Source: Escherichia coli | GTDB taxonomy: Bacteria; Pseudomonadota; Gammaproteobacteria; Enterobacterales; Enterobacteriaceae | Length of the DNA stretch: 64,000 nucleotides | Direction: 5' to 3' (one strand) | Assembly: GCA_025336685.1 (NCBI GenBank) | Contig: GCA_025336685.1_4717.1 | The notes under the pieces: model-generated | Told to the model about the DNA's origin: nothing | Databases searched by the model: none | The model's input: only the letters and a program-made list of their open reading frames with translations | Part shown: piece by piece, positions 1 through 64,000 of the stretch | How positions within the stretch are numbered: position 1 is the first letter of the stretch | Layout of the letters: each line of letters opens with the position of its first letter | Program-made: the position numbers and the translations under genes

Positions 1-659
1 CGTTTTGCAACGGTTTGCGGATCCAAACGTCGTAACGTCCCTGATGCTGCGTTACGTGGATTTACGTACGGTTTTTCATTGTTTGCAACGAGTTCTGTGT
101 TCAAGAGTTCAAAGGCGTAGTGCGGCATCAACACTTCACCACGAACTTCGATTTTCTGTGGTGTTGATTCCCCCATTTTCAATTGTGGAAAGACGCCCAT
201 TACCGTACGGATATTCGATGTAACATCTTCGCCCTGAACACCGTCCCCACGAGTTACCGCACGTTGCAACAAACCATCCTCGTAATGAATCGCGATCGCT
301 AACCCATCGTATTTGGGTTCGATCAAGTATTCGAGCGTGTCTTCTGCTACCCCTAAGGTTTTTGCGATGGACTCCGTCCAATTCCGCAACTCTTCTTCAG
401 TGAACAGGTTATCCAAAGACATCATCGGAGACGGATGCTTCACGGTCTCAAAACCGTCAACCGGTGTGCCTACACGACGGGTTGGGCTGTTAGGTGAAAC
501 CTGATCGGGATGCTGCGCTTCATATTCCCGTATCGTTTTCACCAGGTTATCGTATTCTTCATCGGTGTATTTCGGTTCCGCTTTAACATGGTAATAATAA
601 TCAGCTTCGAGGATCGTATCGATAAGTTTCAGATAGTCTGCTACTGTTGTGATTTTCAT
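1..659 (-). CDS. ligA: NAD-dependent DNA ligase (LigA-like), N-terminal part; C-terminus lies beyond the window start
   Basis: Minus-strand ATG at 659..657; translation MKITTVADYLKLIDTILEADYYYHVKAEPKYTDEEYDNL...EPKYDGLAIAIHYEDG...RGDGVQGEDVT...NPRNAASGTLRRLDP matches the LigA adenylation domain including the KxDG lysine motif; not in the ORF track because the frame runs off the edge. Confidence 0.8.
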   Translation of the reverse strand, partial: MKITTVADYLKLIDTILEADYYYHVKAEPKYTDEEYDNLVKTIREYEAQHPDQVSPNSPTRRVGTPVDGFETVKHPSPMMSLDNLFTEEELRNWTESIAKTLGVAEDTLEYLIEPKYDGLAIAIHYEDGLLQRAVTRGDGVQGEDVTSNIRTVMGVFPQLKMGESTPQKIEVRGEVLMPHYAFELLNTELVANNEKPYVNPRNAASGTLRRLDPQTVAK

Positions 660-940
660 TTACGTTTACCTTTGTTTCTCTGACGTTCTTCTCGACGAGC
701 GAGTGCTTCACGACGACGTTTCTGTCGAACTTCTTCGGGTAACCGGCGTTCGAACCAAAAGAACGGCCAGAAAATCGACCCGAGGGCGATAAAAGGGAAT
801 GCTCCCATCATCGCAACGCAATGTGCTGGAAGCGTGTAGGTTGGGGATTTAATACCGTGCTTATGTAACCCGATGGTCACTGTAACTATTTCGATTAGCC
901 AGCCAGATAGATACAGGCAGCCGAGCATTTGTAGAATCAT
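656..940 (-). CDS. small membrane protein, basic C-terminal tail
   Basis: ORF 656..967 in track starts at TTG; ATG at 940 (MILQMLGCLYLSGW...) is preceded by GGAGG; hydrophobic segments then RRLPEEVRQKRRRE tail. Confidence 0.4.
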   Translation of the reverse strand: MILQMLGCLYLSGWLIEIVTVTIGLHKHGIKSPTYTLPAHCVAMMGAFPFIALGSIFWPFFWFERRLPEEVRQKRRREALARREERQRNKGKRK

Positions 941-1047
941 ATTGTCGTTTCCTCCATACGAAACCAAAAAATTGTCAAAATGTACATCGGCATAACACCC
1001 GTGTCCGCCCGCGATGGGAGGGACACGAGCAATACGCTTTTATTTCT

Positions 1048-1656
1048 TCAAGACTTCACAACACATTCGACTTCGTCGTTCATATAGGCTTCGTATAAAG
1101 ACAGCACTTCCTTCATTTTAATTTCAGGTAGCGCGACGGAACGAATCGCTTTCAGGATATTCCGTGTTTGATGGTGTTTAGCCTTCGCCTCACGCAGTTT
1201 ACAGAATTGACGGATACAGGTATTAACTTTACCGCCTTCCGCACGTTCGAGGGCGACATGCAGTTTCAGATCCAGTAATACTTCCGTGAGTTCCTGGGTG
1301 GCAGGATCGTTACGAATAAGTCGCACCGTCCGTTCATCCGGATTCAGCATCGTAAGGTACTGAAGCTTGATCTGCTCGGGTACGGGTTTCGTGTTCATCA
1401 TGATGGTGTCAAACTGTTCCTTAACATCCAACTCATTGAACACATAACGTTCGATGTGTACGACGTGCGCTTTTCCTGACTCACCGTAAACCGCCATCGC
1501 ACGATAGTCATCGAACAACACGACATACATCAGATCTTGTTCCGGTCCGGTGGTACCATCGATGAGCTTCGGTGCATACTCCTTAAAGAAGCCGCAACGA
1601 ACCGCTTCATCCGGCATGATCGTCCACGCTTTAACGGGTTGCTTTACGAGTTCCAT
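1048..1656 (-). CDS. hypothetical protein
   Basis: ORF 1048..1680; internal ATG at 1656 (MELVKQPVKAW...) has GAGGTG 5 nt upstream. Confidence 0.45.
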   Translation of the reverse strand: MELVKQPVKAWTIMPDEAVRCGFFKEYAPKLIDGTTGPEQDLMYVVLFDDYRAMAVYGESGKAHVVHIERYVFNELDVKEQFDTIMMNTKPVPEQIKLQYLTMLNPDERTVRLIRNDPATQELTEVLLDLKLHVALERAEGGKVNTCIRQFCKLREAKAKHHQTRNILKAIRSVALPEIKMKEVLSLYEAYMNDEVECVVKS

Positions 1657-1951
1657 GTAACACCTCATCAAGATTATCACTTACACCTGGCGGTACCACG
1701 ATACCGGTACGAATCACAGCAGCAACTTCCTGCATGCCTTTACCCTTCAACGCATATGTTTCATGTACCACATTACGTCGAGTCGTTAATCCAACAAATT
1801 TACATACCACCATGTTGTTTTCTGAAAGATAAGCGGTGTCGAGTTCACCGTGCAACAATTCTTTTTCTTTGGTATCAATGCCTAATAACGCAATTTGATA
1901 AGCAGAAAGTTTCCAATAACGCATGTTATCACCCAAACTGTTAAGAAGCAT
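1631..1951 (-). CDS. hypothetical protein (start may be ATG 1924)
   Basis: ORF in track; alternative start MRYWKL at 1924 with GGGTGA RBS. Confidence 0.35.
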   Translation of the reverse strand: MLLNSLGDNMRYWKLSAYQIALLGIDTKEKELLHGELDTAYLSENNMVVCKFVGLTTRRNVVHETYALKGKGMQEVAAVIRTGIVVPPGVSDNLDEVLHGTRKATR

Positions 1952-2357
1952 CCTGTTTAATGTTGATGACTATTTCCGTTCGAACCGGATTGGTCAGTAC
2001 GGCCTGCATGCGTTCAAGCATCATTGGGTTATCCGTAACTACCACATCGGCGTAACACATTGGATGACTTTCGAACGCTTCGGTGTCGCTTACTAACAGA
2101 ACACCCATCACATTTACGTATTGCGGTATGCGACCACGAATGCGTTGCCACATGTCTTGAGTAAGGTCTTCGCTTTCTAACGCAACCACGACAACAGGAC
2201 TGATATTTACCGGGAAACGCGGATGTACCGTGCGGCGAAACGTTATCCAGCTTTCGATGTGGGATAATGCAAGTTCGAGAGAACAACATTTTGGAGAAAT
2301 CTGTATGTTTATTTGCTGAATCAATGAAAGGGGGTTTTGTACAGTCTCTTCAGCCAT
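1941..2357 (-). CDS. hypothetical protein
   Basis: 138-aa ORF abutting the upstream gene stop. Confidence 0.45.
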   Translation of the reverse strand: MAEETVQNPLSLIQQINIQISPKCCSLELALSHIESWITFRRTVHPRFPVNISPVVVVALESEDLTQDMWQRIRGRIPQYVNVMGVLLVSDTEAFESHPMCYADVVVTDNPMMLERMQAVLTNPVRTEIVINIKQDAS

Positions 2358-3335
2358 TTACTTTTTCCTGAAAATCAATGTCGGTAAGCCGTTTCTTACA
2401 GCATAATACAACACTAAGAGGTTAATCTTGCCTGCGGATACCGTAAGCATTTTACGACGACGTGGTAAACTAACCGGTACGGTAGATGCCATCGTCGCAC
2501 TGTTCTTGAACGTTTGGGAATAACGTCGCAGCGACGCTTCACCTAACAACGGAAGGAAAAGATCCTCGGTAAGAATATCATCGCAGATATACGTAATCGC
2601 AAGTAACGACGGATTCCACTCGTTCAGGAACTCGAAAATCTCGTTTGCGATACCCAGTGCGTTATTGGGAAGCGGAACCTCACGAACGTATTTCTGATTG
2701 CCTTTATCCAGCAGGATTCTCGACATACAGTAGTCGTGGATTATACCCGCAACGTCATCCGCTGTCTCAGCATTCTGCATCAATGCTTGCGCTTCTTCCC
2801 AAGCCAGCTGACGTTTTGTTTCGTAATAGGTTGGTTTCAAAACCGCGTAAAAATCATGGATTAAACGACCAACGTCGCCACGGGTTTTCTCAGCCAGCGC
2901 GATTGCGTACGCTTTCTTCTCCGCATCCGTTAAGATCTGATTACGCCACAGTTCATATTCGTCTAACAGCTCGGTGTATTTGGCGGTCCAGTCAGAGGAA
3001 AGATAATAACCGATGCTATCAATCAACGCCTTCGTTAAAACACCCAGACGTTCGCGTCTCGGATCGACCGACGGCTCATAGACGAAAGGCAGCTTCGGTT
3101 TTTCAAAACCGCTGGCTACGACGGTATCTGAAAAAGCGTTCGCGAAAACACCCATCGGTTTCCATGACGTGAGGAGATCCTGATACAGCATCGGATGAAC
3201 GTTATTAATCGCTGTGAATTTATCGTCGAAAAGACTCACGCTTGGATGTTCGGCATTCGCAAGTTCAAAATAAATTATTTCGAGCAACGCCTTTACCGCA
3301 TCGCGTGTCTTATCGATAGGGCCAACAGAAGCCAT
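2358..3335 (-). CDS. hypothetical protein
   Basis: 325-aa ORF, no recognisable motif. Confidence 0.5.
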   Translation of the reverse strand: MASVGPIDKTRDAVKALLEIIYFELANAEHPSVSLFDDKFTAINNVHPMLYQDLLTSWKPMGVFANAFSDTVVASGFEKPKLPFVYEPSVDPRRERLGVLTKALIDSIGYYLSSDWTAKYTELLDEYELWRNQILTDAEKKAYAIALAEKTRGDVGRLIHDFYAVLKPTYYETKRQLAWEEAQALMQNAETADDVAGIIHDYCMSRILLDKGNQKYVREVPLPNNALGIANEIFEFLNEWNPSLLAITYICDDILTEDLFLPLLGEASLRRYSQTFKNSATMASTVPVSLPRRRKMLTVSAGKINLLVLYYAVRNGLPTLIFRKK

Positions 3336-3349
3336 GTAAAATATCCTCG

Positions 3350-3616
3350 TTAAAAAGTACCCATGATCGATAGGGCAATATGGTCTTTATTCGCACGCGC
3401 TTGTAACGACATATCGAGACCGCTTTTCTTAATATGCCAACGTGCCACCAGTTCCGGTTGGTCAACGGAATACAACCCTTCTCGATGTTGATTCAACCAT
3501 TTAGCAATCGGATGCAATTTATCGGGATTGACCACACCCAATTCCAAGCCGCCAGGTGTTAATGGTTTAGAATAAAAGTCAAGTGCGTTCCGTAAAAAGT
3601 CATCCTCGATGTTCAT
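3350..3616 (-). CDS. hypothetical protein
   Basis: 88-aa ORF; ATG at 3616 overlaps the stop of the upstream small ORF (ATGA). Confidence 0.45.
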   Translation of the reverse strand: MNIEDDFLRNALDFYSKPLTPGGLELGVVNPDKLHPIAKWLNQHREGLYSVDQPELVARWHIKKSGLDMSLQARANKDHIALSIMGTF

Positions 3617-3729
3617 CGTAGCATACCTACCATGCCAATTACAGCAAACAGTACGCCGACGGCGCTATACGCAAGCAGCGCTTTAGCAACCCAAGATTTT
3701 ATTTCCGTAAGCTCGTCATTATTTACCAT
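3613..3729 (-). CDS. 38-aa hydrophobic peptide (single predicted TM helix)
   Basis: Not in ORF track (too short); ATG 3729 preceded by GGGGTGAG; MVNNDELTEIKSWVAKALLAYSAVGVLFAVIGMVGMLR; stop overlaps next start. Confidence 0.3.
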   Translation of the reverse strand: MVNNDELTEIKSWVAKALLAYSAVGVLFAVIGMVGMLR

Positions 3730-3805
3730 ATCTCACCCCGTTATGTTATTGTCTGATCTCATACCTTTACCTAAGCGTATCCCCGCCATTAAGACGGGGT
3801 GCTTA

Positions 3806-4180
3806 TCACCAGAGACGATTACCTTCCTCGTCCCACCAAGCAAACGCTTGTGTCGACCCAAATGCGTTAGGGCGTAATGCCATGCCCTTACGGTCAACGA
3901 TTAACCGCAACTCAGTACCGAACCATTCAATCGAGATAAACAAACCCTTCCGAATGATTGCTTGATAACCTGATAGCCGTTCAAAGAGTCGTTGAAAATT
4001 CTCATCATGTTCACACGACACTAATGCTTCTGAATAGCGCCGCATCGATCTTGCGTCAGCGGGTAAACGTGTTTTACAGTCCCACCATAACACAGCGTAC
4101 ATCAATGCGGCATTACGCAATCGTAGTGATTGAACCGGTGTTAATTGTCGTCCTTCAACATCGTCGATGATAACGTACAT
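3806..4180 (-). CDS. hypothetical protein
   Basis: 124-aa ORF. Confidence 0.45.
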   Translation of the reverse strand: MYVIIDDVEGRQLTPVQSLRLRNAALMYAVLWWDCKTRLPADARSMRRYSEALVSCEHDENFQRLFERLSGYQAIIRKGLFISIEWFGTELRLIVDRKGMALRPNAFGSTQAFAWWDEEGNRLW

Positions 4181-4186
4181 TGCGTC

Positions 4187-4441
4187 TTATTCCGCGTTTG
4201 TTTCCTTAACATGGACACATTCCGCATCGATCGTCACACCGGTAGAACGATGGGTCTCGTTGGGAGAATCAAATCCGCTATTGAACAACATAGCGAACGT
4301 GTTATTATCCATACGAGCAAAGGTCTCCGCAATACGATCGGGATGAAAATCGGTGCGGTTGATGGTCGATTTCACAAAAACTCCTATAAACAATTTAATT
4401 ATTGGTATTAAGATTAAAGCAGGATCTGCGGACAGCAACAT
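4187..4441 (-). CDS. hypothetical protein
   Basis: 84-aa ORF, overlaps upstream gene by 28 nt; start uncertain. Confidence 0.3.
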   Translation of the reverse strand: MLLSADPALILIPIIKLFIGVFVKSTINRTDFHPDRIAETFARMDNNTFAMLFNSGFDSPNETHRSTGVTIDAECVHVKETNAE

Positions 4442-4899
4442 GATTCGTAACCACCTTCATGCGGTAACGTATTGCTGGTGTCAGGCCAGACAAGCTGAAT
4501 GCCCGCAACTTTTTTACCATATCGAGCGACAGCAGCTATCGCATACACTTCATTGAAGGATTCAATATCTTCAATTTCGCGTACGTCGAGACGCAACGTT
4601 TCGCCTGTACCCTTCAAAGTCAGATTGCCGTCGAACGCACCTAACGGGATGGTCTTTGCCTTCACCATGAAGTTACCCAGCTTGTTGATTGCTGAACCAA
4701 GGGCAGGGCAGTAACCGGACACGAAGATTTCCGGCATCCCATGTTCGGTTAGACCAACAGTATACATAAAGCCGGGCTCGTCGCTTCCCTCATCAGGAGC
4801 GACACCGACAATAGCCCACTGCTTTTTCTCGATATATTCTTCGACAAAATCGTCCAGTTTTGAAAAATTGTTTTCATTAAGTTTAACTGTGTTACTCAT
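4414..4899 (-). CDS. hypothetical protein
   Basis: 161-aa ORF MSNTVKLNENNFSKLDDF... Confidence 0.5.
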   Translation of the reverse strand: MSNTVKLNENNFSKLDDFVEEYIEKKQWAIVGVAPDEGSDEPGFMYTVGLTEHGMPEIFVSGYCPALGSAINKLGNFMVKAKTIPLGAFDGNLTLKGTGETLRLDVREIEDIESFNEVYAIAAVARYGKKVAGIQLVWPDTSNTLPHEGGYESCCCPQILL

Positions 4900-5173
4900 G
4901 TTCTTTATCCTTTAATGCGTTTTCTAACCAACGGACATAACTTTCACGATAAATATGAATATGTCTTTTACCGTCGCGAAAGTTAGGGTCAATAAGATGA
5001 ATCGCAGCATGGGTTGAGGTAGCCGCATGCTGCAAATGTTTTCGTGTTAATCGTCCACGTTTTACCCAGCGTTGAATATACCGTGCGTCTGCTGCAAGAC
5101 AGGTATGTTCATCGATGAAAGGCACCAATACCTGAACGATGCTACCGTAATACACCATCGAACTGTTGAACAT
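4892..5173 (-). CDS. hypothetical protein
   Basis: 93-aa ORF. Confidence 0.4.
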   Translation of the reverse strand: MFNSSMVYYGSIVQVLVPFIDEHTCLAADARYIQRWVKRGRLTRKHLQHAATSTHAAIHLIDPNFRDGKRHIHIYRESYVRWLENALKDKEHE

Positions 5174-5203
5174 CTGCGTCTCCGTGCAAATGGATGGGGC
5201 GGA

Positions 5204-5512
5204 TTAGTGAAGAATTACTGTTTGCGATCCGTTCTCGTATTCAGCAAGTAACTCGTCGTACCGACGATCAACTGTCTTGATCGCATTATCAATCTCCGAC
5301 ATGTCTGATGCCGTAGATCGTTTCGCTTCCAGTCGATATACTAACGCATCACGCATACCCTCGGCTGCAGCGAGTTCACAGGTTGCTTGATGTTTATTAT
5401 CCGAAAAGACGAAGAACGGTTTGTTTTCTTCATCAGCCAAGAAGTAGTCACGAATCGCAACCAACCTTTCTTCTGGAACCAGTTCACAATTGTTTTCGTT
5501 CATTTTCATCAT
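5204..5512 (-). CDS. hypothetical protein
   Basis: 102-aa ORF. Confidence 0.45.
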   Translation of the reverse strand: MMKMNENNCELVPEERLVAIRDYFLADEENKPFFVFSDNKHQATCELAAAEGMRDALVYRLEAKRSTASDMSEIDNAIKTVDRRYDELLAEYENGSQTVILH

Positions 5513-5517
5513 CTCTC

Positions 5518-5844
5518 TTAAAGTTTTAACGTATTGACGCCGCTTATAAAGGCGTTGATTTCATTGTCGATGTTACCGGTTTGTTCGATAATCTTCTCCA
5601 CCATCAATCTTGGTTTGTTGTATGCGATACATACAGCATCGGGACCATTTCCATACATGCTAGCGACGTAAATCCGAAGTTCTTTTAAACGATCGAGTAA
5701 CAACTGTGTGACATCCAGAACTTCTTCTGTGGCGGTCCGTGTGTTACAATCGCGTAACTTATGCTCTAACAGTGACGTCGCGGCATCGAGCATGGATGTG
5801 TATTTACGGTAGTTATAGATATCAATCATGGCTGTCTGATTCAT
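5518..5844 (-). CDS. hypothetical protein
   Basis: 108-aa ORF. Confidence 0.45.
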   Translation of the reverse strand: MNQTAMIDIYNYRKYTSMLDAATSLLEHKLRDCNTRTATEEVLDVTQLLLDRLKELRIYVASMYGNGPDAVCIAYNKPRLMVEKIIEQTGNIDNEINAFISGVNTLKL

Positions 5845-5855
5845 ACATACGTTAC

Positions 5856-6515
5856 TTATTTGTCAGGGTCTGGAAAATAGTAATATCGCCAATACAACAT
5901 AGCAATCGCATTTCTTATTCGACGCGCCTCGAAACGACGGCCGAGAAAGGACTTGTAACAAGAATCGCGAACCATAAACAACTCATGGCTCGATATCATC
6001 AGAACCACGATCTCTCTTATATACGAATTGCAGCACTCGATAAACGGATCTGTATCGTACGTATATTTCCTGGCACTACCTATCCCCAACTCTCTATTTA
6101 ACTCACGACAGTTTATCAAAGACTTCGCACAACTGATAAGCCGGACGAAGTCCCGTAAATTGCGGCGAAAGCAAAAATGTCGCCAGGTTCTTAGTGCGTT
6201 ATGTAGCGGACCTAGGATATCTATTCCGATTTTTACAATGTCCGCATCTTTCTTTAATACTTTTTTGTAATACTTCCTATCGTTCGATAATCCATTAAAC
6301 TCATAATTACAATTATATAGCTTATTCGTGCATTCAACCATCTCGTCGATGTATGATAAGAAGTAGTCCACTAATCTAACTGCTTTGTTATCGTCGTACT
6401 GTTCAGTCAGCAGGCGAAGCTGGAGTAGTCGTTTTCGGAAGCGGCGAATACGCCATTGCCACCAAAACCATCGAATATCCCGAATAGGTTTTACTGTCTC
6501 TGTATTAGAGTTCAT
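5856..6515 (-). CDS. hypothetical basic, W/R-rich protein
   Basis: 219-aa ORF in an AT-rich block. Confidence 0.45.
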   Translation of the reverse strand: MNSNTETVKPIRDIRWFWWQWRIRRFRKRLLQLRLLTEQYDDNKAVRLVDYFLSYIDEMVECTNKLYNCNYEFNGLSNDRKYYKKVLKKDADIVKIGIDILGPLHNALRTWRHFCFRRNLRDFVRLISCAKSLINCRELNRELGIGSARKYTYDTDPFIECCNSYIREIVVLMISSHELFMVRDSCYKSFLGRRFEARRIRNAIAMLYWRYYYFPDPDK

Positions 6516-7149
6516 CGTTATTGATACCCTCTATTAGTTGTACCGCAACCTCTCTTTCGGTGTTGTAAAAGAACTTGCGATGGAACCGAACAAGAAGCCT
6601 TTCAAATTTACGTTGCACGATCTTTTTGCGTTCGATATGGCCCAGGGAGAGCAAAGCACCCATGCAACGTACCGCCTGTTCAAGAACTTGTTTCGCGGTA
6701 TCATGATCATCCGGCAACGGTAAATCTTCTTCGTCGTCTTTAGCGATAAGACGTCTAATGATGTTATCGATGCGTATCTCATCGCCGTTAATAAAAGCAC
6801 CTTTCTCCCATTCATCAAACCGTTGATGGATTTGACGTTGTAGGTTGGCCCTATCTTCCGTTAACTCTTTCAACTGGTTTTCTAAGTTGAATACGGTACG
6901 GCGATCTGTTTCAGTGAATCTTTCCGACTCTTTATACCACCAATCATTACGTGCCAGTAAATCGTTGACACGCGATACCATCCGACGACATTCACCAACA
7001 AGTCCATCACCATTCGGTAACTCTGTGCCGAAATAACATTTGTATTTATAACGCGTAACACGGATTAAACGTTTCGCTAGAAAACCTTGTTTTTCCAGTT
7101 TCTTCTTCAGCTGTATGTATTTCTCTTCTTTTGTTTCCATTAATTCCAT
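6505..7149 (-). CDS. hypothetical protein
   Basis: 214-aa ORF, charged/coiled-coil-like composition. Confidence 0.45.
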   Translation of the reverse strand: MELMETKEEKYIQLKKKLEKQGFLAKRLIRVTRYKYKCYFGTELPNGDGLVGECRRMVSRVNDLLARNDWWYKESERFTETDRRTVFNLENQLKELTEDRANLQRQIHQRFDEWEKGAFINGDEIRIDNIIRRLIAKDDEEDLPLPDDHDTAKQVLEQAVRCMGALLSLGHIERKKIVQRKFERLLVRFHRKFFYNTEREVAVQLIEGINNDEL

Positions 7150-7538
7150 GATGTTGTACCTCGTTCAGCAATCAGGAGGGTCGTGGTTGTGCTTTTCACT
7201 AATCTATTAAAGTCTTGATATATCCGCCTGAGGGATGATTTCAAATTGCAATAACGGTTGAAATAAACCTTCAGGTCATCTTTTGTCACCGTCTCCGTAT
7301 TTATTTTCGTAGAAACACCGAGATCGATAAACTCTTTTCTTAATTGGGATAATTCGTCAAGAAGTCGATGATGGCTTAGATAAATAATAGATTTATCGGA
7401 TAACAACTCGCCGGTTATCCGGCTCTGGCGTTCATCGAGATATTGGAGCCGCCATTCAATTCGCTTACGTAATTTATCAAGTAAATCAACAAAAGCGGTA
7501 TAGCTGTTAACGGCTAGGTTAACTTGACTCGCTATCAT
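7140..7538 (-). CDS. hypothetical protein
   Basis: 132-aa ORF. Confidence 0.45.
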   Translation of the reverse strand: MIASQVNLAVNSYTAFVDLLDKLRKRIEWRLQYLDERQSRITGELLSDKSIIYLSHHRLLDELSQLRKEFIDLGVSTKINTETVTKDDLKVYFNRYCNLKSSLRRIYQDFNRLVKSTTTTLLIAERGTTSWN

Positions 7539-7885
7539 TCCACATTCTCCGTTATATGCTTTAAACTGTTACGTATACTTCTCAATCGATGGTTAAATCC
7601 GGAACGATAACATTTCCGTTCAAACCGTGCCGCTCGCGATTTATTCGCCTGATGAAGCTGTTCGTTCACCTGCGACGCTATACGTAAACGCCGCAATAAA
7701 GACCTCAGCCGAACGACAACCAACGGCTGTTCTTTTACCTTCTCTAGTTTGAGTAAATCGTCAATACGAAACTTTATTTCGATAATCTGATTCCTGTTTT
7801 TGCGGTACTGATGAATATACCAACATCGACGAAAATAGGCGATGCTAAACATAGGGTAGGTCCTTTTCAACGCCACCTCCAACAA
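7535..7885 (-). CDS. hypothetical basic protein
   Basis: 116-aa ORF. Confidence 0.4.
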   Translation of the reverse strand: MLEVALKRTYPMFSIAYFRRCWYIHQYRKNRNQIIEIKFRIDDLLKLEKVKEQPLVVVRLRSLLRRLRIASQVNEQLHQANKSRAARFERKCYRSGFNHRLRSIRNSLKHITENVE

Positions 7886-8070
7886 TAAAACGGATTAGGT
7901 GCTTTATGGTATTTATAAATACCCACTTTCTTCCGTCTGCCTTTACCCGGTCCTCGTTTAATACGTTTGTTATAAACACGACCCAAATATCGAGTGACGA
8001 TAGATCGGGATAAATACATCGGATCGATATAATCCAGAGTACCCGCTTCTGTTTCTTCGAGACATTGCAT
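7867..8070 (-). CDS. hypothetical small basic protein
   Basis: 67-aa ORF. Confidence 0.35.
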   Translation of the reverse strand: MQCLEETEAGTLDYIDPMYLSRSIVTRYLGRVYNKRIKRGPGKGRRKKVGIYKYHKAPNPFYCWRWR

Positions 8071-8096
8071 ACGTAACTCCTCTTTCCTCTAAGAAG

Positions 8097-8300
8097 TCAA
8101 TCCAGCATAAGCCATGGCATCGCTTTCGCGATAGAATCCACCGCAGCATTTGCTATCCTTCGTTCAGTCGTTGGTACCACATGCGCCACGAACCGTTTCC
8201 CTTTATTGCAACCTTTCTTGTGTTTTCCTTTGACCAAACGAACACCAATCATGTCGTTGATAACATGATTTAGTATGTGGCGCTGTAGAGAATTAATCAT
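8097..8300 (-). CDS. hypothetical small protein
   Basis: Track start 8303 is GTG; ATG at 8300. Confidence 0.35.
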   Translation of the reverse strand: MINSLQRHILNHVINDMIGVRLVKGKHKKGCNKGKRFVAHVVPTTERRIANAAVDSIAKAMPWLMLD

Positions 8301-8439
8301 CACTTTTACTCCAGGCAGAGAAGATTCTTGGTTTTAGTTCTATCTGTCCGCATATCCAGGTGTATCTCCATTTACCTTTACGAGGACCTTTCTTATTTTT
8401 AACACCTATCAGAATACGATAAGGGTATGACCAAGCCAT
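8293..8439 (-). CDS. 48-aa basic protein
   Basis: Not in track; ATG 8439 preceded by AGGAG at 6 nt; MAWSYPYRILIGVKNKKGPRKGKWRYTWICGQ... Confidence 0.35.
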   Translation of the reverse strand: MAWSYPYRILIGVKNKKGPRKGKWRYTWICGQIELKPRIFSAWSKSDD

Positions 8440-8469
8440 TCTAAACTCCTAAAATAAATCTCGATATTC

Positions 8470-8763
8470 TTAATGCAATTGCTTCTTAAAACCTAATTTA
8501 AGAAGCGTCATTCTCTTGTCGATGGTATCTAAGGCTTCCAGCAAGGATTTACGCTGCTCCTTTGTAAGCATATCGACGCGTAGACGTTCGTTAATTTCTG
8601 CTTTAAGTTGTATAGGAAGGGTTTGTGTAAGTATGCTATCAGCCTCCATCTCGTAACTATTTTTCGGTATGGGTAATGCTTCAGTAACGCCAGTGAGATA
8701 AAAACCGATAATGGTTACTCGTTTATCCATTGCTTCTAACAGTTCAGAACTTACTTCATCCAC
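8470..8763 (-). CDS. hypothetical protein
   Basis: Track start at 8796 is a GTG inside the terminator hairpin; GTG at 8763 has GGAG 8 nt upstream; ATG at 8730 is an alternative. Confidence 0.35.
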   Translation of the reverse strand: MDEVSSELLEAMDKRVTIIGFYLTGVTEALPIPKNSYEMEADSILTQTLPIQLKAEINERLRVDMLTKEQRKSLLEALDTIDKRMTLLKLGFKKQLH

Positions 8764-8780
8764 GATAGTTCTCCGTATTA

Positions 8781-8798
8781 GGGTGGGCGTACCCACCC
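8781..8798 (-). terminator. hairpin GGGTGGG-CGTA-CCCACCC immediately after the thyA stop
   Basis: Perfect 7-bp stem, 4-nt loop (UACG on the minus-strand RNA). Confidence 0.45.
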
Positions 8799-8810
8799 TC
8801 AGTTGTTAAT

Positions 8811-9107
8811 TTATACCGCCACCTTAGCCTTGATAGCAGGGTGTGATTGATAACCGACGAATACAAAGTCTTCGTAGCGGTAATCCGTAATACTTTCCGG
8901 TTTACGTACGATTGTTAGCTTCGGTAATGGATACGGCTCACGACTAAGTTGCTCTTTAACCTGTTCGAAATGGTTGTGATAGATGTGGCAATCCCCACCC
9001 GTCCACACGAACTCACCAACGTCCATATTCAACTGCTGGGCAAGCATATGCGTTAGCAACGAATATGATGCGATGTTGAATGGAACACCTAAAAATACGT
9101 CAGCACT
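8811..9107 (-). CDS. thyA: thymidylate synthase, exon 2
   Basis: [25 protein letters not shown]...[10 protein letters not shown] matches the ThyA C-terminal half; joins in frame to exon 1 ending ...LSCQLYQR. Confidence 0.85.
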
Positions 9108-10214
9108 CATTCTGTTCAGATAAGGTCGTTAATCTTATCCCGTTAAAATAACAGCTGTAGATTATCTCTACAGTTCGGACTATATCACGATCTCCTTCCC
9201 TGGAGACCCCTCCCGTTTCACACCCACTTGGGCGTTACGCTACTCATCACTATTTTTATTCATCCGTTTAGTGCTTTCGCTAGTCTCTGGGCATTCTTCT
9301 ACAAGTCTGTACGATTCAAATTTGGGATTTTTACTACCTAATCGATAAAGTATCGTTGCCGGAACAACACCTAACTGCCGAGCCGCCTCAGTTAAAGAGA
9401 CATACTGAATTCCGTCGATTTCCACTTTACGTGCTGTAGTGGGAATCTTCCCCTTATTCACTTCGGCAAGACGACGTCGCGTCTCTTCTGTATGGTGTCG
9501 CCCATAGAACGAATTCTTTTCCCCGGTTCGGGTTTTTGCAAACTCTGATATCTTTCGACGAGTTTCTTCGCCAACCTTTACACCTAGGCGTCTAGCCCTA
9601 GACGCCGCGATGTTTTCGGGAGTGCATACTTTTCGCCGAATGAGTTCACGTGTTTCCGGTGTATGTGTTCGACCATACATCCCGTTACGTTCGCCCGGAT
9701 TGCCATGAACAGCGCGCCTTTGTTCAGGCGACATCGAAGCGAATCGATCGTTAACGACTTTAGTTATTTTCTCGATTATGTCATCGCGACGTGGGTTTCT
9801 CGATAAATTATCACCGCCTAAAGCACCTTTCCCGATATTGAGAGATGCTTCTTCCGGGATGCTATCGATATACACCTGCTCTAAAGCGTATGCCTCTTCT
9901 CGGGTACTACATTCATCGATATCCACGGTGATAAATCCACCACGGTTATGGATATCTTGTAATTTAGCGTTGTGGTGAGAACCATTACGCAAAGCCGATC
10001 TGTGCGTAGCTAACCGCTGATTAATGTTCCCGGTGCTACCAACATAGACATCGCCGTCTTGAGTACATAACCGATATACTACTGGTTTTTTCATACTGCC
10101 TCCTTTAAAAGAGAGACAGACTTGTAGAAGGTTAGCAACGGATTAGCCCGTAGGCTTTCCCGTTTTAAGGAGGTTATTCGACGTAGCTCACGCTACGAAG
10201 GCGCAGTTGCGTTT
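9108..10214 (-). other. group I intron (1107 nt) in thyA
   Basis: Exon 1 ends in U, intron ends in G (..CUGAACAGAAUG); P-like UUAAAACGGGAAAGCC, Q-like AAUCCGUUGC, R-like CCCAGAGACUAGCGAAAG, S-like GUGAUAUAGUCCG; last ~35 nt closely resemble the T4 td intron 3' end as I recall it. Confidence 0.8.
9240..10094 (-). CDS. GIY-YIG homing endonuclease encoded inside the thyA intron
   Basis: N-terminus VVYRLCTQDGDVYVGSTGNINQRLATH (GIY-YIG), repeated NUMOD-like GxxNxxYGRxHTxETR segments, C-terminal HTH-like region; ATG 10094 preceded by AGGAGG. Confidence 0.85.
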   Translation of the reverse strand: MKKPVVYRLCTQDGDVYVGSTGNINQRLATHRSALRNGSHHNAKLQDIHNRGGFITVDIDECSTREEAYALEQVYIDSIPEEASLNIGKGALGGDNLSRNPRRDDIIEKITKVVNDRFASMSPEQRRAVHGNPGERNGMYGRTHTPETRELIRRKVCTPENIAASRARRLGVKVGEETRRKISEFAKTRTGEKNSFYGRHHTEETRRRLAEVNKGKIPTTARKVEIDGIQYVSLTEAARQLGVVPATILYRLGSKNPKFESYRLVEECPETSESTKRMNKNSDE

Positions 10215-10937
10215 ACGCTGGTAAAGCTGACAGGATAAAGCACGTGTTGGTACGTTATGCGCATTCAACCAAAGTTCTGTTTCACTGCGTCGTACATCAT
10301 CCGTAACCCACTGGGTTCTTAATACGTCGTTGCGCTGGACATAATCAACGCGTTCATCGAGTGTGAGTTCGTGGGTATAGAACTGATAGAATGAATGGCA
10401 CGGAGCGAGATGCATATCGTCTAAATCACCTACGTTCCATGCGCTAACGATGATCCGTCGAGAATCAGGATCTTCTTTAAGCTGACGCATCACGTTTGCA
10501 ATCTGATCGTGATGTCTAACATACACGAGGTGTTTTAGCATACCGTCATTAAGAATGCCGAAATATTCATAGCCGCGTTGCATCAACTCACGAGTACGTT
10601 CTGTATCGTGCGGAACAACCACTTTATAGTCGATCCATTCCCGCCATTGTTTGCCGTAAATCGGTCCTAGATTCCCTTCTTCGTCAGCCCATTCATTCCA
10701 GATACGAACACCGTTATCTTGAAGATAAGCAACGTTTGTGTCGCCGTTAAGAAACCAGAGCAGTTCGTGGATAACGCTCTTAAGGTGAATCTTCTTGGTG
10801 GTTACCAGCGGAAATCCTTTCTTCAAGTCAAAACGCATCTGACGTCCGAATACGGAACGGGTCCCGGTCCCCGTGCGGTCGGCTTTATCGCGACCGTTAT
10901 CCATGATGTCTTGCAAAAGGTCCAAATACTGTTTCAT
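10215..10937 (-). CDS. thyA: thymidylate synthase, exon 1
   Basis: [31 protein letters not shown]...[32 protein letters not shown]...LSCQLYQR; in-frame read-through into the intron gives KRNCAFVA-stop. Confidence 0.85.
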
Positions 10938-11137
10938 TTTAATCCTCTAAGTGTTTCAAGTAGTTCCTGAAATTTATAACGATATTTAGAATCACTTAAC
11001 GTGTAGCAGCAACCACGTAACACGTTATACGCGTAATCAGCTTGTAAACCACGAACCTTCGGATCCAATGATAGATTCAATGACGCGTCATCAAAAATCC
11101 ACGCTTCAATGTTCTTCTTAGATTCCTTCGTTAACAT
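10934..11137 (-). CDS. hypothetical protein
   Basis: Track start 11146 is GTG; ATG 11137 has GAGGTGA upstream; stop overlaps thyA start. Confidence 0.4.
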
Positions 11138-11268
11138 CGTTTTCACCTCGTCGTAAAAGTAAATAGAGTTTTGTCGAGACGCCCTAATTACTTACAACGT
11201 AGGTTCTCCTGGCTTCAGAGAATTCTTAAAATCCGTTAGTTTTGATAGATAGGATAAGACGGCATAAA

Positions 11269-11289
11269 AGCCTCCCATTACGGGAGGCT
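11269..11289 (-). terminator. hairpin AGCCTCCC/GGGAGGCT followed on the minus strand by UUUUAUGCCG
   Basis: 8-bp stem, then U-rich tract. Confidence 0.5.
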
Positions 11290-11301
11290 CCATCAATCAA
11301 C

Positions 11302-11850
11302 TTACTTCACGAGAACAGTGAATTCGAGAACGTAAATAGTCTCGTCATCCATCGGATTTGTCGTGGTATAACCAACAAAGCAATAACCCATATCCGCGAT
11401 AAAATCGCTAAGTTTATCAACATCGCCTACATTGATACGATCATCAACAGACAGACGACATTTACGGGTTATACCACATCCGCGAGGAACACCGGATAAC
11501 ACGGATAGGAAATGCGCGATCCGGTTATTGGTTGCGAACTGTGCATAATCGCCGTAGCGTTTAAGGTCCTTCATCGCAACCTCGACAGCCATACGACGAC
11601 CAGGCGCTACGTATTCAGTGTACGCATACGCTGCGATCGTACGACGATCTTCAGTCAGGTAAGTATTCCCATCAGGATGGTAGCTCTCGATTGTTCCGTC
11701 TTCATAGGTGACGTTTACAACAGGTGCACCGTACTCGTCGCGACCGAATTCAATCTTGCATTTATCCGAAAGCGGTAGAATCGTACACGGTTTTGCGTTG
11801 TTCTCATCGGGGAGATTATAACCGCTCATCATTTTCAAAAAGATAGACAT
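11302..11850 (-). CDS. hypothetical protein, tandem paralog A
   Basis: MSIFLKMMSGYNLPDENNAKP...TIAAYAYTEY aligns with the adjacent 11937..12470 product; RBS GAGGT. Confidence 0.5.
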   Translation of the reverse strand: MSIFLKMMSGYNLPDENNAKPCTILPLSDKCKIEFGRDEYGAPVVNVTYEDGTIESYHPDGNTYLTEDRRTIAAYAYTEYVAPGRRMAVEVAMKDLKRYGDYAQFATNNRIAHFLSVLSGVPRGCGITRKCRLSVDDRINVGDVDKLSDFIADMGYCFVGYTTTNPMDDETIYVLEFTVLVK

Positions 11851-11936
11851 AATAGAACCTCATGATAATAGATAATAGAAATGATAGATAGTACAACAAA
11901 TTGAGGAGGTATTATCCCACCCCCTCGTAGGGATTA

Positions 11937-12470
11937 CTACTTAACGATCGCGATGATTTTGCCGCTCGCACCGGCGTAATATGCTGTTAATTTACCAGTA
12001 AACAACTCTTGTAAAAGACGATTTACATGACTAACAAAGTTAGGGTTGTCTGATTTTACAAACTCGATATTGCGCGTTTGTTTTATATCACGATCGATTA
12101 AGCGTATTTCCAACAACGCACAAATAAGGCGATCGTCAAGTTTACCACTTGTATCCAACACTTCCCCATACGTCGTAGCACGGACGTCCGCATACATACG
12201 GTCAACATCATCCTTCCCAAAACCACAGGAATAGGCATACGTTGCGATGGTATTACCATTGTCCATCACATAAACGTTACCGCCTGGGTAATCGATAAAT
12301 CGTTGATCCTTATCGCCATGAGCGACGAACTCCAGTGTCGGTCTACCTAGTGAATCACGATTGAATTCGATTGTGGTCAAACGGTCAGGTACCACATGCA
12401 ACGTAAACGGTTTCGCATTGTTACGATCGCTAGTATCACAGTTAGCCATTACTTTTACAATAACACTCAT
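11937..12470 (-). CDS. hypothetical protein, tandem paralog B
   Basis: MSVIVKVMANCDTSDRNNAKP...TIATYAYSCGF; RBS AAGGAA. Confidence 0.5.
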   Translation of the reverse strand: MSVIVKVMANCDTSDRNNAKPFTLHVVPDRLTTIEFNRDSLGRPTLEFVAHGDKDQRFIDYPGGNVYVMDNGNTIATYAYSCGFGKDDVDRMYADVRATTYGEVLDTSGKLDDRLICALLEIRLIDRDIKQTRNIEFVKSDNPNFVSHVNRLLQELFTGKLTAYYAGASGKIIAIVK

Positions 12471-12544
12471 GTTTTATTCCTTAGTAGTCCTAGTAGTAGT
12501 ATTGAGGAATTTCACCTCATTAGATAGTCTATTTTGGTAATGTT

Positions 12545-12844
12545 TTACTGAAACAGGACATTAAATTCGACAAGATACCCATCGGATCTATCACCACGAT
12601 AACGGTTGCAGAAAACGCCGAATTTCATCAAGAACTCACATAACTCTTCGGCTTTGTATAACGGAATACGATTTTCGTCGAACAGAGGGCACTTATGGCT
12701 AACCCGCTCCGACGAATCAACGCAACACAAATAAAGAAGGAACCGAACGATAGCTCGGTTCTTAGTGAAGCTCTCGAATTCACCTGCGGTTCTGAACTCA
12801 TCGAGGAGCTTTGTCGTTTTCTTCAATCGTTCACGATCAAGCAT
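12545..12844 (-). CDS. hypothetical protein
   Basis: 99-aa ORF, RBS GAGG. Confidence 0.45.
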   Translation of the reverse strand: MLDRERLKKTTKLLDEFRTAGEFESFTKNRAIVRFLLYLCCVDSSERVSHKCPLFDENRIPLYKAEELCEFLMKFGVFCNRYRGDRSDGYLVEFNVLFQ

Positions 12845-12866
12845 GTTAACCTCAATACGAACATAA

Positions 12867-12898
12867 CCCTCCTCCTTCCCTGATGGGTTGGAGGAGGG
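12867..12898 (-). terminator. hairpin CCCTCCTCC ... GGAGGAGGG
   Basis: 9-bp stem downstream of the 12908 stop. Confidence 0.45.
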
Positions 12899-12907
12899 AA
12901 TATGCTA

Positions 12908-13222
12908 TTATTCTGCTTTAGGCGATGAACCGTTCTTTTTGAAGTCGGATTCGTATTTCACGTTAGAATCGAGAACCTCACGAACGGTTTTATCCGTACA
13001 ACCACGGGCGATGTATGCATTAAGATCGTCGCGTAATTTACGCATTGTTGTTTTATCCGCATCAGAAACATCTGACTTGGTAAGACGGAACGCAATCGCA
13101 TCACGAATTTTATTCAACATTGCTGGGTTATTACGCTGTTCTGCAAATACCGCTTTGATGAACTTATCGCTATCTTTCGAAGCGATGGCTGCATCAAGAA
13201 TCTCAATATGCTTTTCAGACAT
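12908..13222 (-). CDS. hypothetical protein
   Basis: 104-aa ORF, RBS AAAGGAA. Confidence 0.5.
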   Translation of the reverse strand: MSEKHIEILDAAIASKDSDKFIKAVFAEQRNNPAMLNKIRDAIAFRLTKSDVSDADKTTMRKLRDDLNAYIARGCTDKTVREVLDSNVKYESDFKKNGSSPKAE

Positions 13223-13273
13223 CTTCTTTCCTTTATTAAACGATCATCGTCATATTCATTGCGCAGGGTGCTA

Positions 13274-14599
13274 TCACTTCAGAAGCTTAGACATCGCCAT
13301 GCTTCGCGCTAACGCAACATCATACGCATCCATGATCGCGTCACCGATAGCGGTATGACGGATCAGCGGAATACCCATGTCTGGATACTCTTTGGTGCCT
13401 AAGATGGATACCGGTTTGTCTTGATACGCAGCAATCATCGAACGGATATCCTGAACCTGGTTATAACGACAAACTGGCTTAAAGCCCGCTTTACGGAACC
13501 AATGCTCTAATTGAGGCCAATCTGTTTCACCGCGAGCAAGATAATAGAAGGTATCCTTACCGTAGTATTCAGTCATTTTGTCACGAATACTGTTGACGAA
13601 CGCATTTACTTCGGTGATGGCTTCTTTATAACCCATTGCCTTACAATGTTGAAAACAATAGTCGCGCGCTTCCTTTGGTGCTTTGGTTTGCCACCATTCT
13701 ACTGTTGATTCACTGATACGACCACCGTCAGCGATTTGACCATGAACGTCAGGGAAGATATCTATACGCGGACCGTTAACAATGGATTCTGGATTAGCCA
13801 GATCGAAGAACACGATACCGATTTCCAGCAATACTCCATTCTTTTCCAGACTAAGGTTTTCAACATCTAAACAAAATGCAGGCTTCTCTACCGCTAACGG
13901 CTCGAACGAATGGTTGCTGGTATCCGATTCGGTTTTAAGTTCGACGACAACCGGATCGGTATCCGTAGGTTTCAGTTCTACTACAGCATCATCGAGTCCC
14001 GATAACGAAAAATAGTCTTCGAAGAAATCGGGTATCGTCATGCCATGCAAATTGATATCGCAATCTTCCAACCATTGCTTCAACTGGTGCTCACCGGCAT
14101 GAATCGCTAAACGACATGGTCCGGAACGATCATCTAGCGCTGCATCGATCCAGAAGAAAGCGCGTATAAGTAAGTAAGGATTGTACTCCGCGATGATTTC
14201 TTGGCTAGCCGAGAAATCGTACACCATTAGTTGTGTTATTCCCTTACGAGTGTTATACGGATCAACTTTCAATCGACGCACTATTTCTTCTACGAATTCC
14301 AACGCACGCGTGTACGATGTGGACCCACCTTGTTCATACGAACATATACCCGTCAAAAGTTCCTTATAGGACGCATATGGAACCATAGGCGATAATTTGT
14401 ACGACAGTTCAGTATTGTAATTATCGCATAATTTCTTCGGGGCGATAGCATCCTGTATCGCTGTAATAAACGCCGGTCCATCAATATCAAACAACCATCC
14501 TTGACGCCGGTATGCAGTGTATCGTAATAACGCACCGATAACTGCCTGGGGCGGTGTATATTCTTTTCCGTTAATTTCAAACAGTAGTTTGCTCATCAT
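13274..14599 (-). CDS. protein with C-terminal DnaQ-like (DEDDh) 3'-5' exonuclease domain
   Basis: FCLDVENLS (Exo I D-x-E), later HTAIGDAIMDAYDVAL (Exo III H-x-A-x-x-D-A); N-terminal ~230 aa unassigned. Confidence 0.6.
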   Translation of the reverse strand: MMSKLLFEINGKEYTPPQAVIGALLRYTAYRRQGWLFDIDGPAFITAIQDAIAPKKLCDNYNTELSYKLSPMVPYASYKELLTGICSYEQGGSTSYTRALEFVEEIVRRLKVDPYNTRKGITQLMVYDFSASQEIIAEYNPYLLIRAFFWIDAALDDRSGPCRLAIHAGEHQLKQWLEDCDINLHGMTIPDFFEDYFSLSGLDDAVVELKPTDTDPVVVELKTESDTSNHSFEPLAVEKPAFCLDVENLSLEKNGVLLEIGIVFFDLANPESIVNGPRIDIFPDVHGQIADGGRISESTVEWWQTKAPKEARDYCFQHCKAMGYKEAITEVNAFVNSIRDKMTEYYGKDTFYYLARGETDWPQLEHWFRKAGFKPVCRYNQVQDIRSMIAAYQDKPVSILGTKEYPDMGIPLIRHTAIGDAIMDAYDVALARSMAMSKLLK

Positions 14600-14611
14600 A
14601 ACACCTTTTCA

Positions 14612-14947
14612 TTATTCTGGTTTATCTGTTGTCAGGCCGAGTCCGGTCAATATCACGTAGTCGTACCAAGCTTTTACTTTCGCTTTCGCTTCATCTAAAC
14701 TATCGGTGTTGATGTGCGGAAACTCATCGTTGATTGGGAAAGGTAAATCACAGTCGTAGCTTGTATAATCCTTCCAACCTTTCCACTCGATAGTTAGAGA
14801 ACCAAAAACGGTCTCAGCAACAACGTGGTTATAGCGACATTCTTCACATGGCGAGCGCTCTTCCGACCAAACAAGCTCATGCTGCGCTAAAAGTTGTTGT
14901 ACGACCGATAATGGTTGCTCTTCATTAAGTTCGATAATGTCTATCAC
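14612..14947 (-). CDS. hypothetical protein
   Basis: 111-aa ORF. Confidence 0.45.
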   Translation of the reverse strand: MIDIIELNEEQPLSVVQQLLAQHELVWSEERSPCEECRYNHVVAETVFGSLTIEWKGWKDYTSYDCDLPFPINDEFPHINTDSLDEAKAKVKAWYDYVILTGLGLTTDKPE

Positions 14948-15540
14948 CGTATACCCTCCTTTTCCTTATCGTAATTACTACACATATTGACAAACGCAGT
15001 ATTATCAGACAGCATGCTAACCATCTGACGGATTGCGTCCAACGGTTCAAGTTTAGGATTGATTGATTCACCGGTCAACGCGCTTATTGCTCGTGTGATC
15101 TCAGCCAAATCAACGTTCGGGTCTTTATCATCAATGATGAGCAGACTCTTCGCTGGTTTCTGACGACGTTTGATGATTAACAAATACGTGACAAGGTTCT
15201 CACGCCAAGCGTCAGAATCCAGATTGCGTATTACGGTTAACGCGCGACGCTCTTCCGCCCATGATGGTTTCTCACGGATAACGGGCATGTAAGATAATTG
15301 CTCAGCAAGCCCTTTCAAACTGACACGGTTGGTGCCACCAGGATGCTCACTAATCCGCAACATCTCGGTTAACAGACGGACATATGCGGTTGTTGTAGAA
15401 ACACCCCGCAGCGGCAGGAACAAATTATGTCCCGGAACCCCATCATGACTCAGCGGTGCGATATACGCCATGAATTGACGGATATCGTCATCGGTCTGTT
15501 CTCCAGCAACGAACTTAAACGCTTCACGTAGAACGCTCAC
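14944..15540 (-). CDS. hypothetical protein
   Basis: 198-aa ORF. Confidence 0.45.
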   Translation of the reverse strand: MSVLREAFKFVAGEQTDDDIRQFMAYIAPLSHDGVPGHNLFLPLRGVSTTTAYVRLLTEMLRISEHPGGTNRVSLKGLAEQLSYMPVIREKPSWAEERRALTVIRNLDSDAWRENLVTYLLIIKRRQKPAKSLLIIDDKDPNVDLAEITRAISALTGESINPKLEPLDAIRQMVSMLSDNTAFVNMCSNYDKEKEGIR

Positions 15541-15826
15541 TACGAAGTCTCCTTAATGTTTCTTTTATATGCAATCTCTTCGGCAAGTACAGACGTTTGT
15601 ATAGATCAATTAACAGATAACGCATAACAGAAGCGACCACCAGGTATTCACCTTCAGCTTCCGAATAACGTATCATGTTAATTGGGTAATTCAAATAAGA
15701 ATAAGAAAAGAGATCATCGTTGGTAAGGTGATGATCTTCAAGATACTGACGAAACAATTTTGCTAAGGCATCGTACTCCATTCCGTAGTAACACAACGAC
15801 ACCTGTCTTGCAGATAGTCGTTTCAT
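15524..15826 (-). CDS. hypothetical protein
   Basis: 100-aa ORF. Confidence 0.4.
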   Translation of the reverse strand: MKRLSARQVSLCYYGMEYDALAKLFRQYLEDHHLTNDDLFSYSYLNYPINMIRYSEAEGEYLVVASVMRYLLIDLYKRLYLPKRLHIKETLRRLRSERST

Positions 15827-16665
15827 GCTGGGTTACCTTTTAGTTTTCCACGTATCATGTCGACAACGCGTGAGGGATCAGAAATAACATTGGCGATAAG
15901 ATGATCGATAGGTAGGTCGAGAACGATTTTCTTCAGCTGGAAAGCCGTATCTTTACGACGCACGCCGTAGAACACGCCATCTTTAAACACAACCTCGTAC
16001 GAAATGGGGAGCTGGCTAATAACCGTGTTAGCGTAATCACCCAACCACATCGACCCCGCCATCAGATGCGCACAAACCGCATGACTAATACGCACATCTT
16101 TGTTCTTCCGGCTAACGTCTTTGGTTTTCGACATGGTAACCAGAAGTTCACCGATCTTACTCAGCATATCGTCGTATACCCCAAAGAACTTAATCAGTTG
16201 TCGGGCACCTAACGATATATACGTTTCTCGCGGTAAGACACAACACACCTGCGGTAACGTTCCAACCCCATAGACACAACTGTAGGGTGATAATGGGAGC
16301 AAATCAGCAACCGCGTTCTTGATGTTGTTATACTCAACGATATCGTTGAACGGCGAAAGCCCTTTCGTAATCGGTTTATCAATCGCCACATCAAACTCCG
16401 CGAACGTCCATGCTGCTTTACGGGGTTCCCCTTTCTTGTACGGTGGGGCCAGTACCGCAACAACACGAAGTCGATATTCGTGTGTATCGCGTAGCTTAAG
16501 TTGGATACCCTCATCGTCGCCTTCACGCACAAGTGAGTAGCGGCTCGCGCAACCATCACAGGCCACCGTTGGTTCGTGTTGACCGTATGCTGCAAGCATT
16601 GGTTTACTAAGATCTTTATCACAGTGTTTACAATGATGATCCTGTTCCTGATAACTGATTTTCAC
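15823..16665 (-). CDS. hypothetical protein with N-terminal zinc-ribbon-like CxxC..CxxC
   Basis: CKHCDKD...CDGCASR near the N-terminus. Confidence 0.5.
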   Translation of the reverse strand: MKISYQEQDHHCKHCDKDLSKPMLAAYGQHEPTVACDGCASRYSLVREGDDEGIQLKLRDTHEYRLRVVAVLAPPYKKGEPRKAAWTFAEFDVAIDKPITKGLSPFNDIVEYNNIKNAVADLLPLSPYSCVYGVGTLPQVCCVLPRETYISLGARQLIKFFGVYDDMLSKIGELLVTMSKTKDVSRKNKDVRISHAVCAHLMAGSMWLGDYANTVISQLPISYEVVFKDGVFYGVRRKDTAFQLKKIVLDLPIDHLIANVISDPSRVVDMIRGKLKGNPA

Positions 16666-16680
16666 ATCAGGGCTCCTTTG

Positions 16681-17637
16681 TTAATGTAATACGCGATCTA
16701 CTGGAATTGTCGAAGCGTTGCTGGCGGACAGATTCGTTGCTTTACGATCGGGACTGAATCGACGAGCGTTCTCTTCATGGTAGTTAACAGGGTTGTCCTG
16801 TTTCAGCAATTCTATTGCTTCATCAAACGCTAATTCCCTATAACCCTTTGGATATAGGAACAGAGGTTCGTCAATATCCAACCCTTTAACAAACTCATGC
16901 GACAACCAAACGCTACCATCGGCACTGTAAAGAACAGGCTCAACATCATAATCCAAAACGTATTGATACCAGTAATTAAACAGTTGGGCGATCCATCGAT
17001 TACGTAATAAATAATCGATTACGACCGCACTACGCACGCTATGGCACCAGCCGATCTTACCGTCAACTCTCTGTAACAATGTACCGTCATTTGCTTGGTG
17101 GATGACAGCATTAAATAACCAGGCAAGATCGGTTGCGAAAAGTGCCGCTTCTTGAATATCGCTAATGTAGCGCACAGGTATCGTCAGATGAGTGCGGTAA
17201 TGCGCCATCGCTTCTTCGTAGTTGTCTCCTTCGATACAGAGAATACCATTTGACGACAGATGCCCCTGATTCAATGACTGGCTGATATAAAGATCAGCGA
17301 TCGCGTTAATATGTTCGACGGTACCCAAGGTTAATTCGGACATAAAACGATCAACGTCAACAGACATCGATGTACCGGAAATGAACGGATTGGCTGGGCG
17401 AGCCGTATTAGAGAAAATGATCGACCAGATCGCTTCGTGTTTTTCATCCGATGGGACAAACGAAATATGACGTTCTGCACTATTATCATCAACAGATACT
17501 TCTACTGTTTTCAAACAGCTAGTACAAACATAACACGTGTTCGGCAACGGCATATCCGAAAACATATCGTAACGAATTGTCGCAATTGAAATATCGTGTC
17601 CGCAGTGAGGGCATGTGGTATCAATAAGTGTTCTCAT
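16681..17637 (-). CDS. hypothetical protein with N-terminal zinc-ribbon-like CxxC..CxxC
   Basis: CPHCGHD...CYVCTSC near the N-terminus. Confidence 0.5.
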   Translation of the reverse strand: MRTLIDTTCPHCGHDISIATIRYDMFSDMPLPNTCYVCTSCLKTVEVSVDDNSAERHISFVPSDEKHEAIWSIIFSNTARPANPFISGTSMSVDVDRFMSELTLGTVEHINAIADLYISQSLNQGHLSSNGILCIEGDNYEEAMAHYRTHLTIPVRYISDIQEAALFATDLAWLFNAVIHQANDGTLLQRVDGKIGWCHSVRSAVVIDYLLRNRWIAQLFNYWYQYVLDYDVEPVLYSADGSVWLSHEFVKGLDIDEPLFLYPKGYRELAFDEAIELLKQDNPVNYHEENARRFSPDRKATNLSASNASTIPVDRVLH

Positions 17638-17903
17638 TGTTGAATTCCTTTTGATAAGAATAACTGTATATCGGTAAACTGTTCTTTAGGAACATCGTCG
17701 GCAGCCGTTAGAACCTCAGGGCCGTGTTCGTTGAGGTAAGCTTCTCGTTGAAGATGATAAAGTCGATTGGCTTCTTGGAACTCAGTGTCCGTCATGTAAA
17801 CCAACTTAAACTTCGAACGTTTATTCGGATTATATCTCTTATTACGTTTCTTTGGTTTCTTCGCCATAATAGCCTCGTGAAGGTGGATGGGTGTACCATC
17901 CAC
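17634..17903 (-). CDS. hypothetical basic protein
   Basis: 89-aa ORF. Confidence 0.4.
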   Translation of the reverse strand: MDGTPIHLHEAIMAKKPKKRNKRYNPNKRSKFKLVYMTDTEFQEANRLYHLQREAYLNEHGPEVLTAADDVPKEQFTDIQLFLSKGIQQ

Positions 17904-17914
17904 CTTCCTCCATG

Positions 17915-18436
17915 TTAAAGTGCGTTCATTTCTTCAGGTGTGCGTACAGTGCGCGTGTTGGGATCGACCATTGCTGGTACGCCCGCAGGACATTTACGGA
18001 CATCAATCCGCATCTCCGGCTCGATCGGACGAACGCGATACGTTTTACCATCGTCGGTTAACACCGAAATGGTCAACGCTTGGTTCAATTCATTAACGAA
18101 GTTCACCAAACGCTGCTGCCCGCCTGTCGACCAGAAGTTAAGATCGGTTTCTCCGCTGAAATAACTGATTCCTTCGGCGGTCCCAATCGTGATTTTAACG
18201 ATGCCTGGATAGTCACGAAGAAGGGGTGCCTGATAACCTTCATCTTCCGTATCCAATTTTACCCACGCGCCTCCCGTAGACAAGCAGTTAACTTCCAAGG
18301 CGGTTGGCGCACTGACTTCTGCCGATGACCAGGTATACATCGTACCTAGTTTAGCGTGTCCGGTTTCCAGCTCACTGTAATCCCAAGCGTGTGCTGATGC
18401 TGTAATAAAGAGGGCTGCAAGAAACAACTTTTTCAT
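17915..18436 (-). CDS. predicted secreted/periplasmic protein
   Basis: MKKLFLAALFITASAHA-WDY: n-region, hydrophobic core, AxA cleavage motif; RBS AGGAA. Confidence 0.5.
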   Translation of the reverse strand: MKKLFLAALFITASAHAWDYSELETGHAKLGTMYTWSSAEVSAPTALEVNCLSTGGAWVKLDTEDEGYQAPLLRDYPGIVKITIGTAEGISYFSGETDLNFWSTGGQQRLVNFVNELNQALTISVLTDDGKTYRVRPIEPEMRIDVRKCPAGVPAMVDPNTRTVRTPEEMNAL

Positions 18437-18491
18437 TCTTTTCGATTCCTATTAAAAGTGACCGATTTCTGTGGTCAGGATTGCTAATACA

Positions 18492-18926
18492 TTAAATCCG
18501 GTTTTGTTTCCGTATTGCACGGTTACGTTTACGTTCTTGGTCTTTGACAGTACCAAGAAACTTCCTTAATTCTGACGGTTGGAGCGTACCCTCACGTACC
18601 ACGCCGTTTTGTTCGATATGGTAAGACCAATAACCAACTTCAGCTGTTAAAGATAACGTTGTTGGTTGCACGTCGGGCAGCGATCGAGGTGAGAAAATAA
18701 AGAGTAATTCAAAAGGCGTTTCTCGGCTGATGGTGGGACGGATACTAACGTCAAGCCCCTCCCATCGCTGCGGCTTAAATATTCCTCCAGCGGCGACGAT
18801 TGTCTCCGAGCGTTGGTCTACAAGCTCAGCTAATTCACGATCGTCATTGAAATAAATATCGTGAAGGATATCTGTGTCGATAAAAAACCCGCGATCGGAA
18901 TCGTGACGAACAATTGAATTCTTCAT
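18492..18926 (-). CDS. hypothetical protein
   Basis: ORF 18492..18953; second ATG at 18926 has better RBS spacing. Confidence 0.4.
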   Translation of the reverse strand: MKNSIVRHDSDRGFFIDTDILHDIYFNDDRELAELVDQRSETIVAAGGIFKPQRWEGLDVSIRPTISRETPFELLFIFSPRSLPDVQPTTLSLTAEVGYWSYHIEQNGVVREGTLQPSELRKFLGTVKDQERKRNRAIRKQNRI

Positions 18927-19000
18927 TCTAACGCCTTTGTTGTTTGTTTTCATGTCCTATACGAACACGAAAAACCGTTAATTTTTACCTTGGTTGCGTG

Positions 19001-19288
19001 TTAAAATTCCACACCGCGACCGGTCATCGACGAAGGAACCGTGCGATAATAGAAGTAGATGTAATGGTCGCGATGGCTAAAATAGTTTTTGCAAGCATAG
19101 AACTCTCCAGATCCAATGAATGATTTAATACGTGTGACTTGAGGGTGTCGTTCGATTAGCGCTCGTAGGACGATTTCCATTTGGTGTGCGCTCAAGCCTG
19201 GTCGAGCTGCGACATGATAATGAAGCTCCTTAAGAAATCGTTTCCAGGGTTCGGGTTGTGTCGACGATCGAGACATCGTTATCTCCAT
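19001..19288 (-). CDS. hypothetical protein
   Basis: 95-aa ORF, RBS GGAG. Confidence 0.45.
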   Translation of the reverse strand: MEITMSRSSTQPEPWKRFLKELHYHVAARPGLSAHQMEIVLRALIERHPQVTRIKSFIGSGEFYACKNYFSHRDHYIYFYYRTVPSSMTGRGVEF

Positions 19289-19314
19289 AGCAGGTACCGG
19301 TAACGCGGCATAAA

Positions 19315-19332
19315 CCCTCCCCGAAGGGAGGG
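19315..19332 (-). terminator. hairpin CCCTCCC-CGAA-GGGAGGG (UUCG loop on RNA) followed by UUUAUGCCG
   Basis: Perfect 7-bp stem, tetraloop, U-rich tail. Confidence 0.55.
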
Positions 19333-19342
19333 CGGTTAATGA

Positions 19343-19900
19343 TTACTCCATCCATACTTCTTCGTCGTAATGATTTTCTATCGCATTACGCCAAAAACGT
19401 ACGGTGTCCAAACTAATCGGTGCGTAAAAGTGTTGGTCAACGCCTACATTAAGTCCGTTGGCCTTCGCTAACATACAGCGATGAATGTGCCCGAATAGAT
19501 TGAAGTAGCCTGGGTTTCTTTCGCTGGGCTTATGGCATAGCCAGTAGGATTCGTCATTGCTAATCGGCAATACCAGCGGATGTTCATAAACAGCAGCAAA
19601 CCCCATACCGAGCAGTTTATCACGCCACGCGTCGAAGCTTAATCCTGTCGCTTTGTATGCGTCTTCGTCCCAATTCCCCATTACCAATTGAACCTGGATA
19701 TCAGAACGAATGGCTTCCACGAACTCGAACTTACCCCAATCACCTAAATGCCACAACACACTGTTCTTTGGAAGATTGTTGATGGCTTTCAGCATATGCT
19801 GGTTCATATCGGCGACGCTTGCGAACGGACGGCGTGAATACGTCCATGTACGCTCGCTATCAAAATGGGTATCCGATATAAAGAAGATGGGTGAGGTCAT
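19343..19900 (-). CDS. calcineurin-like metallophosphoesterase
   Basis: Motifs ISDTHF, GDWG, GNWD, GHIH. Confidence 0.7.
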   Translation of the reverse strand: MTSPIFFISDTHFDSERTWTYSRRPFASVADMNQHMLKAINNLPKNSVLWHLGDWGKFEFVEAIRSDIQVQLVMGNWDEDAYKATGLSFDAWRDKLLGMGFAAVYEHPLVLPISNDESYWLCHKPSERNPGYFNLFGHIHRCMLAKANGLNVGVDQHFYAPISLDTVRFWRNAIENHYDEEVWME

Positions 19901-20379
19901 CGATTTAATTGCTCCAGAAATGCACGACCCGATTTACTTGCTTTTAAATGTTGTTCTGCGGAAGTAAGCAGAAGATCGGTTGGTGTGAATGCAGCGCTAC
20001 CTTTCCACGCCGTTTTCAGTTTACCCTTTTCGATACTGAACTGAATCAGTTGTTGGGTACCGAAGTTAAGCGTGTTCGTTGCGGCGCTAAATACACCACC
20101 CATCATGCTGTAACCAAAGACTTTCACATTTTCCGTGTAGAAGTCATTGTCGATCAATTTGTTCTGGAGCTCGAGTTGGTCGGACGGCAGTAATCCCCCA
20201 TCAAAGACACTTAAAATACCAGCCAGGCGATACATACTCACCTTCCCTGCAACGCCCACCACGTAATTGCCATACACGGTTTCTTCCAGTTTAGCAACAA
20301 CGGTGCGATCGTCGGAGGTTTTCATCGAAACCTCAATACCATCACCAACTTCTGTCAACGTTAAATCAACGATACTCAT
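19897..20379 (-). CDS. hypothetical protein
   Basis: 160-aa ORF, ATGA overlap with upstream gene. Confidence 0.45.
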   Translation of the reverse strand: MSIVDLTLTEVGDGIEVSMKTSDDRTVVAKLEETVYGNYVVGVAGKVSMYRLAGILSVFDGGLLPSDQLELQNKLIDNDFYTENVKVFGYSMMGGVFSAATNTLNFGTQQLIQFSIEKGKLKTAWKGSAAFTPTDLLLTSAEQHLKASKSGRAFLEQLNR

Positions 20380-20401
20380 TCATTATTCTCCGCTTTCATG
20401 T

Positions 20402-21088
20402 TTAACACATGATTTCACCATGTTTCTTTTCAACATACGTATAAACGTCATCCAAATAAGCAATGAGTTTATCCCGATTTGCACAAAGCGATTTAATCGC
20501 CGCAATCTCTTTCATATAAAGCTGCTGACCTAACGCCGGATAAGTAATCCAAGCATAGCCGTCAGGCGCAAATTTAGAAATAAGATAATCGGCGGTTTCC
20601 TGTAATGCGAACTCTTTACTCATCTGACCGTAACGATGTTCGATTGCACGGATACCAAAACGTTCACTATCCAGACGACCCATATCCGCCAAACGAAGCA
20701 CCTGAGAAGCAACCGAGCTACGTGGACCGGAGTATGAGGCACGGTGTTCAGCAATAAGTACACGTATCTCCTCGATGTCTTCTGGTGTGAAAATATGTTG
20801 CTCGTTACGAAGCAGGATAACCGCTGCACGAATACCCCCGATGAGGTGGTGGTATGTTCTGTTTTCATGGCATGCAATATCGTGCATAAAAGCGGCAGTT
20901 AATAGACGACGACGTTCCGTGGGTCTGATGATGCCAACCACATCGGCAAGCTCATTTGCCAGTTCAACAACAGCAAGCACATGTTCTTCTTGATGGGCAA
21001 GATCGTTCTTCTGAATATTTTCAATTACTTCAGCGCGAGTTTCCTGAGATAAGAAATTTAAACAATCCAACGAATATAAAGATTTCAT
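20402..21088 (-). CDS. HD-domain phosphohydrolase
   Basis: HEEHVLAVVELA ... FMHDIACHE (H..HD metal-binding pattern). Confidence 0.6.
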   Translation of the reverse strand: MKSLYSLDCLNFLSQETRAEVIENIQKNDLAHQEEHVLAVVELANELADVVGIIRPTERRRLLTAAFMHDIACHENRTYHHLIGGIRAAVILLRNEQHIFTPEDIEEIRVLIAEHRASYSGPRSSVASQVLRLADMGRLDSERFGIRAIEHRYGQMSKEFALQETADYLISKFAPDGYAWITYPALGQQLYMKEIAAIKSLCANRDKLIAYLDDVYTYVEKKHGEIMC

Positions 21089-21136
21089 CGCACGTACCTC
21101 TTTGAATCGGTAGATAGATTAATAGATATTGATTAC

Positions 21137-21161
21137 TCACGTAAGTAATATAGCCGTGAAA
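21137..21161 (-). promoter_or_regulatory. conserved promoter-like motif (TATATTAC core), copy 1
   Basis: Plus strand TCACGTAAGTAATATAGCCGTGAAA, 49-73 nt upstream of the HD gene start. Confidence 0.5.
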
Positions 21162-21304
21162 GGATTTGTGTTGGTCCGTTTCGATGCCCATCGTATTTTA
21201 TGGATTGTCGAATGACGTCATTTTAAGGGACATCCCCGACCTCCTCCCCACACCTTTCCAGGGGAGGAGTTTTATCATACTTTTCTATTAATTCGAGCGC
21301 GATT

Positions 21305-23386
21305 ATGTTGGATAGAATCAATCGTTTAATGAACCGAATGACGGTTAAAAATCAGAGTAACAATACCGTGCATATCGGGGGTATCGATGCGTGGCGTCTT
21401 TCAGATGACATTCAGCGAATATGGGGTACCTCCCGATTTATGAAGCACATGTTTCGTAATTTTTCTTCTAGTGGGCTCAGTCTCCACAACTTTTACCTCC
21501 CCGATTTCGTTTATATTCTCGAAACGATCATCGAGGCAAAGAATACCCGTAGCAACAAACGCATGCTGAAACACCTTATCGAGATACTACTACAGGAAAC
21601 ATGGTTGCAAAATACCACCATCGAGCAGCCCGCAATCCTCGATAAAGCACGCATGAACAAAATGCTAACGCTCTCTCTGTTCGATTATCAAGATGAGTTC
21701 ATCGACATCTATAACCGTAACGTACCTAAATACCGACTGAAAGGATACGTGTGTGCGATGGGTGCAGGTGCCGGTAAAACGATCACAGCGCTGGCATTAA
21801 GCGCCGCAATGAACGTCGATGTATTTGTGGTCTGCTGTCCTAAGAACACCATGCGTTCAGCATGGCAATCCGATGTAAACAAAGCCATCGTTGATCCTGC
21901 AACAGAAACCGCGTTCTGGTCAGACACAATGCCACCATCACAGCTGCAGAAAAGCGATAAGTACTATTTTCTACATTACGAATCGATGGGCTTATTAAAC
22001 GATGTGATGATCAAGCATAAACGCACAGCGAAGCGCGTTCTTATTGTTGTTGACGAAAGCCATAACTTCAACGACAAGAACAGCCAACGTTCCCAGCGAC
22101 TGGTTGATCTTGTACAGACAATGCGTCAGACCATGAATGCGGATGTGCACGTCTTGTTTATGTCAGGTACCCCTGTTAAACAGATGGGTTCTGAGATGAT
22201 CCCATGTTTAGGTTGTATCGATCCGATGTTCCAAGGACAGGTGGTCGATAGCTTCAAAGCAATTTACGGTTTAACCAGCAGCCGTGCTAACGATATCCTC
22301 AGACATCGTCTTGGGTTCATGATGCATGTCGTACCTAAAGAGGCTTACCGTAAAACCCGTCCGGAAGTTCAGGATGTTTACGTGAAGCTTCCTAATGGTA
22401 GCGATTATACCATCTCGAGCATTCGTGACGACATGGCGATATTTGTACGCGATCGGGCGAAGTATTACAAGGATAACTGGGGACATTACCGAAAGATTTT
22501 TGATGATGCCTTGGACTACTATCGTAAGACTATTCGTACCGACGGAGAACGTAAAGAGCTATCTCGATACGAATCGATTGTTGCGCGTTTCCAGAAAGGT
22601 TACGATCCCGTCAGAGACAAAGACGATGCGATGTTCTGCAGCGCGTTTGAAAAACGTTCCATCATGCCAGTTCTTCCTTCTGATTTAAGGGTTGCTTTCA
22701 AAGACGCCAAGAGCGTCATCAAGTACGTTGGGTTGAAAATTCAGGGTGAAGCATTGGCCCGTGTTCTGGGCGCAGCGCGCATTCGGTGTCATGTCGACAT
22801 GGTGGAATACATCGACTTCGAAGGGTACATCAATAACGCCGAAGCCAAAGTGTTGATCTTCACGTCGTACGTTCAGGTGGTTGAACGCGTCGATAACATG
22901 CTTCGTGATGCGGGCTTCTTACCGGAACCCATTTACGGGAAGACCAACAAAAACATCAACCAAATACTTGCCCGTCTACGCGACGATCCTGACAGCGGTC
23001 CCGCTATCGCAACCTTTGATAGCTTAGCTGAAGGGGTTCCGATGCTGATGTGTAATGTGGGTCTCTTCTTGAACAACCCGTGGCGTTCATCCGATGAAAT
23101 CCAAGCCATCAGCCGTCTCGACCGTGTAGGGCAAACGCAACCTGTTCGGATTTATCGTTTCATGTTAGATACGGGAAGCGAGGGTAACGTTTCTACCCGT
23201 AGTCACGAAATCATGGAGTTAAGTCGACAGCTTGTTGAAGAAATCACGGGCGTCAAATATGTAGTGAACAAGCAAGATGATGTTAACTTGCAAGAAACGT
23301 TGGCGATGGAAGGATACGATCAATACGTTACCGTAAACGCCACGGAATACGATATTAAACCACGACCTGCGTTCTTGGAATGGTAA
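21305..23386 (+). CDS. SF2 (SNF2/DEAH-like) helicase
   Basis: Walker A MGAGAGKT, DEAH-like VVDESHNF. Confidence 0.7.
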   Translation: MLDRINRLMNRMTVKNQSNNTVHIGGIDAWRLSDDIQRIWGTSRFMKHMFRNFSSSGLSLHNFYLPDFVYILETIIEAKNTRSNKRMLKHLIEILLQETWLQNTTIEQPAILDKARMNKMLTLSLFDYQDEFIDIYNRNVPKYRLKGYVCAMGAGAGKTITALALSAAMNVDVFVVCCPKNTMRSAWQSDVNKAIVDPATETAFWSDTMPPSQLQKSDKYYFLHYESMGLLNDVMIKHKRTAKRVLIVVDESHNFNDKNSQRSQRLVDLVQTMRQTMNADVHVLFMSGTPVKQMGSEMIPCLGCIDPMFQGQVVDSFKAIYGLTSSRANDILRHRLGFMMHVVPKEAYRKTRPEVQDVYVKLPNGSDYTISSIRDDMAIFVRDRAKYYKDNWGHYRKIFDDALDYYRKTIRTDGERKELSRYESIVARFQKGYDPVRDKDDAMFCSAFEKRSIMPVLPSDLRVAFKDAKSVIKYVGLKIQGEALARVLGAARIRCHVDMVEYIDFEGYINNAEAKVLIFTSYVQVVERVDNMLRDAGFLPEPIYGKTNKNINQILARLRDDPDSGPAIATFDSLAEGVPMLMCNVGLFLNNPWRSSDEIQAISRLDRVGQTQPVRIYRFMLDTGSEGNVSTRSHEIMELSRQLVEEITGVKYVVNKQDDVNLQETLAMEGYDQYVTVNATEYDIKPRPAFLEW

Positions 23387-23392
23387 TTAAGA

Positions 23393-23418
23393 AGCTCTGT
23401 CTGATGTCAGACAGAGCT
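23393..23418 (+). terminator. hairpin AGCTCTGTCT-GATGTC-AGACAGAGCT followed by TTTATGCCG
   Basis: 10-bp perfect stem 6 nt after the helicase stop. Confidence 0.6.
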
Positions 23419-23485
23419 TTATGCCGTGTTTGTTACAAAATCGTATGGCGTATATGCGTTGTACTTATTAAATAGGACAGAATAC

Positions 23486-24937
23486 ATGAAACTCAAACAA
23501 AGCTGGAAAGACGAACTTCTTGCGTTAGTAAATAGCAAAAACAGTTTACAGCTGACATTAGCCGACGTAAAATTTGAACTAACTGAACCGGTAAGCGAAG
23601 TGCCCGGAACGGTTACTGTTACGATCAAACCGAACGATGATAGCCGTTACTTTAACGAGCAGTCTCTGACCTACATCCGTCGAGACATCGCTAAAAACTT
23701 CACCGGGATCCCGTTACGGGTTATCGTTAAAAATGATACTGCCGTAAAGGATATCATCAACACGATCGCTGAACGTTACGGATTGGTATTTGACACAACC
23801 GTCGACTTCCTCGAATCCGAGCTGAATAAACAAATTACGTTCGCAGACACCGGTATTAAAGACATCACGGTTCCGGTTGCAAACACGTCTTATGTTTGGG
23901 CTGGTAATCTTCAGTTCAACATTGCTAACGATACGTTAAGCTTGATTACGATCATCAAGCAAACCGATCTTACGAATCTGGTTTATCTGGATGGTGTTGA
24001 AGCTGATACAACGGGATCGTTACTATTAGCAACGACCTCGGTTATCGACGAAAACGGAAATACCGAAACAACTGAAGGTGTCCTTGACGCAGCGCACTTC
24101 CAGAATGTCCTGAACGTCATGGTTCGTTATGGTGATATTACCAACGAACAAATGCAACAAGCAATGCAGACAATTAACCAAAGCGAAGACGTTCGTAGAG
24201 TAGAGGTGAGATCATACGGTGACGCCGAATTACTGGTAACCACCAAGAAAGATTGGGCTATCGGCAGCCTTAAGGGTGCTATGGTTGTTGGACGCGCTTC
24301 ACCTAAACCGATCCAATACGTTCTTAAAACAAAAGGCGGCAGCATTATATTATCATTAGATGGTTGGACAAATGTTTCCATCGATTGGGGTGATGGGAAT
24401 AAGACGACGGAGGACTCAGTCGATAATGAATATCGGCACACCTATGCGGACACTACAGAACGTACGATCGTCGCTACGGGTACCCCTACCAACGTTGAAG
24501 ATACAGAGGTACAGCAAAGCTTCACCGGTGGTAACATCACTGAAATCGTTGACTGGAACAACGGATTACCTAAGGCCCCATCATTACCTGCGGCGAACAG
24601 TTTAACTAAGGTTCCTAATTATATCCCGGCATACTGGACATCGTTAGAAGGTATGTTTACACGATGCAGCGTTATTAACGACGTGAACATCACCAAATGG
24701 AACACCCGCAACATTACTTCAATGAAGGACCTCTTCTACGGTTGCGCTGCGTTCAACCAACCGATCGGTTCGTGGGATGTTTCGTCTGTTAAGAATATCG
24801 ACAATATGTTGTCTGGATGCTTCGCGTTCAATCAGGATCTGAGTGGTTGGACATTCCCGGCAGGCACTTCACACATCAACTACGACGGCATGACCGCCGT
24901 GTGGAGTACTGAACACAAACCACACTTCGCTGAGTAA
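23486..24937 (+). CDS. protein with C-terminal DUF285/BspA-like repeats
   Basis: Track start is further upstream; ATG 23486 (MKLKQSW) has AGGA RBS; C-terminus has repeats FNQPIGSWDVSSVKNIDNML / FNQDLSGW. Confidence 0.55.
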   Translation: MKLKQSWKDELLALVNSKNSLQLTLADVKFELTEPVSEVPGTVTVTIKPNDDSRYFNEQSLTYIRRDIAKNFTGIPLRVIVKNDTAVKDIINTIAERYGLVFDTTVDFLESELNKQITFADTGIKDITVPVANTSYVWAGNLQFNIANDTLSLITIIKQTDLTNLVYLDGVEADTTGSLLLATTSVIDENGNTETTEGVLDAAHFQNVLNVMVRYGDITNEQMQQAMQTINQSEDVRRVEVRSYGDAELLVTTKKDWAIGSLKGAMVVGRASPKPIQYVLKTKGGSIILSLDGWTNVSIDWGDGNKTTEDSVDNEYRHTYADTTERTIVATGTPTNVEDTEVQQSFTGGNITEIVDWNNGLPKAPSLPAANSLTKVPNYIPAYWTSLEGMFTRCSVINDVNITKWNTRNITSMKDLFYGCAAFNQPIGSWDVSSVKNIDNMLSGCFAFNQDLSGWTFPAGTSHINYDGMTAVWSTEHKPHFAE

Positions 24938-24956
24938 AAAAAAATAGTTAGCATAT

Positions 24957-24989
24957 CTTCCTCCCTACCCATAACGGGCGGGGAGGAAG
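24957..24989. terminator. hairpin CTTCCTCCC ... GGGAGGAAG between convergent genes
   Basis: 9-bp stem, followed by GTTTATG on the plus strand. Confidence 0.5.
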
Positions 24990-25006
24990 GTTTATGTGGC
25001 TATGAC

Positions 25007-25345
25007 TTAGAACCAGAGTTCTTTCATGAGGTAGGCTTCCATATCGTAGATAAGCCACTCGTCAGGAATTTCTAAAGGATCGTCTTCGGTTAAGGTCAGC
25101 ATGTGCAGGGCGAACGCACGCTTAATATCGTTCAGCAGTTTCTCGTCGTCGTAACCTTCGGGTAGTTTACGGTCTACCAGTTGGGTTTGTTTATAGACAG
25201 CACAGAACGCTTCAGGGCTATGTTTGTCCATCGGAAATTGTTCGGCGGCCTGGACCATCGTCAACGTCCAGCTTACAACATTGTAACGCTCACCGTTAAT
25301 TTCACTGAACTGATCATCGATTAAACAGATTTGTTGTACGTTCAT
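25007..25345 (-). CDS. hypothetical protein
   Basis: 112-aa ORF. Confidence 0.45.
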   Translation of the reverse strand: MNVQQICLIDDQFSEINGERYNVVSWTLTMVQAAEQFPMDKHSPEAFCAVYKQTQLVDRKLPEGYDDEKLLNDIKRAFALHMLTLTEDDPLEIPDEWLIYDMEAYLMKELWF

Positions 25346-26235
25346 TCATTTTCTCCATTCTTATCTTGGTCGCAATCGCACTCTTCGACGTCTTTCTTAC
25401 TTAAACGTAAGACACCAAGTGCGGCATGCTTGAGTTCTTGCAACGCGCTTTTCAGCTGACCTTCTTCATCGAAATCAAAATACTTCTCGTTGTAGCTTAA
25501 TGCTGGAATCATATTTACGAGAGGCTCGATGGCAGGCATCAACATTTCAATAACAACCTTAGGATCAACAAAGCGTTCAAACCCTTCAGGAAGTTTGCTT
25601 ACCACAACTTTATCGTTCTTGATGAAGAATTTGTTCTTGAACAAATCGTCAAGAATAGCGTTCTCTTCATCCGTACGTTTTGCGTGAGGACGATCGATCA
25701 TCTGCACAAACACATCACTCAACGCTTCAGGCAAGGTCGGATTTTCACGAAGAGAAGTTCCAGCCGGAATTTCAATATCGATCTTTGCCCACTCAACAAC
25801 CTGGTGATCTCGTGTGTAGATAACATCGACTTCCCATGCCAGGCCGTCCGGACTTTCTACGGTGTAGCGTGTTTTCGCCTGACCTTCCGGAGCCATACGC
25901 TCGATAGCATCAAACATCTCGACTGGAATTTCGACTTCGCTTTCCGTTGCATCGCCTGGACCACGATACACCTTCGTGGTCATGATGTATTTCGGTTCTT
26001 CGTTATCGATCTGTATAGCTCGTGCTCGTACTTGACCTTTCACACCACCAACGGCCGTGTTATCAAACAACCATTGATGTTGCACCATATGTTCGATTTT
26101 TGATGCTACTTGACGAAGACGCTCAACACCATCCTCAGCCAGTTTACCAAAGAAGACCAGCTCACGTTCCTGCTGTGTCTCACCACTTAACATCATTAAA
26201 TTGGCGATTTGTTTCACGCCTCTTACTTTTGACAT
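25342..26235 (-). CDS. hypothetical protein
   Basis: 297-aa ORF. Confidence 0.5.
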   Translation of the reverse strand: MSKVRGVKQIANLMMLSGETQQERELVFFGKLAEDGVERLRQVASKIEHMVQHQWLFDNTAVGGVKGQVRARAIQIDNEEPKYIMTTKVYRGPGDATESEVEIPVEMFDAIERMAPEGQAKTRYTVESPDGLAWEVDVIYTRDHQVVEWAKIDIEIPAGTSLRENPTLPEALSDVFVQMIDRPHAKRTDEENAILDDLFKNKFFIKNDKVVVSKLPEGFERFVDPKVVIEMLMPAIEPLVNMIPALSYNEKYFDFDEEGQLKSALQELKHAALGVLRLSKKDVEECDCDQDKNGENE

Positions 26236-26303
26236 ATATGCTCCGGTTGTAAGGGCCTGCTTCGAGGCCCTTCATTGATTTTTGATTCCACCAAACGCTA
26301 TCG

Positions 26304-27878
26304 TTACAATTCAAAATCTTCATCGATAACGCGCTGGGTAAGCACTTTGTCGCTGAAGAACTCCACCTTGCGCTGATGGTATTTACGATGCGCTTCGATA
26401 GAAGTACATACCAGATACCAGAAGGTTGGCGTCATTCCTTCAAACTTCCCTTTCAGCTGACGCAGTCGCCCCAACACCTGAATGTTACCGGTTCGTGACC
26501 CCATCGCTAACGTCATGAACGCCATCACCAAGTCAGGAAGGTCGATGCCCGTACCTGCCGATTTCACCGTCGTAACGCTAATATCGTTATCCAACAAGAC
26601 CATGAAATCTTCTTCAGCCGTATAAGGACCGATCTCTAACTCAGGAATACGTTCACTGAGATAATGCGACAACGACTTACACATATCAACGGTTGCACAA
26701 TACACCAGCATCTTCATACCTTCCTGATACTGGTTCATGAAACCTTTGATGATAACCGTATAGATAAAGTTGAAATACGCGAGTTTGAGCTGCTTGTTCT
26801 TCATGATAGACTGTTCGAATATCGTGTGAGAATAAGAACCCCCAAACCCTTTGTATCTGACTTTATCTGTACTACGTAGTCGATACGTCACGGCATTTAC
26901 CGCAATGTATTTCTTGTATTCGCCTTTCGCATAACGGGCTTCTTTCGGATACATCAAATACAACATCCGCTCGATGAACGGATCATCGGACACCGCCGTT
27001 GCTGACAGATAGATGATTTCCGGAATACTAGCGTAACACTTGACCTTAAACAAGAAATGCAATGCTTCATGGCACTCGTCATGAATCAGAAGGCCTATGC
27101 CGGTCTTTTCCCAAAACTCAGCGGGATGAAAGGCATACGGCGCAACGCAGTTATTCTTCTCGTAGTCCGCAATATAACGTTGGAACATGTTCAAGGAGAA
27201 CAATGCGATTTTGAAGTCGAGTTCACCTTGTTCAACCAAGGTTTGAAACTCCAACATACTGTAACGAGGAATGTCGGGATGCGGTGGATCCTCCTTAGCG
27301 TTCCCGCGTATCTCGATAACGTCCCCTGGTTCCATCCCGAAGAAGTTCAGCAGTGAGCTTCGCCAACCTGGCATGTATCTCGGCGACAGAATGATACCCG
27401 TCCGTACACCGCGTCGGAAGGTAATCTCCTGCGACATGGCCGTTTTTCCCGACCCTGTTTGAGCGGTGTTTAGACTCATTCTGAAGGGGGTATCCTTACC
27501 CCCATTCATGTACTCCAACCATTCTTGCTGATCTTCACGCCATGGGAACTTCCATTTCTTTACGAACTCCACTTCTTTACCTGGTGCCGGATCGTGATAA
27601 ACGATTTCCAACCACTCTTTTCGTATCCCTCGGGAAAAGATAAAATCCAAAAACGATTTCAACTGTTCGCGGAGTAAGTATACCTCGCTATAATCGCTTC
27701 TCGCTGCGGCATACGTGTTTATGGTATCGGTAACCATTCTCCGTGTACGAGGGTCGCGCCGTTTCCTCAGATGCAAACAACGGTCTCGAAGGTAATGGCC
27801 GATAAGATGGGCAAATCGAAGTCCGTATCCGCTCAGCTTCATGCCATGCGAGAAGACGTCGATACGAGCTAACTTCAT
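26304..27878 (-). CDS. SF2 DExH-box helicase
   Basis: Walker A TGSGKT, motif II LIHDECHE; ATGA overlap with upstream stop. Confidence 0.7.
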   Translation of the reverse strand: MKLARIDVFSHGMKLSGYGLRFAHLIGHYLRDRCLHLRKRRDPRTRRMVTDTINTYAAARSDYSEVYLLREQLKSFLDFIFSRGIRKEWLEIVYHDPAPGKEVEFVKKWKFPWREDQQEWLEYMNGGKDTPFRMSLNTAQTGSGKTAMSQEITFRRGVRTGIILSPRYMPGWRSSLLNFFGMEPGDVIEIRGNAKEDPPHPDIPRYSMLEFQTLVEQGELDFKIALFSLNMFQRYIADYEKNNCVAPYAFHPAEFWEKTGIGLLIHDECHEALHFLFKVKCYASIPEIIYLSATAVSDDPFIERMLYLMYPKEARYAKGEYKKYIAVNAVTYRLRSTDKVRYKGFGGSYSHTIFEQSIMKNKQLKLAYFNFIYTVIIKGFMNQYQEGMKMLVYCATVDMCKSLSHYLSERIPELEIGPYTAEEDFMVLLDNDISVTTVKSAGTGIDLPDLVMAFMTLAMGSRTGNIQVLGRLRQLKGKFEGMTPTFWYLVCTSIEAHRKYHQRKVEFFSDKVLTQRVIDEDFEL

Positions 27879-29881
27879 AACGTGAATACATCCTCCGGTT
27901 TAGGTTCTTTGCGCGGTAAAAGCATGTAGTCGATCGGATGATCCGGCTTCATGGTTGGGATATAACTGTTCGGGTTTTGGAACGCATCCAGCTGCTCTTG
28001 GTGAGCGAACTTCATACTCAAGGAGCGCATGTTCATGTTCTTCTTGAAGGTACTGAAGTATCGTGTTGTTCCCTGTTTCGGCATGCGATAATCTTTCGTG
28101 TGTGGTGAACGAATCATGCTAGCGTAGAGAATAACATCGAGATGCGAAAGGTTCATTCGCAGACGCTGGGCACACAGGCGATGCCAATAGTACAGCACGT
28201 TTGCAACTTCTTCCGGTGTAGCTTCGTCTTCCGAGAGGAATCCGGCACTGAAAGAACCTTTCCCGAATTTGAACTCACGTTCGATTTCTTTTGCGTACTC
28301 CATCATGTTTTTGTGGATTAACGGCATCTGGAATAACGTACGTGAATTGTCCCAGTGTTTCAAGTCGAAAATCACAATCCCGTCAGACGTCACTTCCCAG
28401 CTATGGCGTTTAAGATAACGGATAAACGCTTTACTCGGTACAACAGGACGTCCGCAGAAATCGAAATTGACTTTGAGCTTACGATAGCTTTCATCTTTCC
28501 TGTCGTAAATCTCCATATCGCAAAGCGTCATGTTAAACAGACGCTGTGGTATCAGCGAACTGATTTCTTCCGCTTCAGCTACATCGTACAACATGTTCGC
28601 AAGACCTAACTTCATCTTAATCAACACGTGTTTACCTTTCAGCTCACGTGCGAGTTTGATGTCGTTCATGTTCTGGCTGTAGCGAAGGATATGTTGATAT
28701 TCCGGTGGGATTGGTGCTGTGGATACCGTTGACGAACCATCGTGGTGTTTGGTAGAAAGAATGTTCTGCGTTACCTGTTGCGAGCAGGTACGTGCTGCAC
28801 CATCACCGACATTATCAGTCAATGCGAAGTTATGGCTCAATTCACCATAACACGTCGTGCATACCCCAGCAGGATCGGGATGATGACAATAGTTAACGGA
28901 GCGCATGCGTACCGTCGTGCCGATCAATTCTTTCATGTGTGGTTGTATCGCTACCAACGAACCGTCATCACGAATAATGAATCGACCGTGGAAGCCGCGT
29001 AGGTCGGTCTCATCACGGATTGGCATCGGGATGGCCTCTCTACTACCACAATCACCAGGATGTAGTCGTTGCACAACCGCTGTCGCTATCTGAAGTTCGC
29101 GACCGAAATATTCGGACTTTTTAATCTGCTCTTTGTTGAACAGCAGCGATTTCGCCGCAGAACGACTTTCTTTCAAGCTGTCAGGAAGAGAGATCAAACC
29201 GGCTGCATACGACCGCATTACCGGATCGCGGAATATCTCGGAGTTAATATCGGTCAAGAATCCACGCATCCCAATACACTGTAGCACCTGCCCAATCGAA
29301 ACGTGTTCGGTTCTTACCGCACGTGCGATAGGGTTTGCATGTAACGTTTTATCGGTGCTCAGTACCTTTGTCAATTTCTTGTATGCGCTTTCGATACCTT
29401 CGCGGGTGGGTTCCGCTTCAGCGATGATTTTCTTAACTTCAGGGTGTACAGTAATCTGATAAAAATCGTCCGCACAAATAGTTGTTACGTATTCCTCCAA
29501 CGCATACGTAAAGAAGTTATACACATTGTTAAACATATCGAACAATGCTTTCCAGAGAACCTCACGATTCTCTTGTGGGTAAGCATACATGCATTGACGA
29601 TACGCTGCGCTTTGCAACGCAACCGACGAACCAGCAGTAAACTTGCGTTTATCCACCAGGTTCTCTTTTGTCAATGGTGTCTCAGGATACATGCGATGCA
29701 CAGACCAGTGCATGTAACTAAAGAAAATGCGTCGTGCGCGCAATTCATGAACGCCATCGTCCATCTCGATATATACACGGTCGTTAGGCTGTGCCCACTC
29801 GAATACCTCATCAACCGGCCAGTGCATAAGCTCGCGTGCCCTCACACGACGTTTCGTGGTGGTCGTCTGTGTTGTAGTCAT
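27875..29881 (-). CDS. multisubunit RNA polymerase beta-prime-like subunit, C-terminal module
   Basis: CTTCYGELSHNFALTDNVGDGAARTCSQQVTQNILSTKHHDGSS parallels bacterial beta-prime CxxCYG...GxAIGxIAAQSIGEPGTQLTMRTFHxGG. Confidence 0.65.
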   Translation of the reverse strand: MTTTQTTTTKRRVRARELMHWPVDEVFEWAQPNDRVYIEMDDGVHELRARRIFFSYMHWSVHRMYPETPLTKENLVDKRKFTAGSSVALQSAAYRQCMYAYPQENREVLWKALFDMFNNVYNFFTYALEEYVTTICADDFYQITVHPEVKKIIAEAEPTREGIESAYKKLTKVLSTDKTLHANPIARAVRTEHVSIGQVLQCIGMRGFLTDINSEIFRDPVMRSYAAGLISLPDSLKESRSAAKSLLFNKEQIKKSEYFGRELQIATAVVQRLHPGDCGSREAIPMPIRDETDLRGFHGRFIIRDDGSLVAIQPHMKELIGTTVRMRSVNYCHHPDPAGVCTTCYGELSHNFALTDNVGDGAARTCSQQVTQNILSTKHHDGSSTVSTAPIPPEYQHILRYSQNMNDIKLARELKGKHVLIKMKLGLANMLYDVAEAEEISSLIPQRLFNMTLCDMEIYDRKDESYRKLKVNFDFCGRPVVPSKAFIRYLKRHSWEVTSDGIVIFDLKHWDNSRTLFQMPLIHKNMMEYAKEIEREFKFGKGSFSAGFLSEDEATPEEVANVLYYWHRLCAQRLRMNLSHLDVILYASMIRSPHTKDYRMPKQGTTRYFSTFKKNMNMRSLSMKFAHQEQLDAFQNPNSYIPTMKPDHPIDYMLLPRKEPKPEDVFTL

Positions 29882-30026
29882 TATTGCTTTCCGATTTAAA
29901 TGGTTTTATCATACGGTTTACCAAATCCGTTGGACTTTACTATCGTTGTGATAGCATCGGGAATCCCTTCCCTTAGGTTATGTAGGTGTTAATATATCTC
30001 CACTGCTGTCGTAAAGGTCAGCAGCA

Positions 30027-30512
30027 TTATCCAGCTTCCTGTTGTAAAGCGTATGGATCCATAGCGTCTGACATATTCGCAAAAACGGTGAGAATAAACC
30101 CCTTTATCTGTCTCACCTCGGTTACACGAAGCCCTTTATCATTACGGTATACGTTTTCTTCACCGACCAACTTCGGCCTGACAGCATAAACCCCATCAAC
30201 AAACGGGAATGTCGGATACGGATAAACGCCGATACGAATGATGTTTGGGTAATCACCTCGAAGGTCACGCCCAAATGTATCTACTCTACCGTAAACCGTT
30301 CCATCCACACCCTCCACTTCAATGAGATCATTTCGAATATCCTGAAATAGCTGCTCTAACGTGTCGGCGGGGTACGTATATGCGACACCTAACGCTGGAT
30401 CCTCAATGGTTTTGACACTGAATCCGTTAAGCCAAACAATCTGTTCATCCGCCCATGTTTCTTCATATACCGTTAATCCATCGCCGTATATGTTGGCGTG
30501 TGCTATCTCCAT
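30027..30512 (-). CDS. hypothetical protein
   Basis: 161-aa ORF. Confidence 0.45.
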   Translation of the reverse strand: MEIAHANIYGDGLTVYEETWADEQIVWLNGFSVKTIEDPALGVAYTYPADTLEQLFQDIRNDLIEVEGVDGTVYGRVDTFGRDLRGDYPNIIRIGVYPYPTFPFVDGVYAVRPKLVGEENVYRNDKGLRVTEVRQIKGFILTVFANMSDAMDPYALQQEAG

Positions 30513-30626
30513 AATCTCATTTCCTCTTATACGTTAGGATAGATGACATGTTGGATATACGTTGCCTTTGCATATATTGCTTTATTTCCGTCAGAAATAA
30601 CGGAAAATAAAAACAACGACATAGTT

Positions 30627-30656
30627 CCCTCCCACCTCCACACGGGAGAGGGAGGG
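30627..30656 (-). terminator. hairpin CCCTCCC ... GGGAGGG
   Basis: 7-bp outer stem downstream of the 30670 stop. Confidence 0.4.
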
Positions 30657-30669
30657 TTAGTCATGTTTA

Positions 30670-31035
30670 TTACTCTATGCTGTCTTCTTCAGCACAATCC
30701 TCTTCGGAACCGTCGAACGTTTTCTGCACCGCGGTGGTATCCCAGTTGGCGGCGTAATCAGCCATCGCTTCGCGCAACGCTTCTTCACCAGCATCACCGG
30801 CCAGGTCAAGCACAACCAAACCTTGCGCGACGTTTTGAGCGACTGTATCAATAACGGTTGCATCTTCTTCAAAACTACGTACCGGTTCAATGGTGCCTAC
30901 ATCAACAGCATAGTTCGTGGTCGCTGTAAGCACGGCGACTTGTAGCGCATCGCTATTATCATCATCATGCAATGCTGCTTCAATACCGATTGGACGGGCC
31001 AGTTCTTGCAGTGTTAATTTGCGAATTAAGTTCAT
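30670..31035 (-). CDS. small acidic protein
   Basis: 121-aa ORF with acidic C-terminus. Confidence 0.45.
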   Translation of the reverse strand: MNLIRKLTLQELARPIGIEAALHDDDNSDALQVAVLTATTNYAVDVGTIEPVRSFEEDATVIDTVAQNVAQGLVVLDLAGDAGEEALREAMADYAANWDTTAVQKTFDGSEEDCAEEDSIE

Positions 31036-31068
31036 TATGTTTTTCCTCAGGTGAATGTTAGCGATCGT

Positions 31069-31416
31069 TTAAAACTTTAAAACTTTTTCGATACGATGGT
31101 TGACAAGTTCATTGAACGATTCTTCAACTTGTTCAATAATTTCATCAACGTCGATATCTAATTGTTGGGGTTGGATAACATGCTCTTTCATGGTTTCTAG
31201 CCAGTATTCGGCTTTAACCATAACGTTAGCTACTTGTTCAACCTGACTACGTATGTCGACGATCTGACAGTCAGGATTTTTAATGTCGATGATGTGTCCA
31301 TGATGATTGATAAAACCTAGCTTATTCGTTGCTTTTACTGCATCGCGGGCAAGTTCTTGCAGGATTAAATTATTTACGTAGTTCACTGCTATGGAACGAT
31401 TTTCTTTATCACTCAT
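31069..31416 (-). CDS. small acidic protein
   Basis: 115-aa ORF; shares an LxLQELAR segment with the 30670..31035 product. Confidence 0.45.
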   Translation of the reverse strand: MSDKENRSIAVNYVNNLILQELARDAVKATNKLGFINHHGHIIDIKNPDCQIVDIRSQVEQVANVMVKAEYWLETMKEHVIQPQQLDIDVDEIIEQVEESFNELVNHRIEKVLKF

Positions 31417-31495
31417 ACCAGGGATCCTCTTTTTAAGTCTTCACATTCTAGTGTTAAGCAGTTAAAATAAACCGTCCCTTTAATCAGCATAAACA

Positions 31496-31525
31496 TCCTC
31501 CTCCCACCACATGGGTAGGAGGAGG
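31496..31525 (-). terminator. hairpin CCTCCTCC ... GGAGGAGG followed by AUGUUUAUGCUG
   Basis: 8-bp stem; a GTAATATA word sits between the upstream stop and the hairpin. Confidence 0.4.
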
Positions 31526-31536
31526 CGTAATATACA

Positions 31537-31947
31537 TCAGAAAGGAGGACGATCTTTAAATTCTAGCAACGTGTCTTCGAAGCAAGCGATGAGTTCAGAC
31601 TGCAATTCTGTTCGGCCTTGTTCACCGAAAAGTTCCAGCAACATTAACCCCCGAGCGGTCTTCGTAGCAACCTCTTCGCAGATACAGAGATTGTGGACTT
31701 CATCATCGTCAACATCTTTACGTAACTGTGCCGCAATGGGCTTAAGATTGCCGTTTTCATCGTATTCGTCACGAAATGCATCATAAGCCGCATCGATGTT
31801 CGCTATCCGTGTCAATCCTTCAGAATCCCGCCAGTCTCGATATAATCCAAGCAGACGGTTATGATTCTTCGTTTTGATGTTCGGTGCCGGAAGGTTGCGT
31901 AACAGATGTGGTGTAATCCTTGCTATAACGCTATCCGAATGGTCCAT
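31537..31947 (-). CDS. hypothetical acidic protein
   Basis: 136-aa ORF. Confidence 0.45.
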   Translation of the reverse strand: MDHSDSVIARITPHLLRNLPAPNIKTKNHNRLLGLYRDWRDSEGLTRIANIDAAYDAFRDEYDENGNLKPIAAQLRKDVDDDEVHNLCICEEVATKTARGLMLLELFGEQGRTELQSELIACFEDTLLEFKDRPPF

Positions 31948-31958
31948 CGTTTACCTCG

Positions 31959-34127
31959 CTAGCTTTCGCAGTCATCTGCGTCGATGATTTGTCCACCGGC
32001 AACGTTCAGTTGATGATACAGAATCCTCAACGCACGGTTACCACCAATGGGATACTTCTCGAAGTTGGTCGCAATAGGAATCGCTGACGGCTTATCGGTC
32101 GCATAGATGCTTTCAGTGATGCTATCCACCTGTTTTGGATTGTTTGCATAGTCCATAAAGACGCTCGCAAACCACCCACCAGCAAAGGCGGTAACTTCGC
32201 GATGTTCAGATTCACCACAGTAACGAGTTGGTTGCTCTTTACCAGGAGAACTGTACTTATCGCTATTACTGAGTTTCGACGGTAATCCGTGCGCTTGCAG
32301 TTTAGGAATACCCACCGCTGACCAATCGTTCGCCGTCTTCTCCAACATCATGATGTACGTGTCACCGATCGCAATATCGTTCTTGGTTGTCCGCCACTGC
32401 CCAGAACGTCCGCGGTACCGTACAGGACCTTTCTTCAACGGGAACTCACGAATCAGATTCTCCATACGTTCTGAACCCGCTGCGATACTGTCTGTCGGGA
32501 TATAAACTTCCGTACCGTGGCGTTGTACGTACCGTAAATGATCCCATTTATCCTCATCCGTGATACAGTATTTTTCAACAACCTGTTCCACGAACTCAGG
32601 ACTGACGATATAGTAGTAGCGCATCAGTGTGTTCCAAGCGGTCTCCAGATCGCCTGCATCCATCACTGGTTTCAGCTCACGCATGATCTGGTCACCAACA
32701 CCGTTGATGTATGGCGCATTAACACGACTTAAACTCATCCTTTTGATTACCGTGCTATCGTCAAACATAAAGTCCGCAACGTTACCCCATTGGTCAACCG
32801 GCATTTCATCGTCTTCCATGATGTCGGTTACGACGAATTTATCACCCGCCATACCCGTGAATTTAAACCCGATACCTGGAACAACGTCATACGTGTACGT
32901 GATGGTCACACGCCAATCATCGAGATTCTCTTTACGGTAATCGCGGGTTGGTAATACATGACGTAGCTGTCCGTTAGGATTGCGGATATCAATACCGTGT
33001 TCAGCATCAGCCAGGTTCAACCACCACATCACCGTTTGATGATGACGTATCGGCGTACCAACGCGTTCACGTTCGTACTTACGAACAGCATCCTGAATTC
33101 GGGTGTAAAGCAAACCGATTGCGTTTTCATATTTCAGGAATTGACGATACGGAGGACGCATCTTCTCTTCCATCATAATCGCACGCTCGCGGGCTTGACG
33201 TCCAGAACGACGATGTCGATCGCTGACAACATCGATATCCGTTACACGCGCATTCGGTTCAGCGTAAGTGAGATCATCGTAAACATAATCCACGCGCTGA
33301 AGGTTACACGTCATCATGTCAACAACGCTGAGGATAGGATCTATTTCGCGTGTTGCTGCAAGCAACCCATCCTTACGAATGCGCTCACCGTTCTCGGGTA
33401 TTGCTTGGTATACTTCGTCATCACCGTAGAGATTGATTGGGTATCGCGATTTACCTGATGTAATTGTTCGCTTCTCAATACCAGTACTGGTGAAATGCTT
33501 CAATACACCGCGACGGGCAACGCCACCATCTTCAATACACTGGTAGAAGCTACCGAAACACACCTTGCAATCGCGACCGTAACCCCACTCACGTGTTTCT
33601 TGATTGATCGCTGGGCTTTCCATCAAACGAGAATATCGTGGTACGATCTGGCCTCGACGAAGGGAATGGAACAAGTTGGTTGGTCGAAAACGGAAACCGT
33701 ACTGCTGATGCATGATGTGATGCTCGGGCACTTCAAGCAAGCGTAGCTCGTGACGGTTACCATCCTCTTGGTTTTCATACAGCACGTAATGCATCGTGTT
33801 TGTTTTGATGCTGTTTGCTGTATGCCCTGGTTGAAACCGCGGAATGATATCTATGATGCGAGATTCAACTGGAAACTCTACTGACCAAGTGTTTTGTCCG
33901 TACTGGTATTCAATCCCCGTCGTTAGTCGGGACGGCTTCGCATCTTTGATAACCAACGCTTGGCTAAGATGTCCACCAAACATCGCAGCGCGCTGTGCTG
34001 AGTTATAATGCAATAGCCCGTTAAGTCCAGTCCCTACGCCAGTATACTCCTGTTTAATGGGAATGATTTTACCTTCAGCGATTGCCTGCTTCACAGATTC
34101 ATAAAGAGGTTTTTCTTTATAATGCAT
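31959..34127 (-). CDS. multisubunit RNA polymerase beta-like subunit, C-terminal module
   Basis: GDKFVVTDIMEDDEMPVDQWGNVADFMFDDSTVIKRMSLSR parallels beta GDKxAGRHGNKGV..EDMP..G.P.D..LNPLGVPSRMN; GESEHREVTAFAGGW parallels GEMEVWALEAYGA; ATG 34127 (MHYKEKPLY) with AGGAAG RBS instead of track start 34292. Confidence 0.65.
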   Translation of the reverse strand: MHYKEKPLYESVKQAIAEGKIIPIKQEYTGVGTGLNGLLHYNSAQRAAMFGGHLSQALVIKDAKPSRLTTGIEYQYGQNTWSVEFPVESRIIDIIPRFQPGHTANSIKTNTMHYVLYENQEDGNRHELRLLEVPEHHIMHQQYGFRFRPTNLFHSLRRGQIVPRYSRLMESPAINQETREWGYGRDCKVCFGSFYQCIEDGGVARRGVLKHFTSTGIEKRTITSGKSRYPINLYGDDEVYQAIPENGERIRKDGLLAATREIDPILSVVDMMTCNLQRVDYVYDDLTYAEPNARVTDIDVVSDRHRRSGRQARERAIMMEEKMRPPYRQFLKYENAIGLLYTRIQDAVRKYERERVGTPIRHHQTVMWWLNLADAEHGIDIRNPNGQLRHVLPTRDYRKENLDDWRVTITYTYDVVPGIGFKFTGMAGDKFVVTDIMEDDEMPVDQWGNVADFMFDDSTVIKRMSLSRVNAPYINGVGDQIMRELKPVMDAGDLETAWNTLMRYYYIVSPEFVEQVVEKYCITDEDKWDHLRYVQRHGTEVYIPTDSIAAGSERMENLIREFPLKKGPVRYRGRSGQWRTTKNDIAIGDTYIMMLEKTANDWSAVGIPKLQAHGLPSKLSNSDKYSSPGKEQPTRYCGESEHREVTAFAGGWFASVFMDYANNPKQVDSITESIYATDKPSAIPIATNFEKYPIGGNRALRILYHQLNVAGGQIIDADDCES

Positions 34128-34158
34128 AGGACTTCCTATTATCGAATTGAGGTACGTC

Positions 34159-34512
34159 ATGTCTAACACGCCCCTGAACGACTTTCTTAAGACAAACCCC
34201 GATGACCTCATCCACGATCTTGATTTCAGGAACGTTGTTGAGATGCATCTGGAATATTTCAAAAATGCCGGACTGGTCTCTACGATAGACATACCACCCG
34301 AACGCGCCTACGAATTCGATGGTAACTTTTATGGATTGTGTCGTGTTCTGCTCGGCGAGGGCAGTGAATCAATGCACTGGATCACCATGAGACTCAATGG
34401 TTATCGCGACCCTACGGAATACACCGCCGATGTTCTAACCATGAAGATTGTCGATACAAGCGCAATCAACACATTAAAACAACAGTACCGCACAATCCAC
34501 TACAGCGCTTAA
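34159..34512 (+). CDS. hypothetical protein
   Basis: Track start is TTG at 34147; ATG 34159 (MSNTPLNDF) has GAGG RBS; divergent from the beta-like gene. Confidence 0.45.
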   Translation: MSNTPLNDFLKTNPDDLIHDLDFRNVVEMHLEYFKNAGLVSTIDIPPERAYEFDGNFYGLCRVLLGEGSESMHWITMRLNGYRDPTEYTADVLTMKIVDTSAINTLKQQYRTIHYSA

Positions 34513-34517
34513 GATAA

Positions 34518-34546
34518 CCCTCCCACAGCGTAAAGCGTAGGGAGGG
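34518..34546 (+). terminator. hairpin CCCTCCC ... GGGAGGG followed by CATTTATGCCG
   Basis: 7-bp stem with 15-nt loop, 6 nt after the stop. Confidence 0.5.
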
Positions 34547-34577
34547 CATTTATGCCGTCGTTCGTTGGCTTAGCACA

Positions 34578-35858
34578 TCAGAAACGATTTACAGTACGTC
34601 CTGTCCATGCACTCAGGATGTTGTTACGTTCCATCTCAGCCCGACGACGTAAGCCGTTTGGTGACTGCGGTGCTTGCGGCATCCCCCACCCAGCAGGCTG
34701 CATACCCATACCAGGCCAAGCGGAATTATTGAACATCGTACCGTTACGTTCCGCAACACGATTCATTAATGTATCAAACGTGCTATTACCTGCCGGTTGA
34801 TTACCGCCGCTTTCCCATTGATTAGGTTGAACAGGTGTAGTTTTACCCAACAGGTTATCAATCACGTTACTCGTTGCAGCAGGACGCGGTTGCATGCCTT
34901 CATGTGCAGCTGCTGATGGATTTGGCTTAACCGTCGGCTGCGGACGACTGTTCAGCGTTACACCCATGTTGTATTTCGCTGGTGGAATCTGACCACGATG
35001 TTGGGTAATCGGCTCAAAATCCTCGACCCAGGTAACATCGCAATAACCGTTCTCTTTACCGTCGTACTTATCACCAAACAGTTTGATAAGATTGTTCAGC
35101 GGTTCCATCAGCTTCGCGAAGCTGTGGATAAGACAATCGAAATACGGAGCATGAGGATCGCTTGACCCAGCATTATACGTTTCACTTACCTCACCGGAGT
35201 GAGGGATAACGTACTCAACCAGGTTTCTCAGCATGTTAAGATCTTTCTTGGAAATCTCAACACCACACCAGTACGTTTTCTTATCTTTCGTGCTGATGTG
35301 TTCCTCTTCCATGAACGGGAAAGTAACTACCGCAACGCGGGTCATCTTCTTACCCATGTAGGTTGCGCCAGTACGACGAAGATAAATTTTAGACAACGTA
35401 TACGGTGTGTCACGTTTCAACCAAACGGTGACCAGTTTACCTAACGTCGTTAGCGTTTTATCGCTGGCATCCGCAAGGATATTGAAGAACTCTTTTTGCT
35501 TCGGTCCGAAACGTTTTGCTTCTTTAGGATTGATTGCGGTTTCAACCATCCAAATCAGCATGGAACACAGTGTGGCGTTAAAACGAACAACCATTGCACG
35601 ACGCAGGAACTGAAGTACTTCCGATTCACCATTCATCACGTCTTCACTTAGCGGATGGAACAGTACACGTTCGGCGAGTTGATTTCCGGTACGAACTTCG
35701 GGAACCGGCATCAGCAACGGCATGCTTTCCACGGTAGCGGCAACTGCAACAACTTTACCATCCCCATCTGTAAAACGATATTCTAATTCGTGGGCGTCAT
35801 TTTCAAAATAGTTAACGCTTTGCAGCGCTTTGCGATAAGCTTCAATAAGCTTCGACAT
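34578..35858 (-). CDS. hypothetical protein with Q/P/G/M/N-rich low-complexity C-terminal region
   Basis: 426-aa ORF, RBS AAGGAAA; C-terminal ~120 aa low complexity. Confidence 0.5.
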   Translation of the reverse strand: MSKLIEAYRKALQSVNYFENDAHELEYRFTDGDGKVVAVAATVESMPLLMPVPEVRTGNQLAERVLFHPLSEDVMNGESEVLQFLRRAMVVRFNATLCSMLIWMVETAINPKEAKRFGPKQKEFFNILADASDKTLTTLGKLVTVWLKRDTPYTLSKIYLRRTGATYMGKKMTRVAVVTFPFMEEEHISTKDKKTYWCGVEISKKDLNMLRNLVEYVIPHSGEVSETYNAGSSDPHAPYFDCLIHSFAKLMEPLNNLIKLFGDKYDGKENGYCDVTWVEDFEPITQHRGQIPPAKYNMGVTLNSRPQPTVKPNPSAAAHEGMQPRPAATSNVIDNLLGKTTPVQPNQWESGGNQPAGNSTFDTLMNRVAERNGTMFNNSAWPGMGMQPAGWGMPQAPQSPNGLRRRAEMERNNILSAWTGRTVNRF

Positions 35859-35887
35859 ATTGCGTTTCCTTTTCTTTTACGTCAACG

Positions 35888-35906
35888 GTCCCCTACAACA
35901 GGGGAC
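35888..35906 (-). terminator. hairpin GTCCCCT-ACAAC-AGGGGAC
   Basis: 7-bp perfect stem just downstream of the 35914 stop; no U-tract. Confidence 0.35.
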
Positions 35907-35913
35907 CTATGGA

Positions 35914-37500
35914 TTAGAAGTTGCCTTTGGTAGTTACCGCATCCACCAGGTTAAACAAATCAACACTCAGCTTGTAAACCTCCTGCTGACTACGGTTGAG
36001 CAGCGGGCTGTACGCGGATGGGTTGATGTTCGGCATGGTGTACGGAATCGGTGAAGAGCCGTCAACGCTGATCTTGAACTGGCTGTCCAGGAACAGGTTA
36101 ATCGCACCACTCACCATAACCGCGTTCGGGTTGTTACCCAACATGGAGGGCAGGATATTGGTAATCATGTCGGAACGCATCTGTTCAGCAGCGCGGTTAC
36201 AATCATACCCTTTAATGAACGGTACAGCGTCAGTAACCGCAACCGCCCATTGCCCAGGCATGATGCCTAGTTCTGGATGGCCGTGGTTATCAGCAATGAA
36301 ACGGAACGACTCCAACATGCGATACGTCATCGCAGCAGGCATCATCGCAGCAAGTGATGAACAATACAGCGTTGGATAATCGATAACGTCCCAGCTCTGG
36401 CTATCGGTCGGCATCCAACCAAACTCGGTGGTTGCCGATGTACCGCGACGAGCTTCCACGTACGGGAACAGTCTTAAGACATCACGGACATGCTCGCCGA
36501 ACATCCGTTTCATATCAGCCCAACTCAGGCTACCGCTGAAGGCGAATCCCTCATCACGCATAATCGCACCGAATACCGGATGCGCAACCAACGGTTCTTC
36601 ACGAACAGCTTGAGCTGCTTCTACGTAAATATCCTCATTCTCTGCGCTACCTGGATGAGACCCGCTTTCGTACGTCTGACGAATAGCCCCGACGTTATCG
36701 AAGGCTTTTCTTAGATAGATGGTTGGGATGTTCGTATCAGCACTCGCTGGTTTGATTTTCTCCGTTGCGAAACACATTGCTGCTTCCACACCACGAAAAA
36801 CCGGTTCCGGTTGCGATTGATAGGAAGAGCGATGAACCACATCAGCGTAGGCTGGATCGAACTGCTGCATCACGTTCTGCATGGCTGGGTCCATGAACTG
36901 GTTATCAAAACCACCATTGCCTACCCAACGTGCAGTCGACGCATAAGTCAGCGTATCCTGAACACGAGTACTGAACTGAACATCACGATTAACAGGGTCG
37001 TATGCGCCAGTCAAAAGGTTCGTTGCGTCCATCGGGGTCGCGCGAACGATTTGCTTACCGAACATATCCGTTGTGGTTGTTTCGGTTACCTGGATTACAT
37101 TCGTGAAGAAGAACACCAGTTCGTTCGGCAGATCGATGGCACGTGTTGTAAACGCATCGAGGCTTACCGAATGGTCGGTGTATCCAGAAATGTAATGGAC
37201 GCGCTTGGTTCCTGGTGCAAGGGCCAAGGATTCTTCCACAGCCATCATGAAATGGAAACGACGTGTGCCCCAACCATTCGCAATCTCCGAAACCCCCTCA
37301 GGTTCTGCAGACTGCTGTAACAAACCGGTTGCAAGCTTATTGATTGCTGATGGGGTTGTTGCCGTACCGAACTTCGTCGTGTTAATAAAGTCTTCGATGC
37401 TACGCATGCTATCTGCATGGAATCGTAGTGGACGACGTTGTACGTTGTTGTACGGTGCGGTTTCAACCATCAGTATTTCACGAACATTCATCGGGATCAT
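35914..37500 (-). CDS. hypothetical 528-aa protein
   Basis: Long ORF, no recognised motif. Confidence 0.5.
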   Translation of the reverse strand: MIPMNVREILMVETAPYNNVQRRPLRFHADSMRSIEDFINTTKFGTATTPSAINKLATGLLQQSAEPEGVSEIANGWGTRRFHFMMAVEESLALAPGTKRVHYISGYTDHSVSLDAFTTRAIDLPNELVFFFTNVIQVTETTTTDMFGKQIVRATPMDATNLLTGAYDPVNRDVQFSTRVQDTLTYASTARWVGNGGFDNQFMDPAMQNVMQQFDPAYADVVHRSSYQSQPEPVFRGVEAAMCFATEKIKPASADTNIPTIYLRKAFDNVGAIRQTYESGSHPGSAENEDIYVEAAQAVREEPLVAHPVFGAIMRDEGFAFSGSLSWADMKRMFGEHVRDVLRLFPYVEARRGTSATTEFGWMPTDSQSWDVIDYPTLYCSSLAAMMPAAMTYRMLESFRFIADNHGHPELGIMPGQWAVAVTDAVPFIKGYDCNRAAEQMRSDMITNILPSMLGNNPNAVMVSGAINLFLDSQFKISVDGSSPIPYTMPNINPSAYSPLLNRSQQEVYKLSVDLFNLVDAVTTKGNF

Positions 37501-37501
37501 T

Positions 37502-39088
37502 TTATTTTTTTCCTCTTAAATTTACTACATGTTCATTTAATCGAACAACTAATTGCACAAGCTGCTGACGGATATCTGCTGGGCAAAGCATCAATCCTTT
37601 ACGATCAGCTGGGACTTTCTCAAGGATTTCCGGACCTGCTGCGGAAACATCCCAATCCCATTCACAAAACGCATCAGCCACCATGTTAATACCGACAACC
37701 GGTAAAGTTGTACGTTCATCTTCATACATGGCATGCGGATACAATTTATTGACGGTAATGACCTCCTGTGGTTTTAACTGATGGATAATCTGGTAAACGT
37801 CGTCGCGTTTAACCTGGATACCTACGGTCAGCGCAGCCAGTTGAGGAAAACCCCAATGGTCTAATAAGCACGCTGCGATTGCTAACGCTTTTGCCTGATG
37901 TACGGCTTCAATCGGTGATAGACTTCTCGCTGGAAGATGACTATCAAGCAACCATTGTGCCAATGCTCGGCATCCACGGTTGATTGGTTTTAACTCAATG
38001 CTGTCATCATGTTTAGCGTAGGTGTATCCGTCGTAACGTTTTGCGATACGCGCATACATGTCTTCAACTTTACCGTAAGGTGCTGTTTCGTCGACGTCAT
38101 GCAACACCCGTTCCATCTGGGTAAGATACGCGATATCAAGGATGAGTACGCGTGGTGAACGTTTATCTTTCACCATCAACGCATCAATCACGCCTTGACT
38201 GTCTTCATCTTGCGCATTCCCTCGCGGCGTTTTCTCGCGAATCGGTCCGCTGAAACGTCGTTCCGTACAAAGGTTATTCACATAGCTAAAGATCAACGTT
38301 ACCAGGTGCGTACAACTCACCAACACTCCATCTTTAACGACAGGCTGTACGGCTTGGTCCAAATCGCGTACTGCGAGACGGCGAACGATGGCTTGTGAAC
38401 GCAACCAACCAGGTACTTTCTCTGTCGACATGTAATCCACCGTCATCGACAGCGTGATCTTTTTATCGCCTGTCTGTGCACGGATATAATCTTCCAGTCG
38501 GTCGTAAGCAGCGATATCATGAATGCGTGTTTTATACATCAACGACATAGCCACTTCTTCTTTACGTACCGTCCCGTACGTTTTCCCTGCGTCAATCAGA
38601 AACTCCGCCCAAATCGGCACCATCAGCCGGACGTAGATCGCTAACGCCGTTAACTCAACGTAATCGTTTCGTAAATAGGTTTTCTCAGGTATGTCATCCT
38701 CACCTAATGTTGTTTTCATGTCTGGCGGTAATTTTACCCAACCTGGGGTATTACACAACGCCAGAATCTCTTCATAGACGATCGGTTTGTAAATTTCACC
38801 GACGGCGCGGCTCAACTCCTCCATTTGTTGCTGTGGAGCAATGTAGTTATCCATCGCTTCACGTGCTTTAACGAACCCTTCGAAGATGTCGTCGATTCGA
38901 CGTGGGTTCTTTTGTTCTATCCAAGCGAGATACTTATTAATCTCTCGCATCTGATTGCTAGCCATATCCCCATCAATCTTGATGTAGCCTTGGCCTGAAA
39001 ATTCCACGGCACGTCCGTCACGATGTTTGATGAGATAGTGATCCAGCTTTTCTTTGCCTTGCGTCGTAATGACGGGCACAATGTGCAT
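37502..39088 (-). CDS. hypothetical 528-aa protein
   Basis: Long ORF preceded by a 240-nt structured leader with promoter-like motif. Confidence 0.5.
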   Translation of the reverse strand: MHIVPVITTQGKEKLDHYLIKHRDGRAVEFSGQGYIKIDGDMASNQMREINKYLAWIEQKNPRRIDDIFEGFVKAREAMDNYIAPQQQMEELSRAVGEIYKPIVYEEILALCNTPGWVKLPPDMKTTLGEDDIPEKTYLRNDYVELTALAIYVRLMVPIWAEFLIDAGKTYGTVRKEEVAMSLMYKTRIHDIAAYDRLEDYIRAQTGDKKITLSMTVDYMSTEKVPGWLRSQAIVRRLAVRDLDQAVQPVVKDGVLVSCTHLVTLIFSYVNNLCTERRFSGPIREKTPRGNAQDEDSQGVIDALMVKDKRSPRVLILDIAYLTQMERVLHDVDETAPYGKVEDMYARIAKRYDGYTYAKHDDSIELKPINRGCRALAQWLLDSHLPARSLSPIEAVHQAKALAIAACLLDHWGFPQLAALTVGIQVKRDDVYQIIHQLKPQEVITVNKLYPHAMYEDERTTLPVVGINMVADAFCEWDWDVSAAGPEILEKVPADRKGLMLCPADIRQQLVQLVVRLNEHVVNLRGKK

Positions 39089-39180
39089 AACAACCTCTTT
39101 TCGCGGTTCCCTGTTGAAACGTCTTCTGTGACGTCTACCACAAAGGTAACATTTATGTCGCCTCTATGACTTTGTTCATA

Positions 39181-39202
39181 GAGGTAATATAAGCGTGAAT
39201 AA
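39181..39202 (-). promoter_or_regulatory. conserved promoter-like motif (TATATTAC core), copy 2
   Basis: Plus strand GAGGTAATATAAGCGTGAATAA, ~95 nt upstream of start 39088; overlaps hairpin CCTCTATGA/TCATAGAGG. Confidence 0.45.
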
Positions 39203-39330
39203 TTTTGGATTCCAGCTGAGTTATCGCTCAGCATGCAAGGCATCCCGCCGAAGCGAGACACCTTGCACTAACGGAAAGTATTCGCGTTACCTTCTGAGTC
39301 TTCGATTCAGAATGCGAAGCTAAAGCATTA

Positions 39331-40119
39331 TTAGAACGCTAAGCCATCAAAGGCTACAGACGGATCATCGTCGTCATTTGCGCTTGGTGCATCCCAACGG
39401 GTATCAGGGGCAGCTGGGGCCGAACGTGATGCGTTAGAGTTACCGTTGTACTGGCCGTTACCAGCATTACGGTTACCGCCGCCGTTATTATTGTTGCGAT
39501 TATAGCTGTTGTTGCCATTACTTACGCTACGGCTCTCACCATCGAAATTGGTTGCGAGGATGCTTGGCAACACAGCACGATGGATGCGTACGAATTCCAA
39601 TGCACAAAGCGGAGAAACAACCCCGATCTGCAACGGTTGCCCAGACTCATCAACCAGAGAGTGGAAACGTGGTGGTTTGAATACGAACTGGATGTTTGGT
39701 TTCTGGTATGCTGTTACAGCGATGTATACCGAACCATCATCATTCTTACCAACCCATGTTGTACTTTCGGTAATCTGTTTCTTCTTACCTGGGTTATTGC
39801 GATCATCAATAACCTTTTCGTTCTTCATCGCAAAGCGTTGACCTGGTTTACCCTTAGCAACCTGCTCAAGGATCGCAAGCAGGTTGTAGAACGCGTATGA
39901 ACTCATGCGTGCCCAAATGCTTTCAGCGCGACCCTGCTGGTCTTTACGACCTGTATAAACCGTGATACGCGGTTGATTCTTAGCAACGCTAATTTTCAGT
40001 GAGGGGACCGAATTGCCACCCTCAACTTTTTCGTCCGCCCACAGTTTCCAGTTGTTGTCGTCGTAAGCCGTAGGAATAATGTTTCCTTGTGGTTTACTAC
40101 CCGAATTCCAATTGCTCAT
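39331..40119 (-). CDS. possible ssDNA-binding protein
   Basis: Globular N-terminal ~190 aa, N/G-rich linker (NGNNSYNRNNNNGGGNRNAGNGQYNGNSN), acidic C-terminal tip DDDDPSVAFDGLAF resembling an SSB tail. Confidence 0.4.
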   Translation of the reverse strand: MSNWNSGSKPQGNIIPTAYDDNNWKLWADEKVEGGNSVPSLKISVAKNQPRITVYTGRKDQQGRAESIWARMSSYAFYNLLAILEQVAKGKPGQRFAMKNEKVIDDRNNPGKKKQITESTTWVGKNDDGSVYIAVTAYQKPNIQFVFKPPRFHSLVDESGQPLQIGVVSPLCALEFVRIHRAVLPSILATNFDGESRSVSNGNNSYNRNNNNGGGNRNAGNGQYNGNSNASRSAPAAPDTRWDAPSANDDDDPSVAFDGLAF

Positions 40120-40192
40120 TTTCAGCCTCGTTACGTAGTGTGCATCAATTTCTGGTTCAGATGATTGTCAATATTAGTTAAAAATTACAGCC

Positions 40193-40990
40193 TCAGCGGA
40201 ACATGTCCAACAGAAAACGTTTTGCGAAGGGGTCGCGTAACTGGTTGACACCAAAGCGTGTACGGTCTTCCGTTGTTAACGGATTCCACTGACTCTGTTT
40301 CGCAAGATCTAACAGCATCCTTTTTATTTTCACCGGTCCGCTGTTAAACTGTACGGCTTGGTCACCGAACGTTCCCAATGTCATCTTTGTAAATGGGAGG
40401 TTCGCAACCTCTGGACGATCCCCACCAGTAAGTTTGGTTGACCACTGATGTTTTCGTTTCAAAGTTCCGGTATGACTCTCTACCAAAATAAGTTCACCAA
40501 AACCGGTTCTTGCCAACAAGTCAGAAACATAGTGCGTGGTGATATACGATGTTTTGGTTATCGTGGGTAATTTACAATCCATCGATTCGATATTAGGGAG
40601 TCGATCTACAGACGCCATCAACCCACGATAAAGTGTAGCGAGTCCTTTTTGTTTTTCGGTATGTGGCTCCTTGTGTATAGCGTGCGGATAAACACGCTTT
40701 ATTGATGCATAGGTTGGCGCATATATCCGCAAACGAATATGGGGAACGAGTTCATTCACCAACTGCCTTAGCTGCAGCAACTCGTTTTGAAAATCCCCCG
40801 TTATCATCGATAATGGTAATTTATGTTGCTCGACGTCTTCAAAGCTTTCAACAAAATTGCGCGCTAAAGTACGCAGGTTGAACAACCAATCCATCGGTGT
40901 TTCTGGCTGTTGCTGTACTGCTGATAATGTTGCTGACGTCCCCACCGATAAAGGATAATCACCTAGCGTGCGGGCGTACATATCGCTCAT
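40193..40990 (-). CDS. hypothetical protein
   Basis: Track start 41026 is TTG; ATG 40990 (MSDMYARTLGDY) preceded by AAGGAG. Confidence 0.45.
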   Translation of the reverse strand: MSDMYARTLGDYPLSVGTSATLSAVQQQPETPMDWLFNLRTLARNFVESFEDVEQHKLPLSMITGDFQNELLQLRQLVNELVPHIRLRIYAPTYASIKRVYPHAIHKEPHTEKQKGLATLYRGLMASVDRLPNIESMDCKLPTITKTSYITTHYVSDLLARTGFGELILVESHTGTLKRKHQWSTKLTGGDRPEVANLPFTKMTLGTFGDQAVQFNSGPVKIKRMLLDLAKQSQWNPLTTEDRTRFGVNQLRDPFAKRFLLDMFR

Positions 40991-41009
40991 ACCCCACAAC
41001 TCCTTCTTA

Positions 41010-42152
41010 TCATGGCAACGTATCAAGCCAAGCAGAAACCTTTAAGGCATCAACGTTCGGGTATTTATTACGGATGCGTTCGACCAACAAACGCTTAACG
41101 TTGTCCTTTGTCAAGTCCCCACCCTTCTCGATAACGTTATTGACAAAACTGTTCTTTAATAGCGACTGGTTGTTCTTGGCATCCGTTTTAATTGACCAGA
41201 CAAAACCTGGATACAAAGAAGGGATAGAACGAAACGTTTTCGCTGCGTCGTCTTCCTTATCGCAGCGTATTCGAATATGATCGCCCTTCTTCAATGGAGC
41301 CAATTCCCGTTCCAACACACGGACAATTTCATCTCCAACAAGACCATGCAGTTTTATCGTCTTGTAGACATCTGCTTTCTTGTTCTCAACAAATTCCCAT
41401 TGGTCGTTAAACGATTCTGTTAACGTATAACGGAGGTACCCCTTTGGACCTTCTTCGCCATGCGACAAGCGACCGAACGAACCGCCAACCATGATACGTC
41501 CTTTCTGGGATTGTAAGTGAATATGTCCGCTCACAATCCATCCCTGGGTCTTCTCCACCATTGCGTTATACGCATCACTGCTATGAACACATGTCGCTTT
41601 TAACGCTTCTGGTGGAAGCTGATATTCGAACGCACCGTGCATCAGAATGAAGTCCGGCGATCCCTTCTCATCAATAAGTCGGTTCACGGCTGACAACGTC
41701 ACATCCGGGTCGTGGCTGTAGTTATCTGGAAGATAAAGTACTTTTAAACCAAAGTCTTCATCAACCATGCAGAGGTCATCGTAATAACGAACTTTCGCTC
41801 CTATCTCCATGACCTCGTTCTGCTCAACGAACCACTGGCTTTGCTTCTGGTCGTGTAAATTGGTACCCTCAAGAAAGATCAATGTAATATCGTGTTTTCT
41901 CGCATACCGTAACAACCAGGTACCCCAAGCACGAACAGCAACCACGTCACTCGTTACAAACGTCGTAATACGATCGAAGACATCACCACTGAACGTAATC
42001 ACGTCAAGCAGCGCAGGATCTTCTTTGGTGATGTAATAACGTAGCTGGTTAATCAGGTTTACTGTTGGTGTTTGACGATGGATAAAGTGAATATCCGACA
42101 AATTGATTCCACGTAATACCCCAGGCGTTTTATTTCGACTGAAGTCTCGCAT
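41010..42152 (-). CDS. calcineurin-like metallophosphoesterase, Mre11/SbcD-like nuclease candidate
   Basis: Motifs LSDIHF, GDVFD, GTNLHD, MHG, SGHIH. Confidence 0.6.
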   Translation of the reverse strand: MRDFSRNKTPGVLRGINLSDIHFIHRQTPTVNLINQLRYYITKEDPALLDVITFSGDVFDRITTFVTSDVVAVRAWGTWLLRYARKHDITLIFLEGTNLHDQKQSQWFVEQNEVMEIGAKVRYYDDLCMVDEDFGLKVLYLPDNYSHDPDVTLSAVNRLIDEKGSPDFILMHGAFEYQLPPEALKATCVHSSDAYNAMVEKTQGWIVSGHIHLQSQKGRIMVGGSFGRLSHGEEGPKGYLRYTLTESFNDQWEFVENKKADVYKTIKLHGLVGDEIVRVLERELAPLKKGDHIRIRCDKEDDAAKTFRSIPSLYPGFVWSIKTDAKNNQSLLKNSFVNNVIEKGGDLTKDNVKRLLVERIRNKYPNVDALKVSAWLDTLP

Positions 42153-42934
42153 CAGAATTCCTCTAAATCGCTGCTGCTAATAGTCCCCGTCGTAGACGAC
42201 ATGTTTCTACTGCTCGCCGACGCTGTTGTTGCGGATGTTCTGGCTAGATTCAATCCATTTAATAACCCGCGCTCTTTTACCGTACGACGCGAACCATCAC
42301 GAACATCGTAAAGAGGTACGTTGTAATGGTCAAAAATCCGAAGCCATTGCACGTAATCAGCAACAACATGGTCTTTGCTTTCATTCGGAGCAAAGCGATC
42401 GAGCTGATGGTCAACATACGCTTTTGCGCTTTCAGGATTGAAGTTATACTGTCGACGTGCTTTATCCACCATCGCGAGGAAACATGTGTTGGGGTCACGA
42501 TTGATGTATGAACGCGTCCGGATAAAGATAGCCGGTACCGTAAACAGAACCTTGTTGTTATTCCCGTCAGTGACAATATTAACGGCACGATGTGGCTGAC
42601 CTGCTATCTTACACCAATCATGGACAATGGTGCTATTACTCAACATCTCCGCGTATTCAGGATCCTGAGAAAACATTCCTGCGAACGGATACAAGAAATG
42701 TTTAACAAACAGCGATTCGGGCAGGATGTTGGGACGCGTCATCTCCTGTAAACCTTTTCGTAGAAGCTCGCTGTTGTCTACCAGCTCCTGCCACATGTCC
42801 GGTCGTGTTTTCGGGATGGACGGATCCTGAGCGCGACGAATGCGTTCTTCTTCATTTACAACCACTACCCCGGCCGGATACCCCAATAAATCCGTTCCTT
42901 CGCTAACGTTGCTGTTAGTTTGGTGCGCCTTCAT
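42152..42934 (-). CDS. hypothetical protein, S/T-rich C-terminus
   Basis: 260-aa ORF. Confidence 0.45.
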   Translation of the reverse strand: MKAHQTNSNVSEGTDLLGYPAGVVVVNEEERIRRAQDPSIPKTRPDMWQELVDNSELLRKGLQEMTRPNILPESLFVKHFLYPFAGMFSQDPEYAEMLSNSTIVHDWCKIAGQPHRAVNIVTDGNNNKVLFTVPAIFIRTRSYINRDPNTCFLAMVDKARRQYNFNPESAKAYVDHQLDRFAPNESKDHVVADYVQWLRIFDHYNVPLYDVRDGSRRTVKERGLLNGLNLARTSATTASASSRNMSSTTGTISSSDLEEF

Positions 42935-43322
42935 TTACTTCCTCCTGCCACTTGACAAAATTACCACGCTCGGATCGCAGAACACCGCCCAAATCGTACG
43001 ATATACCTTTCTCTGTGACAATCCCGCCAATCTGGAGATCGACACGTTCCGTCGTCGGATCGATATACTTGACACGGACTTTCAATTCCACACGATCGTA
43101 ATAACGCATTAAATAATCATACAACATCCGGTATGTCGCATCTTCCAATTTGGGTGCGCTATACTGCGATGTTGCAATGAGGTACGGTAGTGAAACGATG
43201 GAACCTTGATAGCAATACGACTGGGAATGATTCGATATTGCGAAATTGGTCATTAACCCATCCAGCTTTTTTCCCGACGCGGTTAAAAAGCTCGACAGTC
43301 CAGGTAACGGATTCGATGCCAT
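42915..43322 (-). CDS. hypothetical protein
   Basis: 135-aa ORF. Confidence 0.4.
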   Translation of the reverse strand: MASNPLPGLSSFLTASGKKLDGLMTNFAISNHSQSYCYQGSIVSLPYLIATSQYSAPKLEDATYRMLYDYLMRYYDRVELKVRVKYIDPTTERVDLQIGGIVTEKGISYDLGGVLRSERGNFVKWQEEVNEGAPN

Positions 43323-43335
43323 GAGGAACTCCTCT

Positions 43336-43785
43336 TTAAGCGTAATTCATTCCAACCAATCTATCGTAGTTAGGCATATGCCCTAACTTCAGTTCGATAG
43401 GCATGGATACGTTGGTGCGCGGTGCGTAAAATGTTCGCGTATGCATATCGATATACCCACAGTCCAAATAAACAATATCGGACAACTCTGCCGGATGTTT
43501 AGGTGTGGGAATCTTTAGTCGATTATAACACTCGAGCTGCCACCAGGCATGAAAAAAGTTATTGTAAGCGTACGATTTACTGTTGGCAACTTTAAGTCCG
43601 TAGACCACCCATAACGCCGCCATGAAGTTGGTTGCGTTAATTCGCATCGGTTGTTCATTATTGAGCATGTACGTGTAGGTAAACAAGGGCGTGTTACCAT
43701 CACCGAAACGTCCGACCAAGGTATTGTTTGTGCGTTCGACCTCAAAGGAAAAATGCTGGCTGCTATTACCATCAAAATGAATCAT
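43336..43785 (-). CDS. hypothetical protein
   Basis: 149-aa ORF. Confidence 0.45.
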   Translation of the reverse strand: MIHFDGNSSQHFSFEVERTNNTLVGRFGDGNTPLFTYTYMLNNEQPMRINATNFMAALWVVYGLKVANSKSYAYNNFFHAWWQLECYNRLKIPTPKHPAELSDIVYLDCGYIDMHTRTFYAPRTNVSMPIELKLGHMPNYDRLVGMNYA

Positions 43786-43866
43786 TCTGTTCTCCCCAAG
43801 CTTTTCATTTCATAGAGTGGTGGAAATTCGTAGAAAGTTACAAAAATAAAAAGAATGGGTAGTCCC

Positions 43867-43887
43867 TCCCCACCCGAAGGTAGGGAG
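43867..43887 (-). terminator. hairpin CTCCCCACC-CGAA-GGTAGGGAG followed on the minus strand by a U-rich run
   Basis: 9-bp stem with one mismatch; UUCUUUUUAUUUUUG follows. Confidence 0.5.
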
Positions 43888-43902
43888 AGACCACAGATGT
43901 AT

Positions 43903-44367
43903 TTAAACCAATGCTGCGATAACGTCGTTAACATTACGACCACGCAACTCTGCCGCCAAACGAATAACTTCATCCAGGGAACGGTTTGTACGAATCTTAG
44001 CTACTTTCCAATTTTCAGGATACTGTTCGAAGTTAAGTAACCAAGTCATTACCTTTGCTTGTTCCACACCGTTGAGTTTGATTGTCGTGCGTGGATTGGC
44101 TTTGAACCACTTCTTGCTCAGCTGTGCCATACGGCGAACAGGGTAAGCGTAAGCGCGAGTCCAATCTTTGGACAGATTGTCGAGTAACTCACGGTAGCTG
44201 CTATCGTAGTCTTTGTTGATACGACGTAATAACCAGTTGGCGGTCATCTGATAGAGTTTATCATCTTCGCGTAACCGCATCCCTGCTACTGCTAAATAAA
44301 CGATAAGACCTGCACCCATGATGAGAGACAGGATAAACAGAACTTGGGTTTCTTGTGCTAAAGTCAT
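43903..44367 (-). CDS. membrane-anchored protein (N-terminal TM helix)
   Basis: VLFILSLIMGAGLIVYLAVAG hydrophobic segment; promoter-like motif upstream. Confidence 0.45.
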   Translation of the reverse strand: MTLAQETQVLFILSLIMGAGLIVYLAVAGMRLREDDKLYQMTANWLLRRINKDYDSSYRELLDNLSKDWTRAYAYPVRRMAQLSKKWFKANPRTTIKLNGVEQAKVMTWLLNFEQYPENWKVAKIRTNRSLDEVIRLAAELRGRNVNDVIAALV

Positions 44368-44452
44368 TTTACTATCCTCGGATTTCGTTAGGATTTGATT
44401 TCCAATATAAGGACAATGTGATATGCCTTATACAGTCGATTGATGTTGTACA

Positions 44453-44479
44453 TCACTTAAGTAATATAGCCGTGAAAAA
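44453..44479 (-). promoter_or_regulatory. conserved promoter-like motif (TATATTAC core), copy 3
   Basis: Plus strand TCACTTAAGTAATATAGCCGTGAAAAA, ~90 nt upstream of start 44367. Confidence 0.5.
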
Positions 44480-44486
44480 TGTTGGA

Positions 44487-45284
44487 TTAACGTGTTCTCC
44501 TATCACGATGCGTATACGACTGAAGACCGATGTCCATATGCGGTAACGTCAGCGTCTGCCAGATCTGTCGTGCATAGCGATCGAGCGTATGATCGTCAGT
44601 AACACAATCGACCGGTTCGATGAGGTGCGTCGTATACTGGCTTTTCTCGGAGAAAGGTTCTATGTTAGCGGTGTCCCCTAATCCGCTTTTCACCGTGAAG
44701 ACGAGACGAGTAATTATCATCGCCTTATGCTGCTGTTCATTATAGCGAAGGCTACGATATACGGCATAGCTCCCCCCTTTTAAGCTTCGGGTATAACGAA
44801 GGTCGGAGGTCGTCTCGGAAATCTGATACAGCATCCAATCCAACGTATCTCGCCAGTACGCATCATCCACATCAGGAACCGTGATACCATAACGCGTAGG
44901 CAGCAGTTCTAAAAGCAATTTATAAAGTCCTCGACGCAGACCATGCTCTTCTGTTTCAGACAAACCGTGTCCAACGTAACGTGAGATACGCGTACGTAAA
45001 TACGTACGGATGAACATATTTGTCATCAGTGATTTCGCGCTACTACTGGTATCCTCAAAGCGATCAACACTGAAACTCGTTTCAATCGGCTGCCCATTAA
45101 AGTACAATGCGGCAACATACATCGCATTACTGCTATCTCGTTCAATGTTTAAACGCCCGCAGATATTGGCTGCGTCGTTCATGGTAAATTCTAACTTATC
45201 GTGTTCGATACGATAGATAATATCCTCTTGGGTTGCTAAGCTCGCAATGCGACGATAACCCGGAGAAGTGCGTTTTACACCCAT
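44487..45284 (-). CDS. hypothetical protein
   Basis: Track start 45302 is TTG; ATG 45284 (MGVKRTSPGY) with GAGGA RBS. Confidence 0.45.
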   Translation of the reverse strand: MGVKRTSPGYRRIASLATQEDIIYRIEHDKLEFTMNDAANICGRLNIERDSSNAMYVAALYFNGQPIETSFSVDRFEDTSSSAKSLMTNMFIRTYLRTRISRYVGHGLSETEEHGLRRGLYKLLLELLPTRYGITVPDVDDAYWRDTLDWMLYQISETTSDLRYTRSLKGGSYAVYRSLRYNEQQHKAMIITRLVFTVKSGLGDTANIEPFSEKSQYTTHLIEPVDCVTDDHTLDRYARQIWQTLTLPHMDIGLQSYTHRDRRTR

Positions 45285-45325
45285 GATTGTCCTCGTTTTC
45301 AATTTAAGATTACATGCAGCATAAA

Positions 45326-45350
45326 CCCTCCCCGCATAAGGCAGGGAGGG
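45326..45350 (-). terminator. hairpin CCCTCCC ... GGGAGGG followed by UUUAUGCUG
   Basis: 7-bp stem. Confidence 0.45.
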
Positions 45351-45365
45351 TAGCCATTGAATAGA

Positions 45366-46004
45366 TTAACCTAATTTACCACCGGCGATATTGGTGAAAT
45401 CTTCGCCATCAGGAACTTGCAGTAGAATACGTGCCATGTCCCAGTTGGTTAATGTGATTGCTTTATCATCGATACTCAGTTCTGGTAGGTCGAGTTCATG
45501 ATCATCAAACTCGTAGGAAATACTCCACGTTTCATCTGTTTTAGGATCCGTCATCAATACACCGTCTGTCACACGCATGTAGTCCGGATGCAGTTCATTA
45601 CTGAACGTACTGAACGGATCGGTGTAACATTCAGCATACCCCTCGATCTGCTGACGCTGTGCCTTCGTACGTAATTCAGGGCACGCCATGATCAGTTGTC
45701 GAGATATGCCGTTTGCAGCACGGAAGTCTTCCACAGTGTTACATGGCATAACCACATCGTCATGGAAGATGTTCTCCGATTGTCTCAACAGCGTCTTACG
45801 GAGTTCAGCATAGTTTATCTGATTGAATGCATCGAACGTTGCTAACGATTCAGCGTAAAAATGCTTTACGTGTTCGCTTGCGCCACCGAGACTATTCATC
45901 AACTTATGGCCGTACTCCATAAAGCTTTTATCGAGACCGGAGGACATTTCTCCGAACCTCAGTGCACGATAACTGTCTCGTCCACCTGTAAATATTTGCG
46001 CCAT
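45366..46004 (-). CDS. hypothetical protein
   Basis: 212-aa ORF; AGGAGG RBS directly after the upstream stop. Confidence 0.5.
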   Translation of the reverse strand: MAQIFTGGRDSYRALRFGEMSSGLDKSFMEYGHKLMNSLGGASEHVKHFYAESLATFDAFNQINYAELRKTLLRQSENIFHDDVVMPCNTVEDFRAANGISRQLIMACPELRTKAQRQQIEGYAECYTDPFSTFSNELHPDYMRVTDGVLMTDPKTDETWSISYEFDDHELDLPELSIDDKAITLTNWDMARILLQVPDGEDFTNIAGGKLG

Positions 46005-46019
46005 TACAGGCGTCCTCCT

Positions 46020-46257
46020 TTAGCAATGGTTGTTAGTTGCTTCTATTTCATCAAGATACGGTTCTACGTCATCGCCCTCCACGAATTCGTTGAACCAACA
46101 GTCAATGGTAGAAATAACCGGTGACTGGTGTTCACATTTCTTAGATACCTTAAAAGGCACGTTATTATCCATCATACCGAGTTCGGGTCGAAAACGCCCG
46201 AAATGTTTCGCAGTCCAAATGTCTGGGACGATATGGTTGTTCATCGCGTCCCCATCG
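46020..46257 (-). CDS. RNA polymerase beta-prime-like N-terminal subunit, exon 2
   Basis: Starts with codons for DGDAMNNHIVPDIW, the continuation of NADF|DGD; ends at stop 46020. Confidence 0.75.
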
Positions 46258-47669
46258 CTTCAGTTTAATTTGGTCGAACGTATTCCAATTTCAATCCATG
46301 CCAATCACCGCCTTTACTAATAGCGGTACTTATCGTAGTCGGATGCACTTTATGTTCTTCAGCAAGGGCGAATCTATCAGGATAGACTTTATGTGTACCA
46401 TCCTCAAACACCACCTTTACTGGGAACCTTTGTAATCCACCAGTTTTTGGTCTAGGCTCTTTAGGAATATATTTACATTCGTTCACATCGCCAGGATAAT
46501 TCCTTGTCCACCATGCTTTCCAACCGTTTCTGGAAAACATCTTATCTCCATGACATAAGCTATGACTTAATGTCGCATAGCTCACTCCCACCATTGTTGC
46601 CGCCATTACGGTACTTTCCATGTGATACTTGTCTCCATCGGGCGATATTAAAACCAACCCGCCGTAAATAACATACGACTTACCGGCATCTTCGGATGTG
46701 AAACCGACAAATTCCATTCCGTGGGTAGCCGCATCGTAATATTTCATCAACGGCCATTGTCGTGTAGTACGGAACCATTTTGAAATCTGGGTGTGTGGGA
46801 TACCGTAACACTTAGCCGCATCGCGCATACTGTAATGTTCGGTTATCTCGCCAGTTCTCAAATCCTTTATCCATACTGTTTTAGCTTTCCAGTTCAAGCC
46901 CGTACGATAGGCATGGTACGTATTTTGGGATTGACTCGTCCATTCAAGATTATCCAAGCGGTTGTTATCTTTAACTCCGTCAAGATGGTTACCTACTAAC
47001 ATTGATCCCTCAGGCAGCATAGGTTTTTCACGAAAGGTGGATAAAACAACATGATGAGCTGCTATATCTCTACCTTCATGTCTGACCCTTACATATCCTA
47101 ATACGTTAGTTTTTCCTACTTCCTCTCCAGTATAGGCATCTATAATGACACCCTCCACAGAAGCGGCAAGTCCGGGATAATCTTTACAATGGTAAAATCC
47201 TGGGAATTTTGTCTCTCTAAGTTTCATCTTCTCTCCGCTATCGGCCAACAGAGAGAAAACGTTCCTCGGAGGCCGACGTTTTCAAATTAAACTACGTTAT
47301 CGACTATATCTTCATCCTCATTGCGAGGAGTCTCCCGTTTGGGTCTGTGTTTAACAGAGCCTACTCTACTCGACATCGCGTCTTTCGATAGTCTGTGAGC
47401 ACACATCTTAACGAACATTCGTGGACTCCTAAACAGGTGAACATTCTTGTTAAGATGCTTCGCTGCGGGTTATTCCCGTCCTACCTCTTTTACCATACCC
47501 AGTTCATTACGCTGGCCCTCATCTATGTCGCCACGATGAGTTGGTGTGTAGTCCGATTACAGAAACTTCCCGTCAATTAGAGAGTTTTAACTATGTTCCT
47601 GTTACCAGAAACCCGACTCCGATGATATCAATAAATCAACGTAAGTTATTGATTTAATTGAAGAAACTG
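46258..47669 (-). other. group I intron (1412 nt) in the RNAP beta-prime-like gene
   Basis: 5' splice after U (GCCGACUU|CAG); candidate IGS GAGUCGG pairs with exon CCGACUU including a U.G wobble; P AAUUGACGGGAAG, Q AAUAACCCGCAGC, R GCUCACAGACUAUCGAAAG, S GAAGAUAUAGUCGA all in the first ~400 nt; 3' end ...CUGAAG with terminal G. Confidence 0.8.
46265..47227 (-). CDS. HNH homing endonuclease encoded in the 3' part of the intron
   Basis: HHVVLSTFREKPMLPEGSMLVGNHLDGVKDNNRLDNLEW (HNH core); track start 47248 is TTG, ATG 47227 has GGAGAG RBS. Confidence 0.8.
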   Translation of the reverse strand: MKLRETKFPGFYHCKDYPGLAASVEGVIIDAYTGEEVGKTNVLGYVRVRHEGRDIAAHHVVLSTFREKPMLPEGSMLVGNHLDGVKDNNRLDNLEWTSQSQNTYHAYRTGLNWKAKTVWIKDLRTGEITEHYSMRDAAKCYGIPHTQISKWFRTTRQWPLMKYYDAATHGMEFVGFTSEDAGKSYVIYGGLVLISPDGDKYHMESTVMAATMVGVSYATLSHSLCHGDKMFSRNGWKAWWTRNYPGDVNECKYIPKEPRPKTGGLQRFPVKVVFEDGTHKVYPDRFALAEEHKVHPTTISTAISKGGDWHGLKLEYVRPN

Positions 47670-48925
47670 AAGTCGGCATTGTATCCCTTAAGGATCATCA
47701 CGCTTAACCCGATGGTGTTATCCTGCGGATCGCGTTTAACCTTGGTGATTTCAAGACATTGGTTACTGCTTCGGTCAAGTGATGGGTTTCGAACAAAACC
47801 ACACACAATCCCATCGAACGGTGTATCGGCAATAAGCTCATCGTGTAGCTCGCTCATCATCGGGTGGTAATTACGGACATGTTCCGCAACGAACGCACGT
47901 GCTGCTCTTGGTGAATAACCACGATGGAATAACTTGGATTGGATGTGTTCTTTATTGGTTAATGTAAATGGCGCGTATGGGAAATGCAGATGATAATAAC
48001 GATGGTTCGCTGTTATCGAACTGATTACGGTACGCGTGGTGAATGGGTGTAATGTACCTAATATGTTTTTACGCGTGATACCTTTCTTCTTACCGATGAA
48101 CTCATCGAAAATCGCCGAGTGGTACTGCAGCAGCTTCAGTTGTACTTTCGCCATCCAGTTTTCTTTCTTTCTGGCGCTCAAAGGTGTTGTTGGGTGATAG
48201 ATACTATTCAATGTGCCGATAGCATCGATCGCACCTTCCATTTTGCTATCTGCATAACGGCCGGTCGGTGTATTTTCGATAACGAACATCATGGCCGCAG
48301 GAAAGCTGATATACTGGCTGAAGAACTTATCACGATGGATACGGATGAATTCTCGTAGCGTGTCAACTTTCTCTGTGTTCTTCGGTCCACGTAACGTAGG
48401 TCCTTTATACAAGATCTCCATGATGCGATCGAAGTTCTGTATAAAGCTATTTACGCCACGTCGTATCCCGAATACATCGAATTGCTGCTCCAGATAGTTC
48501 TTGAGTTCGATGGGTCGTTTTACATTTGGACGGTAACTGGCATCAATGAGCCACGTCATCGTTTCGAAGCTTTTGATATTCAACTCGCTTGCCAGCACGA
48601 GATGGACCAACGGGTTAATGAACGCATCGATTCCTTCAGGGACACGCGCCCAGACCGTCGAACGAATCTCCTGTTCTGCTGGGTAGGTCACAACCGTTTT
48701 ACAGTTTGGACACACCGTGCCGAGCAGCTCACCACGATTGTAAAAACCGCATCCACATTGCGGTGTGATATCCAACGTATCGCTGGAGTAAACACGGGTG
48801 ATAAAACTGTTTAATTTCTTCTTCTCTTCGACGACTTTTGTATCGTAATCGTTCAACAAAATCGGCGTAAAGGGAAGTTCTGCGAGCTGTCTATCGAAAC
48901 TCACGATATCGAGCATGATGGCCAT
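47670..48925 (-). CDS. RNA polymerase beta-prime-like N-terminal subunit, exon 1
   Basis: Zinc-ribbon CGCGFYNRGELLGTVCPNCK; C-terminal ...IGLSVMILKGYNADF parallels bacterial ...LHPLVCAAYNADF; the ORF reads through into the intron as SFFN-stop. Confidence 0.8.
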
Positions 48926-48967
48926 GGGACATCTCCTACAAATGAAAAAGAACGTTAGGACGTATAA

Positions 48968-48991
48968 GGGAGGGAGGTTGCCCTCCCTCCC
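48968..48991 (-). terminator. hairpin GGGAGGGAGG-TTGC-CCTCCCTCCC upstream of the beta-prime-like gene
   Basis: 10-bp perfect stem. Confidence 0.5.
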
Positions 48992-49017
48992 GTCAGATTA
49001 CATCGAACGTTCTTCCA

Positions 49018-50913
49018 TTAGAACAGGTTGAATGCCCCACCCATGTTGTTACCGCCAACATTCGGACGATCGCTACGTGCATAGATGTTGCCGGAGATGT
49101 TACCCAGACCACGAGCACGTGCTGCTGTGTTACCACGAACAGCGGTACCTGCCAGATGCTGGATGTTCTCAGGACGGATGGTGAAGCCAGCTTCGGCAGC
49201 CGCTTCAATCAATGCCGCAAGCGCATTCGGTTCGAAATCGTAACGCATTGCCCAACCGGTTTGTTCCCAGCTACCAGACAGAACGCGATCGATGATTTCG
49301 TGACGAGCAACAACACGCTGAGACATCGACATATCGGTACGGTCGAAGCTGTCTTCCCAAGCTTCTACGGTATCCGGGTTAGTGATGTTCATCATGTACA
49401 GATCGTCCATATCACGAATATCGTGACGGTGGCCATCCTGGTGGTTGTAGTGACCCAGCGGGATACGGTTACCGGTAGCGTACACTAACGGCTGGCCGTA
49501 TTGATATTTCTTGCTGAAGCAACCCAGGGTGGTATCATCGAATGCACGATAGAGTGCTTTATAGCCTTCGGAGATTTCTTGAACTTTACCGTCAACGTTG
49601 CCCGTAAAGATCTTCTCAGCTGCAGGGATCATACGCAGCAACCAGCTATATTCACCTTCTTCCGGTACATCGATAGAAATCAGCAGAGACGGATACAGTA
49701 CCTGTTGCAGGAACTTGTAAATCTGCTCGTTGGTTTGAGTAGACAGATCCAGCGGTGCGGTAACTTCCGGATCCAGTACCATTGCCAGAGCACCCGGGTT
49801 ATGAGGACCGATGCCACGAGCAGCGTTGCTGATTAAAGACTGTGCCCACGCCATACCGCTGTTCAGCGTAGCGATGGTACCAATCAGACCTAACACGAAA
49901 GTGTTCGGAGTGAACGCATCCAGCTCCAGCGGGTAAGCGCTGGTCATCACGTAACGCGGCTGGTATTGTACAGTCGGCGGTACCGGATAACCGTTAACCA
50001 GAACAGGACCTTGGTTGAAGGTCGGGTTCTGCGGGCTGTAGGTCAGGTCAATGTAACCAGTGGTTGCGACCAGGCGCTGTTGACTATCGTAATCGCTCAT
50101 CGCTTGACGGATACGGTTAGAGATAGTTACAGTGATGTCAGAACGTACTGGGTTACCGACGATATCGCTGTCCTGCATACCGCTGGTGTTGTACTGAACG
50201 CTGCTGATCGGCTGATCGCTTGCCATCATGCCCAGGTTGAACTGCGGCAGGCCCAGTTTATCGCCGAGACGGATTTCGATCGCGGTTTGGATTGCGTTAT
50301 CTGCAGCAGACAACAGGGTGGTTGCCAGATGTGCAGATTCAGCGGTGATTTCATTGGTCACCACAGCCAGACCGGCGATACGAACAGTACCATTAGCCTT
50401 ACCACCAATAGCCGCATACATTGCCGCCATGACTTCGTTGATGAACGTGCCGTTCAGGTTATCAACCCAGGTACGTGGTACCAGAATGTTACCATGCGGA
50501 CCTTGTTCTTCACGACGCGGCAGCGGAGCCAAACCGGCAACCAGCGGAAGCACATAACCGAAGAAGTGGTTATGGTCACCAACTTTTGCACCGCTCATAA
50601 CAACCAGGGTCGGATACGGTACACTGTACTGGTTAGGATCGACGGTCACCATGATGAAGTCGTCTTTGAATCCTTTATCTTCCAGTTCTTTTTCCATCAG
50701 ACGGCGGAGATTCAGTACCTGCTCGGAGCCAGTATTACGGCTAATACGACGGCTCAGTGTACGGTTGATCGTACGCATCGTATGAGTTACTTTAGGCTGG
50801 CCAGCAAAATCTGCAGCGGTTTCCAGCGCCTCATCAGCACGTTGTGCGGTGCGGGTTTCAGCTGCACGAATTTCTACATTATCGTTACCGTTATTACGTA
50901 CGTCTAAGCCCAT
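49018..50913 (-). CDS. 631-aa protein, candidate nuclear-shell protein (chimallin-like); function inferred only from size, promoter and position
   Basis: Long ORF with AGAGGAA RBS, promoter-like motif upstream, immediately upstream of the beta-prime-like gene; I recall a similar arrangement in phiKZ. Confidence 0.45.
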   Translation of the reverse strand: MGLDVRNNGNDNVEIRAAETRTAQRADEALETAADFAGQPKVTHTMRTINRTLSRRISRNTGSEQVLNLRRLMEKELEDKGFKDDFIMVTVDPNQYSVPYPTLVVMSGAKVGDHNHFFGYVLPLVAGLAPLPRREEQGPHGNILVPRTWVDNLNGTFINEVMAAMYAAIGGKANGTVRIAGLAVVTNEITAESAHLATTLLSAADNAIQTAIEIRLGDKLGLPQFNLGMMASDQPISSVQYNTSGMQDSDIVGNPVRSDITVTISNRIRQAMSDYDSQQRLVATTGYIDLTYSPQNPTFNQGPVLVNGYPVPPTVQYQPRYVMTSAYPLELDAFTPNTFVLGLIGTIATLNSGMAWAQSLISNAARGIGPHNPGALAMVLDPEVTAPLDLSTQTNEQIYKFLQQVLYPSLLISIDVPEEGEYSWLLRMIPAAEKIFTGNVDGKVQEISEGYKALYRAFDDTTLGCFSKKYQYGQPLVYATGNRIPLGHYNHQDGHRHDIRDMDDLYMMNITNPDTVEAWEDSFDRTDMSMSQRVVARHEIIDRVLSGSWEQTGWAMRYDFEPNALAALIEAAAEAGFTIRPENIQHLAGTAVRGNTAARARGLGNISGNIYARSDRPNVGGNNMGGAFNLF

Positions 50914-50976
50914 TTGGGATTCCTCTTTTCTTAACCTTTATTAAATGACGTCATTGAATCAGCTTCTACTCGCTCA

Positions 50977-51010
50977 TTCACCTAGGTAATATAACCCTGA
51001 AATTTTTTTC
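50977..51010 (-). promoter_or_regulatory. conserved promoter-like motif (TATATTAC core), copy 4
   Basis: Plus strand TTCACCTAGGTAATATAACCCTGAAATTTTTTTC, ~65-95 nt upstream of start 50913. Confidence 0.5.
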
Positions 51011-51167
51011 AATATTGGTGTAACCGCATTGAACGATATAAACCCCTAGGCGAACGCTGCCGAGAAGCAACATTCTTTCTACATATAATCAGGATATGTC
51101 TGTAAACTTTTACTTCTCTTATTGAGAGTAATGTCATATCCGTTTACCATCTTCTTACGGAGTTCGT

Positions 51168-52262
51168 ATGTTTCGTGTTTTAAATAACCTCCCGCGAACA
51201 TCATCGGGTGTGCAACCCGTCCCTCAGAAAGACTATCTAATACGCGAAGTTCAAAGAAACCTACAGACAATCCAGAACCACTATCAGGGTTTTACCTTCG
51301 CGGTTCAGAGCGATCACATCCTTGCGTTGCTGCTCGCACAGCTCCCTATGAGATACGACATCTCAGTACAAACTTACTACGACATGATTCTCGATCTTAC
51401 TCCAGAATTGGGTAATCGTGTTAAGTTGACAACATCAAGATACGCGGGTAAGTTATTCGACGGAGCCTTCTATCCGGGATTGCATGAAGCTATTATCGCA
51501 ACCGGTGAAAGTCGTCTTATTTCACGTGACGTTCTTGACAACTGGCGTAATTGGTCACCAGTTAGAATCGTGACGCACCCATACGCAAATCTTCGTTACA
51601 TTCCTCTTCACCAAAAGCAGGTTGAGGAAGGACGGGGGTTTGCGGTCATTATGGTTGATGTACCTTTATTAGCGCTACAGTATCGAATGTGGTCTTTGGT
51701 CATGGGGCATAACGTCGATGGTAAATGGGTGGTTAAAGAACCGGTTACAAGCTTCCTTGCGAGTTTTCCGTTGGTTAACGCATTATACTCACACAACGAT
51801 GTTGTCGTACGCAACCGCTGTTTGTGGGTATCTCCGGCTAAGAATCCACTCAAATCACCAATTTACGTTAACGACCTTGATAACGTATTCGACCAAGTCG
51901 CTCTGTCCGTACAGCATCATTTATTACGAAGAAGACGAAGCTACACCGACATGCTTAAACAGATACCGAGTTTATACGGGGATCAGTACCAAGCAACCCG
52001 AATGGGCTACACCGTTGATCTTCGACAAACCCGATGGGCAAGGGATCTGGGTTGTCTGTCATTATGGCAGCAACTCGTCACGTTGCAAAACGTATCTGAA
52101 AGCGTCGGATTTAGCAGTCAAATCGATAACGACCTGTACCGTGCTGCCGACCGGAGTCTAAAAGAAGGTAACTGGGAATCCTCTCCGTTACCTGGCGATT
52201 TAAGACGTGAAGTTATTGCACAGGTTGCCGACCTCTTAAAAATTCTTCCTGCTGGTGCATAA
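51168..52262 (+). CDS. hypothetical protein
   Basis: 364-aa plus-strand ORF with GGAG RBS. Confidence 0.5.
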   Translation: MFRVLNNLPRTSSGVQPVPQKDYLIREVQRNLQTIQNHYQGFTFAVQSDHILALLLAQLPMRYDISVQTYYDMILDLTPELGNRVKLTTSRYAGKLFDGAFYPGLHEAIIATGESRLISRDVLDNWRNWSPVRIVTHPYANLRYIPLHQKQVEEGRGFAVIMVDVPLLALQYRMWSLVMGHNVDGKWVVKEPVTSFLASFPLVNALYSHNDVVVRNRCLWVSPAKNPLKSPIYVNDLDNVFDQVALSVQHHLLRRRRSYTDMLKQIPSLYGDQYQATRMGYTVDLRQTRWARDLGCLSLWQQLVTLQNVSESVGFSSQIDNDLYRAADRSLKEGNWESSPLPGDLRREVIAQVADLLKILPAGA

Positions 52263-52281
52263 CCACCTCCTTCTTTCCACG

Positions 52282-52313
52282 CATCCTCCCAACCCGTAAG
52301 GGAAGGGAGGATG
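52282..52313. terminator. hairpin CATCCTCCC ... GGGAGGATG between convergent genes
   Basis: 9-bp outer stem plus inner CCC-GTAA-GGG. Confidence 0.45.
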
Positions 52314-52328
52314 GGGTGGTGGGTTATG

Positions 52329-54482
52329 TTATTCTGCGGTTTCTTGCTTCGGTAAATAACTTGCTGCGATGTCTTGGGCCAACAATGTATTGTTTTTATT
52401 CGAGATGAAAATACCGTAACTTTCCATTAACGCATAATACGAACGAACGAGCGTAGAGATCAGTCGACGAATATCCATACCTTGAATAAAGATATCAGGA
52501 AGCCCGGAGGCTTCGATCACCGGTAATGGTATCGTTAAGTTGCTTATCGTTTTCTTATCGTTACGTACAATCCAATCACGGAAACGTTGTTGTAACCCTT
52601 TATCCTCCCATGAATCAATCCAATCATTAAGAAGCGTTTTGTTCTTCGTCGCCAGCGGTACACGAACCCCAACATAAGGCGGTTCAGAGCAATGGCCGTA
52701 CGATTGAGCAAACACCTCTTCCCACATATCGTAAGACTGTTTCGTTACTGCAACATGTGGTTTCACTTTAACACGTGTTAAGAAATCGGGGTCACCTCGT
52801 TTCATTGACTCAACGATTTCGTTTTCTAACGAGATGATATCATCAAGAACCAATCGAATACTGATCTTCTCGTTACGTAACAGCTTATCCATGATACCAC
52901 ACATCATCCGCTCAACACGTTGGACGATCATCTTCGGCGCTGATGCGTCGCGCATAACAGGGCCTTTCAATTCCAGCTTCGGTGGATTGATAGGAACCCC
53001 TTCACGCATGGTCATGTATCCGTAATAGTTTTTACCCATCGAGGTTAACGACAGGATTAAGAACATATATTCGTTCTTCATCTCCATTACGTACATATGC
53101 TCTTTCGCTACACCGATATTACCAGAACACATCGCCATCAGATGAACCGTAATCTGCGTAACCAGATAGATAAGCGTGTTTGCTAAGCGCGTCGAAATTG
53201 GATTGATCTCCATATTTCCAAATCGCCACTGAACCCACTCCTGGCAGGTAAACACCGTCGAGTCGGTATCAGACAACACACCCACTTCACGGATTGCCGA
53301 CGGAAAAGCATAAACGCCTGCCGGTTGGTTCTCGGTACGCCATAACGCCTTAATTAAATCAGCGTAGCTTTGGATGCGTTGCAGCATTAATTTTGTCGTT
53401 GCTGCAGTAAGACGATAACCGAGTTCATTTCCTTTTTCTAGCGCTACGTAAATCGCTTCCCCGTTCAAGAACTCCGTGCATTGTGCTGTAATCCAAGCTA
53501 CCGTGTTGTTATCCATGGAAGCAATAATGGCTTTAGCCTCTTCCATCGTTTCAACAGGTTCGGATGCCAGTTCACATAACGAGTCAAGAAAATCTCGAAC
53601 AAATTCAGGATTAAGCTCACGTAACGAGTACAGGTTATTGCTGTACATGTAGCAGGCACGTTCCAACGGCGTTAAACCGGTAATTAGCTCCCGGATGGTC
53701 AGCTCTTTCTCTGGGTCGAAAGTATACCGATGTAAGCATTTCGATACGTTAGCCCAAACCTCTTCCGGCGTAGGGTAATGCAGTTTGTATTTTACCATTA
53801 CCTGCTCAATGGCTTTACGATCGCTGTTACGGACAATACTCACGATGTTTTCAATTGCGATATCACAATCGTAATAATGGAAATTACCCGCAAGGAAGCG
53901 TTCGTTGTTCGCATTGGCTGAACCTGAAGCACAGCGACATGTTGTCGTTAGACTCGGATGCGCGATCGGATTGTAAAATGGGTTAAACTTGGACGCTTGG
54001 GTTCCTGACAAGCTGTTGTTATCTAACTTGGTGTTGGTTTGTCGTTTATCGTGTAACTCAGCTTCGTCTTTACGTCCGTGAGCTTGCGCTATCGACATTT
54101 GTTTCTTCTGTTTCTTACGCAACTTACCGTTTTCAACCGCAAAGTCGCTTAGCACACTGGAACGTGTTTCACGTGGATAACAGTTAGCCCATACCGGCGT
54201 GATAATTAAATTATTTTCTTTAATATCGTTGAAGTATTGGCTGAACTTGATGACTTCTTTTTCTCGGTTTCCTTCAGTACGCTGTGTTAGTACAAGGCAG
54301 TCGGGATCAACCATCCCGTATTTTCCACCAGGACTAACCGTATCAAGAACAAACTGCAACGCTTCCTGCTGAGAAATCCCACGCATGCGCATTAAGAACA
54401 GGGTATAATCCTGTACCGCTTCTTTGGTCATATCCAACGTACGGCCATATCCGTTTTCATCGTAAAAGAACGGATTTTCCAT
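52329..54482 (-). CDS. hypothetical 717-aa protein
   Basis: Long ORF, GGAGG RBS; no confident motif. Confidence 0.55.
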   Translation of the reverse strand: MENPFFYDENGYGRTLDMTKEAVQDYTLFLMRMRGISQQEALQFVLDTVSPGGKYGMVDPDCLVLTQRTEGNREKEVIKFSQYFNDIKENNLIITPVWANCYPRETRSSVLSDFAVENGKLRKKQKKQMSIAQAHGRKDEAELHDKRQTNTKLDNNSLSGTQASKFNPFYNPIAHPSLTTTCRCASGSANANNERFLAGNFHYYDCDIAIENIVSIVRNSDRKAIEQVMVKYKLHYPTPEEVWANVSKCLHRYTFDPEKELTIRELITGLTPLERACYMYSNNLYSLRELNPEFVRDFLDSLCELASEPVETMEEAKAIIASMDNNTVAWITAQCTEFLNGEAIYVALEKGNELGYRLTAATTKLMLQRIQSYADLIKALWRTENQPAGVYAFPSAIREVGVLSDTDSTVFTCQEWVQWRFGNMEINPISTRLANTLIYLVTQITVHLMAMCSGNIGVAKEHMYVMEMKNEYMFLILSLTSMGKNYYGYMTMREGVPINPPKLELKGPVMRDASAPKMIVQRVERMMCGIMDKLLRNEKISIRLVLDDIISLENEIVESMKRGDPDFLTRVKVKPHVAVTKQSYDMWEEVFAQSYGHCSEPPYVGVRVPLATKNKTLLNDWIDSWEDKGLQQRFRDWIVRNDKKTISNLTIPLPVIEASGLPDIFIQGMDIRRLISTLVRSYYALMESYGIFISNKNNTLLAQDIAASYLPKQETAE

Positions 54483-54556
54483 AAATCCTCCAAAAGTTAT
54501 TTAGTCTGTCTACATCATCTCGTATATCTGTTAAAAAAGAAGGACGGCATAAAAAG

Positions 54557-54584
54557 AACCGATCCAGCCGAAGCCAGATCGGTT
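54557..54584 (-). terminator. hairpin AACCGATC ... GATCGGTT followed on the minus strand by CUUUUUAUGCCG
   Basis: 8-bp stem, U-rich tail. Confidence 0.55.
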
Positions 54585-54638
54585 TAAAGGATAATAACTG
54601 ACTGAAAGATATCGATGATGTTCGTGAAACAAGATCTT

Positions 54639-54687
54639 CTCTCGTGTTACAATGATGCCAGATCAGAGGGAGGTTGTAACACGAGAG
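54639..54687. repeat. perfect 14-bp inverted repeat CTCTCGTGTTACAA / TTGTAACACGAGAG with 21-nt spacer
   Basis: Lies in the 300-nt intergenic region between the 54781 stop and the 54482 start. Confidence 0.6.
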
Positions 54688-54780
54688 ATGGTTCGCCAAA
54701 GAAGGAATAAAAAACACGAACCTATCTTATTTCACTGATGGCACTAACCACTCAAAATATATAGTACCGTATGTAAAAGT

Positions 54781-55194
54781 TTACTGATTAATCAAGTCGT
54801 TAGCAACAATCTTGGTGTAACCCGCCTGATTAAGAATTTGATTAATTTTTGTCATGTCGGTCGCATCCTCGATAACGATGCTAGGTTTATAGATCAGCGT
54901 CTTGGTAACGACGATCGTGCTCTCCTTAATCCAAGGAATCCCTAAAATCACATACTCACCATCAGCTGTGATGACCTCGACGTAATTGTACTTCGTCGGA
55001 TCGTTCGGTACACTCGACGGGAGCCGGGAATAAATCTGTTGGTGAATGGCGTCCACATCGCGGCCGTTACGTACGGCGGTACGATAATTGTACACCGCGC
55101 TAATTTCTACTCCGTTGAAGTTAACCCCAAGTTCTGGGGCGTACACATCAAAACTCACAACAGAGCCAATCTTTTCTAAATCAGAAGCTGGCAT
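54781..55194 (-). CDS. hypothetical protein
   Basis: 137-aa ORF, RBS AAGGA. Confidence 0.45.
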   Translation of the reverse strand: MPASDLEKIGSVVSFDVYAPELGVNFNGVEISAVYNYRTAVRNGRDVDAIHQQIYSRLPSSVPNDPTKYNYVEVITADGEYVILGIPWIKESTIVVTKTLIYKPSIVIEDATDMTKINQILNQAGYTKIVANDLINQ

Positions 55195-55205
55195 AATAGC
55201 ATCCT

Positions 55206-55727
55206 TTATTTAAAAATGTATTCATATCCGAAAGTCGTCGCCGACCAGACCCGGATAGATGATAGTGTTCCACCACGATAAAACGTTTTTGTGAACTCCA
55301 TATCCTGGACAACACGATAATAAACACGTCCGATAATACGTACGATAAGATATCGTGATAACGATCTCTCCTCGCAGTACTCATCGATAAAGTCATCGTC
55401 GATATCCGATAAGACAACATCTGCGATTTCTTGCAGTAGATTCCTCATCAGCATCTGCCTTCCTTCGGTACCCCACCCAGACAAACAGTAATCGTCTTCC
55501 GCCTGACTATAGATGTCGTTAACCGCCTGTTCGAGCAGTTGCTCAAGATAGTAGTCATCGCGCTTTATAACGTGGCGACGGCGCTCAGTGGCGTATTTTT
55601 CCATCCTGTGTTTCTCTTGTTCGGCGTATGTATTAACGACGCCACAGTCTTTTCTGGATCGTCCCACAATGCGCGACGAAAACTGGATACTACCATAACG
55701 GTAGGATAGATTTGTACGACCTCCCAC
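55206..55727 (-). CDS. hypothetical protein (start uncertain)
   Basis: ORF from track; overlaps upstream ORF by >100 nt if the first start is used. Confidence 0.3.
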   Translation of the reverse strand: MGGRTNLSYRYGSIQFSSRIVGRSRKDCGVVNTYAEQEKHRMEKYATERRRHVIKRDDYYLEQLLEQAVNDIYSQAEDDYCLSGWGTEGRQMLMRNLLQEIADVVLSDIDDDFIDEYCEERSLSRYLIVRIIGRVYYRVVQDMEFTKTFYRGGTLSSIRVWSATTFGYEYIFK

Positions 55728-56053
55728 CCGTAACGATGCGTGTTAGTCGTACGACCGACATTGAACAGACATAACTGATTTAAGAAACAGAGCTGCATCT
55801 TCGTAAACAACACCATGTCTTCACGTTTAACGTATCCGAGGATATATGCATTCTCGAACGCCTCGCGTGACAAGACAGGACGATTAAGATACCGCAACGC
55901 TAATACCAGCAACGTTGTTATACGCAACGGATCTTCCGGGTCATTCATGGTGTTCAGCTCTGCTTGTAACCAGTCGGGGATAGTAACCGTCAGACGATAG
56001 GTATCTGTTCCACGATCAACCACATTCAACGTTGAAAAAGGCAACATATCCAT
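55565..56053 (-). CDS. hypothetical protein (start uncertain)
   Basis: ORF from track. Confidence 0.3.
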   Translation of the reverse strand: MDMLPFSTLNVVDRGTDTYRLTVTIPDWLQAELNTMNDPEDPLRITTLLVLALRYLNRPVLSREAFENAYILGYVKREDMVLFTKMQLCFLNQLCLFNVGRTTNTHRYGWEVVQIYPTVMVVSSFRRALWDDPEKTVASLIHTPNKRNTGWKNTPLSAVATL

Positions 56054-56591
56054 GAATTCCTTCTAGCTCGAGGTTGTTCTCGACGGTCTTCGGTAATAAC
56101 CCACTGGCCGTTAACATCTGTGTCATCGAGTAATCAAAGCACGGAAATATAAGGTTAACGGTTTCCTGGATCGCGTCAACATAACTATAAATGGCTTCAT
56201 AATACTCACCGTCATGATCTACGCTAACCAGTTCCTGACACAGTTCTTCGCTTATCATTTCATATACCGGTGGATACCACGATTGAAATGGTCGCTGCAT
56301 ACGTAACGACCAGTACTCGTACGTCGTATACTGAAGCACGTCATAAGCCGATACGTTAATGCGGTCGAAGAAAGCATACTTGTCCATATGCTGATACAAC
56401 ATCGCCAGTACGGTTTCCAAGCACACCGATATCCGCACGCCATCATCTTTCCCGTTAAGAAAATTAGGTTTCTGCCGATAACGCACAAATGCCGACGGCT
56501 TTGATTGTATTATTCCACCACCAACCATAACGTCATACTCGTATCTAACGTAAAATTGAAATGCCACCAATCTTCTACACGTGGAATCCAT
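56016..56591 (-). CDS. hypothetical protein (start uncertain)
   Basis: ORF from track; no good RBS at any candidate start. Confidence 0.3.
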   Translation of the reverse strand: MDSTCRRLVAFQFYVRYEYDVMVGGGIIQSKPSAFVRYRQKPNFLNGKDDGVRISVCLETVLAMLYQHMDKYAFFDRINVSAYDVLQYTTYEYWSLRMQRPFQSWYPPVYEMISEELCQELVSVDHDGEYYEAIYSYVDAIQETVNLIFPCFDYSMTQMLTASGLLPKTVENNLELEGIHGYVAFFNVECG

Positions 56592-56995
56592 GTACGAAGG
56601 ATTTGGTTAACTTCGCTTCGCATCACCGATAAACGACAACGAAAGTCGAACTTCTCATCGTGGCCGTAGTCTTCATGCATGAAAACTTCATCCAAAACGA
56701 ACTCAAGTTGCGTGTCTACATCACGACCGGAGATATTTCGTTTGTACAGATACAGTTCAATCGTGTCGTAAAGCAACGTATGAATATCATAATTTCCGTT
56801 CGGCGAGAAATAAGGTAATCGCTCATCGAGCATCGAAAACAGATACTCACTGTAGTTTAATAACGGGATGATGTACCGACGTCCGGTCTGTGGTGTGCGA
56901 ATATGTATCGAAACCTGACTTGGACGCGGAATAGCCGACGGCTTAGAATCGTCTCTCTGAAATTGCTCTAAAGATCGCAACAAAGGTGGCCGCAT
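56510..56995 (-). CDS. hypothetical protein
   Basis: ATG 56995 (MRPPLLRS) with GGAGAG RBS. Confidence 0.35.
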   Translation of the reverse strand: MRPPLLRSLEQFQRDDSKPSAIPRPSQVSIHIRTPQTGRRYIIPLLNYSEYLFSMLDERLPYFSPNGNYDIHTLLYDTIELYLYKRNISGRDVDTQLEFVLDEVFMHEDYGHDEKFDFRCRLSVMRSEVNQILRTWIPRVEDWWHFNFTLDTSMTLWLVVE

Positions 56996-57239
56996 TGTAA
57001 CTCTCCAACGCCCAATTGTAAGGCCCTTCCAACATGTGTTCCCATACGTGAATAAACTCACTACCGAAGACAGGCTCGAGCGCCATGGTGAGATTCGTAA
57101 GTTCTGACGCTGCCGCATGGTAAGCATCAACATGTCTTTCCATCGACGGATCGTCTTCATTGAAAATACGTTCTGTGTCGCCAGCCCTCTCAATAAGTTC
57201 GGTAATGAGATCTGTCCATGTTTCGTGGCACGTCATCAT
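56943..57239 (-). CDS. hypothetical protein
   Basis: ATG-ATG at 57239/57236 (MMTCHETW) with AGGAA upstream. Confidence 0.3.
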   Translation of the reverse strand: MMTCHETWTDLITELIERAGDTERIFNEDDPSMERHVDAYHAAASELTNLTMALEPVFGSEFIHVWEHMLEGPYNWALESYNAATFVAIFRAISERRF

Positions 57240-58167
57240 TTCCTGTTCTCGACTTAGTATTCCGATGTCTGCGTGGACGCTGGACTCGAACCGGTCTAAA
57301 AGGACCCGAAGAACATGCACCTTGTCGATGTATTTCACCGTTATCCAAGAAAGCGGTCGCCATCGACTCAGCGTCCATCCGGTACTCGGGAACCCCAAAC
57401 TCATATAGTACGGGTTGCACGGGACCGAAGACGGAGCGACGTTGTTTAAATCGTTCCTTAATGGCAATGCCCTGTTTAATGTAAATGGGTTCATTGGCGA
57501 GTTGTTTCGCTTTTCGTTTCGCGTGAGCCAATCGAAGTTCTTCCAATTGCCCAAGCCATTCAAATTGTTCATCTGTTAGCTCCTGGGGACGTTCAACAAT
57601 CGCGCCAGATGGGCAGACATTGATCGTGATGTTAATTGATGGCATCGCCATCACTTGAGGGTTACTATTACGTACGCGGACAACATGTTCGGTTGCTGAC
57701 TTACGATCAACGCAATACTCTGTTTCTTGGAACTCAAATGCTTTTAACGGTGTTGGTTTTGTTTGATGTTTCTTAACACGACCAAGATCAACGATATAGA
57801 CATAGTCGCACACACGCTCTATTCCGTAAATACGGTTATCCGACCAGTTCTTACCAAACAGCTTGTTGTGATGATAAGACAAATATTCGGTTACCATACC
57901 CTGAACAACATCGAAGTCTTCTCGAAAGTCAGGTTGATACCAAATCGGGCCGAGAATATCTGCGAACGATTCGTGACGATATCGAGGATCATGTCGAGTC
58001 CAGGGCATTCTCTGATTAAGATCGAAATCCACCAACAATTCCGTTAATTGCAGTTTTTCCTTCGGAGAAAGCTGGCGTTGATGATGCAAACTCAAGCAAT
58101 CGATAAGTGGTAATGAAACCCACGATGCTAATGTGTACAAATCGATCCTGGCTAGTCTCTTGGTCAT
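57190..58167 (-). CDS. hypothetical protein
   Basis: ATG 58167 with AGGAAA RBS; C-terminal ~45 aa Arg-rich. Confidence 0.4.
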   Translation of the reverse strand: MTKRLARIDLYTLASWVSLPLIDCLSLHHQRQLSPKEKLQLTELLVDFDLNQRMPWTRHDPRYRHESFADILGPIWYQPDFREDFDVVQGMVTEYLSYHHNKLFGKNWSDNRIYGIERVCDYVYIVDLGRVKKHQTKPTPLKAFEFQETEYCVDRKSATEHVVRVRNSNPQVMAMPSINITINVCPSGAIVERPQELTDEQFEWLGQLEELRLAHAKRKAKQLANEPIYIKQGIAIKERFKQRRSVFGPVQPVLYEFGVPEYRMDAESMATAFLDNGEIHRQGACSSGPFRPVRVQRPRRHRNTKSRTGNDDVPRNMDRSHYRTY

Positions 58168-58258
58168 ACTCTTTTCCTAAGTCCCCATTGTTTATACACA
58201 CGATATCTGGGAATAGTTAAAATATACGGCGTAAAACGAAATAGGAGAGTTTCTGGCA

Positions 58259-58390
58259 TCATTTTCTCCCTCTTCGAATACCACCGATACCTCTTCGATC
58301 CAAGACGTCCCAAGCACGCTTTATTTCTTCCTCCCGTTCCTGATTCCAATCGTTAAATCGTTTTCTTATTTTATCCCACCACTCTCCCAT
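58259..58390 (-). CDS. small basic protein (43 aa)
   Basis: ATG 58390 (MGEWWDKIRKRF) with AGGAG RBS just downstream of a terminator. Confidence 0.3.
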   Translation of the reverse strand: MGEWWDKIRKRFNDWNQEREEEIKRAWDVLDRRGIGGIRRGRK

Positions 58391-58412
58391 GCTTTCTCCT
58401 ACACGGCATAAA

Positions 58413-58434
58413 AGCCTGCCCCGAAGGACAGGCT
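58413..58434 (-). terminator. hairpin AGCCUGUCC-UUCG-GGGCAGGCU followed by UUUUAUGCCG
   Basis: 9-bp stem (one G.U), UUCG loop, U-tract. Confidence 0.55.
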
Positions 58435-58443
58435 CGATAGAAC

Positions 58444-58644
58444 TTAATAACCATCCAATTTCAATGAAGGATGGTTGACGATATGTGCGTGTTTTGCTGG
58501 GTCGTATGGTTGATATGGAAAATAACCATGCCACTGACGACCTTGGCATTTCGTACATACGAACTGACCATCGCTTCGCTGATTCTCGTAAGCGAGTTCA
58601 GTACTATCAACATGACCGCAACGTTCGCAGATAAACAGCGACAT
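58444..58644 (-). CDS. small zinc-ribbon protein
   Basis: CERCGH ... CTKCQG, 66 aa. Confidence 0.4.
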   Translation of the reverse strand: MSLFICERCGHVDSTELAYENQRSDGQFVCTKCQGRQWHGYFPYQPYDPAKHAHIVNHPSLKLDGY

Positions 58645-58826
58645 AGCGCATCTCCATTCACTTGAACTTTTTGGTTCGGTGTTAGAAAAGCAAGAAACCG
58701 CTGTTCTTCGCTTCCGCTACAGTTTCGTCACCAACTTTCGGTGCCTGTTGACGCGCGTTACGATGTTCGATGTAACGTTTCGCTTCGTCAGCGATTTGTT
58801 TGATAATACCCTAAACGATCCAGTAC

Positions 58827-59660
58827 TTAAAACAAACGACGTCGCTTCTGAATCAGGCTGCTTTCAGGTACAAAACCGTCACAGCTGTAAATAGCGTTAA
58901 CACCCATGACTTTAGTCGCGTCTTTCGGATAAAGCGTACAGAAAGCAATAGGACTATCGTTCTCTTTCGTCCAATCGTATCCCACGAACGTATTCAGTTC
59001 GGTGATCGTTGGTTCCAAACCGGTAACACGTGGATGGTTTAAGAAGTTTTCCAGGTCGGCGCTGTCAAGACGACGGTTCTCACCAGAAAACAGAACACAA
59101 AGCTGGCTAATAACAACCTGCACGTCCAGGTTGACATCCTGCTCCGATTTCCCATTTTCGCCATTCATGTGATAGCTAACAATCACCGGACGTTTCAATC
59201 CTTCTGCAGCTGCCATCAGTCCTTTAAAGGTACGATCGGCGTTGATCGTTTGACGCTCATCATCGAACGAGGCAACGATGCAACACACCACACGTTCACC
59301 GCGTTCCAGCAGGTTAGCAACCAACGCAGGACCTGCAACAGAACCTGAACCACCGCTCAGACTAAAGACCACGATATTAAATTTACCAGGCGTATGCTTA
59401 TTGAGAATGCCTGGGATTTGTGAACAGATCAGTTCAGCGTTCTCATCACGCTTCTTACCAGAACCGTCTAACTCACGACCCGCCGCATCTTTAAAGATGT
59501 AGATATGATCGTCGTCCAGTGCGCTATCGCGTAGGTTAGCCCGGCTGGTATCAACATACGTCATGCTGTGTAATCCTTTCGCGACTTCGCCTTCAAACGC
59601 TGAGCCGATTTCGCCACCACAACCACCAACAGCCCAAATATGTACTTGGTTCTCTTGCAT
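58827..59660 (-). CDS. phuZ: PhuZ-like phage tubulin
   Basis: IWAVGGCGGEIG (tubulin/FtsZ N-terminal G-box) and FSLSGGSGSVAGP (GGGTGSG-type loop); block order matches PhuZ as I recall it; 277 aa, apparently lacking a C-terminal tail. Confidence 0.75.
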   Translation of the reverse strand: MQENQVHIWAVGGCGGEIGSAFEGEVAKGLHSMTYVDTSRANLRDSALDDDHIYIFKDAAGRELDGSGKKRDENAELICSQIPGILNKHTPGKFNIVVFSLSGGSGSVAGPALVANLLERGERVVCCIVASFDDERQTINADRTFKGLMAAAEGLKRPVIVSYHMNGENGKSEQDVNLDVQVVISQLCVLFSGENRRLDSADLENFLNHPRVTGLEPTITELNTFVGYDWTKENDSPIAFCTLYPKDATKVMGVNAIYSCDGFVPESSLIQKRRRLF

Positions 59661-59724
59661 GTGAACTCCTAATTTAATATGTATTTAACGTACAATGAAT
59701 CTTTCTTTGCTAAAGGGGTGACCC

Positions 59725-60567
59725 ATGGGTGCTATTGACCACAGTGTAGATCGTATCTGTCGTACAATACCGGCAGATATCCTACAGTATTGCTATATCG
59801 ATCGTTACGACTGGCGTAATCGCTATCCTCGTTCCGTAGAAGACATCATTACCGATTGGGTAATCCGTAAACGGGTTATCGGTGACATCGATATCTACGG
59901 GGGACTACAAACCGTTATTCCCCTCGATGATGCTGGCGTCACAGTCGAAGAAGTCACCATTAATTGTTATGTTTTCCACATCCCGTTGGAAGCCACGCAG
60001 GGACGTTATATCACGTCCGCATTATCCATTATCTCAGGGAGCGTGAACAACTACGGAATAAACTATAACGGGCAATGGGGTGCTTTCAACCAAACCCAGT
60101 TTCAACGTCAGCTTTGTGGGTGGAACCCCGCAAGCAACACGTTACAGCAAGGGATGAATGCTTTCGGTCCCATGAACGTTCTTAGTACGGCCAACGTTGA
60201 TATCATCGCCCCTAACACCATCATGGTGAACAACGTCACGCCGGTACAATTTCCCCTGAGTCTACGTTGTTTTCTTGCCCACGATCCGGAACTCACCAAC
60301 CTCAGCATGGAAGTTTGGAACGACTTCTACAAACTCTGTTTATACGCCACGCAAAGTGACATCTACAACAGAACCGTTATCCGTCTCGATAGAGGTGTTA
60401 CAGCACAAGGACAAGAAGTCGGTGCATTCAAGGAATACATCGATCGCTTTGCTGATGCTGAAAACACATATCAGGAATTCCTGAACGAAACGTGGGCTGG
60501 CGTTGCTGCCTGGAACGATCCACAAACTAAACGTCGCGCCATTCGACTACAAACCGGCTACTTCTGA
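59725..60567 (+). CDS. hypothetical protein
   Basis: 280-aa ORF, RBS AAGGGG, divergent from phuZ. Confidence 0.5.
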   Translation: MGAIDHSVDRICRTIPADILQYCYIDRYDWRNRYPRSVEDIITDWVIRKRVIGDIDIYGGLQTVIPLDDAGVTVEEVTINCYVFHIPLEATQGRYITSALSIISGSVNNYGINYNGQWGAFNQTQFQRQLCGWNPASNTLQQGMNAFGPMNVLSTANVDIIAPNTIMVNNVTPVQFPLSLRCFLAHDPELTNLSMEVWNDFYKLCLYATQSDIYNRTVIRLDRGVTAQGQEVGAFKEYIDRFADAENTYQEFLNETWAGVAAWNDPQTKRRAIRLQTGYF

Positions 60568-61094
60568 TTAACGACAGCTTCCTCCCTCGGTGTTTTCGAG
60601 GGAGGTATTTGCCGTTTGAACACTTTCAGCACGTTCGCAAAATCAGCAGCAATAATACAGGCCGAGGCTGATAGCTTATTGCTGAAAATGAGATCGTCCG
60701 GTAAACAATCGAACTGAATACCATATTGCGTCTTTGTCTCGTCAACGATCAGTGACGGTGTCGATCCTGTCTTCGCAATATCGGTGATGTACAAACGTAA
60801 AAATAATTCACCGTCTTCGCTATCAATAAAACGATAAGCGTTACCGGAAAACGCAGCATACGGCGTAACGATAAATTGAACACGATCGTCGGTCGGGTGG
60901 ATTTGTAACCAACGTTCGACATCGTTATTGCTCACATTCTGCATACGTAACACCGTGAATGCGAACAGTGTATCGTGATGCTTGGAATAATGCAGCACAT
61001 ACGCCGCATCTTTCTTTCTGTGAATCCCTTCAATATATTCTATTGTCGTGTAGCCTGATTTATATAGCTTTACTTGCGGTTTATCACTCATCAT
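60558..61094 (-). CDS. hypothetical protein
   Basis: ATG 61094 (MMSDKPQVKLYK) overlapping the upstream stop. Confidence 0.45.
   Translation of the reverse strand: MMSDKPQVKLYKSGYTTIEYIEGIHRKKDAAYVLHYSKHHDTLFAFTVLRMQNVSNNDVERWLQIHPTDDRVQFIVTPYAAFSGNAYRFIDSEDGELFLRLYITDIAKTGSTPSLIVDETKTQYGIQFDCLPDDLIFSNKLSASACIIAADFANVLKVFKRQIPPSKTPREEAVVNQK
60581..60605 (+). terminator. hairpin CCTCCCTCG-GTGTTTT-CGAGGGAGG followed by TATTTGCCG
   Basis: 9-bp perfect stem 14 nt after the stop; overlaps the 3' coding end of the convergent gene. Confidence 0.5.
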
Positions 61095-61390
61095 AACAGC
61101 CCTTCCCGTTTCATCGCAGCGCGCATACTTGCGTAAAGCGCATTCTTCATCGCACCTGGACGCAACGGATAACAAATCTCATATCGACGTCCTTGTTTTA
61201 CAGCAATTTTCCTTCCGTTCAAAAACAGCGTACCATTATCCAGCAACAACTCACCTTGTAGTACCATGAGTCCTGCTTTAACATGCCGTCCTTCTTCTTT
61301 AGTTAAGACCTTATAGCCGTGTTTATCCAATAACCACAATTCGTAGATACCATGCGCAGCCTTCGGCATTACTTTCTTCTTCGTCGTCAT
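61091..61390 (-). CDS. hypothetical protein
   Basis: 99-aa ORF. Confidence 0.45.
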   Translation of the reverse strand: MTTKKKVMPKAAHGIYELWLLDKHGYKVLTKEEGRHVKAGLMVLQGELLLDNGTLFLNGRKIAVKQGRRYEICYPLRPGAMKNALYASMRAAMKREGLL

Positions 61391-61402
61391 GGAAGATCCT
61401 CC

Positions 61403-61777
61403 TTAAACTCCTTGTCGGACCATCACCAACCGGAGCATGTTGTATTCCAATGTAGCGCTTTCTAATTCGAATTCATATCGATACCAGAAATTCGGCTCTA
61501 GTTGACCTACAACACATTTACGAACGTCTGTCTGCACCTTCCTCGACAATCCCTGTAATAGTTGCGTTATCTCTGGCCTGAAGTAATACGCCAAACCTAA
61601 CTGGTCAGAGTAAAACAGGCCACAATCAAAGATGGCCTGTAAAATAACATATTCAACCATCAGGTGCCGTGCATGGGGCTCAGGGAATGGCGAACGTAAA
61701 GCAAGATCTAACACATCGACGATTGGGCCGACATAAATGGCGGCACGGTACTCACGAATAACACTGATGTTATCCAT
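61403..61777 (-). CDS. hypothetical protein
   Basis: 124-aa ORF. Confidence 0.45.
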   Translation of the reverse strand: MDNISVIREYRAAIYVGPIVDVLDLALRSPFPEPHARHLMVEYVILQAIFDCGLFYSDQLGLAYYFRPEITQLLQGLSRKVQTDVRKCVVGQLEPNFWYRYEFELESATLEYNMLRLVMVRQGV

Positions 61778-61790
61778 GGTAGCCTATTCA

Positions 61791-62615
61791 TTAACTATCG
61801 CTTTCTGATGTATCAACGTAGTTGAAAATACGATCCCGTAAACACTCATAACGAGGCAACGCACTAAGAATGATCATCTTCAACTGCATCGCGATCGATA
61901 CGCGTTCTTCATCCGATGCATCGTCTCCCCATTTACCCGGCTTAACCTGAATAGGTTCACGCGGATCCTGCGGAAATATGAAACTTAACAACAGATAATC
62001 CGTACGGAACTCCCACACTTCTCGGCCGTCGTTATCGGTTTCTTTACGCAACGTGAAGAGTTGACGTTCGGTGGTTGGATCCAGCATCAGCGGTCGACCA
62101 CGAACGATCTCCAGTTTACGTGGACTGACGAACGTCGTACGTTCAGGAAGGTATTTTTCAACATCATCCGTATCCAACAAGAACAAAATGATGTCGTCGA
62201 AATACTTCGGTGCGTACGTGTGTATCGGTTCGCCATCGCTATACGAAGAGATCTCTTGGAGTATTGGCGTCTTAGACGAAAAGTTCTGGCATGAACCACG
62301 AGTGATCGGTAAGGTGTTCCATTGATGTTCCGTAGACAATTCGACAGGCACCAACGGATAATCATCGATGAAGACCGCGCACGTTGTGCTAATGGGTATT
62401 CTTCCATCATTGTTCGGTTCAAAAACCAGACGTATCTTACCGGTAATTAACGCCATCTCATCTGGCATTAAGTGGCTCGCTGACCGGGCAAGTCTGAAAC
62501 CGCTCGCCTGTTTATAAGGTTCGGGTTTATAGCCACGGACAATAAGAGAGACATCCGCAAGTTCAACGCTCACGAACGCATCTTTGATGTCTTCATTGTT
62601 CGTCGTTAACGTCAT
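61791..62615 (-). CDS. hypothetical protein
   Basis: 274-aa ORF; ATG overlaps the upstream gene end by 23 nt, GGAG RBS. Confidence 0.5.
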   Translation of the reverse strand: MTLTTNNEDIKDAFVSVELADVSLIVRGYKPEPYKQASGFRLARSASHLMPDEMALITGKIRLVFEPNNDGRIPISTTCAVFIDDYPLVPVELSTEHQWNTLPITRGSCQNFSSKTPILQEISSYSDGEPIHTYAPKYFDDIILFLLDTDDVEKYLPERTTFVSPRKLEIVRGRPLMLDPTTERQLFTLRKETDNDGREVWEFRTDYLLLSFIFPQDPREPIQVKPGKWGDDASDEERVSIAMQLKMIILSALPRYECLRDRIFNYVDTSESDS

Positions 62616-63630
62616 TGTTCATTTTCTCCATTGCTACAAATCGTTCAAGTTCACGTAATAAACGCTCTTTTAAAGCAGGATCAACTTCCGGAGCATGTTT
62701 ATCACGATACCATTCGGTCCCGTTGTATTGCAGGCTAACATGCCATGTTCCTAACGGGCTTTCCTCTGCAGCGGCGATGAAATTCTTAACGCCGGTTTTG
62801 GTAGGATACTCCATGATAGGAACAGCCTGCTTCGGATCCATTACGGTAAGATCCTGGAAGTTATAATCCAGGAGTGTTAACGCGCGTTTGTCGCGTAACA
62901 GTAATCCGCAATCCAAGATAGTGAAATCAATACCCCAGAAACGTAACTTACCTCCAACCCCAACAGGGGTATGGCCACGATAAACCGCGAGATAAATCTC
63001 ACCTTTATCGGTTTCTTTGTTGTATCCTGCAATGAAAGCAGCCGTAATTAATGGCTGGTGTCCTTTCGCTAAGAAGACAGGGTGGTTATGATACAACCAG
63101 TCACTACGAATCAGATCGGTAACCTGACCTAAACGTGCTGTTGGTACCATCACCGATCCCAGAGTTTCATCAACAGGAACCTGGTAATATTCAAACAGAA
63201 CACCATCGATTTCTTCGGTAGCGTAAGGCGTACGTGTGGGATCGTTAAGAAGTTTACGGAGTTTTGTGTCGATTTCGTTAACACGGCTACCCTGTTCTTT
63301 CTCGCGGCTACCGATAACAAAAGCAACAAGATTACGTACGCTAACAAAAACATCATCTTTCTCGGTGTCGCTGAGATCAGCCTCATCCGGCATCGTTGTC
63401 CAATGTAACGGACCTTCAACGACCTTAAGCCATCTATCTTCACGTCCCGGATAAATAAAAGGCTTATGTACAGGAACACTGGTATGCTGAACCCGTAATA
63501 ACAGATTACATAACGATGGCAATGTTTTCTCCAGAGGAGGAACAATACCTGATGTAACGGAAATAACGTAACGATTAAGAACAAGAGAAGCTGAATAGGT
63601 GATGTTATCTAATCCTGGTAATTGATCCAT
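62593..63630 (-). CDS. hypothetical protein
   Basis: 345-aa ORF, RBS AAGGA. Confidence 0.5.
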   Translation of the reverse strand: MDQLPGLDNITYSASLVLNRYVISVTSGIVPPLEKTLPSLCNLLLRVQHTSVPVHKPFIYPGREDRWLKVVEGPLHWTTMPDEADLSDTEKDDVFVSVRNLVAFVIGSREKEQGSRVNEIDTKLRKLLNDPTRTPYATEEIDGVLFEYYQVPVDETLGSVMVPTARLGQVTDLIRSDWLYHNHPVFLAKGHQPLITAAFIAGYNKETDKGEIYLAVYRGHTPVGVGGKLRFWGIDFTILDCGLLLRDKRALTLLDYNFQDLTVMDPKQAVPIMEYPTKTGVKNFIAAAEESPLGTWHVSLQYNGTEWYRDKHAPEVDPALKERLLRELERFVAMEKMNNDVNDEQ

Positions 63631-64000
63631 GATAAGAATCCTTAGTATGTTTGATATGTTGTTTAATTGACATATTAAGTTTAAAAGAGGTTATGTTTTA
63701 CGTATTGTTAATAACGTATTCTTATTTCTATTAGGTTATGTTCTATCTAAAGATAGTAAACAGATATAATGCTCCCCACCTCCCCATTCTCCCAAGTAAT
63801 ACTGGCCTACCGGCCCTCTCCTTTTTAAGGGAGAGAGTAAGCATTCAGTATTGCTCAAATGAATAAGCAAAACAGTATAAACTTACCGTCTCGGGATAAC
63901 TCGAGACGGCGTAGTATCTGTTTATCTCTTTATGCTAACAACCTATTTCTGCATAAACCTTTAACGATTCGAATACATCTCCCTTCTTTATCATCGTCTT

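Follow-up and report, generated by a model that had tools for sequence, protein, structure and literature searches.

Gene Content and Organization of the Locus

The window, a stretch of 64,000 nucleotides, comes from the genome of a Goslar-like E. coli chimallivirus (jumbo phage) that shares 93.5% nucleotide identity with Escherichia phage vB_EcoM_Goslar (Goslar). Its minus strand carries three small genes, here designated A, B, and C, and a fourth gene homologous to Goslar gp166. All four are placed between two genes that the paper on the Goslar virion labels, in its Table S4, as subunits of the non-virion RNA polymerase, nvRNAP (bioRxiv 10.64898/2026.04.21.720040). The genes and ORFs of the region are as follows:

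27875..29881, minus strand, nvRNAP subunit gene, gp165 homologue, downstream flank of the insertion
30027..30512, minus strand, gp166 homologue, 161 aa, acidic (pI 4.3), fourth gene of the insertion
30670..31035, minus strand, gene A, 121 aa, orthologue of Goslar gp168 (98% aa identity)
31069..31416, minus strand, gene B, 115 aa, orthologue of Goslar gp169 (94% aa identity)
31413..31490, minus strand, upstream ORF (MLIKGTVYFN...), 25 codons, its stop overlapping the B start (ATGA)
31537..31947, minus strand, gene C, 136 aa, orthologue of Goslar gp170 (95% aa identity)
31959..34127, minus strand, nvRNAP subunit gene, gp171 homologue, 722 aa with Goslar's start, upstream flank of the insertion

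Gene C starts 11 bp past the nvRNAP beta-like gene. The gene order and flanks are identical to those of Goslar gp168, gp169, and gp170 (YP_009820853-55), which are annotated as hypothetical proteins. The differences from Goslar are minor and comprise a one-residue indel in A relative to gp168, a changed C-terminus of B relative to gp169 (KF against NDC), and an A5 tract ahead of B, which is A4 in Goslar. In relatives with a shorter A-tract, the 25-codon upstream ORF is fused in frame to B. The dN/dS values against Goslar were 0.019 for A, 0.071 for B, 0.097 for C, and 0.18 for the gp166 homologue, that of A being as low as in the flanking RNAP genes. Because the dN/dS values are low and peptides have been reported, A, B, and C are real expressed proteins under purifying selection.

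Lineage Distribution and Database Searches

The nvRNAP gene pair abuts in Erwinia phage Mortimer and Ralstonia phage RSL2, and A, B, and C are absent there. The whole set is kept in six Goslar-like genomes, while a divergent relative (L002) has only the homologues of C and A (C' and A'), adjacent to each other, with B missing. A, B, C, and the gp166 homologue form a lineage-specific accessory cassette of ~2.1 kb that splits the two nvRNAP genes. Genome, protein, and metagenome searches confined the A, B, and C families to the Goslar lineage and L002. With tblastn, A, B, and C matched Goslar only among 50,697 phage records, and in a database of 5.8 billion proteins solely relatives at 88-99% identity and the divergent A homologue A' (P0024) were recovered. 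When the A profile was run exhaustively with HMMER against 1.84 billion representatives, two clusters and no more were found, and the C profile retrieved only Goslar-like genomes from IMG/VR and metagenomes. Since the cassette is absent from other chimalliviruses with the nvRNAP and nucleus, and its families are confined to one lineage, A, B, and C are not core components. B is an unrelated gene, present between A and C in the Goslar lineage only. At the conserved nvRNAP gene pair, Goslar-like phages have thus gained accessory genes and duplicated them. Being located within the nvRNAP operon, the cassette might have a role connected with transcription instead of the decoy function proposed below.

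For A, B, C, gp166, A', and C', searches of Pfam, PHROGs, NCBIfam, and PDB sequences gave nothing better than sub-threshold noise, and no DNA-mimic or acidic decoy family such as Ocr, ArdA, Arn, or Ugi matched A, B, or C above the cut-offs in these databases. Neither a PF12699 nor a DUF7941 domain was detected in A, B, or C by the Pfam scan. One match of C to PDB 7y9n (E 7e-5) was rejected as an artefact, because its alignment crosses an engineered GGSGGS linker and the match was counted twice in a repeated construct; each stretch alone gave E 2.8. In the searchable literature, no essentiality or localization data and no published function were found for gp168-170.

Sequence Relationships among A, B, and C

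The first-pass annotation, made from the sequence of the window, noted a motif LxLQELAR near the N-termini of A and B as a weak sign of relatedness; homology was found instead between A and C, a relationship that the annotation had missed and that is carried by reciprocal profile matches. The segments concerned are as follows:

30757..30864, minus strand, shared core in A, residues 58-93, DATVIDTVAQNVAQGLVVLDLAGDAGEEALREAMAD
31585..31692, minus strand, shared core in C, residues 86-121, NLCICEEVATKTARGLMLLELFGEQGRTELQSELIA
30994..31017, minus strand, motif LTLQELAR of A, residues 7-14
31345..31368, minus strand, motif LILQELAR of B, residues 17-24

The alignment of the A/C core comprised eight sequences and 40 columns without gaps, with the consensus VAxxxAxGLxxLxLxGexG...L, and the N-terminal parts attached to it differ between A and C. 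Comparison of the A and C families with hhalign yielded E 3e-4 and a probability of 40% over 36 columns. Smith-Waterman z values for A-C comparisons were 5.1-7.6 (shuffle P ≤ 3e-4), with scores of 66 for A against C' (z 7.6), 50 for A' against C, and 45 for A' against C'. The best non-self match of the C profile was A, with E 2.7e-4 among 728 window ORFs and 9.3e-4 among 2,629 Goslar ORFs; reciprocally, the best non-self match of the A profile was C (E 0.027 and 0.066, respectively). The A-C pair ranked second of 630 small-protein pairs. On the strength of these alignments, A and C are distant tandem paralogues sharing a core of 36-40 residues. No further paralogues were found with the A, B, C, and core profiles among the 2,629 Goslar six-frame ORFs.

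The LxLQELAR motif is indeed present in both A and B, which share 8 of 14 N-terminal residues, and BLASTP of this single pair gave E 0.004. The reservation already attached to the pair, that its relatedness is weak and may be chance, was borne out. Profile-profile comparison, the check that had been proposed, revealed no similarity above background (hhalign probability 3%, E 0.014), the Smith-Waterman shuffle P was 0.022, and by score A-B took 18th place among the 630 small-protein pairs and 5th among the 54 adjacent pairs of the window. The B-family profile matched neither A nor C among the 728 window ORFs or the 2,629 Goslar six-frame ORFs. At the motif position A' has QSLLEVLR, and its comparison with B gave P = 0.54. 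By these measures, the motif match between A and B is background, not above chance.

Several features could nevertheless suggest that all three proteins belong to one tandem paralogue family, B having diverged too far except for its N-terminal motif: the genes are adjacent and encode 115-136 aa with acidic C-terminal halves, A and B have the N-terminal residues noted above in common, and a weak three-way resemblance is visible by eye around EQVANVMVKAEYWLE in B. This is highly improbable, given that hhalign returned probabilities of 3% for A-B and 0.06% for B-C, that B and joint A+C core profiles gave no cross-match (with the latter, B was unmatched even at E ≤ 10), and that the predicted order of secondary-structure elements differs between A and B, although both models are poor. 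Moreover, B is missing where C' and A' adjoin in L002, which suits a later insertion of B. The gp166 homologue has no relation to A, B, or C.

Acidity and Predicted Structure

Protein A has a pI of 4.05 and a net charge of -21 (-0.17 per residue), ranking first in acidity among 83 non-overlapping ORFs of the window. B and C carry -0.07 per residue and rank 7th and 8th, and the gp166 homologue ranks 5th. Four consecutive genes are thus in the top eight, for which a permutation test, chosen post hoc, gave P = 0.0027; grouping A, B, and C as acidic neighbours, as was done initially, is justified. The acidic C-terminal halves are likewise present as first noted. In A the N- and C-terminal halves have net charges of -7 and -14, in B of 0 and -8, and in C of -2 and -7, so the C-terminal halves are the more acidic ones. 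Extreme acidity is restricted to A. About 10% of the other phage proteins are at least as acidic as B and C. Acidity by itself argues only weakly for a decoy function, because even the median protein of the phage is mildly acidic and B and C do not stand out.

The charge of A is partly located in its C-terminal end:

30673..30741, minus strand, acidic C-terminal tail of A, residues 99-121, net charge about -8

The sequence of this tail varies among relatives, and its strong acidity is always kept. It has no regular structure in the AlphaFold2 model of A, which is itself poor; the mean pLDDT values were 39.6 for A and 54.0 for B, and the models are unusable.

Transcription and RNA Elements

In Goslar RNA-seq data, gp168-170 belong to the early class, and after ChmA knockdown they showed log2 fold changes of +0.6 to +1.1; nvRNAP, chimallin, and PhuZ responded similarly, and the values were -3 to -7 for gp41, gp7, gp22, gp23, gp58, gp60, gp61, gp88, gp208, and gp209 (bioRxiv 10.1101/2023.09.20.558163). 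The latter set covers the capsid protein and every modelled or GFP-validated virion protein checked, i.e., nucleus-dependent, late genes. The late nucleus-dependent expression of validated packaged proteins is therefore not shared by gp168-170. Read density was uniform across gp165-gp175, and early transcripts persist through the infection cycle. The elements identified around the cassette are as follows:

39175..39210, minus strand, nearest upstream phiKZ-type early promoter, ATCCAAAATTATTCACGCTTATATTACCTCTATGAA, 38 bits against a matrix of eight Goslar sites
31497..31525, minus strand, G+C-rich hairpin directly after the C stop, 12-bp stem and 5-nt loop
30627..30656, minus strand, G+C-rich hairpin directly after the A stop, followed by a T-rich tract

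A, B, and C have no early promoter of their own and belong to the early virion-RNAP-dependent class, in a long unit with the nvRNAP genes. Given its matrix score and the even read density, the promoter at 39175..39210 is probably the one from which this unit, cassette included, is transcribed. The early promoter core TATATTAC is quoted in PMC7058600. A copy of TATATTAC at 31527..31534, just past the C stop, was rejected as a separate promoter for B-A: it scored -51 bits against 38-52 bits for real sites and is not conserved, Goslar having TGCATATTAC. Goslar conserves the hairpin after C, with an A-to-G change that keeps the base pair, and in L002 a hairpin and a T-run occupy the same position. 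The ATG of the upstream ORF lies 6 nt past GGAGGAGG, the 3' arm of the hairpin.

The common early class and read density, the location between two nvRNAP genes, and the constraint on A, similar to that on the RNAP genes, would also fit A, B, and C being accessory factors of the phage nucleus or nvRNAP, as shell-associated, assembly, or regulatory partners. Their occurrence in the virion preparation alongside the shell proteins chimallin and ChmC, and PhuZ (see below), would agree with such a role. We regard it as rather unlikely, since chimalliviruses with the same nvRNAP and nucleus lack the cassette, whose families are found in the Goslar lineage and one relative, and since nvRNAP subunits are essentially absent where A and B are abundant.

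Occurrence in the Virion Proteome

Label-free mass spectrometry of Goslar virions gave ~219 copies of gp168, ~92 of gp169, and ~3 of gp170, gp168 being among the 12 most abundant unmodelled virion proteins; gp166 was present at ~1 copy and the nvRNAP subunits at 0-0.25 (bioRxiv 10.64898/2026.04.21.720040). The same preparation contained 126 copies of chimallin, 171 of PhuZ, 78 of ChmC, and many E. coli proteins, and GFP imaging confirmed gp60, gp61, gp208, and gp209 as virion proteins, that is, four of the four other abundant proteins tested (bioRxiv 10.64898/2026.04.21.720040); in the literature, tagging to follow capsid localization and injection covers these four. The mRNA density of gp170 and the nvRNAP subunits is similar to that of A and B, yet they reach 0-3 copies, so that A and B are enriched about 30- to >800-fold over their co-transcribed neighbours in the sample. 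Similar mRNA levels with unequal copy numbers imply that the enrichment is due to something post-transcriptional, which could be true packaging, as early transcripts last through the cycle; this leaves a gap in the explanation by co-purification given below. The near absence of nvRNAP subunits from this A- and B-rich sample means that neither A nor B is a stoichiometric partner of nvRNAP.

According to one reading of these numbers, A and B are virion-packaged internal proteins of ~100-200 copies, possibly injected with the DNA into the early infection vesicle, with LxLQELAR as the packaging signal. Their copy numbers against the near absence of the motif-less gp170, gp166, and nvRNAP despite similar mRNA argue in this direction, as does the full GFP confirmation rate of the other abundant proteins; furthermore, among the Goslar six-frame ORFs, gp168 and gp169 alone contain the motif in a degenerate form, although the pattern was derived from these two. 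We nevertheless find packaging doubtful. Both genes are early, whereas all modelled or GFP-validated virion proteins checked are late, and chimallin, PhuZ, and ChmC are found in the preparation at similar apparent copies together with host proteins. The motif itself is at background level, degenerate in A', and not found in other abundant Goslar virion proteins; on the last ground, together with the peptide data below, it was rejected as a capsid-targeting or propeptide signal.

The peptides listed also give no sign of N-terminal processing: none of them is a semi-tryptic one that begins behind the candidate G-I-E site. For gp169, the reported coverage of 41.38% from three peptides can be made up only from lengths of 17+19+12 residues, with SIAVNYVNNLILQELAR among them; by this coverage arithmetic, the motif peptide of B would be present in the virion sample. 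In the peptide data, an intact C-terminal peptide of A, DGSEEDCAEEDSIE, was detected (bioRxiv 10.64898/2026.04.21.720040).

In general terms, A and B may be likened to the T4 internal proteins IPI, IPII, IPIII, and Alt, which carry an N-terminal capsid-targeting sequence: they too are neighbouring small proteins with a short N-terminal motif and both are in the virion sample. They differ in that their motif is at chance level, shows no cleavage sign, and is not carried by other abundant proteins of the Goslar virion. Similarly, gp168 and gp169 share high apparent virion copy numbers with the packaged or injected chimallivirus proteins, namely the PF12699 'inner body' group (gp58, gp53) and gp60 and gp61; these are late and nucleus-dependent, however, whereas gp168 and gp169 are early, much smaller, and without PF12699.

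When high-copy virion-associated proteins were crossed with the RNA-seq data, two clean classes were obtained, one late, with all validated members, and one early. The early class (gp158, gp214, gp70, gp162, gp168, and gp169) behaves like the non-virion proteins chimallin, PhuZ, and ChmC, a practical caution for readers of the Goslar virion proteome. Most likely, gp168 and gp169 are seen in virions not through packaging but because, like chimallin, PhuZ, and ChmC, they are made early in large amounts and carried along in purification. This has to be weighed against the proposal that the six early proteins form an unrecognised class of small acidic proteins that are early-transcribed yet truly in virions, being pre-loaded, injected with the genome, and re-made at once to act in the first minute as an electrostatic shield or decoy, either for the DNA entering the cell or for the virion RNA polymerase, with LxLQELAR as a real targeting element; we hold this proposal to be very unlikely.

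Proposed Function

The whole is best explained, although tentatively and at somewhat less than even chances, by an accessory cassette with A and C as paralogues, its products being early binders, A a decoy, and their occurrence in the virion sample a result of co-purification. Under this explanation, A, B, and C would be early accessory proteins acting through protein-protein binding, not enzymes or structural parts. Protein A would combine a frozen helical core with a fast-evolving, always acidic tail. Its most likely role, proposed with low confidence, would be that of an electrostatic decoy that mimics nucleic acid or binds basic surfaces and in this way inhibits or chaperones a nucleic-acid-binding protein of the host or the phage. 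The initial suggestion of DNA mimics or inhibitors of host enzymes is, for A, compatible with early expression and its extreme charge.

T7 Ocr, T4 Arn, PBS2 Ugi, lambda Gam, and T7 gp5.9 are small acidic early phage mimics or decoys. In a general comparison, A is like them in being small, of very low pI and high negative charge density, expressed early, and a lineage-specific accessory protein. B and C differ from that group in being only moderately acidic, and none of the three proteins has sequence similarity to it. The finding is an ordinary one with modest stakes; within the cluster, only gp168, which is extremely acidic and under polymerase-like constraint, merits a test for host- or phage-directed binding.

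Identity and layout of the locus

The window shares 93.5% nucleotide identity with Escherichia phage vB_EcoM_Goslar, a jumbo phage of the Chimalliviridae that forms a nucleus. The three minus-strand ORFs (A, B, and C) that the first-pass annotation had described as a cluster of small acidic proteins were all present and correspond to Goslar genes annotated as 'hypothetical protein'. The features of the locus are as follows:

30027..30512, gp166 homologue, acidic ORF of 161 aa, adjoining A-B-C on one side
30627..30656, G+C-rich hairpin following A
30670..31035, minus strand, gene A, 121 aa, orthologue of Goslar gp168
31069..31416, minus strand, gene B, 115 aa, orthologue of Goslar gp169
31497..31525, G+C-rich hairpin following C
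31537..31947, minus strand, gene C, 136 aa, orthologue of Goslar gp170

The large flanking genes (gp165 and gp171 homologues) are labelled as non-virion RNA polymerase (nvRNAP) subunits in the Goslar literature. The genes between them, termed here the cassette, have existing entries as hypothetical proteins in a phage that has been studied before, and they hold no great surprise; the anatomy of the locus as described here is held with high confidence. Goslar gp167 (31 aa as annotated) corresponds to 30527..30664 on the minus strand, between A and the gp166 homologue. Its ORF starts within or just past the hairpin 3' of A, its published read density is ~3-fold below that of its neighbours, and it is a doubtful gene. 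Taken at its longest, the ORF of the nvRNAP beta-like gene reaches 55 codons upstream of the Goslar-annotated start (34128..34292) and overlaps the oppositely oriented gp172 homologue (34147..34512). Since gp172 belongs to the inner baseplate according to the Goslar virion structure, a structural gene lies on the other strand inside the early nvRNAP block.

Coding status and distribution of the cassette

A, B, and C are real genes. The dN/dS values between the window and Goslar were 0.019 (A), 0.071 (B), 0.097 (C), and 0.18 (gp166), with A at the same low level as the polymerase genes on either side (0.012 and 0.000), and peptides of all three proteins have been reported by mass spectrometry (MS) for Goslar. 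Within the Goslar group, residues 1-100 of A are near-invariant; the last ~20 residues are free to vary in sequence, yet remain strongly acidic throughout. A 25-codon upstream ORF, MLIKGTVYFNCLTLECEDLKRGSLV (31413..31490, minus strand), precedes B; its stop overlaps the B start (ATGA), and its own start lies 6 nt past GGAGGAGG, within the 3' arm of the hairpin following C. The A-tract ahead of the B ribosome-binding site varies in length (A3, A4, or A5; L010-L015, ~4480-4530). The A3 form fuses the upstream ORF in frame to B, which accounts for B isoforms of 139-140 aa in roughly half the database clusters.

In the sequence searches, the A, B, and C families were confined to Goslar-like phages. 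Goslar alone was matched by tblastn among 50,697 phage records. Searches of 5.8 billion proteins returned relatives at 88-99% identity plus one divergent protein (P0024), and the A profile, run exhaustively with HMMER against 1.84 billion representatives, gave two clusters. Matches in IMG/VR and metagenome scans came solely from Goslar-like genomes, all with the order gp171-C-B-A-gp166-gp165. The two nvRNAP genes abut in Erwinia phage Mortimer and in Ralstonia phage RSL2, with the same helicase gene coming next. The cassette is thus a lineage-specific insertion of ~2.1 kb splitting the nvRNAP gene pair of a conserved core block. This insertion is newly described here. P0024 is carried by L002, a Logan assembly of 3.9 kb with an nvRNAP gene at 66% identity; there, a C homologue that has diverged strongly (C', 29% identity) is directly followed by the A homologue P0024 (A'), with no B between them. 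This arrangement fits B having inserted later, on the downstream side of the hairpin 3' of C.

Transcription

An extended early promoter of the phiKZ type (...TTTCACGGCTATATTACyTAnGTGA) is clear in Goslar, and one copy of it lies 73 bp upstream of chmA; the core TATATTAC has been quoted for phiKZ and 201phi2-1 (PMC7058600). With a scoring matrix built from eight Goslar sites, four such promoters (38-51 bits) were located on the minus strand of the window at ~51012, 44487, 39210, and 21171 (first base of the 36-mers), the first being the counterpart of the chmA promoter. From this promoter map, the cassette is placed in a long early unit predicted to start at ~39210. Another TATATTAC copy, at 31527..31534 just past the C stop, scored -51 bits and was not conserved and is therefore a chance match.

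Published RNA-seq data compare control infections with a knockdown of ChmA (chimallin), which halts infection at the vesicle stage, with the virion RNAP alone active (bioRxiv 10.1101/2023.09.20.558163, Sup. Table 2). The log2 fold changes of gp168, gp169, and gp170 were +0.6 to +1.1, as for the nvRNAP genes, chimallin, and PhuZ, and those of structural genes, the capsid protein gene included, were -3 to -7 (bioRxiv 10.1101/2023.09.20.558163). The read density computed from these data was uniform from gp165 to gp171 (~1,400-1,650 reads per kb). The assignment of A, B, and C to the early class is new.

Both hairpins of the locus belong to a CCTCC...GGAGG class with 15 pattern matches against 0.24 expected; members in the window lie at 11271, 12868, 19316, 21240, 24960, 30628, 31497, 34519, 45327, 52285, and 60581. 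They are probably terminators or RNA-stability elements. The Goslar record carries no terminator annotation for the two flanking B-A, and the published read density at 30 mpi shows no visible drop across them.

Relationships among A, B, and C

A first hhalign run matched 34 columns (A residues 58-91 with C residues 86-119); once C' was added, the A-C match covered 36 columns (E = 3e-4, probability 40%). Smith-Waterman scores were 52 for A-C (z 5.1, P 3e-4), 66 for A-C' (z 7.6), 50 for A'-C, and 45 for A'-C'. Forty columns aligned gap-free across eight sequences of both families, with conserved V, A, G, L, L, G, and G positions. In a leave-one-family-out profile test over 728 window ORFs and 2,629 Goslar ORFs, the best non-self match of the C profile was A (E 2.7e-4 and 9.3e-4, respectively), and that of the A profile was C (E 0.027 and 0.066). 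The pair ranked second of 630 small-protein pairs. On these results, A and C are distant tandem paralogues, a relationship not previously described, with a common C-terminal module and different N-terminal parts. A profile search of the Goslar genome found no further A/C paralogue. Elsewhere in the window, the adjacent ORFs starting at 11302 and 11937 are clear tandem paralogues (Smith-Waterman 132), and the ORFs at 5204..5512 and starting at 12908, with the top score (59) of the 630 pairs, may be related.

The first-pass annotation had linked A to B through an N-terminal LxLQELAR motif, with the caution that the resemblance was weak and perhaps due to chance. The motif exists (LTLQELAR, A residues 7-14; LILQELAR, B residues 17-24), but the match is not above chance, and the caution was right. 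BLASTP gave E = 0.004 in a single comparison, the shuffle test P = 0.022, and hhalign of the family alignments a probability of 3% (E = 0.014). The Smith-Waterman score of 39 ranked 18th of 630 pairs of 80-180 aa window proteins and fifth of 54 adjacent pairs, three of the higher ones having no evident relationship. In P0024, the sole divergent A homologue (48-50% identical), the motif position reads QSLLEVLR, and no similarity to B was found (shuffle P = 0.54). A degenerate form of the motif occurred within the Goslar genome only in gp168 and gp169, the two proteins from which the pattern had been built. A single three-member family, which would have B join the A-C pair, is very unlikely; a search of the complete six-frame ORF sets of the window and of the whole Goslar genome with the B-family profile matched neither A nor C. 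For A-B, profile comparison thus gave the outcome that the first-pass annotation had named as refuting the link.

Residues 38-50 of B (~31267..31305) make up INHHGHIIDIKNPDCQ, a stretch of the form HHGH...C that a low-confidence model places in a beta-hairpin. H39, G40, H41, and C50 are invariant across the B family, so the stretch may be a small metal-binding site.

Acidity and possible function

The C-terminal halves were the more acidic in all three proteins (N/C net charge -7/-14 in A, 0/-8 in B, and -2/-7 in C). Among 83 non-overlapping window ORFs used as a proxy gene set, A was the most acidic protein (pI 4.05, net -21, -0.17 per residue), and the gp166 homologue, B, and C ranked fifth, seventh, and eighth. 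Four consecutive genes within the top eight gave a permutation P of 0.0027 (post hoc test). The acidic grouping is thus real, but extreme in A only, and the earlier observation as a whole is partly confirmed. The second most acidic ORF was the gp162 homologue (25007..25345, minus strand, 112 aa, pI 4.3).

Family and PDB sequence searches assigned no family, fold, or homologue indicating a function for A, B, or C, and the AlphaFold2 models were unusable (pLDDT 39.6 for A and 54.0 for B). In early expression, small size, and accessory, lineage-specific distribution, A, B, and C match accessory proteins that phages make early and that work by binding, acidic DNA-mimic decoys included. A does so further in its extreme conserved negative charge, frozen core, and variable acidic tail. 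By this analogy, A might act early by binding, as an accessory protein of the decoy type; this is the likeliest mechanism for A, proposed tentatively and with low confidence. B and C are regarded as unassigned partners or paralogues. A nucleus- or nvRNAP-associated role of these products, encoded between two nvRNAP subunit genes, is considered unlikely.

Virion association

In purified Goslar virions, gp168 ranks in the top twelve unmodelled proteins by abundance and has no clearly predicted function (bioRxiv 10.64898/2026.04.21.720040). Table S4 of that study puts gp168 at ~219 copies, gp169 at 92, gp170 at 3, gp166 at 1, and the nvRNAP subunits at 0-0.25; its entries also include PhuZ (171), chimallin (126), and ChmC (78), together with many E. 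coli proteins (bioRxiv 10.64898/2026.04.21.720040). Crossing the virion MS data with the RNA-seq classes gave a clean two-way split: all modelled or GFP-validated virion proteins checked (gp41, gp7, gp22, gp23, gp58, gp60, gp61, gp88, gp208, and gp209) were nucleus-dependent, whereas gp168, gp169, gp158, gp214, gp70, and gp162 were early, like the non-virion PhuZ, chimallin, and ChmC. Packaging is therefore judged improbable, and co-purification more likely, for gp168 and gp169; their early-class assignment tempers the published 'virion-associated' label. A and B were nevertheless ~30- to >800-fold enriched over co-transcribed neighbours of equal mRNA density, so something specific and post-transcriptional acts on them. 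Within the published 'virion-associated' set, the six early proteins make up a subset of early genes; gp162 is present there at ~127 copies (bioRxiv 10.64898/2026.04.21.720040).

Follow-up and report, generated by a model that had tools for sequence, protein, structure and literature searches.

The chmA-nvRNAP block of a Goslar-like jumbo phage encodes four of the five nvRNAP subunits, with β-N very probably at a separate locus

The 64-kb stretch of DNA analysed here (the window) belongs to a close relative of the nucleus-forming jumbo phage Goslar (Chimalliviridae; Escherichia phage vB_EcoM_Goslar, NC_048170), to which it is 95.4% identical at the nucleotide level across 95% of the region. 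The gene order is the same in both phages, the Goslar counterparts being gp164-gp176 and gp247-gp244, and small indels elsewhere in the window set the two apart. A synteny comparison shows that the region also follows phiKZ gp54-gp75 gene for gene, with the same order and presumably the same five-subunit composition of the non-virion RNA polymerase (nvRNAP; phiKZ structures 7OGP, 7OGR, 8QUE, and 9RJS in the PDB). The pairwise alignments made with phiKZ proteins show an identity of only about 22-30%. A conserved block consisting of chmA, nvRNAP, ChmC, gp63, and gp64 genes has been described before (PMC11077065). The features of the block in the window are listed in Table 1.

Table 1. Annotated features of the block, with coordinates in the 64-kb window and the basis of each assignment
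Feature	Coordinates	Strand	Basis
Superfamily 2 helicase (phiKZ gp75 position)	26304..27878	-	PHROG 16 'DNA helicase' E=6.9e-26; Goslar annotation 'DNA helicase'; phiKZ synteny
nvRNAP β′-C (phiKZ gp74 homolog), 668 aa	27875..29881	-	PDB 7OGP chain D E=1.1e-86; PHROG 3015 E=2.6e-169
nvRNAP β-C (phiKZ gp71-73 homolog)	31959..34127	-	PDB 7OGP chain C E=1e-85; PHROG 3295 E=2e-180
phiKZ gp70 homolog, nucleus-associated	34578..35858	-	BLASTP vs phiKZ gp70 E=7e-25; PHROG 3520
PicA / Imp1, phage-nucleus protein import factor (phiKZ gp69, PhiPA3 gp63, Goslar gp174), 528 aa	35914..37500	-	Homology, synteny, published genetics
Sigma-like fifth nvRNAP subunit (phiKZ gp68 homolog; Goslar gp175), 528 aa	37502..39088	-	PDB 7OGP chain B / 9RJS chain B; PHROG 3209; phiKZ gp68 position
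ChmC / Imp6 (phiKZ gp67, Goslar gp176), nucleus-associated RNA-binding protein	39331..40119	-	BLASTP vs phiKZ gp67 E=4e-20; Goslar gp176 at same position
SbcD-like nuclease subunit (phiKZ gp65 position)	41010..42152	-	PHROG 100 E=1.8e-41; phiKZ synteny
phiKZ gp59 homolog (Imp3, import factor)	45366..46004	-	BLASTP vs phiKZ gp59 E=9e-13
nvRNAP β′-N exon 2 (phiKZ gp56.1 position), predicted, begins DGD	46020..46257	-	Exon join
Group I intron (predicted boundaries), 1412 nt, with HNH homing endonuclease ORF 46265..47248	46258..47669	-	Rfam RF00028; HNH_3 Pfam match; PHROG 59
nvRNAP β′-N exon 1 (phiKZ gp55 homolog), predicted to end NADF	47670..48925	-	PDB 7OGP chain A (PHIKZ055) E=4.1e-62; PHROG 2987 E=3.4e-117; splice site read from sequence
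Chimallin ChmA, phage nuclear shell protein (phiKZ gp54 position)	49018..50913	-	Pfam PF25677 Chimallin_Phikzvirus E=6.8e-28; PHROG 4795 'nuclear shell protein'; annotated in Goslar
Divergent family B DNA polymerase (Goslar gp244 ortholog), 717 aa	52329..54482	-	Pfam PF20286 divDNApol E=1.7e-203; PHROG 2927 'DNA polymerase' E=2.5e-205

The original prediction recognised β-C, β′-N, and β′-C in the window, and all three are indeed present, matching chains C, A, and D of the 7OGP structure, respectively. Residues 475-656 of β-C align with residues 1063-1241 of the Escherichia coli β subunit. This protein is probably 722 amino acids long and starts at M56 of its 777-residue open reading frame, as the match to PHROG 3295 begins at residue 79 and gene calls give 722 aa both for Goslar and for Logan contigs. 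The β-C gene is uninterrupted and intronless here, unlike its phiKZ counterpart, in which gp71 and gp73 are separated by gp72.

The β′-N gene, on the other hand, appears to be split by a group I intron with an HNH open reading frame, an arrangement that it shares with phiKZ (gp55/gp56/gp56.1). The match to Rfam RF00028 (positions 47281-47660) scores 50.3 bits, barely over the gathering score of 50. The intron boundaries were predicted from the sequence by placing a U before the 5′ splice site and taking a G as the last intron base. This puts the intron between NADF and DGD, and its removal restores the catalytic NADFDGD motif: the two exons join into a single 497-aa frame that contains YNADFDGDAMN and has one terminal stop. 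The HNH endonuclease inside the intron sets the window apart from Goslar, being only 29% identical to Goslar gp186, and a nucleotide search of the phage collection with its gene returned no match.

Three large proteins near the RNAP genes had been described as lacking assignable motifs, and their open reading frames, of 717, 528, and 528 codons, lie where the original prediction placed them, all on the minus strand. The description fails for the 717-aa protein, which is covered from end to end by the Pfam family PF20286 (678.2 bits, the cut-off being 25.7; residues 9-705 on profile positions 3-704 of 705). It carries a DTDS motif at residue 405, and its Goslar ortholog is named 'DNA polymerase' in RefSeq. 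A sequence search of the PDB with this protein gave no match to any solved polymerase structure, which is consistent with the divergence of the PF20286 family. The gene for this replicative polymerase flanks the block on its upstream side, a short way past chmA. For the two 528-aa proteins the description is correct at the Pfam level only, where neither has a match, but each can be traced to clear homologs whose role is known.

The first of these, encoded directly upstream of picA, is the homolog of phiKZ gp68. It matches PHIKZ068 (7OGP and 9RJS, chain B) with E-values of 2.4e-28 to 3.1e-28, its residues 23-518 aligning with residues 20-517 of 521, and PHROG 3209 with an E-value of 1.1e-67. 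In phiKZ, gp68 is an integral, sigma-like subunit that is needed for promoter binding, and five proteins co-purify as the active enzyme, a result obtained for phiKZ only (PMC8287921).

The second 528-aa protein is assigned as PicA/Imp1 from its sequence homology, its conserved gene position, and published genetics. It shares 98.7% identity with Goslar gp174, matches PhiPA3 gp63 over 98% of its length, and aligns with phiKZ gp69 over residues 4-522 (BLASTP, E=7e-17). These three proteins are the PicA orthologs of the respective phages (PMC11087766). Goslar gp174 has been both localised and knocked down: it gathers in a punctum on the nuclear shell, and cargo import depends on it (PMC11087766). 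The genomic context agrees, in that the gene resides in a ChmA-encoding genome, is flanked by homologs of gp67, gp68, and gp70, and is positioned directly downstream of the gp68-like gene, as in Goslar, phiKZ, and PhiPA3, to whose PicA proteins the homology extends over the full length. Nothing of note distinguishes this copy from that of Goslar, and it represents a strain variant of a characterised protein. A PDB sequence search with PicA returned no match (best E=0.14), and a word-indexed protein search, whether run with the single sequence or with an alignment, recovered only three close relatives. The AlphaFold2 model of a PicA homolog, computed from a four-sequence alignment, had a mean pLDDT of 36.7 and a pTM of 0.31 and was judged unusable. 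The two 528-aa proteins are not paralogs: BLASTP aligns them with an E-value of only 0.049 over 54 residues, which is no detectable similarity, and their equal length is a coincidence.

Other genes of the block encode further nucleus factors. Imp3 is gp59 of phiKZ (bioRxiv 10.1101/2024.03.27.586873), ChmC of Goslar is gp176 (PMC11077065), and gp64, the PhiPA3 homolog of gp70, has been described as shell-associated (PMC11077065).

The gp68-like gene and picA are tightly juxtaposed. The TAA stop codon of the former is followed by one base and then by the ATG of the latter, and an AGAGGA ribosome-binding site is embedded in the end of the upstream gene. It is conceivable, but in our estimation unlikely, that this arrangement couples the synthesis of the two proteins and thereby ties nvRNAP assembly to PicA/Imp1-dependent nuclear import. 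According to the abstract of a 2026 preprint (bioRxiv 10.64898/2026.09.21.753271), Imp1 is necessary for the import of the nvRNAP, and this import is linked to interactions between the subunits, so that only translational coupling would be new.

The window was searched for the one nvRNAP subunit that had not been recognised, β-N. Neither tblastn with phiKZ gp123 (best E=0.75) or Goslar gp039 (best E=0.12) nor a hidden Markov model built from two β-N sequences found a β-N homolog in the 64 kb, in agreement with the original prediction. In Goslar, phiKZ gp123 matches positions 39951-41621 (tblastn, E=4e-49), which identifies gp039 (39.8-41.6 kb in a genome of 237 kb) as β-N. Goslar gp039 in turn matches chain E of 7OGP with an E-value of 1.2e-40. 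The gene adjoins the major head gene of Goslar in the context helicase, head protein, gp122, and gp123 that is also found in phiKZ, and it is about 113 kb away from the nvRNAP cluster. The closest relative, IMGVR_UViG_3300011560_000001, which shares 98.3% identity with the window over the PicA region, carries a 99%-identical β-N about 117 kb from PicA. Of the two locations that had been suggested for the missing partner, one outside the window therefore agrees with what is found in the relatives, and these relatives, at 95% and 98% identity, suggest that the remainder of this phage's genome carries β-N as well. The β-N gene is similarly unlinked from the other nvRNAP subunit genes in phiKZ, and in Erwinia phage RAY β subunit 1 of the nvRNAP is gp002, the other subunits being gp223/248/249. 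A β-N locus that stands apart from the other subunit genes is the normal arrangement of the family, and nothing is missing from the block.

The lack of β N-terminal signatures noted in the original prediction is borne out. No stop-to-stop segment of at least 150 aa in any of the six frames of the window contains GPGGL, PEGPN, or the relaxed variants GP.GL and PEG.N. This test is uninformative, however, because a genuine β-N, that of Goslar, carries neither GPGGL nor PEGPN, and a search for these motifs could not have detected it. In phiKZ gp123, the only motif remnant is GPTGL at residue 518, a trace of the fork-loop motif that Goslar gp039 does not retain. Furthermore, neither protein has a match to a Pfam RNA polymerase domain. 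The supposition that β-N is extremely divergent was thus sound, and the features of the N-terminal part of bacterial RpoB (GPGGL, PEGPN, and the Pfam Rpb2 N-terminal domains) do not define the phage β-N family.

Combining these findings, we propose, with a probability of about 94%, that this is the conserved chmA-nvRNAP block, carried here by a nucleus-forming jumbo phage of the Goslar type, and that it encodes four of the five nvRNAP subunits, with β-N located in a separate locus. In this model, the block would supply β′-N, β′-C, β-C, and the gp68-like sigma-like subunit of a phiKZ-type nvRNAP from genes interleaved with those of ChmA, Imp3, ChmC/Imp6, PicA/Imp1, and the gp70-like protein, and the phiKZ gp123 homolog would be found beside the major head gene, as it is in Goslar and in the closest relative. 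The proteins are expected to work as their phiKZ and Goslar orthologs do: the gp68-like subunit would form an integral part of the core and be needed both for binding promoters and for the formation of an active polymerase, and PicA would license the passage of proteins through the ChmA shell into the phage nucleus.

Three other readings were weighed. This phage might have lost β-N and rely on a four-subunit enzyme or on a host-derived part, for which the empty 64-kb window could be adduced. We consider such a loss very improbable: the window amounts to only about 27% of a genome of Goslar size (237 kb), an intact β-N that is 99-100% identical is present in all three of the Goslar-like contigs retrieved with the β-N query, tblastn with phiKZ gp123 finds a homolog in 279 phage records, and RNAP subunits belong to the core gene set that chimallin-encoding phages conserve (PMC10299810). 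Less credible still is the other location originally suggested, namely that one of the three large proteins is a cryptic, extremely divergent β-N module. The position of the 528-aa genes between RNAP subunit genes, their size, which is close to that of phiKZ gp123 (543 aa), and their lack of Pfam matches speak for it. However, each of the three proteins has a distinct counterpart of its own (gp68, gp69/PicA, and PF20286), a clear and separate β-N exists in the relatives, hhalign gives a probability of 0.1% for a match between the PicA and β-N alignments, and gp68 fills the sigma position rather than the β lobes in the cryo-EM structure of the phiKZ enzyme (PMC8287921). Two of the three are hence unrelated to RNAP in function; the third is an RNAP subunit, albeit not β-N. 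Finally, chimalliviruses carry two split RNA polymerases (PMC8287921, PMC10299810), but the idea that the window holds the virion set, with a different expected partner, is most improbable, as all three subunits match the chains of non-virion 7OGP (gp55, gp71-73, and gp74; E=4e-62 to 1e-86) and their genes are within the gp54-gp75 synteny block.

The genes of this locus are strain variants of ones that have already been studied experimentally in Goslar and phiKZ. Its content is known, and its significance beyond correct annotation is slight. Two practical consequences follow for the annotation of the family: bacterial RpoB motifs are unusable for finding the β-N subunit of chimallivirus RNA polymerases, and, as these phages always encode β-N apart from the other non-virion subunits, a partial window can be expected to lack it.

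The three large ORFs among which the original prediction sought the β N-terminal part (β-N) of the non-virion RNA polymerase (nvRNAP) exist at the sizes given. They encode a DNA polymerase, a gp68-like subunit and the phage-nucleus import factor PicA, which leaves none of them as β-N. Nor are they without assignable motifs, as had been stated, since the 717-aa protein is recognized by profile search and both 528-aa proteins have clear orthologs. The surrounding 22.5-kb region is 95.4% identical, over 95% of its length, to Escherichia phage vB_EcoM_Goslar, a nucleus-forming jumbo phage of the Chimalliviridae with a 237,307 bp genome in which ~121.6-185.6 kb is the counterpart of the window. The gene order equals that of phiKZ gp54 to gp75, and exactly such a conserved block, uniting chmA and the nvRNAP subunits with ChmC and a pair of proteins associated with the shell, has been described (PMC11077065).

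Features of the window, with their place in the minus-strand gene order
Feature	Coordinates	Basis	Order
Chimallin	49018..50913		1st
β′-N with intron and HNH ORF (first ORF)	47654..48925	gp55 match, E=4.1e-62	2nd
Small genes			3rd
SbcD-like nuclease			4th
gp66 homolog			5th
ChmC/Imp6	39331..40119	phiKZ gp67 homolog, E=4e-20; Goslar gp176	5th
gp68-like nvRNAP subunit, 528 aa	37502..39088	PHIKZ068 homology	5th
PicA/Imp1, 528 aa	35914..37500	Goslar gp174 / phiKZ gp69 homology	5th
gp70 homolog	34578..35858		5th
β-C (longest ORF)	31959..34292	gp71-73 match	6th
β′-C	27875..29881	gp74 match, E=1.1e-86	7th
Helicase			8th
gp59/Imp3 homolog	45366..46004
DNA polymerase, 717 aa	52329..54482	Pfam PF20286

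About 189 bp of Goslar (corresponding to 38722-38911 of locus L001) are absent from the window at ~58334. Goslar also has a 2076-bp NAD-dependent DNA ligase gene annotated at coordinates roughly matching window 1-4000, where the longest ORFs are of 210 and 325 aa only; judged from this annotation and these ORF lengths, the two sequences may not be alike at that end, or their coordinates may be shifted.

The 717-aa protein matches PF20286, "Divergent Family B DNA polymerase", end-to-end (E=1.7e-203, 678 bits) as well as PHROG 2927, contains DTDS as a motif (residue 405), and has as its Goslar ortholog gp244, named DNA polymerase in RefSeq. It is no subunit of an RNA polymerase. A PDB sequence search with it returned no match, consistent with the divergence of the PF20286 family.

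The gp68-like protein aligns with PHIKZ068 (E ~3e-28, residues 23-518 against 20-517 of 521), which is present in the cryo-EM structures 7OGP, 7OGR, 8QUE and 9RJS of phiKZ nvRNAP, and its gene occupies the gp68 position of the phiKZ order. In phiKZ, gp68 is built into the nvRNAP as its fifth subunit and takes the place that σ has in the bacterial enzyme; it contacts gp71-73 and gp55 and is needed for active enzyme formation and promoter binding (PMC8287921). One of the three proteins is therefore an RNA polymerase subunit, yet not β-N. Its gene ends with AGAGGAAAAAAATAA, followed by one base and the picA ATG (window 37498-37520, minus strand), a stop/ATG spacing that suggests translational coupling.

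The PicA protein is 98.7% identical to Goslar gp174, matches PhiPA3 gp63 over 98% of its length and aligns with phiKZ gp69 (residues 4-522, E=7e-17), all three of which are PicA (PMC11087766). On the nuclear shell PicA is seen as one punctum, and its knockdown arrests nucleus maturation in Goslar (PMC11087766); a second group named it Imp1, which binds gp67/Imp6 (bioRxiv 10.1101/2024.03.27.586873). No similarity was found to its equal-sized gp68-like neighbour or, by hhalign, to β-N profiles (probability 0.1%). Structure prediction gave no usable model because the alignment was too shallow; the assignment stands without one.

The β-C assignment follows from the match to chain C (gp71-73) of the phiKZ nvRNAP structure 7OGP (E=1e-85) and from the alignment of residues 475-656 with E. 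coli β 1063-1241. At the N-terminus of the longest ORF (777 aa), an extension of 55 codons (window 34128-34292) lacks homology and overlaps the position of the plus-strand Goslar gene gp172; the true start is probably M56 at 34127, which would make the protein 722 aa long, the length called in Goslar and in metagenomic contigs. The β-C N-terminus (…NSAQRAAMFGGHLSQALV…) seems to resemble the bacterial segment DDANRALMGANMQRQAVP of E. coli; if this likeness holds, β would be split after the fork-loop region. Whereas phiKZ β-C is split by an intervening ORF (gp71/gp72/gp73), it is uninterrupted here (31959-34127), and intron occupancy thus differs between the two phages.

The first β′-N ORF ends in YNADF followed by four read-through codons, a group I intron lies at 47281-47660 (Rfam, 50.3 bits), and the next in-frame segment starts with DGDAMN. 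With splice boundaries assumed from sequence (last exon base U47670, last intron base G46258), removal of a 1412-nt intron yields a 497-aa product containing YNADFDGDAMN, the same layout as phiKZ gp55/gp56/gp56.1. The HNH homing endonuclease ORF within this intron (46265..47248, minus strand) is only 29% identical to Goslar HNH gp186 at the same site; the phage collection gave no nucleotide match to it (window 46247-47296), and the flanks are 94-96% identical to Goslar. The endonuclease ORF looks to have been replaced inside a conserved intron. A Logan ERR12247764 contig (L011), which also encodes an identical gp68-like protein, has at the same NADF/DGD site (2100-2845) a ~730 nt intron free of an endonuclease ORF that does not reach the Rfam gathering score. 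Given ORF-less and differing HNH introns, at least three intron states circulate among Goslar-like phages.

As to β-N itself, GPGGL and PEGPN are indeed absent from all long reading frames of the window, as are the relaxed GP.GL and PEG.N. Goslar gp039 also has none of the four, GPTGL at residue 518 is all that is left of them in phiKZ gp123, and Pfam finds no RNA polymerase hit in either. As these are genuine β-N proteins, a bacterial motif search could not work, and the suspicion of extreme divergence was correct. Searches of the window with phiKZ gp123 (best E=0.75), the Goslar β-N ortholog and a small β-N profile found nothing. Against the phage collection, gp123 matched Goslar 39951-41621 (E=4e-49, 96% coverage), the location of gp039 (598 aa, annotated "polymerase"), which matches 7OGP chain E (E=1.2e-40). 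Goslar and phiKZ share the context, in this order, of a DnaB-like helicase, the major head protein, a gp122-like gene and gp123 or its homolog. IMGVR_UViG_3300011560_000001 (237,533 bp), whose PicA region shares 98.3% identity with that of the window, has a 99% identical β-N ~117 kb from that region. The suggestion that β-N lies outside the window thus held, and we infer that the unseen remainder of this genome would carry it, as in the 95% and 98% relatives. On this reading the RNA polymerase set would have no part missing, and all findings on the window are already known. In Erwinia phage RAY, nvRNAP β subunit 1 is gp002 and the remaining subunits are gp223, gp248 and gp249; together with Goslar, phiKZ and the IMG/VR contig, this arrangement makes an unlinked β-N the norm of the family.

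Follow-up and report, generated by a model that had tools for sequence, protein, structure and literature searches.

Genes at the locus

The window, which is the whole stretch of 64,000 nucleotides that was analyzed, has 94.7% nucleotide identity with the E. coli jumbo phage Goslar and belongs to a close relative of it. Two open reading frames on its minus strand, located exactly as in the preliminary description, code for proteins with long disordered tails, one of 426 amino acids plus stop (34578..35858) and one of 262 amino acids plus stop (39331..40119). The interval between them is occupied by two minus-strand genes, each encoding a protein of 528 amino acids. The first (35914..37500) produces the ortholog of PicA/Imp1, the factor for selective protein import into the phage nucleus; this protein matches PHIKZ069 (phmmer E = 8e-18) and corresponds to Goslar gp174, which was named PicA (PMC11087766). 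The second (37502..39088) produces a non-virion RNA polymerase (nvRNAP) subunit, matching PHIKZ068 (phmmer E = 2e-30) and equivalent to phiKZ gp68, called a “sigma factor” or a subunit of nvRNAP (bioRxiv 10.1101/2024.03.27.586873), and to gp175, which is included in the Goslar nvRNAP subunit list (PMC13648698).

The gene order, comprising an SbcD-like nuclease, gp177, ChmC, the nvRNAP subunit, PicA/Imp1, gp173 and nvRNAP beta, is the same in phiKZ, in PhiPA3 and in 26/26 loci with full flanks; the region would be the conserved block of phage-nucleus and transcription genes in a chimallivirus resembling Goslar. In a Goslar-like E. coli jumbo phage, both tailed proteins belong to the “phage nucleus” and have been described before.

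The ChmC/Imp6 ortholog

The 262-residue protein has 98.5% identity at the amino acid level with Goslar gp176, which is ChmC (PMC11077065). It matches phrog_3284 (E = 1e-35) and, by tblastn, PHIKZ067 (E = 3e-11) and PhiPA3 061 (E = 5e-8), its equivalents being Goslar gp176, phiKZ gp67, PhiPA3 gp61 and 201phi2-1 gp123. Only four substitutions (V38I, S154A, R232S and P235S) distinguish it from gp176, and it shares with the ChmC orthologs the predicted Whirly-like fold, the N/G-rich linker, the acidic end and the genomic position. The ChmC function is assigned to the window protein because of this identity, together with the experiments performed on the orthologs.

These experiments are extensive. 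PhiPA3 ChmC is a homotetramer with a Kd of 58 nM for ssRNA and of 184 nM for ssDNA, and deletion of its C-terminal region abolishes both condensate formation and localization to the shell (PMC11077065), in agreement with the initial suggestion that such a tail mediates recruitment or condensation. Knockdown of Goslar gp176 decreases plaquing to about 4%, and ChmC has been described as an essential, phage-nucleus-associated RNA-binding protein (PMC11077065). In phiKZ, gp67 (Imp6) binds Imp1 in a 2:1 ratio (bioRxiv 10.1101/2024.03.27.586873); no disruptive transposon insertions were found in orf67, and ASO knockdown of gp67 is deleterious.

The core domain (residues ~16-190; 39550..40074, minus strand) is predicted to adopt a Whirly/PUR-like fold, and not an OB fold. 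AlphaFold2 (AF2) returned pLDDT values of 75-96 over most of residues 20-190 and a beta-beta-beta-alpha, then beta-beta-beta-beta-alpha topology, that is, two beta-sheet-plus-helix modules. When this model was compared with the PDB by Foldseek, the best matches were Trypanosoma brucei MRP1/MRP2 (2gia/2gje; E = 9e-4, probability 1.0), with human PURA (8chv) also among the top ones, TM-scores with Whirly/PUR proteins being modest (0.29-0.44); these results reproduce the Whirly assignment published for ChmC (PMC11077065). Tandem modules of this kind are common to MRP1/MRP2, PURA and the plant organellar Whirly proteins, a fold that binds single-stranded RNA or DNA, and MRP1/MRP2 are also tetrameric (PMC11077065). 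However, sequence similarity of ChmC to these proteins is undetectable, Pfam giving no Whirly or PurA match; moreover, the first module is three-stranded in ChmC and four-stranded in the others, which also lack its long SSB-like tail. The RNA-binding residues R35/R44/R63 of PhiPA3 align with K42/R51/R71 of the window protein, where only 3/6 of the basic residues mutated in PhiPA3 ChmC are conserved, namely the three “Rmut” positions.

Disordered linker and acidic tip of ChmC

The core is followed by an N/G-rich disordered linker (residues 191-248; 39376..39549, minus strand) and by the acidic tip DDDDPSVAFDGLAF (residues 249-262; 39334..39375, minus strand), the C-terminus reading ...NDDDDPSVAFDGLAF. 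The AF2 pLDDT is below 50 across residues 191-262. Residues 201-230 contain 14 N and 7 G per 30, with a Shannon entropy of 2.2 bits versus ~3.7 elsewhere, and the excess of N is significant when compared with the 4.7% N of neighboring genes (binomial P = 2e-11). The linker holds motifs of the Y-N-R type (SYNRNNNNGGGNRNAGNGQYNGN), with a consensus GGGGxYxRNN across ChmC homologs.

An acidic tip on a disordered tail was found in 28/28 distinct ChmC homologs examined, N/G-rich in all but two; its family form, [DE]2-3-[IVLM]-P-x?-[FWYM]-COOH, ends 16 of these 28 proteins and none of 999 neighboring ORFs. The window tip is a divergent, extended version, which differs from the PhiPA3 and phiKZ proteins by an 8-residue extension (DDDDP-SVAFDGLAF); still, among the 967 ORFs of Goslar and the window, only ChmC ends with 14 residues that are acidic, free of basic residues and hydrophobic at the end. 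The tail is a family feature and no accident. The globular N-terminus, N/G-rich linker and acidic tip noted at the outset are borne out by AF2 and by composition, and are even stronger at the family level.

Comparison of ChmC with bacterial SSB

The ChmC tail closely copies the linker and the acidic tip of bacterial SSB, while the fold is different. In E. coli SSB (PDB 1eqq/4mz9), as in ChmC, a nucleic-acid-binding core is followed by a G/N/Q/P-rich disordered linker and by an acidic tip with a terminal aromatic residue; ChmC family tips such as SFDDDIPF are nearly identical to the E. coli one (MDFDDDIPF), and PhiPA3 ChmC is SSB-like also in being tetrameric, in binding ssDNA and in its linker-dependent phase separation. 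On the other hand, the SSB core is an OB barrel with no sequence homology to the Whirly/PUR-like core of ChmC, the latter prefers RNA and concentrates at the nuclear shell, and the window tip is degenerate. No link between ChmC and SSB was found in the literature searched.

That the 262-residue protein could be a true bacterial-type SSB, with an OB fold in its N-terminal domain, was suggested by the tail architecture only (globular domain, low-complexity linker, acidic tip), and is now close to inconceivable. At the level of predicted structure, AF2 topology and Foldseek refute it: the two beta-sheet-plus-helix modules contain no 5-stranded barrel, and Foldseek returned Whirly/PUR proteins, with no OB-fold SSB among the top 50 PDB matches. 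Furthermore, no SSB match was obtained in Pfam or NCBIfam, nor any match in Pfam, NCBIfam and PDB sequences, and phmmer with E. coli SSB reached only an E of about 1, in what is a weak single-sequence test. Lacking the OB fold, ChmC lies outside the SSB family. The resemblance proposed in the preliminary description is only half overturned, since a non-OB fold is predicted, yet the PhiPA3 ortholog does bind ssDNA (PMC11077065): it stands for the tail and as a functional analogy, on the PhiPA3 data, and not as family membership.

A different possibility, which we consider tentatively, is that ChmC serves as the functional ssDNA-binding protein of chimalliviruses, or at least as a mimic of the SSB C-terminus. 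A Whirly-fold tetramer would have replaced a missing OB-fold SSB while keeping an SSB-type linker, and the DDDIPF-type tip would dock replication and repair partners or host SSB-interacting proteins. Candidate partners include helicases, nucleases, PicA and Rhc through its RNase HI domain; among the known clients of the SSB tip is E. coli RNase HI. The family-restricted tip motif supports this proposal, with SFDDDIPF, TFDDDIPF and GDDDIPF matching the DFDDDIPF of E. coli SSB and with related tips in the named phages RAY (DFADDLPF), FLC9 (SEDLPF) and pEa_SNUABM_54 (AFDTDIPF). ChmC tails align with the SSB tail above composition-preserving shuffles (z up to 8.7; 5.8 for the window). PhiPA3 ChmC, a tetramer with affinity for ssDNA, was discovered through its proximity to RecA-like UvsX and ranks among the most abundant early proteins; Rhc and DNA-polymerase subunits co-purify with ChmC (PMC13648698), and the loss of shell localization upon C-terminal deletion is also in line with a docking tail. 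SSB was not detected in phiKZ-like phages, for which non-orthologous displacement was proposed (PMC4889955); the Goslar annotation contains no SSB, and no homolog of E. coli SSB occurs among the 967 ORFs, although a check by single-sequence phmmer is a weak test for an OB fold. Several data point in the opposite direction: in vitro ChmC has an about 3-fold preference for RNA, in vivo it can be crosslinked to mRNAs of the phage, and it accumulates at the shell instead of throughout the DNA-filled lumen (PMC11077065), and its knockdown phenotypes were read as a defect in mRNA export. Moreover, no tip in the family resembles SSB less than the window/Goslar one; the shared SAPAAP hexapeptide is missing in Goslar itself and is therefore due to chance; and acidic, aromatic-ended tails might just as well be “electronegative clusters” with a self-inhibitory role, as proposed by the ChmC authors.

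The gp173/gp70/gp64 family protein

The 426-residue protein is 97.9% identical to Goslar gp173, matches phrog_3520 (E = 1e-63) and also PHIKZ070 and PhiPA3 064; it is about 27% identical to phiKZ gp70 and PhiPA3 gp64 over the N-domain and, like the phiKZ, PhiPA3 and Goslar members, is encoded after PicA and has a disordered tail of at least 100 residues. The globular N-terminal domain (residues 1-290; 34989..35858, minus strand; pLDDT mostly 75-94) is chimallivirus-specific and contains a near-invariant loop, FHPLSE-x4-GES (residues 67-79; 35622..35660, minus strand). It gave no fold match in the PDB (best E = 2) and no PDB profile match; its BFVD matches are all uncharacterized jumbo-phage proteins. 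The only PDB profile match of the whole protein, TFIID subunit 10 (E = 0.56), falls in the low-complexity tail and was rejected as noise.

By homology, the protein is probably a nuclear or shell-associated core protein. PhiPA3 gp64 is found at the shell and co-purifies with ChmB (PMC10643120), phiKZ gp70 is listed as nuclear, with no Imp1 binding (bioRxiv 10.1101/2024.03.27.586873), and Goslar gp173 serves as a “known nuclear-localized” carrier (PMC13648698). The reported localization thus differs, being at the shell in PhiPA3 and nuclear in phiKZ and Goslar. In TraDIS, PHIKZ070 was left with only one insertion site after trimming.

The tail (residues 291-426; 34581..34988, minus strand) has a pLDDT below 50 throughout. 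P, Q, G, N, M and A represent 54% of residues 300-426 versus 28% of the N-domain (Fisher P = 5e-7), and the entropy is 3.3-3.8 bits; the tail counts as disordered and biased in composition, but not as low-complexity in the strict sense. The bias toward Q/P/G/M/N originally noted is confirmed. It carries sparse aromatics and short islands, which are invariant in the three closest relatives (97%, 44% and 43% identical): F361 with L364-M365, W391-G392, R404-R405-R406 and A417-W418-T419-G420. A tail of at least 60 residues is present in 153/154 family representatives, and the family of 1,429 cluster representatives conserves, as a feature, a tail rich in P/Q/G/A and studded with aromatics; here too it is a family feature and no accident. 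The median tail length in the family is 166 residues, and the tails contain about 7% aromatic, 5% acidic and 5% basic residues; their composition varies by lineage, from M/Q-rich in phiKZ (…QPGMMQQPVMMNNNF…) to P/N/A/G-rich in the window, many metagenomic tails being Q/P/G-rich with GWG or GYG repeats. In the family tails, G-[FYW]-G was counted 157 times versus 22.7 expected from shuffles (z = 31) and [FYW]G 412 times versus 208; 81% of the tails end with a hydrophobic residue, and in a subset the motif PRWA lies 20-40 residues before the C-terminus.

These features recall FG-nucleoporin or FUS-type domains, with which the family shares uncharged polar spacers, aromatic-glycine stickers and a nuclear-boundary location, albeit with no homology and with no regular repeat in the window tail. 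At the shell of the phage nucleus the tail might then form a selective phase, its stickers and uncharged P/Q/G spacers building a matrix for permeability or export that may mix with ChmC condensates. We regard this as unlikely, in spite of the localization of the orthologs, the motif enrichment, the hydrophobic ends and the fact that in every locus the gene neighbors those for PicA, ChmC and nvRNAP. Indeed, the window tail has a single aromatic-glycine motif (WG) and 5.5% aromatics, which leaves the relatives as the main basis of the “sticker-spacer” reading, and their motif counts are inflated by repeats; phiKZ gp70 does not bind Imp1 (bioRxiv 10.1101/2024.03.27.586873), and a gp173 “deletant” still reaches the nucleus (PMC13648698), which fits a signal in the folded domain rather than in the tail. 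A link of the protein to nvRNAP and transcription appears even more doubtful. It would agree with the position of the gene between PicA and nvRNAP beta in all loci, with the nuclear localization in phiKZ and Goslar and with an early, ChmA-like expression (PMC10643120), but gp70 is missing from the purified phiKZ nvRNAP subunits (bioRxiv 10.1101/2024.03.27.586873) and gp173 from the Goslar nvRNAP list (PMC13648698), while PhiPA3 gp64 localizes to the shell (PMC10643120).

Proposed roles in the phage nucleus

Taken together, the region is best read as the phage-nucleus block of a Goslar-like phage, containing the ChmC/Imp6 and gp173/gp70/gp64 orthologs with the roles proposed here (probability about 0.85). 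The Whirly-fold domain of ChmC, as a homotetramer like that of PhiPA3, would bind single-stranded nucleic acid, mainly phage mRNA, through a basic surface; the N/G-rich linker and the acidic tip would provide multivalent weak contacts leading to RNA-protein condensates, and the tail would also retain ChmC at the shell of the nucleus; there ChmC may bind PicA/Imp1 and support mRNA export. These steps are experimental in the orthologs and are extended to the window protein on the basis of its 98.5% identity. As to gp173, its chimallivirus-specific globular domain would localize to the nucleus or shell, and its uncharged, aromatic-studded P/Q/G tail may serve at the shell as a flexible, multivalent tether or as an arm that forms condensates. 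For this second protein the preliminary description made only the general remark that such disordered tails often mediate recruitment or condensation, with which the present data would agree. The tail features of both proteins are thus real and essentially known before; the mimicry of the SSB tip by ChmC is the sole fresh lead.

Genomic context of the two genes

The two genes considered here lie in a stretch of about 7 kb with 94.7% DNA identity to Escherichia phage vB_EcoM_Goslar, a nucleus-forming jumbo phage of the Chimalliviridae. Further hallmarks of the chimallivirus core block are present in the window: the chimallin ChmA (49018..50913, minus strand; PF25677), the C-terminal subunit of a divergent family-B DNA polymerase (52329..54482, minus strand; PF20286), and several split RNA-polymerase beta and beta-prime genes, together with helicases. 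A group I intron (47281..47660, minus strand; RF00028, 50.3 bits, E = 8e-10) and, after it, an HNH endonuclease ORF (46265..47248, minus strand) are located directly downstream of a non-virion RNA polymerase (nvRNAP) beta-prime piece (47654..48925), an arrangement also found in the Goslar annotation. The ORF 23426..24937 (plus strand) codes for both a DUF7941 domain and a leucine-rich repeat of DUF285/BspA type, which is unusual amid a block of replication and transcription genes; Goslar gp161, its counterpart, bears the annotation "BspA family leucine-rich repeat surface protein".

The gene for the 262-aa protein (39331..40119, minus strand), identified below as ChmC, is placed between gp66-like and gp68-like genes, the latter coding for an nvRNAP subunit, with PicA and ChmA nearby. 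Between it and the gene for the 426-aa, gp173-like protein (34578..35858, minus strand) are found the phiKZ gp68-like nvRNAP subunit (37502..39088, minus strand) and the orthologue of PicA/Imp1, the selective protein-import factor of the phage nucleus (35914..37500, minus strand; Goslar gp174). The order SbcD-like, gp177, ChmC, nvRNAP subunit, PicA, gp173 and nvRNAP beta is the same in phiKZ, PhiPA3 and each of the 26 related loci with full flanks (26/26), which all keep the series ChmC-gp175-PicA-gp173 and in which the gp173-like gene comes right after PicA/Imp1 and ahead of nvRNAP beta; a truncated locus (L024) still has SbcD-gp177-ChmC. The gp177 orthologue of the block (40193..41026, minus strand) was termed T4-RNase-H/FEN-like and dispensable in a 2026 preprint (PMC13648698), an assignment for which Pfam and PDB sequence searches gave no support. 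Scans for sigma-70 promoters and intrinsic terminators over 34000..41200 returned counts no higher than those of shuffled sequences; as phages of this kind transcribe with RNA polymerases of their own, the scans are uninformative.

In Goslar NC_048170.1 (166000-215000; our locus L035) the RefSeq locus tags are non-sequential, jumping from HOV27_gp186 to gp247 and then descending, which is why chimallin is named gp246 in a recent preprint. The gene numbers of PMC13648698 agree with the RefSeq locus tags, and gp173 and gp176 of the recent preprints are the two genes studied here.

The 262-aa protein is an orthologue of ChmC

The 262-aa protein is 98.5% identical to Goslar gp176, matches phrog_3284 (E = 1e-35) and is homologous to PHIKZ067 (E = 3e-11), to PhiPA3 gp061 (E = 5e-8) and to the 201phi2-1 protein at the corresponding position. 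Goslar gp176, PhiPA3 gp61 and phiKZ gp67 have been described as ChmC, a homotetramer by SEC-MALS with an AlphaFold-predicted Whirly fold; the PhiPA3 protein binds ssRNA with a Kd of 58 nM and ssDNA with a Kd of 184 nM, and ChmC crosslinks to phage mRNAs (PMC11077065). In the same study, ChmC formed RNA-stimulated condensates, and both these and its localisation at the nuclear shell were lost when the C-terminal disordered region was deleted, while knockdown of Goslar gp176 reduced plaquing to about 4% and arrested the development of the nucleus (PMC11077065). ChmC is also Imp6, which binds the import factor Imp1/PicA directly at 2:1 (bioRxiv 10.1101/2024.03.27.586873). The ChmC gene of phiKZ is free of disruptive transposon insertions, and in Goslar both polymerase subunits and Rhc, an RNase H-clamp protein, co-purify with ChmC (PMC13648698). 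By orthology, the window protein would likewise be expected to form tetramers and condensates, to bind ssRNA at nanomolar concentrations and to localise at the shell. Two ChmC homologues carry the JGI label "uncharacterized membrane protein YgcG"; this is an artefact of their glycine-rich tails, and no membrane feature is predicted.

The spacer of 242 nt that follows the gene (39089..39330) contains, at 39233..39268 (minus strand) and about 65 nt past the ChmC stop codon, a hairpin whose 16-bp stem is perfect and is closed by a UUCG tetraloop. Smaller hairpins flank it, and the 116-nt stretch as a whole has a folding energy of -46.7 kcal/mol (z = -4.5), equalled by none of 200 shuffles. The hairpin is followed by no U-tract and has no match in Rfam; it might mark the end of the highly expressed chmC mRNA or stabilise it.

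Fold of the ChmC core

The preliminary description had attributed to 39331..40119 a globular N-terminus, an N/G-rich linker and an acidic tip, and this organization was confirmed; this ORF and 34578..35858 both have the limits first given and are on the minus strand. The AlphaFold2 model, run on an alignment of nine sequences (a word-indexed homologue search gave eight relatives for ChmC and five for gp173, so that the alignments were shallow for both), is confident for residues ~20-190, while residues 191-262 have pLDDT values below 50. Two modules, each a beta-sheet plus helix, compose the core: strands 40-46, 49-59 and 65-71 with helix 74-89, and strands 95-105, 113-125, 131-136 and 143-146 with helix 165-191. 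The best Foldseek matches of this core are MRP1/MRP2 (probability 1.0, E = 9e-4) and PURA, hence the predicted fold of the N-terminal ~190 residues is Whirly/PUR-like; the likeness to the Pfam Whirly and PurA families is structural only, as zero Pfam families were retrieved at E <= 0.01.

These results bear on the proposal that the protein is a single-stranded-DNA-binding protein (SSB) with an OB fold in its first ~120 aa. The AlphaFold2 topology is non-OB, and the top 50 Foldseek matches include no SSB; at the sequence level there was no Pfam or NCBIfam family and no PDB match, and phmmer of E. coli SSB against ChmC gave E ~1. As its predicted fold is not an OB fold, the 262-aa protein is not a member of the SSB family. 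Lack of ssDNA binding, which together with a non-OB fold was to have spoken against an SSB, is however not what is seen, since the PhiPA3 orthologue binds ssDNA. Mutation of six basic residues abolishes nucleic-acid binding by PhiPA3 ChmC (PMC11077065); three of them are conserved in the window protein (R35, R44 and R63 align to K42, R51 and R71), and three are not (K30, K48 and K59 align to S37, Y55 and S67).

A variant of the architecture was found in Erwinia phage pEa_SNUABM_54 (MW879341.1; locus L032, 140-1552), whose ChmC homologue of 470 aa has the Whirly-like module duplicated in tandem, with just one linker, rich in Q, G, N and W, ahead of the tip AFDTDIPF. Nature has here joined two ChmC cores into a covalent "dimer".

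The disordered tail and the SSB-type tip

Within the window protein, residues 201-230 comprise 14 Asn and 7 Gly (N+G = 21/30; entropy 2.2 bits; binomial P = 2e-11 for Asn), and the C-terminus reads DDDDPSVAFDGLAF, its end, ...NDDDDPSVAFDGLAF, being common to the Goslar and window proteins. The protein database, phage records and viral contigs together supplied 28 distinct ChmC homologues. All 28 have a disordered tail with an acidic tip, N/G-rich in all but two; the last residue is F, W, Y or L in 26 of them and M in the other two. The pattern [DE]2-3-[IVLM]-P-x?-[FWYM]-COOH occurs in 16/28 homologues and in none of 999 other complete ORFs of the same loci. Metagenomic sequences end in SFDDDIPF, TFDDDIPF or GDDDIPF, several being literally FDDDIPF; the tip is FDDEIPNF in PhiPA3 and FDEDMPSF in phiKZ, the Erwinia phages RAY and pEa_SNUABM_54 have DFADDLPF and AFDTDIPF, respectively, and Burkholderia phage FLC9 has SEDLPF.

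The C-terminus of E. coli SSB is ...SAPAAPSNEPPMDFDDDIPF (checked against PDB 1eqq/4mz9). In Smith-Waterman comparisons, ChmC tails scored against the SSB tail above composition-preserving shuffles, with z up to 8.7; for the window tail z was 5.8, and none of 300 shuffles reached the observed score. At the level of the family, the ChmC tail resembles that of bacterial SSBs in its disordered linker and, in 16/28 homologues, its acidic DDDIPF-type tip; the window/Goslar clade has the most divergent tip of all, DDDDP followed by SVAFDGLAF. The hexapeptide SAPAAP, present in both the window tail and E. coli SSB, was considered as evidence of gene capture and discarded: the match is probably due to chance, because Goslar has SASAAP instead. 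The SSB resemblance first noticed in the 262-aa protein is seen in the tail, through the FDDDIPF-type tip of the family, and fails for the predicted Whirly/PUR-like, non-OB fold; the label misnames the fold but suits the tail and, in general terms, the way in which the protein acts.

In the ChmC paper, the tip segment is described only as an S/D/E-rich "electronegative cluster" and SSB is not mentioned (PMC11077065). No link between ChmC and SSB was found in the literature searched, which included the ChmC and Imp6 papers and recent reviews.

ChmC and the undetected SSB of phiKZ-like phages

A global survey of viral replication proteins detected no SSBs in phiKZ-like phages and suggested non-orthologous displacement as a possible reason (PMC4889955). 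No product in the Goslar record is annotated as an SSB, and when 967 ORFs from Goslar and the window were searched for a hidden canonical SSB by phmmer with the E. coli protein, which is a weak test where OB folds are concerned, the best E was 0.34. In the same 967 ORFs, an acidic, base-free tip with a hydrophobic last residue was found in ChmC only. The best, insignificant match to the SSB OB region was 25342..26235 (minus strand; 297 aa), which adjoins two helicase genes; it has no Pfam family, belongs only to a PHROG of unknown function, and is not evidence for a hidden SSB.

One possible reading is that ChmC is the SSB equivalent, or a mimic of the SSB C-terminal end, of nucleus-forming jumbo phages; we consider it tentative and give it roughly three chances in ten. 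According to this proposal, a Whirly-fold tetramer would have gained the bacterial SSB's disordered linker and its DFDDDIPF-type tip, or arrived at them by convergence, and the tip would be a putative docking peptide at the nuclear shell or the replisome, with Rhc, PicA/Imp1 and host SSB-client enzymes as candidate partners. ChmC could then act as an SSB-like hub joining mRNA handling, replication and import. The proximity labelling of ChmC by the RecA-like UvsX, its ssDNA affinity and the loss of shell localisation on tail deletion all fit a docking tip, and so does the co-purification with Rhc, a protein with an RNase HI-like domain at its N-terminus. In E. coli, RNase HI is a client of the SSB tip. 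Against an SSB role stand the preference of ChmC for RNA, its crosslinking to mRNA and its peripheral localisation; moreover, the interpretation given by the ChmC authors, in which the tail acts in autoinhibition and condensation, is equally viable.

The gp173-like protein

The 426-aa protein is 97.9% identical to Goslar gp173, matches phrog_3520 (E = 1e-63) and is homologous to PHIKZ070 and PhiPA3 gp064 by tblastn. Proximity labelling with ChmA/UvsX recovered PhiPA3 gp64, an early-expressed protein of no known function that localises at the nuclear shell and co-purifies with ChmB (PMC10643120). In phiKZ, gp70 appears in the list of nuclear proteins and does not bind Imp1 (bioRxiv 10.1101/2024.03.27.586873), and Goslar gp173 is reported to localise to the phage nucleus (PMC13648698). 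From these reports on its orthologues, the window protein is probably at the nucleus or the shell as well. In the phiKZ TraDIS data, PHIKZ070 retains one insertion site (3 reads) after trimming, and the adjoining genes retain none.

Residues 1-290 form a folded N-domain (pLDDT mostly 75-94, AlphaFold2). An exhaustive HMMER search returned 1,429 cluster representatives for the family, with matches spanning the N-terminal ~300 residues and protein lengths mostly of 400-590 aa among the matches listed. The fold has no match in the PDB (best Foldseek E = 2), sequence and profile searches of the PDB with the family returned nothing, and BFVD contained only uncharacterised jumbo-phage homologues. 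A profile hit to TFIID subunit 10 (E = 0.56) fell in the low-complexity tail and was dismissed as noise. The most conserved element of the N-domain is the loop FHPLSE-x4-GES (residues 67-79; 35622..35660, minus strand), which lies in the sole low-confidence part of the folded domain; among 67 diverse sequences, P69 and E72 are invariant, and conservation is at least 90% at F67, H68, G77, E78 and S79. The loop is a candidate site for binding or catalysis.

The tail, residues 291-426, is disordered (pLDDT below 50, AlphaFold2) and contains short islands invariant in the three closest relatives. It had been described as a Q/P/G/M/N-rich, low-complexity sequence: the bias was borne out (P, Q, G, N, M and A make up 54% of the tail vs 28% of the N-domain; P = 5e-7), whereas by entropy the tail is better called biased and disordered than low-complexity. 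A tail of at least 60 aa is present in 153/154 family representatives, with a median of 166 aa; over these 153 its composition is 15% P, 12% Q, 11% A and 11% G, with ~7% aromatic, ~5% acidic and ~5% basic residues. The last residue is hydrophobic in 81% of the tails, a subset has a P-R-W-A motif 20-40 residues before the end, and the tail of phiKZ gp70 is M/Q-rich. Aromatic-glycine motifs are strongly enriched: G-[FYW]-G was observed 157 times vs 22.7 expected from shuffles (z = 31), in 89/153 tails, and [FYW]G 412 times vs 208. In this respect the family may resemble FG-nucleoporin-like sticker-spacer domains, which have multiple aromatic-glycine motifs in uncharged polar spacers; the window tail, with seven aromatics in 127 aa and one WG motif, is a mild example. 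We infer that the domain at the nucleus or shell bears an uncharged, multivalent arm of the "sticker-spacer" kind, which might form a selective phase or tether partners; as a companion to the docking-tip proposal for the neighbouring ChmC, this tail could constitute an uncharged aromatic/Q/P/G matrix at the shell.

Significance for the phage nucleus

Both proteins are already in the literature, ChmC being well characterised and gp173 only localised, and thus the present finding adds no new entity: working from raw sequence, it correctly rediscovers two components of the phage nucleus that had been published. The SSB-type tip of ChmC is the sole lead not found in the literature, and the useful remainder of the finding is that the ChmC family reproduces the C-terminal tip of bacterial SSBs almost exactly. 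Given this tip, the undetected SSB of phiKZ-like phages, noted since 2016, and the dependence of localisation on the tail, a test at the peptide level could tell whether recruitment by ChmC is SSB-style. For gp173, an uncharacterised core gene nearly devoid of transposon insertions in phiKZ, the grammar of the tail offers a concrete, testable suggestion. SSB-style recruitment by ChmC, if true, would matter for the coupling of replication with mRNA export and protein import at the shell of the phage nucleus.
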